Numbered from the stretch's first letter, positions 1 to 22,588 are shown. The stretch: 22,588 nucleotides of DNA from an uncultured virus (IMG/VR IMGVR_UViG_2660238316_000001) (IMGVR_UViG_2660238316_000001:62001-84588), one strand, 5' to 3'. The notes: generated by a model not told the origin, from the letters alone. Numbers and translations are program-made.

Positions 1-525
1 ATTGGATTGCTGTGATGGCAGACTGCGGATCAACTCTCTATCGTTATTAGCCCGGTCTAACAGGGTCAGTAACGGGTCAATCCACAGCACTGCTTGGCGG
101 TAAGTCATTCTGTGGGGGGAAGTGGCACCAGTAAGGGTTCCGTCAGGTTGGCCGGAATTGCGCATTGCCCTGGCACGTAGACCGTCCGTATAGTCGTACA
201 TCCGCTGAGCAGTAGAATCAGGAATATACCGATCAGCACATTCCTCAACTTTGAGGTCTTTGCGGTTTTCAATTTGCCTTTCCTCGCTTTTGGCAGAAAT
301 GGTGACGTTATAGCTACCGGCCTGCGCAGCTATCTCATTGGAGCGCTGGAACTGAAAAGCCTGTAATGCCTGGGTGGCTTTTGATTCATCCAGATCACTT
401 TGCAGTTGTGATAATTGCCCGGCCTTCTCAACAGCAGATTTGTGGAAATAGAAAGCGGTACCGCCAAGGCACAGGATCACCACCAGCAGAACGCTGGCAA
501 TCGCGATAAGTAGTTTTGTGGACAT
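1..525 (-). CDS. Rz: Rz-like inner-membrane spanin (i-spanin); open to the window edge
   Basis: Hand translation from ATG at 525: MSTKLLIAIASVLLVVILCLGGTAFYFHK... One N-terminal TM segment, then a helical region; no stop before base 1; lies downstream of the endolysin. Confidence 0.85.
   Translation of the reverse strand, partial: MSTKLLIAIASVLLVVILCLGGTAFYFHKSAVEKAGQLSQLQSDLDESKATQALQAFQFQRSNEIAAQAGSYNVTISAKSEERQIENRKDLKVEECADRYIPDSTAQRMYDYTDGLRARAMRNSGQPDGTLTGATSPHRMTYRQAVLWIDPLLTLLDRANNDRELIRSLPSQQSN
105..272 (-). CDS. Rz1: Rz1-like outer-membrane lipoprotein (o-spanin) embedded in Rz in the +1 frame
   Basis: Hand translation from TTG at 272 (GAGGAAAGG upstream): MKTAKTSKLRNVLIGIFLILLLSGC-TTIRTVYVPGQCAIPANLTEPLLVPLPPTE. 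Lipobox LSGC and a Pro-rich mature region. The start codon is uncertain. Confidence 0.8.
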   Translation of the reverse strand: MKTAKTSKLRNVLIGIFLILLLSGCTTIRTVYVPGQCAIPANLTEPLLVPLPPTE

Positions 526-656
526 ATCAAGATCCGGGCTTAATGCCGTTTACTATGAAAAAAGCAGGGGTAATGGCATACACCAGTGATTCAGATTTCA
601 CGTAGCGTCACCAAAACAGCATGTAAATGGGTGTTATTAGCTAATTTATAACGGTT

Positions 657-1145
657 TTATGGCATCAGACATAATTCGCGCTCGACTTCACGACGATTGA
701 CTAACCCCTTCCAGACCTTGCCACCAGCCTTAATCCATCTACGCAGCTCATCGCACGCGCCAGAAGTATCGCCACGGTTGAGTTTTTTCACCATGGTGGA
801 ATTGGTCATGGCAGTAATACCAACGTTGTAGCCAAATGATGCCAGGGCAGCTTTACGGAAATCGGACATTGGAACGTTAACGATGCGGTCGATGGCGGCA
901 AATACGGGGATCAAATCTTTGTGTAGCAAAGCATCACATTCAGCATCACTGTAACGTTTGCTGGGGATGATATCTTTGCCAGTGTGACCATCGCAGACCG
1001 TTAGCACGCCAACCACATCACGATAAGGCATATACTCACGCCCTTCCAATCCATCGCTGCCGCCCACAAGGGCAATTGCGATCGCCATAGCACCACCAGC
1101 AACTACACCGTATATTTTCTTCATTAAAGGGGAGGACACTGCCAT
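657..1145 (-). CDS. SAR endolysin, GH24 phage lysozyme
   Basis: Gly/Ala-rich N-terminal SAR segment, LEG...YRDVVGVLTVCDGHT catalytic region (E, D, T) and GLVNRREVERELC C-terminus. Confidence 0.95.
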   Translation of the reverse strand: MAVSSPLMKKIYGVVAGGAMAIAIALVGGSDGLEGREYMPYRDVVGVLTVCDGHTGKDIIPSKRYSDAECDALLHKDLIPVFAAIDRIVNVPMSDFRKAALASFGYNVGITAMTNSTMVKKLNRGDTSGACDELRRWIKAGGKVWKGLVNRREVERELCLMP

Positions 1146-1381
1146 TATTTATCCCCCCTGATTATTGTGTATCCCTCTCGCGCTGCTTTTTCGATAGCTT
1201 TTGTCTGCCGGCGCTGCCAGTAGGCGTTCAGAAAAAAGGTAGCCACCCCGATGATAATACCGATGACAATCGCCCAATCATTCAGGGTTAAATCTTTTAA
1301 TAGGTTACCCAGCTTCCCAACCAATACCAGCACCGCCCCTGTGAGATATGAGGCAAATGATGTTTTTTCAGGCATTTTCAT
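1145..1381 (-). CDS. Holin with dual-start motif (M-K-M), two TM segments, probably a pinholin
   Basis: MKMPEK start, two hydrophobic segments, basic C-terminus; directly upstream of a SAR endolysin; small hairpin (1391-1403) beside the SD. Confidence 0.88.
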   Translation of the reverse strand: MKMPEKTSFASYLTGAVLVLVGKLGNLLKDLTLNDWAIVIGIIIGVATFFLNAYWQRRQTKAIEKAAREGYTIIRGDK

Positions 1382-1407
1382 GCTCCACCTCCCCGATTTG
1401 GGGAAAT

Positions 1408-1441
1408 AAAAAAGCCTGCTGGGCGAACCATGCAGGCTTTT
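1408..1441 (-). terminator. Second late-leader intrinsic terminator (possibly bidirectional)
   Basis: Minus strand AAAAGCCTGC-atggttcgccca-GCAGGCTTTTTT. Confidence 0.8.
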
Positions 1442-1473
1442 GGGGTAGTCAGGACTGACCGGAACTGACCAAT

Positions 1474-1506
1474 AAAAAACCGGAGCAGCTTTTAAGCATA
1501 CTCCGG
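1474..1506 (-). terminator. tR'-like hairpin with U6 tract just downstream of pR'
   Basis: Minus strand CCGGAGTATGCTTAAAAGCTGCTCCGG-TTTTTT. The stem extends through a G.U pair that exists only on the minus-strand RNA. Confidence 0.72.
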
Positions 1507-1517
1507 CATCTTTCTGT

Positions 1518-1546
1518 AATTTAGCGAGAGTTTATTCGTTAGGCAA
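1518..1546 (-). promoter_or_regulatory. Late promoter pR'
   Basis: TTGCCT-N17-TAAATT (lambda pR' is TTGACT-N17-TAAATT). A -10-like TATGCT in the initial transcribed region could be a sigma70 pause element. It sits upstream of terminators and the lysis genes. Confidence 0.72.
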
Positions 1547-2075
1547 GCAAAATCTCGGTCCAAGGCATCGATATTATTTTAATAATAAAACAAGCGAGCA
1601 ACAATAAAGATCCTATGACTGAACTAATTAATGTCAATGGGAATATAATTATCCATACTCGCATCATTGAATTACTAATAACTAACTCTTCTTTTTTTAC
1701 TTTTAAAAGTGCATCATCGTATGTCTTAAGATTAGTATAATCGCTAGCCGCTTTTATAAGCTCCTGTGAAAGTCTCATTGCCTTATGCTGAATCGCCAGT
1801 TTGTATATTTCAAAAGAAACAAAAAGACATGTAGATATAAACATCGAGGCAATGGAAAGCCAAACAAGCCAAGGGGTAAGCTCTTTATAGGTGCTAATCC
1901 ATGTCGTGTAGAATACTGTAAAGCCAGCAACTATTATCAGATTAGTATATTGATTGGCATTATCATAATTTCTTTTTTGTATCTCCATGATTTTTTCAAC
2001 TCTCTCAGTTGAAATTCTTCTGGCTTCTGACTCCGCGTACATTTGGGATGACGACTTAAATAGATCGTTATTCAT
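1539..2075 (-). CDS. AT-rich hypothetical membrane protein (about 3 TM segments), moron between Q and pR'
   Basis: 178-aa ORF with a GAGG SD, three hydrophobic stretches and visibly AT-rich composition. Confidence 0.8.
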   Translation of the reverse strand: MNNDLFKSSSQMYAESEARRISTERVEKIMEIQKRNYDNANQYTNLIIVAGFTVFYTTWISTYKELTPWLVWLSIASMFISTCLFVSFEIYKLAIQHKAMRLSQELIKAASDYTNLKTYDDALLKVKKEELVISNSMMRVWIIIFPLTLISSVIGSLLLLACFIIKIISMPWTEILLA

Positions 2076-2098
2076 GACTCAAACCTCAACAGGATATT

Positions 2099-2908
2099 TT
2101 AATTATTTAACTCAGCTTTGAGTCGATTATGCATATATTCTTCAGCTTCAGTGAGTCTTATGTACAGCATTTGCATGCACTCGTTCACTAATGACTGGTA
2201 TTGAGTCCCCCACTCCCCGGCGGATATCTCAGCCCCTATGATGCCCATAGATTTGCGCAGATGTTCCATTGTTGGCGGTATACGGCCACCACCACCGCAT
2301 TCGTTGCATGTTTCTGGATGAGGACGCAGGGTTTTACCGGCACCATGGCAACGTGGGCATACCTGCGTTACAGATGCCTGCTGATTAGCCCATGCACGCA
2401 ATGCTCCGCGTTCTGTTTTGATTTTAGACTGAAGGGTTTTTATTTCATCTGCCAGTAATGCGATAGTGCCATCATCAAGGGCCTGGGCTTTATCTCTTTC
2501 TAGTAATTTGATTTGCTGCTGGAGTCCCTCAACAACTTTTCTGGTGATACCGGTACGGGATCCGTAACGCCGCAGCAAAGTGGCAATTTGCTCTACCTGC
2601 GCCGGGAGGTTTCTATTCAACACCATATTCAGCGCTAACTGGCAGGCAGCAATGGCACGAGATGGATGTGGTCGCTTATGCAGCCACACACTAATTGCGG
2701 CCCGTAAGCGTTGCTCGGCTTTGCAATCATTGCGGTATTTGGTCATCAAAATATCAAATCCGACAGGGTGTATATGCTGGCAGGTAGCAAAAGTACCTAA
2801 TATCTGGTCTTTGGTCAGAACTGCACGACCTCTGCCAATGTTCAGCGATTCAATGCTGACGCAGCGCGGATCGTGCATTTTGATAAGTTGTTCAATTGCA
2901 GTGGTCAT
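2099..2908 (-). CDS. Q-like late antitermination protein (TIGR02642-like phage protein with zinc finger)
   Basis: CPRCHGAGK...CNECGGGG DnaJ-type Cys motifs; position between the nin region and pR'/lysis genes. Confidence 0.75.
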   Translation of the reverse strand: MTTAIEQLIKMHDPRCVSIESLNIGRGRAVLTKDQILGTFATCQHIHPVGFDILMTKYRNDCKAEQRLRAAISVWLHKRPHPSRAIAACQLALNMVLNRNLPAQVEQIATLLRRYGSRTGITRKVVEGLQQQIKLLERDKAQALDDGTIALLADEIKTLQSKIKTERGALRAWANQQASVTQVCPRCHGAGKTLRPHPETCNECGGGGRIPPTMEHLRKSMGIIGAEISAGEWGTQYQSLVNECMQMLYIRLTEAEEYMHNRLKAELNN

Positions 2909-2953
2909 TGGTCAGTCCCCTTTTTGAGTCTAAACCAATGATAAACATTATCC

Positions 2954-2992
2954 CACATAATGCAATTTAAGATAAAATAATTGCATTATGTG
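2954..2992. repeat. Perfect 14-bp inverted repeat between the TIR gene and Q
   Basis: CACATAATGCAATT-N11-AATTGCATTATGTG. Confidence 0.9.
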
Positions 2993-2997
2993 AAACA

Positions 2998-3864
2998 TTA
3001 AAGTGCCTTATTCATATCTATTTCGTAGCCAGATTTAATTAATTCTTTGGCAAGCATTAACTTCCAAGCCCCTGCTGCATCTTGGGATACATATACAACC
3101 CCACTTATATCGTTAGGTGTCTCGACTACCCCTTTAACTAAGGCACACACATTTTTCCTTGACAGTTTACCTATCAAGTATCCATGTTCAAAAACAACAT
3201 TCTGCCTGGCTCGAGGCTTATATTCCGGATTGTTAGATTGTTTTGCACCGATATCACATGGGGTATAGAGCACTACACCAAATCCAACATTCGTATACTC
3301 TTCTATCTTTTCAATTATAGTGCTACCAGAACTCGCCTGTTCGTGTAGAACTATAGGCTCAAGTCCCAATTTATTAAGGAATACTGCGACCTCGAGCCTT
3401 GCAGAGTCATCTTGTCCATGCACTATGAAAACTTTCTTTCTGTCAATCGCATTAATTTGTTTTTGCTCTTTCTCTTCAAGTTTTACTTTCGAGCCAAGAG
3501 TCTCTTTAGCCTCATTAAGTATGATTCTTGTTATGTCTTTTGAGTCCAGATTCGAACCACTAAAATGAAAGACAGAATCCTTTTCACCGATAAAATAAAT
3601 TACGCCATCTGGTATTCTTGAGTTAGCTCTTTCTGTAATTTGATTGCTATTAAATTCACTCTCGAAAACAACTAATCTTTTTATTCCATCTCTCTTTAAA
3701 AAATAGCCACTAAATTGAAACTCCTCATTCCTTAAATAGGGATGAAGGATATTTTCAAAAATTGTATTTTTATCTGTATAATTATACTCCTCATGTGAAA
3801 CTGTTGATGACTGACCCTTTTTAGTCGCACTGTTTTCTACTTCGATCATAATATGATAGTACAT
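2998..3864 (-). CDS. TIR-like domain nucleotide-binding protein (CAP12/Pycsar-type TIR, COG4271-like)
   Basis: KVFIVHGQD, LGLEPIVLHEQ, TIIEKIE, ARQNVVFEHGYLIGKL and ETPNDISGVVY motifs; AT-rich. Confidence 0.9.
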   Translation of the reverse strand: MYYHIMIEVENSATKKGQSSTVSHEEYNYTDKNTIFENILHPYLRNEEFQFSGYFLKRDGIKRLVVFESEFNSNQITERANSRIPDGVIYFIGEKDSVFHFSGSNLDSKDITRIILNEAKETLGSKVKLEEKEQKQINAIDRKKVFIVHGQDDSARLEVAVFLNKLGLEPIVLHEQASSGSTIIEKIEEYTNVGFGVVLYTPCDIGAKQSNNPEYKPRARQNVVFEHGYLIGKLSRKNVCALVKGVVETPNDISGVVYVSQDAAGAWKLMLAKELIKSGYEIDMNKAL

Positions 3865-3883
3865 ACTTACCCTCTGTAACTGC

Positions 3884-4327
3884 TTAATTTATTTTGATAT
3901 AATTTATCACTTTCTGTAACGCTTGTTCAAAACAAATGCAGTGTTCTACATCATATTTTTGTTCTTTTAATTTTTTTATCCAATCTTTTTGTTCTGGACT
4001 TAATTTCCCTGATTTTGACTTCATCTCTATCCACAACCCCGCATACCCGCCACGCGGCAGCGCCAGAAACAAATCTGGCACGCCTTTCCTCAACCCAAGC
4101 CGCTTAGCATCCCTTGCCGCCTTTGGCCCTCGCTTCCCCTCATTGGGTATATGGATCAGATAGTCCCCGATACAAATACCATTGATAACAGTTTTATCTG
4201 CCCACTCAATCAACGCGGCCTGTTCCTCGGTTTCCGCCTGGTGGTTAACTTTACGAACTTTCCCGTTACGCACTTCCAGCTTTGCTGCTGTTCCGATGAT
4301 ACCAATGGCATCTATGCTATTAAGCAA
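3884..4327 (-). CDS. VRR-NUC domain nuclease (PD-(D/E)XK; putative resolvase)
   Basis: HIPNEGKR...GLRKGVPDLFL...LWIEMK...GKLSPEQKDW. Confidence 0.9.
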   Translation of the reverse strand: MLNSIDAIGIIGTAAKLEVRNGKVRKVNHQAETEEQAALIEWADKTVINGICIGDYLIHIPNEGKRGPKAARDAKRLGLRKGVPDLFLALPRGGYAGLWIEMKSKSGKLSPEQKDWIKKLKEQKYDVEHCICFEQALQKVINYIKIN

Positions 4328-4649
4328 ACTGGCCCCCTTTAGCGATTACCAGCGATTCCTCCAGCCAAACCCTAAAAGTTGCATGCAATGCCAGTAATAT
4401 CGTTTCCTCAAGCTCTCCGGGCTGCCATTCATATGGTACCCGCCCATCAATAACATCATGGCAGCAGTTGCACCCAAATACGGCCCAGTAGTCATCTGAC
4501 TTATACCCCATGCCGTGGGTGGAACTGGGCAAATGGCACAGTACCGTTGTTTCTGGATTGCTGTTACAGATACCGGGGATCTGGAGCGTGCAGCATTGGC
4601 CCCGCGCAGAATCGCGCAGGGCTTTACTTCTAAACGCCGGAGATTTCAT
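4320..4649 (-). CDS. DUF1364/YbcO-like phage nin-region protein
   Basis: LRDSARGQCCTLQIPGICNSNPETTVLCHL...GCNCCHDVIDGR; start reassigned to ATG 4649 (GGAG SD). Confidence 0.85.
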   Translation of the reverse strand: MKSPAFRSKALRDSARGQCCTLQIPGICNSNPETTVLCHLPSSTHGMGYKSDDYWAVFGCNCCHDVIDGRVPYEWQPGELEETILLALHATFRVWLEESLVIAKGGQFA

Positions 4650-4650
4650 C

Positions 4651-5298
4651 TCAATACTCCAGCAGCCGGTTAACTGCCAGTTCCATTTCATACTCGTTAT
4701 CAAAGTGCTGGCCTAATGTCTCATTCCAGATAACACCGGCCACCCCTTTATAAATCCGGTCAAAAGCGCCCTGATCCATGTTCACAAACGCGATACTCCA
4801 ACGCTGTTTCAATGTGCCACCCTCGGGGTTGGGCATCAGGTCATAAAATCCGGCTTTGATCATGACGTGGTTGAAATAAGCCATATCCGTCTTTACCGCC
4901 TCCCCATCAAACCTTTTCTGGCGCTGCCTGATTACCCGGTCTAATACCGCTTGCGCGATGGATTTGGTCACCTTTTCATAAAGCTCTGGATCTCCTGCGG
5001 CACTGCCCACGGCTTTAGCCACCTCATGGGCGATCCATTCCTCTGGCGCACTAACAAAGGTCCAATCCGGTACCCAATATGAGAAACCCAGCTCCAACAA
5101 TTTCCAGAATTTACGGTGATGCTTCAAGTTGCGCCGGTCGCCAATTGGACTCATTGAAATTGGAGTGCCAACAGGCACCCCTTTCATCGTTTCGCGATCA
5201 TGATCAGTGGCGTACTTGATTCCACCACCAGGCAACAGGACGCCCAGCACCTCAGTCTTTTTCTTTCTCGGGGACTTAGTTCGCTGCGCTGTTGTCAT
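4651..5298 (-). CDS. DUF1367-like phage protein
   Basis: RRNLKHHRKFWKLLELGFSYW and SIAFVNMDQGAFDRIYK; start reassigned to ATG 5298, which overlaps the upstream stop. Confidence 0.8.
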   Translation of the reverse strand: MTTAQRTKSPRKKKTEVLGVLLPGGGIKYATDHDRETMKGVPVGTPISMSPIGDRRNLKHHRKFWKLLELGFSYWVPDWTFVSAPEEWIAHEVAKAVGSAAGDPELYEKVTKSIAQAVLDRVIRQRQKRFDGEAVKTDMAYFNHVMIKAGFYDLMPNPEGGTLKQRWSIAFVNMDQGAFDRIYKGVAGVIWNETLGQHFDNEYEMELAVNRLLEY

Positions 5299-6842
5299 AA
5301 AATCCCCTCCGGCTCTATGAGGGATAGTCTGGTGGCATTTGGTGCCTGATCCCCCCAAACGTCCCAGCCGGGCGATGAAGTACGCGCAAACAGTTCTATG
5401 CGACGAGCATTTTTGAATCGGCGCTCGATCTGCTCACGAAAAAAATGAGGTTTCCCCGAGTGGGTACCAGTATATTTTTCTTCATAGACAGTGTACTGAT
5501 TGCGCTCAGTCTGGTTGCTGCAAACTTTGCCTCGAGTGAATAGAAGTAAAAACTCAGCGTCATTCATTCCCCAAGGGCCGACCACACCATGACGACTGCC
5601 GGTATGTTTCTTCTTCTCCCATACTTTATCGATACGGATAAATTTAAAGCCCCATGCAGCTCCGACAATCAACGCCTCTGATACCATAGCTCCTGTCACC
5701 CACATGAACAGCGCGGCATTTTGGCTGGCGATGCTTTTAACCTGCATGCCGCATAGTTCTGCAACTGACATTGTTGAGTAATCCAGCAGAACCCCTCTAT
5801 TTGGCTTACTTCCATACTGCCAAGGCGGATCGGCATAAATAACATCGTAAAGCAGTGGCGGTAACACATCTGCAATCCGCTGACCTAGCCAGTGCATGAC
5901 GTTGACAGCCATTGAATTACCAATTGCTTTATATCGAGGAGCATCTGTAACCAACTTGCCCTTATAATTAATTAAAGTATGGTTATCAGAAAATCCATTA
6001 AGCCTTTCATACTCAACCGGAAGAAGCTTTCTTACTCGGCCATCTCCTGTAACAACCAAATCTCGGGCATCTTTATAATCTCTTGCAGACAAGGTGCTAC
6101 TTAAACCGTCGGCTATATAGCTGTCTGTTCTTCGGAAACGATACAGAGAGCTTCCATCAATGGTTGTGGTGCAGCGTTTGCTCCTAATAAGATCCGGCGA
6201 TACCGACCCTGAGTAGCTTTCAAGCTCAAATAGTACTTTTGCGGGATTAAGGTCATTTCGAGCACTTGCGATAAGCAGGATCCGACGGCGTTGTTGGGCC
6301 ACTCCGAAATATTGGGCGTCTTTAATGATCCACGCGATTGCTCTTTTGGGTCCAGACACATAACCAGCGTTCGTCCATTTTTTCCCTGATGGGACAAGTG
6401 GTTCATCTTCTCCGGCAAGTGCTGCAAGAAAACACCCGAATGCGTTGTCTTTGCTGCTGAGGACGCCAGGCACGTTTTCCCAGACGATGATGGATTCTTT
6501 TTCGCCACGTTCGCGGCGCGCGTCGTCAATTGCATCTGCTAATTCCACATATGAAAGAGTTAACTGGCCTCGGGCATCTGCCAGACCATTACGCAGGCCA
6601 GCAATGCTGAACGCCTGACAAGGAGTGCCACCTACCAGAATATCTGGGGCTTCCACACTTCCGACTCGAACCAGCTCGGCAATCTTAGTCATGTCACCAA
6701 GGTTGATAACTGCTGGCCATCGATGTGCCAAAACGGCTGAAGGGAATGGTTCTATTTCACTAAACCATGCCGCTGACCAGCCAAGGGGTTCCCACGCAAG
6801 GCTTGCTGCTTCAATACCACTGCACACTGATCCATATCTCAT
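5295..6842 (-). CDS. Fused DNA methyltransferase: N-terminal C5-cytosine MTase plus C-terminal MT-A70 (N6-adenine) domain
   Basis: C5 motifs SVCSGIE, GGTPCQAFS, WENVPG, QQRRRI and YKAIGNSMAV, followed in frame by YDVIYADPPW, HSGKP, RIELFAR and GWDVWGDQ. Confidence 0.9.
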   Translation of the reverse strand: MRYGSVCSGIEAASLAWEPLGWSAAWFSEIEPFPSAVLAHRWPAVINLGDMTKIAELVRVGSVEAPDILVGGTPCQAFSIAGLRNGLADARGQLTLSYVELADAIDDARRERGEKESIIVWENVPGVLSSKDNAFGCFLAALAGEDEPLVPSGKKWTNAGYVSGPKRAIAWIIKDAQYFGVAQQRRRILLIASARNDLNPAKVLFELESYSGSVSPDLIRSKRCTTTIDGSSLYRFRRTDSYIADGLSSTLSARDYKDARDLVVTGDGRVRKLLPVEYERLNGFSDNHTLINYKGKLVTDAPRYKAIGNSMAVNVMHWLGQRIADVLPPLLYDVIYADPPWQYGSKPNRGVLLDYSTMSVAELCGMQVKSIASQNAALFMWVTGAMVSEALIVGAAWGFKFIRIDKVWEKKKHTGSRHGVVGPWGMNDAEFLLLFTRGKVCSNQTERNQYTVYEEKYTGTHSGKPHFFREQIERRFKNARRIELFARTSSPGWDVWGDQAPNATRLSLIEPEGIL

Positions 6843-7765
6843 GCTGCCCCCCCCTTCTTAACTGGGTACGCAGATAAAATGCTTTCGATACGAGCAGGAA
6901 CCAAATCAGCGTACGCTGGGTTCAATTCGCAAAGAATAGCTTTACGACCATTGCCTATAGCTACGCCAGCAGTAGTACCACTACCGCCGAATGGATCCAT
7001 GATCACACCGCCAGCCGGGCAACCAGCTAAAACACAAGGCTCAATTAGTGCTGGCGGGAAAGTAGCGAAATGGGCTTCTTTGTAACCACGAGTGGCCACA
7101 GTCCAAACGTTGCGTTTTGCCCGCATACCGTCTGAGACGGTATCTTTACGATCGGCACGATGAGTACCAACATTTTGCCCCGGTATAACTACCGCACGCT
7201 TACTATCTTCCCGTTTGAAGTTATCGCGGGCTGATATCCTCCCTCGATTTCTGTCACTCTTATCCATGCCATGCCCAAAGCCGACACCGGTATTTTTACC
7301 GTTGTAGACAGATGGCTCTCTAATTGCTTCATGATCGAAGTAATAGCTTTTTGACTTACTCAATAAGAAAATATATTCGTGGGCTTTGGTACAGCGATCA
7401 CGCACGCTCTCTGGCATAGGATTGGATTTGTGCCAAATAATATCTTGGCGAAGGATCCAACCGTCATTTTGTAACGCAAAAGCGAAGCGCCATGGCATTC
7501 CATTCAGTTGCTTCCCTTTGCCCCAACTATCACCCATGTTTACCCATAATGTCCCATCGTCACGAAGAACACGGCGAACCTCACTAAATACCCCAACAAG
7601 CCGTTGAATAAACGCCTCTGGGTTTTCCTCTAAACCAATCTGCCCTTCAACACCATAATCACGCAGCCCATAATACGGCGGGCTGGTAATGCAGCTATGA
7701 ACGGATTGATCTGCCATTTTGCGCATTGAGTCTATGCAATCACCGATAAAAATCTGGTAACTCAT
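6839..7765 (-). CDS. Beta-class N4-cytosine/N6-adenine DNA methyltransferase
   Basis: TSPPY catalytic motif precedes the DPFGGSGTT SAM-binding motif; HFATFP; start reassigned to ATG 7765 (GGAGG SD). Confidence 0.93.
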   Translation of the reverse strand: MSYQIFIGDCIDSMRKMADQSVHSCITSPPYYGLRDYGVEGQIGLEENPEAFIQRLVGVFSEVRRVLRDDGTLWVNMGDSWGKGKQLNGMPWRFAFALQNDGWILRQDIIWHKSNPMPESVRDRCTKAHEYIFLLSKSKSYYFDHEAIREPSVYNGKNTGVGFGHGMDKSDRNRGRISARDNFKREDSKRAVVIPGQNVGTHRADRKDTVSDGMRAKRNVWTVATRGYKEAHFATFPPALIEPCVLAGCPAGGVIMDPFGGSGTTAGVAIGNGRKAILCELNPAYADLVPARIESILSAYPVKKGGAA

Positions 7766-8109
7766 TGCATGCCTCCTTGCGTGGTAGGAACCAGGCGATA
7801 AAACCAAACACGCTTACCGCTATCCTCATTGCGGACAGTTCTAACCTGTTTCACCAGCCCATGACGGACAGGATTAATTTCACGCAAGCGTGCGCTTATG
7901 GCGGTCTGGGTATCACCTTCACCGGGGAACATCTGGGATAATAATTTTTCGAGATCGCGCAGGGTCCGCCAGTCAGCACCACTGGCGGCACTGATCACGC
8001 GGTTTAACTGGCTGTTTGCATCTCTTAACCGACCAGCCAGACGCATAGACCTTACATCGTTGTTAATACCAACCCTTTCGGCGTTGGGTACGTGTGGCTT
8101 GATCACCAT
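7762..8109 (-). CDS. Hypothetical phage protein, possible winged-helix DNA-binding protein
   Basis: Overlaps both neighbours at start and stop; WRTLRDL...TAISARLRE...WFYRL pattern. Confidence 0.7.
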   Translation of the reverse strand: MVIKPHVPNAERVGINNDVRSMRLAGRLRDANSQLNRVISAASGADWRTLRDLEKLLSQMFPGEGDTQTAISARLREINPVRHGLVKQVRTVRNEDSGKRVWFYRLVPTTQGGMQ

Positions 8110-9245
8110 TACGCGCCCTCCCCGACCAGCACTTGGCGGGTTCCGTCTAGAGTTGGTTGTGACACAATGCCTTCAACCTGCATTCTTTCTAGCAGCCAGG
8201 CAGCACGGTTATAACCAATGCGGAGTTCACGCTGCAGCCCAGAGATTGAAGCTTTACCTTTTGCCTTGATGAACTCCACTGCTTCAGGATAGCGATCATC
8301 ATCGTCCCGTTCTGCACCGTCCAAGTCTACCCATGAACTACTGGTTGCCTCCCCGCCTAATGCCATAACCAGATCCGCAATTAAGGCAGCTAATTCACCC
8401 GTCATCAGAATAAAGTCCGCATCGAAACGCTGAGCATAATCCTCGCGATCGATATCGTCGTTTTGCTCCAGAAGCGTGGCACTGTATTTAACTCTCTTCA
8501 GGCTGCCATCGTCGGACAACATGAAACTGATACGTTCTCGCCACTCCAAAGCCAACTTGGTAACCAGTTTACCGGCGGCGATATGCCCACGGATCTCGTC
8601 ACTGACTAAATCCTGATGTTTACTGCGCAGAATGCCACCCTGTTCCAACACAGCCTTTAACTCAGCTTCTTCCTGAAGCACAAACCCAGCAGGCGCGGAC
8701 CCTGAGCGCAACCATTCGGTCAGCGTCAGTTCAATTGGGGTATCAAGTGTCATAGGGATAACAGGCAGTGAACCCATGGTTTTGCGCAATAATGACAATG
8801 CATTTTCAGCTTTCCGCGCGCTAGCGGCATCGATGATGATTAACCCAGCCCCTGCGTTAATCCAGATGGATGTTGTAGAGTATTTGCTAAAGGCCCGTGG
8901 CAGCAGAGTCTGGATAACTTCATCTTTCAGCGAGTCTTTTTCTGTTTTTTTCAGTTTACGGTGTTGCTCTTGCTCCAAGCGTTCAACTTTACTCGCCAGC
9001 TCACGGGCGATAACCGGCGCAGGTAAATCCTTTTTTTCACACTGCAATGTGATCAGGATTTGCTTGTTAGCCACATGCGCTAGCGTGGCGCTTTCGTTAC
9101 CCATTGGCGATATCCAACCAGTTTTCGCCATATCCTGGCTACCACACGGTGTAAATGCGAATTGCGCCATTTGCTCTTCCAGATTGGCGAAAGATACATC
9201 GCGGGATAGTTTGTAAATCAACACGTTCTTGAAATTAATGCTCAT
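8109..9245 (-). CDS. rdgC: Recombination-associated protein RdgC fused to a C-terminal FtsK gamma domain
   Basis: FKNVLIYKL...[14 protein letters not shown]...LLPRAFS...RFDADFILM (RdgC), then [31 protein letters not shown] (FtsK gamma). Confidence 0.92.
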
Positions 9246-9248
9246 TGG

Positions 9249-10022
9249 TCAGTCCTCAGTAATTTGATTATTATGCAAACCGTGGTCGGCGGCCTGCTGC
9301 AATGACTCTCGGTGTTTACTGTCCAGAGACTCTTGTAACCTGATACTTTCATCGCGCCATCCTCTTGCCCTTTCCTCCTGATCCTGTTTAATTTTGTCTT
9401 TCAACTCGTCTAAAAAATGACGGATTTTTGTTGGTACCCCATTACCCAACTTGCCCTTATCTGATAACAACAACTGATATTTCTCAGCTTTAGGTTTTGG
9501 CAATAGTCCTGTTGTTACCGCCTGTTCAACCGTGCGTTTTACCGTTTCTTTGTCCCATCCCTCCGACACTGACCACTCCGGTGATCGGCCTGTCGCCTGT
9601 GCTGCCTTAGTCAATCGCTCATAGGCCGCAATGAAAGCCATTCGCGCACCCACCTTGTCGCCTTCCCGCATAATTGGCTGAGCAATATTCCATGCCTGGG
9701 CAATTTCATTCGTCCAGACCACGGTGTTAGCCTCATCTTGCGCAGGTAATGCCAATGCCCACGCCTCATTCGCTGAAAGCCAATCGGGCTTACCGGCAAT
9801 ATGTTGGATATTGCGGATAATATCGGCAGGTTTTGGTGAGAATCTGCCTTGGTCTGGATCAGTAAGCCAGTTGCTAAATGCCTGGCGCACTGTGTCGATA
9901 TCGTTGGCCAGCAACGCATTCCAATAGAGTTCCAGCACGGCTTTTGAAGCATCTTTGCCGTATATCGCCAGAGTGGCTTTCATGATTTCTGCAAATTCAC
10001 GTTTATCATCTAAACCCTGCAT
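9249..10022 (-). CDS. Replication-associated protein in the P/helicase-loader position
   Basis: Follows the initiator; YW..L...DIDTVRQAF...GRFSPKPADI motif resembles phage loader-like proteins; start reassigned to ATG 10022. Confidence 0.65.
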   Translation of the reverse strand: MQGLDDKREFAEIMKATLAIYGKDASKAVLELYWNALLANDIDTVRQAFSNWLTDPDQGRFSPKPADIIRNIQHIAGKPDWLSANEAWALALPAQDEANTVVWTNEIAQAWNIAQPIMREGDKVGARMAFIAAYERLTKAAQATGRSPEWSVSEGWDKETVKRTVEQAVTTGLLPKPKAEKYQLLLSDKGKLGNGVPTKIRHFLDELKDKIKQDQEERARGWRDESIRLQESLDSKHRESLQQAADHGLHNNQITED

Positions 10023-10024
10023 AC

Positions 10025-10870
10025 TCACCACCCATCATTGACAAAATCATCCGCAACCCGCGCATTGTGCGCCTCCAGCGCTTCCTGACGACTCATGCCG
10101 GTGTTACCAGCGCACTGATTTTGTGGCCGACTACGATTCTGCAACCATTCAAATTTCAACCCCTGCCAACCGGCGGCCATGGCTTCAGACAACGCATCAT
10201 CCACAGACCATCCAGCAGCAACCGCTTTACTCAACTCCTTACCCAACATGTTCACCACGGTCTGAGTCATTGGAGCTCGTTTTGCTTTTCGGTGTTTTAG
10301 GTAGTCATCCCAAATCTCAGAGCTAACAGCCATCGGAAAAGCTGAGAAGTCTATTGCCGAACTTTTAGCCGCCTTACGTGTGCGCTTCTCTGTAGTAATC
10401 TCTGTAGTAATCTCTGTATGATCGAAATGGGGATTCCCTTGCCCGCCAGTTAGGGAATCCCTTGCTGGCGGCTTGGGCTTTTCCTCGTTCGCCAATTGGG
10501 GTTTTCCCGTTTCCCGAAATGGGCTTTCCCCATTTGGGGATTTATCAATAGGTTGCGATAGCATTCCATCCAACCGGTCGGTATCAATCTGATAGTAAAT
10601 ACGGTGTTCTAACCGCTTATTTGTTTCTTTCAAAACCCCCGCTTGCTTGAGCTTTTTACGAGCTGTGAGTTGTTCCTCGTAGGTCAATCCTGTTTCAGAT
10701 TCAATCTCTTCCGTAGTTTTAAAAATGCCAAACTCTGAAGTTTCTTTGCCAGTCCAATAGAAGAACTGGCAGAACAAAATGACTGCGTTTACGCTCCCAA
10801 GATATGGAACCAAGCCAGGGTAGTAAGCAATCGGCCGGCCAAATTGGTATATGAGTTCAGATGGCGTCAT
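10025..10870 (-). CDS. Phage replication initiator (O-like)
   Basis: N-terminal winged HTH (EIESETGLTYEEQLTARKKL), central repetitive linker with TEITTEITTE, and C-terminal WDDYLKHRKAKRAPMT...GWQG domain. Confidence 0.85.
   Translation of the reverse strand: MTPSELIYQFGRPIAYYPGLVPYLGSVNAVILFCQFFYWTGKETSEFGIFKTTEEIESETGLTYEEQLTARKKLKQAGVLKETNKRLEHRIYYQIDTDRLDGMLSQPIDKSPNGESPFRETGKPQLANEEKPKPPARDSLTGGQGNPHFDHTEITTEITTEKRTRKAAKSSAIDFSAFPMAVSSEIWDDYLKHRKAKRAPMTQTVVNMLGKELSKAVAAGWSVDDALSEAMAAGWQGLKFEWLQNRSRPQNQCAGNTGMSRQEALEAHNARVADDFVNDGW
10389..10545. repeat. Probable replication origin iterons inside the initiator gene
   Basis: Recurring GGG-W3/4-CCC-like units (gggattccc, gggaatccc, gggcttttcc, gggttttccc, gggctttccc) next to a 12-bp tandem TCTGTAGTAATC. 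Confidence 0.65.
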
Positions 10871-10878
10871 AGTTCCCC

Positions 10879-11058
10879 CTACGGCTGCTTTGCATCAGAG
10901 GGACTATGTTGGCGGGAATAAAATGCCTGGGTAATACCAGACAAAGCCCCTGTGATAGCCATACGGCGGGCCTCCTGCCCGTCAATAGCCAGTTTTTTAC
11001 CCACAATACTGGCAATCAATTCTACCGATTGTGTGGTCGTTGGCGTGATATTGGTCAT
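10879..11058 (-). CDS. Small hypothetical protein, 59 aa (absent from the ORF track)
   Basis: MTNITPTTTQSVELIASIVGKKLAIDGQEARRMAITGALSGITQAFYSRQHSPSDAKQP; AGGAG SD; ATGA overlap with the upstream gene; fills the operon gap. Confidence 0.75.
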   Translation of the reverse strand: MTNITPTTTQSVELIASIVGKKLAIDGQEARRMAITGALSGITQAFYSRQHSPSDAKQP

Positions 11059-11417
11059 TGGGATTTCTCCTGGCTGATTGGAAGCTCAGGCAGCCACTCG
11101 GGTACCGGCAGCCCGGCGAGTTTTAATTCAGCATGGACGTGAGCCAGCATTTCTGGAGCTTCAGCAAACATCGCCAAAAAACCACGAATTGCGGCCACAT
11201 TGGTTTCTACTGCGGGGTTTGAATCCAGCGCATTGGCGGTGCTTTTTATGGCCACTGCCTCGCTTTCTGTCCACCTGGTCTTAATCTGATCTTCACGCAC
11301 GGTATGGAACGGTAAACCGTTCTTTCCCACCTTTTTCCGGGATAGCAACTCCCGCCGGACGTCAGAGGCTATCGTAGCCCCTGCCGTTATAGCGGCAGGT
11401 TGATAAATTGTGGTCAT
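11055..11417 (-). CDS. Putative DNA-binding regulator in the cII position
   Basis: Starts at the shared motif; QIKTRWTESEAVAIKSTANAL resembles a ribbon-helix-helix; lies between cro and replication genes. Confidence 0.6.
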   Translation of the reverse strand: MTTIYQPAAITAGATIASDVRRELLSRKKVGKNGLPFHTVREDQIKTRWTESEAVAIKSTANALDSNPAVETNVAAIRGFLAMFAEAPEMLAHVHAELKLAGLPVPEWLPELPISQEKSQ

Positions 11418-11502
11418 TGGTCAGTCCTTAAATATCTTGGGTGATTACACGCATGGACATAAACTGTTAATCGTTTCTTTTTTAGTCCGCCATGGAGGCG
11501 CA

Positions 11503-11808
11503 ATGTCCAGTGATAATTCCCTTAGTTACATTAGAGCCTTGGTCGATGTTGTCGCCATTACCGTGCTATCCGGTAGTGATGAACAACATAAGCTCCGCAT
11601 CAAGCAAAGTCTGGATGCAATCATGAATCATCCGACATTGGAGATTTCACCTGAGGGTCAGGAATTATTTGCTCACTTTGCTGCCCTTCTGGATGGTTCA
11701 AGCACTGAGGTTTTCCTTTCAGCACGCATAAGCCAAGAAGATCCAGATCCTGAAAAGTCACACTCTTCCCCTCATTTGCGTTTATTGAGAGGGGGCAAAG
11801 AGGAGTAG
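11503..11808 (+). CDS. Hypothetical 101-aa protein opposing the pR operon (moron)
   Basis: GGAGG SD before ATG 11503; candidate promoter TTGGGT-N17-TAAACT at 11437-11465. Confidence 0.7.
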   Translation: MSSDNSLSYIRALVDVVAITVLSGSDEQHKLRIKQSLDAIMNHPTLEISPEGQELFAHFAALLDGSSTEVFLSARISQEDPDPEKSHSSPHLRLLRGGKEE

Positions 11809-11872
11809 CAGTTTTTTGTGTTTTACGCTTAGCTCTCCAGCTAGCGAGCCAACGCTTTGGGCTAATAGTCAT
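11621..11872 (-). CDS. Hypothetical basic protein downstream of cro
   Basis: Begins at an exact GAGGACTGACCAATG start motif; its 3' part overlaps the opposite-strand ORF. Confidence 0.5.
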   Translation of the reverse strand: MTISPKRWLASWRAKRKTQKTATPLCPLSINANEGKSVTFQDLDLLGLCVLKGKPQCLNHPEGQQSEQIIPDPQVKSPMSDDS

Positions 11873-11889
11873 TGGTCAGTCCTCTATCT

Positions 11890-12135
11890 TTACTGATGAG
11901 CTGGTTTGGTCAGAACCAGGCTGAGATTTTCCGGATTACGGCCATAGTCGGCCGGGTTATAGGTGTATGGGATGCAGGAAGATAAATGGCACAACAGGGC
12001 AATATCTTCAGGCACACCTTGTGAACGCCACTTACCAACAGCTTGCCCGGTTCGTGGCTTACCTTTTGCAGGAAAGCGGCGGCCAATTTCCGCATTGCTG
12101 CCAATTTCAGTTTTCAAAATTTCATATAGTTTCAT
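11890..12135 (-). CDS. cro: Cro-like repressor
   Basis: Divergent from cI; GSNAEIGRRF...TGQAVGKW...GVP HTH; GAGGAGG SD; start reassigned to ATG 12135. Confidence 0.85.
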   Translation of the reverse strand: MKLYEILKTEIGSNAEIGRRFPAKGKPRTGQAVGKWRSQGVPEDIALLCHLSSCIPYTYNPADYGRNPENLSLVLTKPAHQ

Positions 12136-12151
12136 TGAAACCTCCTCGCTA

Positions 12152-12228
12152 AGCGTAACTAAAGTGTCGGGCTCACGCAAGAGAATAACGAAAACAAAGT
12201 TTCCAAAGATGGTGTTACTTTGGTGTCA
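12152..12228. promoter_or_regulatory. oR: three 16-bp operators and promoter pR (minus strand)
   Basis: CGTAACTAAAGTGTCG (12154), CGAAAACAAAGTTTCC (12189), TGTTACTTTGGTGTCA (12213); pR TTGCGT-N17-TACGCT at 12180-12152; the same palindrome family occurs at oL. Confidence 0.8.
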
Positions 12229-12261
12229 GATTTTAGCTATACACAATATTTGGAGAATTTA

Positions 12262-12948
12262 ATGACAAGCACTCTGGCTGAAAGGGTTAGCGAACGTAGA
12301 GCGGCTTTGAATCTTAGTCAGGAAGAATTAGCCAGGAAAGCCGGTGTATCGAGGGTTGCCATAAGCAAAGCTGAGCTGGGGCTGACCAAAAATTTTAATG
12401 GTGATACGCTGTTTAATATTGCCCGTGCTCTTTTATGCAATCCAGAATGGCTTCAGACGGGAAAGGGAAATCCTGAATTACAATCCACATCCAGCGCTAA
12501 TTGGGATGCGAATGTGAAAGAGAATAAAGACTCGCATCCTGTACAATCCTATGAGTACCCAAAAATCAGTTGGGTTAGCGCGGGGAATTGGTCTGAAGCT
12601 ATTGAGCCATACAGCCTCAACGAAATAGATGATTGGGTCACTACCACCAAATATGCGGGCCAAAACGCTTTTTGGCTTGATGTTAAAGGAGACTCCATGA
12701 CCTCCCCGGTGGGGCTAACCATTCCAGAAGGTATGTCAGTATTAGTGAATCCTGATATCGAACCCACTTCGGGTAAATTGGTGATTGCTAAATTAACTGA
12801 TGATAATGAGGCTACATTCAAACGTTATATTGAAGATGCTGGCAATAAATATCTCAAACCGCTTAACCCTCAGTATCCAATGATAAAAATCAATGGTAAC
12901 TGTCGTATTATTGGGGTTGTCGTTGAAGCCAAATGGGAAAATTTATAG
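12262..12948 (+). CDS. cI: CI-like repressor (XRE HTH plus S24 autopeptidase)
   Basis: LSQEELARKAGVSRVAISKAE HTH; SAG cleavage site; VKGDSM (Ser) and ATFKRY (Lys); start at ATG 12262 with GGAG SD. Confidence 0.95.
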   Translation: MTSTLAERVSERRAALNLSQEELARKAGVSRVAISKAELGLTKNFNGDTLFNIARALLCNPEWLQTGKGNPELQSTSSANWDANVKENKDSHPVQSYEYPKISWVSAGNWSEAIEPYSLNEIDDWVTTTKYAGQNAFWLDVKGDSMTSPVGLTIPEGMSVLVNPDIEPTSGKLVIAKLTDDNEATFKRYIEDAGNKYLKPLNPQYPMIKINGNCRIIGVVVEAKWENL

Positions 12949-12958
12949 GGAGATAGCA

Positions 12959-13573
12959 ATGTATTGTATGAAATGCGGCGCATCAGTTGAGCCCCATAGC
13001 AAGTATTGTTCATCATGCGGAACTCAAGTTAGTCAACCAAGCCAAATAAATCCCTCAAATACCTGGCTGAGTGATTCGCCTAAAAGGCAGCAAACCATTA
13101 TTGATCCAAAACCTGCCGCAACAACAGAAAATAGCCTCATAGGTTTTATCAAAAAATGGGGCACGAGAGCTATTATTCTCATTGTTGCTACTATCTTTGC
13201 TGTCCTCGCTAAAGATTTAGGGCGCACACTAACAGATAAATCAGATAATGCTTCAATTTGGGAAAAAGCCGTACCAGCATTTGCTGAAGAAAAAATCAAA
13301 ATTGGCATCCCTAAGCGTTTAGATGACAACACCCTTTTAACTGATATGTTTGTCAAAGAAAAAAGCATTAATTATATATATAAAATAAATGATATGAGTC
13401 CTGATGACGAAACGGTTATTCACGCTAAAGCCGTTGCGAAAGAAAGTTTTACTCATGCACTTTGCGACAACATTCTCATCGATAAATATCAAGGCTCAGT
13501 TAACTATATTTACCAATTCCCCACAAAGACATTGACCGCCACCTTTAATAAATCAGACTGCCCACCTCGTTAA
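12959..13573 (+). CDS. Zinc-ribbon, single-TM membrane protein co-oriented with cI
   Basis: MYCMKCG...YCSSCG, then TM AIILIVATIFAVLA and a C-terminal domain with two Cys; start at ATG 12959 (GGGAG SD). Confidence 0.85.
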   Translation: MYCMKCGASVEPHSKYCSSCGTQVSQPSQINPSNTWLSDSPKRQQTIIDPKPAATTENSLIGFIKKWGTRAIILIVATIFAVLAKDLGRTLTDKSDNASIWEKAVPAFAEEKIKIGIPKRLDDNTLLTDMFVKEKSINYIYKINDMSPDDETVIHAKAVAKESFTHALCDNILIDKYQGSVNYIYQFPTKTLTATFNKSDCPPR

Positions 13574-13624
13574 CTCCCCCATCTTTCAGAAAAACCACAC
13601 TAAATGGTTTTTCACAACAGCACC

Positions 13625-13718
13625 CGAAACTAAAGTATCAAATCTCACTTGACGCAATCCGAAACTATAGTTACATTTGGATTCAAGAACAGAACCACCA
13701 CCCGAAACAATGGGTACG
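13625..13718 (+). promoter_or_regulatory. oL operators and promoter pL
   Basis: CGAAACTAAAGTATCA (13625), CGAAACTATAGTTACA (13660), weaker CGAAACAATGGGTACG (13703); TTGACG-N17-TACATT at 13649-13677. Confidence 0.85.
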
Positions 13719-13729
13719 CTCTTTAACAA
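13717..13729 (+). promoter_or_regulatory. nutL boxA
   Basis: CGCTCTTTAACAA, the consensus boxA, about 35 nt into the pL transcript. Confidence 0.9.
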
Positions 13730-13883
13730 ATCGGTTAAGTGACATCAAACGGTCCGCGTGTACCGGTCACGGCTCAGCTAAACCACGAATCACCCACAAT
13801 TGAGAAAAAAATCATGAAGTGGACTTACCCTGCCTCTGTCAGTGTGAGGAGGTAGGTATAAGATCACTGATAACGGTGTTTAC

Positions 13884-14099
13884 ATGAATAAACCTAGCCT
13901 AGATATACAACTACAAATAAAGGAACTACTGGAAAAATATCCGAGCTTTACTTTCCAGCAACTCAATAACTGGCTGAATAAAGACGGTCTTATGCTGTCA
14001 ATTCGCACTATTGAAGAAAATCAACAGTTAGCGGGCACTGATATAACGATGAGTAACTCGGTTCCCTGTGGGAAGAACCTCAAAAGCAATCTCCAATAA
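13884..14099 (+). CDS. Hypothetical 71-aa protein
   Basis: ORF in the pL operon direction; weak SD; 3' end overlaps a convergent ORF. Confidence 0.45.
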   Translation: MNKPSLDIQLQIKELLEKYPSFTFQQLNNWLNKDGLMLSIRTIEENQQLAGTDITMSNSVPCGKNLKSNLQ

Positions 14100-14306
14100 T
14101 GGTTCTTCTGGAGTAGTGTTTGCCAGCGATGCATAAAATGCTCTTCTCTCTAGTGGCATATTTCTTACTAGTTTTTCTGCATGCGTACTGATTTCAAATA
14201 CCCCGCACTCGACACATTTATAAGCTTTGTAGTTAGAAGAATCGGTGAACACATAGCTTCCAGCGCTATCACATAGCGGGCAAGTAGATTCAAATCTTTC
14301 TTTCAT
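14028..14306 (-). CDS. Small zinc-finger protein opposing pL, 92 aa
   Basis: CPLC...CVECG; AAGGA SD before ATG 14306; candidate extended -10 TGcTATCCT at 14346-14338. Confidence 0.75.
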   Translation of the reverse strand: MKERFESTCPLCDSAGSYVFTDSSNYKAYKCVECGVFEISTHAEKLVRNMPLERRAFYASLANTTPEEPLLEIAFEVLPTGNRVTHRYISAR

Positions 14307-14397
14307 ACAGATATCCTTACTTGTTGTGGTGACAGCAAGGATAGCACGCGCCGGGCGTGGATAAATATCCCGGCAAAAGCCAACTGAGGACTGACCA

Positions 14398-14643
14398 ATG
14401 GCCACAACATCTCGTCAAAAGCGTATGGCAAAAAAACGCAATGCCCATATCCAGGCACTGGCAAAGCGTGAAAGTAACCGAGTTGAAAAAGCAGTATTAG
14501 TTTTGGTGCGGTGTAAACCGATGCCAGATATGCCAGCAGTACCCAGCAAGCCCAGAACTTCAGCAGATCCAGAGAAACGGATTGCAGCAGTTGCCCGCCA
14601 AAAGATGCGTGGTTGCAGTAAGTTACCTCGCGGCGTGCGTTAA
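14398..14643 (+). CDS. N-like early antitermination protein
   Basis: Arg/Lys-rich N-terminus (SRQKRMAKKR); small and basic; downstream of nutL boxA and directly before a terminator. Confidence 0.7.
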   Translation: MATTSRQKRMAKKRNAHIQALAKRESNRVEKAVLVLVRCKPMPDMPAVPSKPRTSADPEKRIAAVARQKMRGCSKLPRGVR

Positions 14644-14677
14644 GCATTAATTAGCAGTAAAGCAAAATAAACCATCG

Positions 14678-14709
14678 GAGCTACAGCTTAGGCTGTGGCT
14701 CTTTTTTTT
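14678..14709 (+). terminator. tL1-like intrinsic terminator
   Basis: GAGCTACAGC-ttag-GCTGTGGCTC followed by a T run. Confidence 0.88.
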
Positions 14710-14726
14710 ACCTAAAAGGAACCAAT

Positions 14727-14996
14727 ATGAGCAATTTACCAGCAATTAGTATGAAGCAGATTGAATCTTCCCAGATCCACAGCATCGGCCATGACCCAGT
14801 TAGCAACACTCTGGCGATTCGTTTTAAGTCGAAGGGTGAACCGGCAGCCCTGTATCACTACCAGAATGTGTCCGCTGATGATTACGCGGCATTCTCCGGT
14901 GCTGAATCAATTGGCTCCCACTTCTACCGCAATATCAAGCCAGATACTGATCGTTATCCATTCCAACGCATTAATGAAAAGAAAGACGGCGAATAA
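14727..14996 (+). CDS. KTSC domain protein
   Basis: SSQIHSIGHD...TLAIRF...LYHYQNV...AESIGSHFYRNIK. Confidence 0.9.
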   Translation: MSNLPAISMKQIESSQIHSIGHDPVSNTLAIRFKSKGEPAALYHYQNVSADDYAAFSGAESIGSHFYRNIKPDTDRYPFQRINEKKDGE

Positions 14997-15059
14997 GTGG
15001 CTTAACCGCTGCCTCTGTTCGCAGGGGCTTCGGCAACACTCCTTACCGTGAGGTGCATC

Positions 15060-15386
15060 GTGAATGAATACAACTATCAGCGAATGGTTGAGCAATCGCT
15101 GGAACAGTATGACCGCCTATTAATTTCGGATCCTGATGAGCAAGAGGAATTAGGCAAGCGGATTGAGTTTTTACGCCGTCATTCAAAAATGCTCGGCGCT
15201 TTTAAAACCGCTGTCAAAAATGGCTGCTTTATTGCGGGTGCAAGTACCCATTACCTTGCAGCTCTTACCGAAACAACCGCTATGGAACTCTATCTGGATG
15301 AGGTGCAGGAGGAAATATTTCTCCGTGTTGCCAAAGCAGAAAGAGCCATGGAGTTAGATGCAACACAAAGCACCTTCATAGACTAG
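15060..15386 (+). CDS. Hypothetical acidic helical protein (possibly Gam-like)
   Basis: GAGGT SD before GTG 15060; lies upstream of bet and exo; the family assignment is weak. Confidence 0.65.
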   Translation: MNEYNYQRMVEQSLEQYDRLLISDPDEQEELGKRIEFLRRHSKMLGAFKTAVKNGCFIAGASTHYLAALTETTAMELYLDEVQEEIFLRVAKAERAMELDATQSTFID

Positions 15387-15404
15387 GAATAATAATCGCG
15401 ATAA

Positions 15405-16055
15405 TTATTTGATAGCCTTTTCAATGAAAATTGCTCTGCAATTAGCAAGGAATTCATTCTTTGTTGCTATTGGATCTGCTTTAATCTCAGCCCCCATTTC
15501 TGGGTTAGCCTTAGCCTGATTCAATATCGATCTTAAATAGTAATAAGCCGATTTATTAAATTCAGCATCAGCAGATTTTCCTATTTTTTTATTGAAATCA
15601 TCCCAAACGCTAACGCCTGCGGCGATAGCAAGCTCGTCTGATTTTCCTTCACTGAAATAAGCTTTTAGTGTTTGAAAACCGGCAAGGCAGTTTGTATCTA
15701 ATATCGTTAGAGTCTTATACCAAGATGCCTCTGATTCTTTGCCTTCACATCCAGTCAGACGATACTCACTTTTCTCATTCTTAGAAAGATCTGAACTCAC
15801 GTAGATAGTTTTGTGTTGAGTATAAGCAAAGGGAATGAAATCAGCCTCTTGACTATTTTCCCCTGTAATACGGACCTCACCACAAACAAACGTTTCGCCG
15901 GTAGAGTTGGTTGCTTCAGTGATTGACCGATATTCCACTGTTTTCGGGTTCTGCATGCCTTCACGCATCACCTTTTCCATGGCTGGAATATCTACAGCAA
16001 ATGCTGATGGAATACTAAGAATTGATGCTAATAAAACTACAAGTTGTCTTTTCAT
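15405..16055 (-). CDS. Exported protein with Sec signal peptide (moron, opposite orientation)
   Basis: MKRQLVVLLASILSIPSAFA signal peptide, VCGEV motif, AAGG SD, AT-rich. Confidence 0.85.
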   Translation of the reverse strand: MKRQLVVLLASILSIPSAFAVDIPAMEKVMREGMQNPKTVEYRSITEATNSTGETFVCGEVRITGENSQEADFIPFAYTQHKTIYVSSDLSKNEKSEYRLTGCEGKESEASWYKTLTILDTNCLAGFQTLKAYFSEGKSDELAIAAGVSVWDDFNKKIGKSADAEFNKSAYYYLRSILNQAKANPEMGAEIKADPIATKNEFLANCRAIFIEKAIK

Positions 16056-16080
16056 ACCTTTTCTTACTTATCCATATCCT

Positions 16081-16114
16081 AAAAGAGAAAAGCCCCAGCG
16101 ATTAAGCCGGGGCT
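16081..16114 (-). terminator. Intrinsic terminator on the strand antisense to the pL operon
   Basis: AGCCCCGGC-ttaatc-GCTGGGGCT-TTTCTCTTTT; the stem needs a G.U pair present only on the minus strand. Confidence 0.72.
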
Positions 16115-16168
16115 ATCCCAGGAGTGCGGGACCAACCGCAAACCTACTGAGGACTGAACAATAACCAC
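16081..16168 (-). ncRNA. Second candidate small RNA antisense to the shared start motif
   Basis: Contains UUAUUGUUCAGUCCUCAGUAGG and a hairpin with loop UUGGUC ahead of the terminator; only a weak promoter is visible (TTGGTC-N16-AATAAT). Confidence 0.4.
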
Positions 16169-16223
16169 GAGGATTATTATCAGCGTGGTTGAGTGACCAA
16201 ACCCAACCATGGGAAAGCATACC

Positions 16224-16373
16224 ATGACTATTGAATTCATCAAGAAACTCCAATACCGCCACCGCGTTACCGGCGACGACTTCAACCTATATCCCAAACA
16301 ATCTGGCCTGAAATTCTTCTTCGCCTGTGTTTTAGGCGCGTTCATGTTTCTGGCTATCGCTGTCAAAATCTGA
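16224..16373 (+). CDS. Small 49-aa protein with a C-terminal TM segment (absent from the ORF track)
   Basis: MTIEFIKKLQYRHRVTGDDFNLYPKQSGLKFFFACVLGAFMFLAIAVKI; its stop abuts the bet SD. Confidence 0.7.
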   Translation: MTIEFIKKLQYRHRVTGDDFNLYPKQSGLKFFFACVLGAFMFLAIAVKI

Positions 16374-16383
16374 GGGCTGACCA

Positions 16384-17229
16384 ATGACCACCCAAGCAGT
16401 AACAACCAGTAATCTCCCGCCCGCCGTGGTTGGGTTGAATATTGACGAACCAACGTGGAACGCGCTGAAAAACAGTATTTACCCTGGCGCTAAAGATGAT
16501 TCAGTCATCATGGCGGTGAGTTATTGCCGCGCCCGCCAGTTAGATCCACTGATGAAACCCGTTCATTTAGTTCCTATGAGCGTGAAAGATGCGGTAAGTG
16601 GTAAATATGAAATGCGTGATGTGGTGATGCCCGGTGTTGGGCTCTATCGCATACAGGCAGACCGCTCTGGTAACTATGCCGGTGCACAGGAACCCGAATT
16701 TGGCCCTGACCTCACACAAGTTTTTAACGGAGTAGAAATTACTTTCCCTCAGTGGTGCAAATACACCCTGAGCAAACTGATGCCTAACGGCACTATTGTG
16801 GAGTTCAGTGCGAAGGAATATTGGCTGGAGAACTATGCGACCGCTGGCCGCGATACCCAAGCACCCAATGCCATGTGGAAAAAGCGGCCTTATGGGCAAT
16901 TAGCCAAGTGCGCCGAAGCGCAGGCACTGCGTAAAGGGTGGCCGGAAATTGGTCAGCAGCCAACAGCAGAAGAAATGGAAGGTAAAAGTCTTGATGTGAA
17001 TGAAGGTAAAGAACACAGCCAAGGCAGCCAGCAACCAAGCCAGCCGCAGGCACTACCAGAATATAGCGCGGAACAATTTCAACGCGCACTTGCTGACTGG
17101 ACAACGCTGATCAACAAGGGCAAGAAAACTGCCGCGCAAATCATCAACACCATCGAAAGTAAATACACCCTCACCTCGGCACAAATCAAAACTATCGAAT
17201 ATCTGGAGGCAGAAGATGCAAATCATTAA
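16384..17229 (+). CDS. bet: Phage single-strand annealing recombinase Bet (RecT family)
   Basis: YCRARQLDPLMKPVHLVP, GLYRIQADRSG, MWKKRPYGQLAKCAEAQALRKGWP. Confidence 0.93.
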   Translation: MTTQAVTTSNLPPAVVGLNIDEPTWNALKNSIYPGAKDDSVIMAVSYCRARQLDPLMKPVHLVPMSVKDAVSGKYEMRDVVMPGVGLYRIQADRSGNYAGAQEPEFGPDLTQVFNGVEITFPQWCKYTLSKLMPNGTIVEFSAKEYWLENYATAGRDTQAPNAMWKKRPYGQLAKCAEAQALRKGWPEIGQQPTAEEMEGKSLDVNEGKEHSQGSQQPSQPQALPEYSAEQFQRALADWTTLINKGKKTAAQIINTIESKYTLTSAQIKTIEYLEAEDANH

Positions 17230-18820
17230 TGTCCAGCAAGGCACGCCAGAATGGCACGCCTTACGCAGTCGCCATTTCACTGCCAGCGAAGCCCCGGTAA
17301 TGATGGCAGCCTCCAGTAAAATGCGCCGCGATGAATTGCTGAACATGAAGGCCACCGGCTCGGAACGGGAAATCAGCGATTGGGTACAAACCAACTTGTT
17401 CGATAAAGGCCACGCGCAAGAAGCCACCGCGCGGGTCATCGTAGAATCTATGATCGGTACCGAATTATTCCCTGCAACCGCCATCGATGATGATGGCTAT
17501 TTGTTGGCTTCCTTTGATGGCATGACCATGATGGAAGATGTGTTGTTTGAACACAAAATGTGGAATGCCACACTGGCGCTGGCGGTGAAAAATAAAGACT
17601 TGCCGCCAGAGTATTACTGGCAGTTAGAACAGCAACTTTTAGTGAGTGAGTCCGAAAAGGTCATTTTTGTGGTATCAGATGGCACTGAGGATAACTTTGT
17701 GTGGATGGAGTATTTACCGGTACCTGGTCGCCGTGAAGCTTTGATGGCGGGTTGGCAGCAATTTGAACAGGATTTGAACGGTTACACAGCCCCTGAGATA
17801 AAAGACATACCGCAAGGTAAAGCCTTAATGCGCCTCCCTGCCCTATTGGTGGAGATAGAGGGCGCGGTAAAAGAATCAAACCTGACTGTTTACCAGAATC
17901 AAGCGTTGGCTTTTATTCAATCCATCAACACTAATCTGGTGACCGATCAGGACTTCGCTGACGCAGAAGAAACCGTTAAGTTCTGTGAAAAAGCAGAGAA
18001 AGAGCTGGATCTGATTAAACAACAGGCACTGTCTAAGACTGAGCAGATTGATCTACTTTTCCGCACCATTGATACCTTGCGCGATGAAATGCGAAACAAA
18101 CGGCTAGACCTGTCAAAACTCGTTAAGTTGCGCAAAGAAGCTATTCGCCTTGAAATACTGAATAAGGTAAAAGCCGCTCTTGCTGAGCACATTGCCAGTA
18201 TCAATAAACAGTTGGCTATTGTCACTCTACCTACTATCCCGGCTGATTTTGCCACTGCTATCAAAGGCAAGAAAACCCTCACCTCTTTGCAGAGTGCAGC
18301 CAACGATGAACTGGCACGCGCCAAGATAGCTGCTAACCAATTAGGTGAGAAATATCAGTCCAACTTAGTGCTATTTGCTGATATTGAACCGGCTTATAAA
18401 AATCTGTTCGCTGACATCAACCAGATAATTGCCCTTGAGCACGAACATCTGGCGCTGATGATTGATCAACGCATTACCAGGCAAAAACAGATTGAGGAAC
18501 AGCACAGACAGCAGGAAGCATTGCGGCTTGATGAATTGAAAAAACAACAACAGGCAGTGCCAGTGTCCACTACAGAAACAGTCACCGCAAGTACGGATGC
18601 AACAGTCCATCAGTCGTTACACCCTGCGGGATCGGTTAACTTCCCTAAACAACTGGGCGGATCGGTAAATACGCCACTAACAGACAAGCCAGCTAATTGG
18701 ATTGCCCAAATTGATGCTGATTTAGTGGCGGCAGGAATTGAGCTTACTACTGAAACAGTTAACCGCCTGTACAACGCGGTAAAAGCTGGCCGGATCCGCT
18801 ATTTCTCTATCACGCAGTAA
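17216..18820 (+). CDS. YqaJ/lambda-exonuclease family protein with long helical C-terminal extension
   Basis: QGTPEWHALR...FTASE...LLASFDG...FEHK...YYWQLEQQL; overlaps the end of bet. Confidence 0.9.
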   Translation: MQIINVQQGTPEWHALRSRHFTASEAPVMMAASSKMRRDELLNMKATGSEREISDWVQTNLFDKGHAQEATARVIVESMIGTELFPATAIDDDGYLLASFDGMTMMEDVLFEHKMWNATLALAVKNKDLPPEYYWQLEQQLLVSESEKVIFVVSDGTEDNFVWMEYLPVPGRREALMAGWQQFEQDLNGYTAPEIKDIPQGKALMRLPALLVEIEGAVKESNLTVYQNQALAFIQSINTNLVTDQDFADAEETVKFCEKAEKELDLIKQQALSKTEQIDLLFRTIDTLRDEMRNKRLDLSKLVKLRKEAIRLEILNKVKAALAEHIASINKQLAIVTLPTIPADFATAIKGKKTLTSLQSAANDELARAKIAANQLGEKYQSNLVLFADIEPAYKNLFADINQIIALEHEHLALMIDQRITRQKQIEEQHRQQEALRLDELKKQQQAVPVSTTETVTASTDATVHQSLHPAGSVNFPKQLGGSVNTPLTDKPANWIAQIDADLVAAGIELTTETVNRLYNAVKAGRIRYFSITQ

Positions 18821-18864
18821 CCTTTCATAACCTGCCACGGCAGGCATTCCACAGGTAACCCATC

Positions 18865-20004
18865 ATGACCACACAGGCCACAACTGCCAGTGTGCTGGAG
18901 TCATCTCTGCGTCCAGTTCGGGCGCAGTTAGACCTTGCCATTGAGCAGACTACCGGCACCGCACAGCGCTCTATAGAGAGCGCGACTGTTTTACTCAACC
19001 AAGCACAGTCCCTATGTATTGAACAACTCAACATCGAGACTGACGAGTACAACCTTTTATTCGACCGTTTAGAAAAAACTGAAAACGACCTAACCACGAA
19101 ATCCTTGGCGTTAACACAAGTGCCGGAACGCATAGAAAATGCAGACCTGTTAGTCGCTGAAGCCAATGCGCAGCGAGACAGTATTTCAGCCAAATACAAT
19201 CTTTCACTTTCAGACCAACGCGTGTTGGCTACTGAGGTGAATCGGTTGAAGTCACTGAATCCTGAAAAAATGAAAATCCAGATCGTTCGCCTCAAAGATG
19301 ATTTGGAGAGCAAGCGTACGTTGTTAAACCAGCAACTAACAGAGATCCGGCGATACAAAAAAGAGGTGGCAGAAAAAACCAGCAAACTGGCTGTCATGGT
19401 CAATGTTAATGACCAATTGAATAATGCCGTTTCTGACCTCACCAACCGGATCCAGCGTATGGATGGTGACGTCGAGCCAACCTACTATCGTGGCAATGAT
19501 GGCACTGAATTTTACTTTTATACCTTCCAGTGGGGGCTGAAACTACGCTCAGGTGATTACGATATGCAGCTCATTAACGATATTGACTGGCATATTGAAA
19601 TTCGCTCCACCAGCGGCATTGGCCTGATCGTCTCGGTCAATGAGTGGGCATTACCCGTCTATCCCATGGTTGATGATTTCAAACAGAACTGGCCGGATGG
19701 CCTGACCCCAGCGGTTACCCAGCGTATTCGAGATCTGCTTGAGCCTACTCACCCACACTTAGTTAAGCGGGCTGAGTGGGCAGGAACCGTGCTGACCGAA
19801 ACCCTACCGTTGAAAGAGCAGCATTTAGAGCTGCTGGCCCGCTCTGGGATCCATTCGTTATTTGATGTTGTCCGTCGAACCCCGGATATGTTGGCTAATG
19901 CCGTCAAAGGCTTTGGGATCGCCAGCGCCCGCCAGGTACATGCTCAATGCACCCGAATCGTAAAAGAGTGGGAATTAGAGCAGAAACAGAAGGAAGCCGC
20001 ATGA
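18865..20004 (+). CDS. Coiled-coil protein with a C-terminal helix-hairpin-helix (RNA polymerase alpha-CTD-like) domain
   Basis: About 200 aa of heptad-like sequence; C-terminal LARSGIHSLFDVVRRTPDMLANAVKGFGIASARQV. Confidence 0.75.
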   Translation: MTTQATTASVLESSLRPVRAQLDLAIEQTTGTAQRSIESATVLLNQAQSLCIEQLNIETDEYNLLFDRLEKTENDLTTKSLALTQVPERIENADLLVAEANAQRDSISAKYNLSLSDQRVLATEVNRLKSLNPEKMKIQIVRLKDDLESKRTLLNQQLTEIRRYKKEVAEKTSKLAVMVNVNDQLNNAVSDLTNRIQRMDGDVEPTYYRGNDGTEFYFYTFQWGLKLRSGDYDMQLINDIDWHIEIRSTSGIGLIVSVNEWALPVYPMVDDFKQNWPDGLTPAVTQRIRDLLEPTHPHLVKRAEWAGTVLTETLPLKEQHLELLARSGIHSLFDVVRRTPDMLANAVKGFGIASARQVHAQCTRIVKEWELEQKQKEAA

Positions 20005-20429
20005 TGGATGAGGAACTGAACCAGAGTACCGGCAACTACTTTAAAGAAGATGACCGGGGGGACTATACCGCTCGTATCATCTGGCTAATGCGCTGTCGCG
20101 CAGAGATCCGCAGTGGTAATCCCTATCGACCGATGCCAAAACCAATTTATCCCGGTAATGAGCAATGGCGTGGCTTATCTCAGGTGAATACGGTCGATAT
20201 CGGTATTCGTAAGCGCTACTCATTGGAAGTTTTGCTGGCTATCTATCAGTTTTACCGCGCTGGCCACAATGAAAATTTGATTGCCAGCAGTACCGGTATC
20301 CCGGTGACCACTATCCGCAAAATGTTGGAACATAAAACTCAGAATCAGCGCAAAGCATGGCAATTGGCCTACCAGCTTCGCATTCCCTCCAAAAGAGACA
20401 TTATCAACCGGTTAATTCGGGAGGTTTAA
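20001..20429 (+). CDS. Hypothetical protein with C-terminal HTH
   Basis: ATGA overlap with the upstream stop; GHNENLIASSTGIPVTTIRKML HTH-like segment. Confidence 0.75.
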   Translation: MMDEELNQSTGNYFKEDDRGDYTARIIWLMRCRAEIRSGNPYRPMPKPIYPGNEQWRGLSQVNTVDIGIRKRYSLEVLLAIYQFYRAGHNENLIASSTGIPVTTIRKMLEHKTQNQRKAWQLAYQLRIPSKRDIINRLIREV

Positions 20430-20549
20430 CCATATCCGACCGTAGCATTCGATAGCAGTATCACTAAAACATAGCCCCTTACCACTCTAGACCAAACGAC
20501 CATAATAGGGCGTAACATCTTTGCGCCCTTTCCTACTGAGGAAAGACCA

Positions 20550-20819
20550 ATGACCAAACTACTGACATTAGAAGAATGGGCGGAAGAAACCTACCGCAGC
20601 AAGCAACCAACCCCCCAGACACTCCAGCGCTGGGCGCGAGGCGGCAATATTTACCCGGCACCTGAAAAACATGGGCGCGAGTATCGTGTACAGCCAGGCG
20701 CGATTTATATTCAGCCTAAAAGTTATCGGCTGGCAAAAGAAATACTTAAAACATCCCCCAGTACAAGTTCATCGTTAATAGAGAGAATTATTCATGGCAA
20801 AGAGGCCAAAAAAGTATGA
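20550..20819 (+). CDS. xis: Excisionase
   Basis: LLTLEEWA...PTPQTLQRWARGGNIYPAPEKHGREYRV, a lambda Xis-like winged helix; overlaps the int start. Confidence 0.92.
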   Translation: MTKLLTLEEWAEETYRSKQPTPQTLQRWARGGNIYPAPEKHGREYRVQPGAIYIQPKSYRLAKEILKTSPSTSSSLIERIIHGKEAKKV

Positions 20820-21903
20820 TGCCAATTTGCCAAGAAATCTGACATATCGGCGTAGAGAGAAATCATTTTGCTGGCGCAACCCAATAACTGGTTCTGAAAT
20901 ATCCTTAGGGCAAATTGCCCGGAGGGATGCCATATCTCAGGCTATTCAGGCTAACAACTATATTGAATCAACCTTTCAACCTGTAGCCCTACTTGAACGA
21001 TTGCAAGCCCCTGCCCCAACTCCTGCGGCTAAAGCCGAAGTTAATACCGTAGCGAGTTGGCTAAAGCGCTATTCAGAACTATTAAAGCGTCGCGAGCTGG
21101 CTGAGAACACCATGAAAATGAGAGTCCTGCAAATCGGATATATTAACCAAGAATTTGGCGAGAGACCGATCGAGACCGTTACCACTAGGCATATTGCTGA
21201 TTTTATTAATGCCTATGTCGATAATGGTAAAAGTTCGATGGCGGTAAATCTACGTTCTGTTTTGTCTGATGTCTTTCGAGAAGCAATAGCTGATGGTTTA
21301 ATTAGCACCAACCCTGTGGAAGCAACACGCACACCGTCACCAAAAGTTAAGCGGGAACGGCTCGACTATGCTGCCTTTTGCAAGATTTATGAGGCTGCCG
21401 GCCAACAGCAGAACTGGGTTCAACTCAGCCTAGCATTGGCGCTAATTACCGGCCAACGCCGTGACGATGTGCGGCAATTAAAAAGAAGCGATGTGCATGA
21501 TGGCAAGCTTTGGATAGTCCAAAGTAAAACTAAAATGCAGATAGCTATATCACTATCACTTCGGTTGGAAATAATGAATACCTCCGTCGGTGACGTTGTA
21601 GAAAAGTGCCTGAATAACAATAAGAGCGAATATCTCATTTGCTCGTCCAGTAGAAAATCAGGCCGGGAGCCCGGTGCATTAAATGCGGACTCTCTCACCA
21701 AAGCATTTGTTAAAGCATTGAAAGCAACGGATCTGGTTTATGACATATCCCCTCCCAGCTTTCACGAGATCCGCAGCCTGGCATCGAGACTTTATGAAGC
21801 TGAGTACGGTAAGGAATTTGCACAGAAATTGCTCGGTCACAAATCGATGAAAATGACGAATGTATACCTGGATTCGCGTAAAAATGAGTGGGTAGAAATT
21901 TAG
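20794..21903 (+). CDS. int: Lambda-type tyrosine integrase
   Basis: N-terminal arm-binding domain; TGQRRDD (R), QSKT (K), FHEIRSL (HxxR), LLGH and VY catalytic residues. Confidence 0.97.
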   Translation: MAKRPKKYDANLPRNLTYRRREKSFCWRNPITGSEISLGQIARRDAISQAIQANNYIESTFQPVALLERLQAPAPTPAAKAEVNTVASWLKRYSELLKRRELAENTMKMRVLQIGYINQEFGERPIETVTTRHIADFINAYVDNGKSSMAVNLRSVLSDVFREAIADGLISTNPVEATRTPSPKVKRERLDYAAFCKIYEAAGQQQNWVQLSLALALITGQRRDDVRQLKRSDVHDGKLWIVQSKTKMQIAISLSLRLEIMNTSVGDVVEKCLNNNKSEYLICSSSRKSGREPGALNADSLTKAFVKALKATDLVYDISPPSFHEIRSLASRLYEAEYGKEFAQKLLGHKSMKMTNVYLDSRKNEWVEI

Positions 21904-21914
21904 GCCGAGTATAG

Positions 21915-21979
21915 GATTTCGGGGAAATTTCGGGGGATTTCGGGAGGGAGGAGAAAATATCAATAAAATCAATTAATTA
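21915..21979. promoter_or_regulatory. att arm: three tandem Int arm-type sites and an IHF site
   Basis: ATTTCGGG three times at 10-11 bp spacing (21915-21946); AATCAATTAATTA (21967-21979) fits the IHF consensus WATCAANNNNTTR. Confidence 0.75.
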
Positions 21980-22083
21980 AAAAAAGACCGAATACGATTC
22001 CTATATTCGGTCTAGGGAAATGGCTCTTGGGAGAGAGCCGTGCGCTAAAAGTTGGCATTAACGTAGGCTTGTTCAGCCATACT
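21979..22083 (-). ncRNA. sdsR: Host sRNA SdsR (RyeB); the opposite strand corresponds to RyeA/SraC
   Basis: Minus strand TTAATGCCAACTTTTAGCGCACGGCTCTCTCCCAAGAGCCATTTCCCTAGACCGAATA...TTCGGTCTTTTT matches enterobacterial SdsR; adjacent to yebY. Confidence 0.92.
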
Positions 22084-22088
22084 CTTTA

Positions 22089-22117
22089 AGAGTAGTCGAG
22101 GACATGTGTTTCGCCAA
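22089..22117 (-). promoter_or_regulatory. sdsR promoter, RpoS-type
   Basis: TTGGCG-N17-TACTCT with C at -13. Confidence 0.7.
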
Positions 22118-22246
22118 CTTAGCAACAGAAGTAATTAATAACGGTTGCAAACTAATTTAAATGATACAAATTAGCCTACCAGTTAAGAAAGGTAATTATC
22201 TGTTAAATAGAAAATAAAGGCCGTAGCGATGCTCAAGTTGTCGTGC

Positions 22247-22588
22247 TTACTTTTCGCATAAAGTCATCGCACGCTGTTGGAAAGGTAGCAAACTCATCTT
22301 TTGACCAGGGTTCTCGCTATCATCTAATAATAAAATATCTAGCGGTTTCGCAAGGACATGGCCTGCTTTCATTTGTTCAGATGCAACATCATTAAGTGGA
22401 TATTGCGCTAATGTGCTGGGATTTATCACAAACAAAGCTCCCCCTGAGCGGCATTCCAACATCACCTCTTCTCGGGTAAATGCCCATTGTTTGCCAAATT
22501 CAAACTTACTGACAGTCACTATTTTCCCAGCGGCAAAAGCATTCACGGATAACATCAGTAACGATAACGTCAGCACCAAACCTTTCAT
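22247..22588 (-). CDS. yebY: YebY family exported protein (host gene)
   Basis: Signal peptide; [23 protein letters not shown]...[15 protein letters not shown]; synteny with sdsR. Confidence 0.92.

Follow-up and report, generated by a model that had tools for sequence, protein, structure and literature searches.

A 13-nt ribosome-site and start-codon tag, GGACTGACCAATG, recurs in the early region of a lambda-like prophage, and its complement (hereafter, the anti-tag) occurs at two minus-strand loci, in the leader of the lysis/late operon (site 1) and in a candidate small RNA opposite the PL operon (site 2). The window analyzed here is the whole stretch of 22,588 nt, positions 62001-84588 of the uncultured provirus IMGVR_UViG_2660238316_000001. 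Lambda-like prophages that form one family, from Yersinia, Serratia, and Brenneria, keep the tag at the starts of a fixed set of early genes: the N-like and Q-like genes, the gene in the cII position, rdgC, recT, xis, and the ORF after cro. In the reading that we favor tentatively, giving it a little less than an even chance, the phage would make two RNAs bearing the anti-tag, a small RNA of ~130 nt and the late-operon leader, and both would pair with the tag over the ribosome site and the AUG, leading to less translation of the tagged early genes. In this model, synthesis of the two RNAs, the start point of the small one, pairing in trans, and the effect of such pairing are inferred.

There are five exact copies of the tag and four with one or two changes. 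These make nine matches in the window (at most two mismatches), whereas shuffled sequences had 0.46 on average and never more than 3, none of 100 shuffles reaching nine. Seven of the nine finish on an ATG that opens an ORF of early genes. On the minus strand, exact copies open the Q-like gene (tag 2906-2918, ORF 2099-2908), the RdgC-FtsK-gamma gene (9243-9255 and 8109-9245), where the TGA of the tag doubles as the stop of the upstream gene 9249-10031, a 120-aa gene in the cII position (11415-11427 and 11055-11417), and an 83-aa ORF after cro (11870-11882 and 11621-11872). On the plus strand, the fifth exact copy (14388-14400) opens the N-like 81-aa gene (14398-14643), which has a plus-strand terminator downstream (14677-14702), while the variants GGGCTGACCAATG (16374-16386) and GGAAAGACCAATG (20540-20552) open recT (16384-17229) and xis (20550-20819). 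All of these starts had been listed in the earlier note, with recT named bet, and each ATG is indeed an ORF start. The gene names given there stand in part: RdgC, RecT, and Exc (for xis) are Pfam assignments and the Q-like gene has a weak PHROG match (phrog_127, E 8.5e-10), but the cII-position label reflects position only, and the N-like label reflects position and an arginine-rich N-terminus, its product having no family match in Pfam or PHROG. The two copies that do not open a gene finish in ATA, and we call them orphans; as had been noticed previously, both read CAATAA at the end, and a hairpin with a U-run comes after each of them when the minus strand is read.

Conservation extends beyond the 13 nt, to approximately CTGA-GGACTGACCAATG-ACCAC, and with its flanks, ~22 nt in all, the tag comprises a stop codon, a GGA ribosome site, a 7-nt spacer, ATG, and ACC. 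It is asymmetric and keeps one orientation relative to genes, with one copy, that at site 1, reversed with respect to local transcription. A scan of the full provirus, host genomes, and relatives, suggested in the earlier note as a check, found the tag confined to the window (22.6 kb of early region in a provirus of 84.6 kb), not used by the hosts, and kept in the relatives. Each of 21 related proviruses (G001-G017, G019-G022) has 7-12 matches at the same threshold, including ten in G005; there are nine in G023 and two in the 21%-complete G018. Between genera (Yersinia, Serratia, and Brenneria prophages), the tag is identical in six of seven orthologue comparisons, and the seventh shares 12 of the 13 bases; the flanks in those same comparisons are 42-82% alike. 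The tag is under strong constraint. Both orphans are likewise kept in every examined relative that has the region. Among 151 genomes from the family of the Y. alsatica genome G024, just two have at least three exact tags, and both carry the site 2 RNA; it is absent from the 11 genomes with one or two tag copies, and single copies are no commoner in the 151 genomes than a reversed control pattern.

Such constraint could in principle reflect an optimal translation start region copied among genes, perhaps with extra pairing to 16S rRNA and with no dedicated partner. The tag contains GAGGA/GGA well spaced from the ATG, and its stop codons, which occupy two reading frames, would link translation to that of the preceding gene. 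Still, we consider this explanation hardly credible. The best match of the 23-nt consensus to the 16S rRNA of Y. alsatica G024 has seven contiguous pairs, two of them G-U, which was equaled by 300 of 300 shuffles; exact identity over 13-22 nt across genera far exceeds what ribosome binding needs; and the host genomes do without the tag.

Many homology breaks fall close to the tag. Homology to all five first relatives stops at 2918-2926, by the Q-like tag; alignments (HSPs) end at 11428, by the cII-position tag, in three of the five, and at 11868, by the post-cro tag, in two. In total, 13 of 81 internal BLAST alignment ends in these relatives lie within 12 nt of the seven tagged starts (1.86 per site), whereas 25 other gene starts account for 14 of the 81 (0.56 per site). 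Divergence of the relative present in the RNA runs likewise falls at 2918 and 9235. Together with the presence of RecT and RecE in this phage, this would fit a recombination linker, in which the tag is a stretch of identity for RecET cassette swaps and the orphans are scars with no function at the RNA level. However, a conserved block makes alignments end beside it whatever the cause, and its constant position relative to the ATG and ribosome site argues for a role in translation. Moreover, the orphans lie off the cassette junctions, the variable segment by site 1 ending at 1526, in the promoter, and not at 1451-1474, and what lies at site 2 is an RNA structure with covariation, not a scar. 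On balance, the linker as a sole explanation seems improbable. A role as linker is compatible with a regulatory one.

At site 2, sequence comparison points to a minus-strand RNA that has a terminator and whose structure is conserved. The candidate antisense RNA of ~131 nt (16081-16211, minus strand) contains orphan 2 and would be transcribed against the PL operon from 16211 to 16081. Its predicted elements are hairpin H1 (16209-16186) with the loop UUGGUC (16200-16195), hairpin H2 (16184-16153), with the bulk of the anti-tag in its 3' strand, an unpaired linker CCUCAGU (16152-16146), hairpin H3 (16145-16120) with a second UUGGUC loop (16135-16130), and a terminator (16119-16085) with a U-run to 16081. 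The earlier note had placed an antisense of the tag ahead of an intrinsic terminator here, and this holds: the terminator was listed by the scan (16114..16091 plus UUUCUCUUUU) and is kept in 18 of 18 homologues. The parts of the RNA left unpaired, the two UUGGUC loops and a CAGUCC linker, which the RNA would display, are complementary to the tag, UUGGUC being the complement of its GACCAA.

The predicted fold has a minimum free energy of -55.5 kcal/mol (z -5.8). The consensus fold favors the minus strand over the plus (-59.1 vs. -30.1 kcal/mol), the minus strand folding better in each of nine sequences, and of the cells in the structure predicted for it, 64 pair on the minus strand only and one on the plus strand only. 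An alignment of 16 distinct sequences, representing five lineages, has 95.7% of its cells paired and compensatory changes in 25 of 37 pairs; none of 500 shuffles scored as high, and slid controls were 33-53% paired. While the stems covary, the UUGGUC loop is invariant in H3 (18 of 18 sequences) and nearly so in H1 (16 of 18). The 5' end was placed, as a candidate, from a conserved promoter-like TGnTATnCT (extended -10-like, 16224-16216) read off an alignment; the promoter scan listed nothing for site 2. The same element overlaps the spacer between the ribosome site and the ATG of a gene for a 49-aa protein, which could account for its conservation. Just past the terminator, on the same strand, lies an inserted 216-aa gene (15405-16055, phrog_36625), in place of which G001, G002, and G004 have 24-26 nt; as it has only 26 nt of upstream DNA of its own, minus-strand transcription through site 2 is implied. 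No transcript of either RNA was seen: the RNA runs X1-X3 consist only of unstranded contigs of a relative that is 90-95% alike, and the raw-read run X21, without the prophage, gave 103 partial reads only. The site 2 RNA had no match in Rfam, sequenced phages, or E. coli genomes; the Rfam search returned RyeA/SdsR and no other match, leaving hok/sok and other type I families and the listed phage antisense RNAs unmatched, so that the novelty check raised in the earlier note turned up nothing that describes this system.

At site 1, the minus strand carries a late promoter (1518-1546; -35 TTGCCT at 1546-1541, 17-nt spacer, -10 TAAATT at 1523-1518), which we take to resemble lambda PR', followed by an AAAGAT pause-like element (1513-1508); transcription would start near 1511. 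The -35 element of relatives is TTGACC or TTGACT, and CTAAATT...GAAAGAT is invariant in all 17 leader sequences of an alignment chosen with a pattern that requires the anti-tag. Next come a first terminator T1 (1474-1506; hairpin CCGGAG...CTCCGG at 1506-1480 and U6 at 1479-1474), the anti-tag itself (1451-1474; UAUUGGUCAGUUCC plus GGUCAGUCC), and a tR'-like terminator T2 (1404-1441; stem-loop GCCUGC-AUGGUUCGCCCA-GCAGGC at 1437-1414 and U6AUUU), 23 nt upstream of the holin ATG at 1381. Thus, the leader holds AUUGGUCAGU(U)CC between the promoter-proximal T1 and T2, antisense to orphan 1 (the tag variant GAACTGACCAATA, 1462-1474) and to a second, partial tag copy. T1 and T2 were identified by sequence reading and folding; the terminator scan, which allows loops of up to 8 nt, passed over both, as theirs are longer. 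The earlier note was right that the antisense copy precedes a terminator, T2, but missed T1 upstream of it, which places the copy between two terminators. Without Q, most leader transcripts would probably end before the anti-tag. A short or leader RNA is expected from a late leader of the PR' type.

The arrangement of promoter, T1, anti-tag, T2, and holin is held in the Yersinia-type, Brenneria-type, and G273 lineages. The T1 stems of relatives vary in a compensatory fashion (e.g., CCGAGG/CCTCGG), G273 has an entirely different hairpin, and the anti-tag is retained directly after T1 in both the Brenneria-type and G273 lineages; T2 combines a conserved loop with a covarying stem (GCCGC/GCGGC, CCCGC/GCGGG). 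In the G006-G009 group, the leader has GUCAGUCC and a hairpin with a UUGGUC(A/G) loop, and only 8 nt are retained. The late-promoter module occurs four times in the provirus, only the lysis-operon copy having the anti-tag, and 27 of 79 distinct promoter modules in IMG/VR have it. No match to the site 1 stretch was found in sequenced phages.

The anti-tag of the leader can form 14-15 contiguous pairs (2-3 of them G-U) with six of the seven tags, from -10 to +4 and spanning the AUG. Duplex energies computed for whole RNAs distinguish tagged from untagged genes poorly (for the site 1 RNA, -26.5 to -39.5 for tagged genes vs. a background of -25.6 +/- 6.7). In G273, most tags (four of six) read GGACTAACC, and both antisense elements carry the matching U. 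For site 2 this co-change is not independent, since the RNA is cis-antisense to one tag copy. For the leader, G273 is the one agreeing lineage; L375 has a U opposite G-type tags.

The cis relationship at site 2 suggests a narrower interpretation. Orphan 2 (plus strand; core GGACTGAACAATA at 16151-16163 in the block CTGAGGACTGAACAATAACCACG at 16147-16169) lies on the PL-operon strand at the start of a mini-ORF of 11 codons (ATA at 16161-16163, stop at 16194-16196), which keeps an ATG and 4-23 codons in Brenneria, S. quinivorans, G273, and the G006-G009 group, and an ATG in G067 too. It is followed by the gene for the 49-aa protein (16224-16373, plus strand; 54 aa if the start is 16209), which has a hydrophobic C-terminus and no match in Rfam, Pfam, or PHROG; it has homologues listed as 'hypothetical protein' in Y. 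pseudotuberculosis and Y. enterocolitica, and it is conserved in Brenneria and Serratia loci. This protein would be the likely cis target. The site 2 RNA might then be an ordinary cis-antisense RNA of the lambda OOP or hok/mok/sok kind that controls only the opposite mini-ORF and this membrane-type protein, the other matches being a by-product of the family tag on that mini-ORF and the leader copy having an unrelated role or none. That the RNA covers the start of the mini-ORF just upstream of a conserved gene for a hydrophobic protein agrees with this, as does the sequestration of most of the anti-tag, 10 of its 13 bases being paired within H2 in the predicted fold. Orphan 2 has also drifted from the other tags, both in the window (C to A), where the RNA has one C-U mismatch to the tag, and in S. 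quinivorans, whose copy, GGACTGGCCAATGG, has two mismatches with its own tags. Yet a fully complementary cis RNA needs no loops that match the tag, whereas here those loops are invariant or nearly so on covarying stems, and a second, unlinked anti-tag persists across lineages in the late leader, in just one of the four promoter modules. In addition, the mini-ORF of the window starts with ATA, and none of the type I families of Rfam was matched. We regard purely local control as somewhat unlikely.

A partner other than RNA has also to be considered. The tag might be bound by a phage translational regulator similar to T4 RegA, acting on mRNA, or by a stoperator-type DNA-binding protein that blocks elongation, with the antisense copies as extra sites or irrelevant. 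A 13-bp, asymmetric, singly oriented site restricted to early operons resembles both stoperators and the start-associated sequences (SAS) of mycobacteriophages, for which the authors leave a protein or an RNA partner open (PMC3203893). Against this, a protein that binds single-stranded RNA would not recognize two sequences complementary to each other, the antisense version of the tag is shown in hairpin loops with covarying stems, and the places expected for operators, the cI-cro interval and the stretch before the N-like leader, hold none of the nine copies. We regard a protein site as very unlikely.

We return to the trans-antisense model. Lysogeny or early infection would be the time of action of the small RNA, and the late leader would follow after Q turns on late transcription; a single RNA-RNA interaction could hold down many phage genes together. 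Of the antisense regulon put forward in the earlier note, the tag, the conserved orphans, the structured site 2 RNA with complementary loops, the PR'-type leader, and the empty Rfam search speak for it, while T1 ahead of the site 1 copy, the pairing of the site 2 anti-tag within its own RNA, a possible cis-antisense by-product, and the junctions at the tag qualify it; the 'immunity layer' of that note is a conjecture. A bolder version, which we consider unlikely, sees the tag as an 'address label' moving with early-gene cassettes between lambda-like prophages of the three genera, to be read by the small RNA and the late leader, which would use one complementary sequence to silence both antiterminators, the excisionase, and the recombination genes. 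If this were true, the phage would silence its own leaky or late messages and also superinfecting relatives with the same label, whatever their repressor type. Such an RNA-based layer of timing and cross-exclusion could also explain the purpose of start-associated sequences.

Small structured RNAs that end in a terminator and lie opposite the start of their target are familiar from lambda OOP, P22 Sar, P1 C4, P4 CI, and hok/mok/sok, and they act on one or a few linked sites. The site 2 locus has a layout similar to that of hok/mok/sok, with a mini-ORF, a small hydrophobic protein, and a putative antisense RNA over the mini-ORF start, and its exposed loops starting with U-U-G-G presumably fit the YUNR motif of antisense-RNA loops. 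The difference from these phage and plasmid RNAs is that a complementary tag is present on seven dispersed genes. Linker or boundary sequences are reportedly part of the modular theory of lambdoid phage evolution of Susskind and Botstein. Like them, the tag is a short conserved block that coincides with mosaic junctions; unlike them, it is a complete start site in a fixed register, with conserved antisense partners.

The closest analogue of the tag is the SAS of Cluster K mycobacteriophages, an analogue and not a fellow member: a 13-bp asymmetric motif with a ribosome-site core at start codons, mostly ATG, found before unrelated gene families in the non-structural half of the genome only, near-absent from the host, with a rare reversed copy, and of a function unknown to its authors (Pope et al., 2011; PMC3203893). 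The tag shares the placement at start codons (seven of nine copies), the restriction to early genes, the single orientation, and the near-absence from the host. On the other hand, the SAS consensus is GGGATAGGAGCCC, and the host phylum and phage type are different; the register of the tag to the ATG is fixed at 0 nt and extends into codon 2, compared with 3-7 bp for SAS; and around the tag we saw no extended inverted repeats (ESAS) but have a candidate RNA partner. The stoperators of L5 and Cluster A, described in the same source, are also numerous 13-bp asymmetric sites with one orientation relative to transcription (PMC3203893), but they are repressor-bound DNA sites, present at the early promoter as well and not tied to starts. 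A stoperator-type identity was rejected for the tag, which has no copy at the immunity promoters and is fixed to the ATG.

For the late leader, the nearest parallel is StxS, the short PR'-tR' transcript of Stx phage, which acts in trans as a small RNA (Sy et al., 2020; PMC7547250). No sequence likeness to StxS or lambda 6S was found in Rfam, or in the E. coli genomes, which were searched with the site 2 stretch only. The common features are a constitutive late promoter downstream of Q, termination at once, before the lysis genes, and a by-product RNA able to act as a base-pairing regulator; what sets the present leader apart is that it has two terminators with the pairing stretch between them, and that its proposed targets are the phage's own tagged early genes.

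The early region of the window is lambda-like by PHROG and Pfam scans. Holin and endolysin genes (the lysis genes; 1-1381, minus strand) are accompanied by a weakly matching Q-like gene (phrog_127, E 8.5e-10), Nin-type genes, two DNA methyltransferases, RdgC fused to an FtsK-gamma domain (8109-9245, minus strand), an O-like replication gene, a CI-type repressor (12220-12948), RecT and RecE, and Xis and Int; the labels "N-like" and "cII-position" were assigned from position only. The C-terminal FtsK-gamma domain of the RdgC homologue is a KOPS-reading winged helix, an unusual combination for a recombination-associated phage protein. The integration site of the prophage immediately adjoins the host small-RNA pair RyeA/SdsR (21975-22120; Rfam 172 and 110 bits, the sole Rfam matches at E <= 1), whose region is 84-92% identical to E. 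coli across about 120-180 nt.

The earlier note had claimed a shared start-codon motif at seven genes and two further copies without ATG, and both claims hold. The 13-base tag, GGACTGACCAATG, has nine matches at up to two mismatches in the 22,588-base window; dinucleotide-preserving shuffles (n = 100) yielded 0.46 on average and never nine or more (0/100). Exact copies lie at 2906-2918, 9243-9255, 11415-11427 and 11870-11882 on the minus strand and at 14388-14400 on the plus strand, and variants with one or two changes at 16374-16386 and 20540-20552; every one of these seven copies opens an ORF with its ATG. Two orphan copies, at 1462-1474 (site 1) and 16151-16163 (site 2), end in ATA and head no gene. 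When the copies are printed in register, the conserved block exceeds the 13-mer, reading roughly CTGA-GGACTGACCAATG-ACCAC. Its elements are a stop codon, a GGA ribosome site, a further TGA in frame, 7 nt of spacer, the ATG and a codon for threonine. A scan of the full 84.6-kb provirus restricted the tag to the window, the last 22.6 kb of the record, with no copy in the remaining 62 kb.

The tag recurs in relatives. A 15-mer scan of IMG/VR returned at least 136 stretches, many of them chance matches owing to the short query, and proviruses with several matches were examined further. In 21 related proviruses (G001-G017, G019-G022) there are 7-12 copies each at up to two mismatches (10 in G005); G023 has nine, and G018, which is 21% complete, has two. 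When one genome per species was scanned with an 18-mer, nine of the 27 stretches fell in seven named genomes. Eight of these nine, from six genomes (Yersinia alsatica, Y. similis, Serratia quinivorans and three Brenneria), belong to the tag family, and the Serratia proteamaculans locus has a single copy; the remaining 18 match the estimated ~17 chance matches. Among seven orthologue comparisons of the window with Brenneria or S. quinivorans, the tag was identical in six and agreed at 12 of 13 bases in the seventh, while identity was 42-82% in the 40 nt before the genes and in their first 60 nt. In the family of genome G024, an exact copy was found in 14 of 151 genomes and three or more only in G024 and G298, single copies being about as frequent as those of a reversed control pattern. 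Given the identity across orthologues and the control-level frequency of single host copies, the tag is phage-specific and strongly constrained.

The start of the Q-like gene is unusually variable, as the equivalent of 2906-2918 ends in ATA in at least four relatives (G001 22676-22688, G002 30703-30715, G014 25000-25012, G019 13715-13727) and reads GGACTGACCAAATG in Brenneria-type relatives.

The tag could be nothing more than a strong start site, as its GGA ribosome site and ATG would allow, but we consider this very improbable. Pairing of the tag with 16S rRNA of Y. alsatica was dismissed: the best helix had seven pairs, two of them G-U, and was equalled by 300 of 300 shuffles. That the constrained block is a protein site is also improbable, if slightly less so. 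A third possibility is that the tag is purely a recombination linker. The first five relatives are mosaics whose alignable parts are 76-99% identical to the window, and 13 of the 81 internal ends of alignments of at least 150 nt between the window and five relatives fall no more than 12 nt from one of the seven tagged starts, with 14 at 25 other gene starts and 54 elsewhere; the relative found in RNA runs also diverges at 2918 and 9235. This is compatible with the tag serving as a crossover point. Still, a conserved block stops alignments whatever the cause, and we regard a pure linker as rather unlikely; a linker role is compatible with the other readings.

The earlier note had further proposed two antisense RNAs, and this stood in part: a conserved structured RNA complementary to the tag is predicted at site 2 and a complement of the tag (anti-tag) is present in the leader at site 1, but a promoter scan listed nothing at site 2. 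At site 2, a strong minus-strand terminator (16114..16091, followed by UUUCUCUUUU) has no minus-strand gene upstream. From this terminator to the start of a small plus-strand gene, the sequence hardly varies among relatives with ~87% identity elsewhere, and it can still be recognised in Brenneria, S. quinivorans, G010 and G021. We found 14 distinct sequences in 16 sources and aligned nine of them. Their consensus fold has four helices with compensatory changes in 12 of 43 pairs, with consensus energies of -59.1 kcal/mol for the minus and -30.1 for the plus strand, the minus-strand fold being better by 5.6 to 24 kcal/mol in all nine sequences. In the structure predicted for the minus strand, 64 cells pair on that strand only vs one on the plus strand only; the corresponding counts for the plus-predicted structure are 12 and 8. 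The 131-nt RNA of the window (16081-16211) has a predicted fold of -55.5 kcal/mol (z -5.8). Better pairing of the helices on the minus strand speaks against reading the plus-strand GACCAA hairpins as boxB/nut sites.

A covariance model built from the nine sequences retrieved further homologues, namely the divergent G006-G009 group (42-47 bits), G273 (62.9 bits) and, weakly, G067 (33 bits). In the alignment of 18 matches (16 distinct) to the model, which by construction favours its own structure, 95.7% of cells are paired and 25 of 37 pairs show compensatory changes, compared with 33-53% of cells and 3-8 pairs in slid controls; none of 500 shuffles reached any of the five measures. RNAalifold, applied independently to this alignment, recovered the same helices. 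The loop of helix H3, UUGGUC, is invariant in all 18 sequences, and the H1 loop has the same sequence in 16, the exceptions being S. quinivorans (GGUGGUU) and G067 (a gap in the alignment). Also conserved is GGUCAUUGGUCAGUCC or a lineage variant of it, whose 3' part is single-stranded in the predicted fold and whose 5' part forms one strand of H2. UUGGUC is complementary to the GACCAA of the tag, immediately before the AUG, and CAGUCC to GGACUG. Searches of Rfam, 50,697 phage records and 5,426 complete E. coli genomes returned no match to the site 2 stretch, and the small RNA appears to represent an undescribed structured RNA family. It is a new, conserved and structured candidate antisense RNA with exposed tag-complementary parts.

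This RNA also keeps company with the tag. At E <= 1e-4 it was detected in three of 151 genomes, with the tag adjoining in all three, and it is present in both genomes with tag clusters. An order-level search with the covariance model gave matches in nine of 151 genomes at E <= 0.01, most of which were dismissed by inspection, leaving G024 and G067 as the only homologues. In G067 (C1 677173-677254, 681486-681499), the distant homologue (33 bits) sits opposite another shared start block, GAGACAAGA(G/C)CAATGACCC, which may be a sister tag; its three copies in the prophage region are too thin for a covariation test.

The 5' end of the RNA would lie near 16209-16211 if TGnTATnCT, conserved in the nine-sequence alignment, is a promoter element; the same bases also separate, on the opposite strand, a 49-aa gene's start from its ribosome site. 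A 216-aa gene (phrog_36625; 15405-16055, minus strand) is inserted exactly behind the terminator in the window, G003, G005 and Y. alsatica, and is replaced by 24-26 nt in G001, G002 and G004. The insertion brought along just 26 nt of DNA upstream of the gene, so that expressing it would require transcripts that pass the terminator, and this indirectly supports a minus-strand promoter; the gene looks like a moron riding on transcription of the small RNA. In a search of sequencing runs, no RNA run contained more than 0.2 of the words. Three RNA runs (X1, X2, X3) contain a prophage 90-95% alike, as assembled contigs that carry no strand, ends or level, and the prophage is absent from the raw-read run X21.

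At site 1, the anti-tag is embedded in the leader of the late (lysis) operon. On the minus strand, a putative late promoter (-35 TTGCCT, 1546-1541; 17-nt spacer; -10 TAAATT, 1523-1518) is followed by AAAGAT (1513-1508), terminator T1 (hairpin CCGGAG...CTCCGG and U6, 1506-1474), the anti-tag stretch AUUGGUCAGUUCC-GGUCAGUCC (1473-1452), terminator T2 (hairpin with loop AUGGUUCGCCCA, and U6AUUU, 1441-1404) and the holin ATG at 1381. Both hairpins are predicted in the fold of 1403-1511 (-43.6 kcal/mol, z -5.4), and the duplicated anti-tag of the window can fold on itself too. Brenneria-type leaders have -35 TTGACC or TTGACT and carry one copy of the anti-tag, the exactly antisense AUUGGUCAGUCCUCA, between T1 and T2. 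TTGAC(C/T)-17-TAAATT and AAAGAT appear similar to lambda PR' and its pause element. CTAAATT and GAA(A/T)GAT are invariant among 17 distinct aligned leaders, and the T1 stems show compensatory changes, in a set that is biased, since leaders were selected with a pattern requiring the anti-tag. The T1 hairpin of G273 is entirely different, yet the same AUUGGUUAGUC comes after it; the G006-G009 leaders keep only GUCAGUCC, followed by a hairpin with loop UUGGUC(A/G) or CUGGUCC.

An unbiased scan found the anti-tag in 27 of 79 distinct promoter-plus-pause modules. The provirus of the window has four modules, all on the minus strand, with the anti-tag only in the one ahead of the lysis genes, and modules of some relatives share T1 and continue differently. 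By this comparison, the anti-tag is an addition to the lysis-operon leader rather than part of the promoter-terminator module, and a conserved, specific feature of that leader. The four modules (CGCTAAATTnnnnAAAGAT, then a terminator hairpin) are spread across about 24 kb (39682-39700, 47731-47749 and 56311-56329 of the record; 1508-1526 of the window), and many related proviruses have two copies 6-8 kb apart, a layout that hints at several late operons under Q instead of a single one. In T2 (1414-1437) and its counterparts in relatives, the 12-nt loop AUGGUUCGCCCA, which contains a T-loop-like GGUUCG, is kept while the stem covaries between lineages, so the loop itself seems to be under selection.

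Two further leader scans were of little use. Among the matches listed, that with ATTGGTNAGTC was swamped by lambda-type cII/oop-terminator sequences reading TTTTTTATTGGTGAGTC, a likeness judged unrelated, and a U-variant scan gave one family member in 37 matches. Lambda-type IMG/VR prophages (L222-L340) have in common ...CCGGGCGTTTTTTATTGGTGAGTC, which we take to be the oop terminator and 3' end of cII; its likeness to the junction of T1 and anti-tag (hairpin, U6, AUUGGU) is taken as chance.

Could these RNAs act on the tagged genes? Whole-RNA duplex energies were too unspecific and were replaced by contiguous-helix counts; allowing G-U pairs inflates their background, in which the tagged genes are also counted. 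With six of the seven tags, the leader copy can make a helix of 14-15 contiguous pairs, 2-3 of which are G-U, spanning -10 to +4; with the xis tag it can make nine pairs; both "mismatches" of the 1462-1474 copy are G-U pairs in RNA. In G273, four of six tags read GGACTAACC, and a matching U is found in the small RNA and in the unlinked leader element. This matched change is seen in one lineage only, and its small-RNA part is not independent, because the RNA is the complement of one tag copy. At locus L375 a leader U lies opposite G in the two tags within reach, retaining a G-U pair, and in G006-G009 the tags are mixed (G, A, C), with U in the small RNA and C in the leader.

Control might instead be confined to the site itself. 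The plus strand of site 2 carries a mini-ORF headed by the orphan tag (11 codons with ATA in the window, 4 to 23 with ATG in other lineages) and, downstream, a conserved gene for a small hydrophobic protein; in Y. pseudotuberculosis and Y. enterocolitica, the 49-aa protein beside site 2 is listed as a "hypothetical protein". Regulation in cis, with the mini-ORF and the small protein as sole targets, is in our judgment unlikely, though worth serious consideration. We tentatively favour pairing in trans, in which the site 2 RNA, the leader or both would bind several tagged early-gene starts. There is precedent for a PR'-tR' by-product RNA acting as a regulator, namely StxS (PMC7547250). If trans pairing is true, a temperate phage would control many dispersed early genes post-transcriptionally via one short RNA, and interference with tag-sharing relatives may follow.

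Literature searches on SAS (start-associated sequences of Cluster K mycobacteriophages), lambdoid mosaic and gene boundaries, prophage antisense RNA and ribosome binding sites, and Yersinia prophage-encoded sRNA, with subscription journals outside their coverage, found no published tag-plus-antisense arrangement in lambdoid phages. The svsR paper (PMC12803456) and the abstract of the Pas small-RNA preprint offered nothing relevant to the site 2 RNA. The tag is an enterobacterial analogue of SAS (PMC3203893) and not a member of their family. An SAS-like tag now comes with a concrete, conserved candidate RNA partner, in phages of easily handled enterobacteria. We know of no partner or function assigned to SAS since 2011, and the analogous tag with its candidate partner makes the SAS question directly testable.

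Follow-up and report, generated by a model that had tools for sequence, protein, structure and literature searches.

A short sequence motif stands directly on the start codons of several genes of a Yersinia prophage, and one further copy of it, in front of the recombination genes, has no start codon and is accompanied on the opposite strand by hairpins and a terminator. The question raised by this locus is what the ATG-less copy is, and whether an RNA is made opposite to it. Here, we argue that the copy is, as judged from related sequences, the decayed start of a tiny upstream open reading frame (uORF), that two hairpins beside it evolve as RNA on the minus strand, and that a cis-antisense RNA acting on the leader of a small membrane-protein gene is the explanation to be favoured.

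The window, by which we mean the whole stretch of 22,588 nucleotides that was analysed, is a lambdoid prophage of Yersinia in which the plus strand is the pL direction. Related loci include Yersinia similis and Y. alsatica, and homologous proteins are named in Y. enterocolitica, Y. pseudotuberculosis and Y. ruckeri. The pR operon, on the minus strand, carries cro-like, O-like, rdgC-like, methylase, NinB, HNH, RusA-like and Q-like genes, followed by the lysis genes. Just past int, at 21975-22120, there is a RyeA/RyeB sRNA pair, which gives the sole Rfam 15 matches in the window that pass the gathering score. The other genes to which we refer are these:

12220-12948: cI-like repressor gene
14398-14643, plus strand: arginine-rich N-like gene
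15362-16081, minus strand: inserted moron region, outside the backbone, with a 216-aa gene (15405-16055) whose product has an N-terminal signal-like sequence
16224-16373, plus strand: 49-aa ORF in front of recT, with a hydrophobic C-terminal tail (FFFACVLGAFMFLAIAVKI)
16384-17229, plus strand: RecT gene
17216-18820: RecE/YqaJ-like exonuclease gene
20550-20819, plus strand: xis
20794-21903: int

The 49-aa protein has 34 invariant residues across 10 variants, and its gene carries many synonymous changes. It has no family in Pfam, PHROGs or NCBIfam at E-values up to 5, shows through these three collections no homology to known toxin families (Hok/Gef, Ldr, TisB and others), and has no informative neighbour in the protein Atlas. 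The 216-aa moron protein matches PHROG 36625 (function unknown).

Results

An ATG-less copy of a phage-wide start motif

In the window, the start motif (A/G)GGACTGACCAATG(ACC) stands directly on the start codons, all ATG, of seven genes, namely the N-like, rdgC-like, xis, recT and Q-like genes and two early pR genes; the seven starts lie at 2908, 9245, 11417 and 11872 on the minus strand and at 14398, 16384 and 20550 on the plus strand. The hexamer GACCAA occurs 25 times against 11.1 expected, and on the gene map 22 of these 25 run in the same direction as the genes around them. The initial annotation had connected the flagged copy with the N-like, rdgC and xis starts through common words, and these words do recur there. 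ACTGAGGACTGA is present three times (16146-16157; 14383-14394, at the N-like start; 9249-9260 on the minus strand, at the rdgC-like start), where 0.06 copies are expected and none of 100 shuffles reaches three, and CCTACTGAGGA has an exact second copy before xis, at 20532-20542. The flagged copy and the frame that runs on from it are:

16143-16164, plus strand: flagged motif CCTACTGAGGACTGAACAATAA, with the SD sequence GAGGA, GAACAA for GACCAA, and ATA (16161-16163) for ATG
16161-16196, plus strand: uORF remnant, ATA ACC ACG AGG ATT ATT ATC AGC GTG GTT GAG TGA, read as xTTRIIISVVE and a stop

By direct reading, all the sequence features that the initial annotation had listed were found at their coordinates, including the missing ATG of the flagged copy, in which the position aligned with the start codons reads ATA. 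Its description of this copy as the longest consensus copy holds for the upstream part only, since the copy departs from (A/G)GGACTGACCAATG at two positions, GAACAA and ATA. Beyond the start position, the flagged copy still matches the start motif (ATAACCAC compared with ATGACCAC).

What the copy had been can be seen in its relatives. We compared 45 distinct 260-nt sequences, drawn from a pattern scan of IMG/VR (50 loci) and from loci fetched earlier, and 16 of them read GGACTGA(C/A)CAATG at the motif site. The ATG opens a uORF of 7-8 codons in 14 of these 16 (MTTR(I/V/A)ISS, MTIKIISS, MTIVISS, MTTRATG or MTIKATG); in the other two the frame is longer, continuing into the small ORF in L102 and being stopped inside it in L100. 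ATA is found instead of ATG in 20 of the 45, which are all the distinct Yersinia-type sequences, and the remaining nine are without the motif altogether and have downstream a different small tail-anchored protein, of 75 aa, with a similar tail. The remnant frame in the window is homologous to the uORFs MTTRIISS, MTIKIISS and MTIVISS of the relatives, each of them closed by a stop codon. Since the site carries an ATG and opens a mini-gene in homologues, the ATG-less motif is, on this comparison of sequences, the decayed start of a tiny uORF, of 7-11 codons, that is intact in relatives. Homologous prophages with an ATG and a gene had been named in the initial annotation as grounds for abandoning a minus-strand RNA. 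Such prophages exist, but the antisense RNA is not removed by them; the decayed start identifies what the minus-strand RNA is antisense to.

Anatomy of the element

The element occupies 16082-16223, between the moron region and the 49-aa ORF, and the parts of it that matter for the minus strand, together with the candidate promoter, are:

16082-16090, minus strand: terminator U-tract, UUUUCUCUU (an A-tract on the plus strand), kept in the relatives found by BLAST and by pattern scan
16091-16114, minus strand: T1, intrinsic terminator hairpin, AGCCCCGGC / UUAAUC / GCUGGGGCU, a 9-pair stem, then TTTTCTCTTTT
16115-16120, minus strand: linker between T1 and hp2, the GGGAUA region (TATCCC on the plus strand), with invariant columns in both alignments, an invariance that stems partly from sampling because the final 11 nt of the scan pattern fall in the linker
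16121-16144, minus strand: hp2, extended hairpin of 11 pairs with loop UUGGUC (GACCAA on the plus strand, 16130-16135)
16163-16190, no strand assigned: inverted repeat, AACCACG (16163-16169) and CGTGGTT (16184-16190), invariant in 28 protein-anchored Yersinia-type loci
16186-16209, minus strand: hp3, loop UUUGGUCA (on the plus strand GGTTGAG / TGACCAAA / CCCAACC, 16187-16208)
16216-16243, minus strand: candidate promoter as read from the sequence, TTGATG (16243-16238), a 16-nt spacer and TGG-TATGCT (16224-16216; TGGTATGCT)

The terminator described in the initial annotation was confirmed at 16114-16091, and it is a canonical one on the minus strand only: the pair 16097/16108 is U.G there and A.C on the plus strand, the plus strand has no U-tract, and the minus-strand U-tract is kept in distant copies. 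The hairpin TGCGG/GACCAA/CCGCA, with UUGGUC as its loop on the minus strand, was likewise found at 16125-16140, within hp2. The second GACCAA, at 16195-16200, turned out to be the loop of hp3, a hairpin absent from the earlier description. Counterparts of hp3 in relatives read GATCGGG/GACCAA/CCCGATC or GTTGGG/CGACCAAA/CCCAAC. In the window, its pair 16192/16203 is U.G on the minus strand and A.C on the plus strand, and the variant in L094 wobbles on the minus strand only; such minus-only wobbles suggest that the RNA would extend to about 16209. The inverted repeat AACCACG/CGTGGTT is present as described and encloses GATAAT on the minus strand (16180-16175). Because its right arm and the left arm of hp3 overlap, the repeat and hp3 are alternative structures.

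A search of Rfam 15, at the gathering score and at E-values up to 10, returned nothing relevant to the module. Over 15900-16500 there were six matches below the gathering score, all on the minus strand over T1, the best of them, at 16.1 bits, falling short of the threshold of 39.

T1 and hp2 evolve as RNA on the minus strand

The strand on which T1 and hp2 evolve as RNA was read from alignments of the two hairpins made on each strand, with 20 distinct sequences, a fixed structure of 20 pairs and 385 cells; part of the sequence set was found by a pattern inside T1, which fixes some of the columns. On the minus strand 97.9% of the cells are paired, compared with 85.2% for the mirror structure on the plus strand, where 57 of the 385 are unpaired. 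Ten pair positions, with 49 cells between them, make up the whole of this difference: these cells are G.U on the minus strand and A.C or C.A on the plus strand, and no G.U is found on the plus strand. Under a random choice of strand, the 10:0 asymmetry of the wobbles has a two-sided p of about 0.002, a value that is indicative only, as the sequences are related and the number of independent events is modest. Compensatory changes, on both sides of the pair, are present at 8 pairs on the minus strand, for which RNAalifold predicts both hairpins. Slid controls have 39-50% of their cells paired, and none of 500 shuffles reached the observed number of paired cells, the number of pairs changed on both sides, or the covariation score.

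Each hairpin shows the same preference by itself. All cells of T1 are paired on the minus strand (100%) and 88.3% on the plus strand. Its pair 16097/16108 is GU in 14 sequences, GC in five and AU in one of the 20 on the minus strand, and on the plus strand 14 of the 20 have an internal A.C; an uninterrupted 8-pair stem can be formed by 15 of 15 T1 variants on the minus strand and by 2 of 15 on the plus strand. In hp2, 7 of the 11 pairs are changed on both sides, and the paired cells amount to 96.1% on the minus strand and 82.4% on the plus strand, where 9 of the 20 sequences have C.A two steps from the loop. The minus strand folds better in all 15 variants of T1 and in all 15 of hp2, and when the segments are combined it does so in 11 of 11, by about 6-15 kcal/mol. 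The predicted minus-strand RNA from 16209 to 16082 (128 nt) has a folding energy of -55.4 kcal/mol (z = -5.68) and four stem-loops, with CCUCAGU unpaired in the minimum free energy structure. The plus strand also folds well (z = -5.10).

We have also built a covariance model from the minus-strand alignment. In the 84.6-kb virus record it finds its own copy only (89.8 bits, the next best match being at 11.3), and among 151 genomes it finds one more credible, diverged member, L123, at 43 bits and with new compensatory pairs in T1. The remaining matches, at 22-30 bits, look like ordinary terminators and were rejected.

Conservation and spread of the module

Conservation of the element was assessed in 28 loci that were fetched through the 49-aa protein rather than through the element, which avoids selection on the element itself. 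In these, 21 of the 142 columns of the element (16082-16223) are variable, compared with 61 of 150 in the 49-aa ORF, and in 19 of the 28 loci the element is unchanged and the ORF carries 1-22 differences. The copies in L024 (Y. similis) and L025 (Y. alsatica) depart from the window at 1 and 0 of the 142 positions. In L050 and L051, whose proteins are 67% identical, there are 5 differences in 142 positions of the element and 33 in 150 of the ORF. A BLAST search of the element against 401 genomes of the family matched 12 genomes at E-values up to 0.01. Credible matches were obtained in six of these: 99% identity in two, 74-83% identity over 86-102 nt in three, and a match confined to T1 in one; the matches in the other six are short and weak.

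The exact T1 sequence is present in 23 IMG/VR loci. Thirteen of the 23 are without window positions 15362-16081, homology jumping from 15361 to 16082, nine carry the insert, and one, L016, has a different left flank. As the insert is absent in 13 of the 23 loci, the 216-aa gene is an inserted moron. The junction between backbone and moron falls at 16081/16082, with T1 on the backbone side; where the moron is missing, T1 starts 10 nt past the stop codon of the plus-strand gene upstream. The joint without the moron (15358 to 16082) is also seen in contigs from three RNA runs.

In all groups that we examined, the motif-less one with its 75-aa protein among them, the module is accompanied by the gene of a small tail-anchored protein, and it stays with the 49-aa ORF in L001, L005, L014 and L023, where recT has been replaced exactly after the start motif. 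In a database of named phages, recT has matches to Klebsiella phages only, the distant form is unmatched, and no named phage carries the element; nor is the element matched in complete E. coli genomes. In the library of papers that was searched, the hairpin and motif sequences were not found, and for Yersinia prophage sRNAs and type I toxin-antitoxin systems near recT it gave general papers only.

Promoter, RNA contigs and downstream genes

A scan for sigma-70 consensus promoters over 14000-18000 gave no site on either strand, and for the 49-aa gene, which lies inside the pL operon, no promoter of its own was found. The candidate promoter in front of hp3 has 8 of 12 hexamer matches and a TG, and falls below the threshold of that scan. 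All 36 distinct sequences have its T-A-T-n-n-T, 6-8 nt away from hp3, and 33 of them have the TG, with a GTG start and TATACT in the three exceptions; L077 reads TGGTATAAT. This conservation could instead stem from the start region of the small ORF itself, over whose spacer between SD and ATG the candidate lies. The initial annotation had placed the -10 element at GATAAT, within the inverted repeat. We judge the extended -10 TGGTATGCT to be the better candidate; GATAAT (16180-16175) is the less likely -10, having no usable -35 and leaving hp3 outside the RNA. Of the minus-strand RNA ending in a terminator that was originally proposed, the structural part is supported by covariation and minus-only wobbles in 20 relatives, while its motif is a decayed start and its promoter is better sought elsewhere.

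Contigs of three RNA libraries cover the region, with mean word depths of 14.6, 20.2 and 11-54, and are strandless. In run X7, position 16108 is fused to an Illumina adaptor in a contig of 55 nt (depth 82), and a contig from 16108 to about 16561, also strandless, has a depth of 53.7 compared with 11 to the left. The end at 16108, that of a discrete and abundant fragment, lies inside the stem of T1 and is predicted by neither strand model, nor by an RNA from 16209 to 16082. It could be a processed 5' end of the plus strand, resulting for example from an RNase III cut of a sense/antisense duplex.

Three unrelated minus-strand genes are found downstream of T1. The ATG of the 216-aa moron gene is 26 nt past the U-tract of T1, that of a 199-aa gene in L037 and L016 is about 24 nt past it, and a Lar-like zinc-ribbon gene lies about 75 nt from T1 in L057. 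A spacing of 24-26 nt leaves little room for promoters of their own, which fits minus-strand transcription entering from the right.

Discussion

Our best explanation, in which we have slightly better than even confidence, is that the minus strand encodes a cis-antisense RNA of about 127-128 nt that covers the leader and the uORF start of the small membrane-protein gene and represses this leader. The element 16082-16223 would be the leader of that gene (16224-16373) within the pL operon. From the position of the candidate extended -10, which overlaps the ribosome-binding spacer of the small gene, we infer that the RNA would begin near 16209. It would then pass through hp3 as its 5'-terminal hairpin, through an anti-start segment opposite the flagged motif and through hp2, and end at T1 (16114-16091 and the U-tract). 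Since such an RNA is perfectly complementary to the leader, it most likely pairs with the pL transcript, and this pairing may be nucleated by the UUGGUC loops against the mirror GACCAA loops. The YUNR U-turn motif is typical of antisense recognition loops, and RNA loops beginning with UUGG fit it. Pairing would make the start region inaccessible and lay the duplex open to RNase III, with the putative outcome that the small membrane protein is held down, and perhaps the recombination genes behind it as well.

The same RNA may instead act mainly in trans, the main idea behind the initial annotation with its interest in the xis, N-like and bet starts, as a global translational brake on the genes with the start motif, its anti-start segment (UCAGUCCUCAGUA) and UUGGUC loops pairing with (A/G)GGACTGACCAATG. 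To compare the RNA with its possible targets we used the lengths of exact matches; RNAduplex energies against 33 start regions were dominated by long-loop artefacts. The longest exact complements away from the locus are 13 nt (rdgC-like, 9261-9249), 12 nt (N-like, 14383-14394) and 11 nt (xis, 20532-20542), all in sense orientation at start sites. The motif precedes seven genes, CCUCAGU is unpaired between hairpins in the predicted fold, and the Yersinia clade keeps the segment invariant despite the dead uORF start. However, an anti-start segment read from a copy of the motif is bound to be complementary to the other copies, by common descent; the Yersinia copy disagrees with the consensus at two positions, and relatives have A, C or G at 16158. 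Moreover, CGACCAAA loops are kept in the motif-less group, in a phage whose 20 kb contain no GACCAATG. We consider a main action in trans rather unlikely. A single sRNA, derived from a fossil copy of the start motif and displaying several UUGGUC loops, that shuts all motif-marked genes at translation is likewise a speculative possibility and, in our view, an unlikely one; were it true, it would be the RNA partner sought for start-associated sequences. That the minus-strand structure is the 5' leader or attenuator of the downstream minus-strand gene, here that of the 216-aa secreted protein, and not a free-standing sRNA, would agree with the three unrelated minus-strand genes after T1, two of them with 24-26 nt between U-tract and ATG, and would depend on read-through of T1. 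We give this reading hardly any credence: in 13 of the 23 T1 loci and in all distant groups that were read, a convergent plus-strand gene ends next to T1, with no minus-strand gene there, so that the structure predates the morons.

Acting on the plus strand, as parts of the pL mRNA, the hairpins would be protein sites with GACCAA loops, boxB-like and bound by the N-like protein, or a decoy for some factor recognising the start motif, a decoy being the alternative that the initial annotation had offered. A copy of hp2 plus motif lies directly before the N-like gene in L038, a sense-strand hairpin with the loop CUGACCA is found at the end of cro (11921-11903), and L150 has a second GACCAA-loop hairpin in sense orientation in its pR operon; the sense bias of GACCAA and the stable fold of the plus strand point in the same direction. 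The stems themselves, with their unpaired plus-strand cells, the C.A near the loop of hp2 and the internal A.C of T1, argue against it, the decoy included. There is also the missing plus-strand U-tract, and the sole boxA-like sequence, CGCTCTTTAACAA (13722-13734), lies 2.4 kb upstream with no such hairpin after it, while 16056-16125 contains none. We regard action on the plus strand as quite improbable. We are about as sceptical of the view that no functional RNA is made and that the locus is a scar, a decayed gene start at a mosaic joint, conserved through recent exchange and with T1 serving as an insulator before minus-strand morons. The decay of the start agrees with such a scar, as do the mosaic joints at start motifs, the exact replacement of recT after the motif in four loci, the insertion of morons at 16081/16082 and the empty promoter scan. 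What decides against it is that both hairpins persist in distant copies (74-83% identity), where compensatory changes and minus-only wobbles preserve them, and that the flanking coding sequence varies more than the element in the protein-fetched loci.

Returning to a cis-antisense RNA, a comparison in layout may be made with hok/sok, a type I toxin-antitoxin system with the leader ORF mok and the antisense RNA Sok. In both, the gene of a small hydrophobic protein (49 aa here) follows a short leader ORF (here intact in 16 of the 45 sequences), a short, terminator-ended RNA of the opposite strand (a predicted one here) is complementary to the start of that leader ORF, the antisense promoter (a candidate here) is inside the leader, and the recognition loops begin with UUGG. 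The two systems have no sequence or family relation, however. The hydrophobic segment here is C-terminal, the gene lies within the pL operon, the leader ORF is dead in the Yersinia clade, toxicity is hypothetical, and the predicted RNA is about twice as long as Sok. A likeness to the boxB sites of lambda and P22 is also apparent. The boxB loop of P22 is GACAA, and here there are a short GC stem with a purine-rich loop of 5-6 nt (GACCAA), an arginine-rich N-like protein and a boxA in the phage. The stem here is not maintained on the sense strand, in contrast, and there is no adjacent boxA, the pL-proximal one being 2.4 kb away.

Among phage RNAs, lambda OOP and P22 sar are presented in the review PMC12197685 as short terminator-ended RNAs antisense to an early operon that pair with the mRNA, and for OOP the review states that pairing leads to RNase III-dependent decay. 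Our locus resembles them in having an intrinsic terminator opposite an operon and a structure selected on the antisense strand. It differs in its site, which is the leader of a small ORF before recT in pL and not cII or ant, in its unrelated sequence, and in having several UUGGUC loops, as well as an anti-start segment shared with other genes. The review also describes lambda PreS (LPR1), an Hfq-dependent sRNA between ea10 and ral that targets host dnaN (PMC12197685), and as far as that description goes PreS shares with the predicted RNA the position of a small RNA gene inside a lambdoid pL early region. In the rac prophage, according to the portion of PMC4041452 that deals with RalR/RalA, RalA is encoded in trans, its complementarity is 16 nt long, and RalR is a DNase. 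On that portion, the likeness is an sRNA antitoxin and a toxin gene in a lambdoid recombination region next to recT; here the predicted RNA is fully cis-antisense, and the protein is a membrane-type peptide of 49 aa. The SAS/ESAS of Cluster K mycobacteriophages, in the part of PMC3203893 that treats them, are a repeated, phage-specific motif with an SD core, located a few bases upstream of the ATG in many non-structural genes and preserved among different gene families; whether their binder is RNA or protein is left open there. Compared with what is said in that part, both the motif and the host differ here, and one ATG-less copy lies opposite a conserved predicted antisense RNA, which is a candidate RNA partner.

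The reading of the locus as a functional RNA rests on strand-specific covariation, which goes beyond the resemblance of motifs. If the RNA is real, it would represent an undescribed, well-conserved family of antisense RNAs of enterobacterial lambdoid prophages, with no match in Rfam, and it would place a small membrane protein beside the recombination genes under antisense control. It would also explain why unrelated, lysogen-expressed morons have been inserted repeatedly right after T1. Finally, with its segment opposite the decayed start, such an RNA would be a candidate reader of the phage-wide start motif.

RNA end and insertion slot at the terminator

The predicted antisense small RNA is encoded on the minus strand of the module at 16082-16223, and its intrinsic terminator, T1, comprises a hairpin (16091-16114) followed by a U-tract (16082-16090). 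In RNA run X7, an Illumina adaptor was joined to window position 16108, inside the T1 stem, at a depth of 82, and the mean contig depth to the right of this position was ∼5 times that on the left. Position 16108 is a discrete RNA end, seen in unstranded contigs.

Accessory genes have been inserted behind T1:

15362-16081, minus strand: moron (PHROG 36625) encoding a 216-residue protein with an N-terminal signal-like sequence
L037:1-625, minus strand: a different gene of at least 199 codons, in a related locus on the same contig as L016

The moron begins exactly behind the T1 U-tract, and is missing from 13 of the 23 related loci and also from contigs of the RNA runs. The L037 gene, lying ∼24 nt past the U-tract at the same insertion point, is a second independent use of this slot. 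The 49-residue small ORF (16224-16373, plus strand) lies on the other side of the module. In IMG/VR locus L102, the upstream ORF continues into it in frame, giving an N-terminally extended protein; IMG/VR locus L100 carries an in-frame stop within it.

Related elements and start motifs

We observed the same layout as that of the 16082-16223 module on the plus strand at 11860-11960, antisense to the pR operon, facing the last part of cro and the beginning of the gene that follows:

within 11860-11960, plus strand: anti-start segment CATTGGTCAGTCCTCT
11903-11921, plus strand: hairpin CTGGTT/TGGTCAG/AACCAG
after 11921, plus strand: GC hairpin CGGCC/ATAGTC/GGCCG

This is probably what the initial annotation called the first antisense element.

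Hairpin copies are also found in relatives. In L150 (genome handle G289), which lacks the start motif, a GC hairpin and a CGACCAA-loop hairpin (15063-15105) occupy the position of lambda oop, flanked by the cII-like gene on one side and the O-like gene on the other; ACCATTCAAnnTGCTAACC is common to both copies in this phage, on the antisense strand. In locus L038, a second copy of hp2 (the hairpin at 16121-16144 in the window) and of the start motif is located at 885-925, immediately before the N-like gene. Its place is filled in the window by a minus-strand Lar-like zinc-ribbon gene (∼14028-14305).

The phage-wide start motif, (A/G)GGACTGACCAATG(ACC), stands ahead of seven regulatory and recombination genes in the window:

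2908, 9245, 11417 and 11872, minus strand
14398, 16384 and 20550, plus strand

It is also carried by distant relatives (L151), and mosaic joints fall directly behind it, recT being swapped out in L001, L005, L014 and L023.

Two further features of the window were found:

13722-13734: boxA-like CGCTCTTTAACAA, downstream of the cI-like gene region
14677-14702, plus strand: strong terminator (11-pair stem, T8) directly after the N-like gene, where lambda has tL1

Directly past int, at 21975-22120, we found RyeA (172 bits) and RyeB/SdsR (110 bits); the prophage is therefore located at the RyeA/RyeB small RNA locus.
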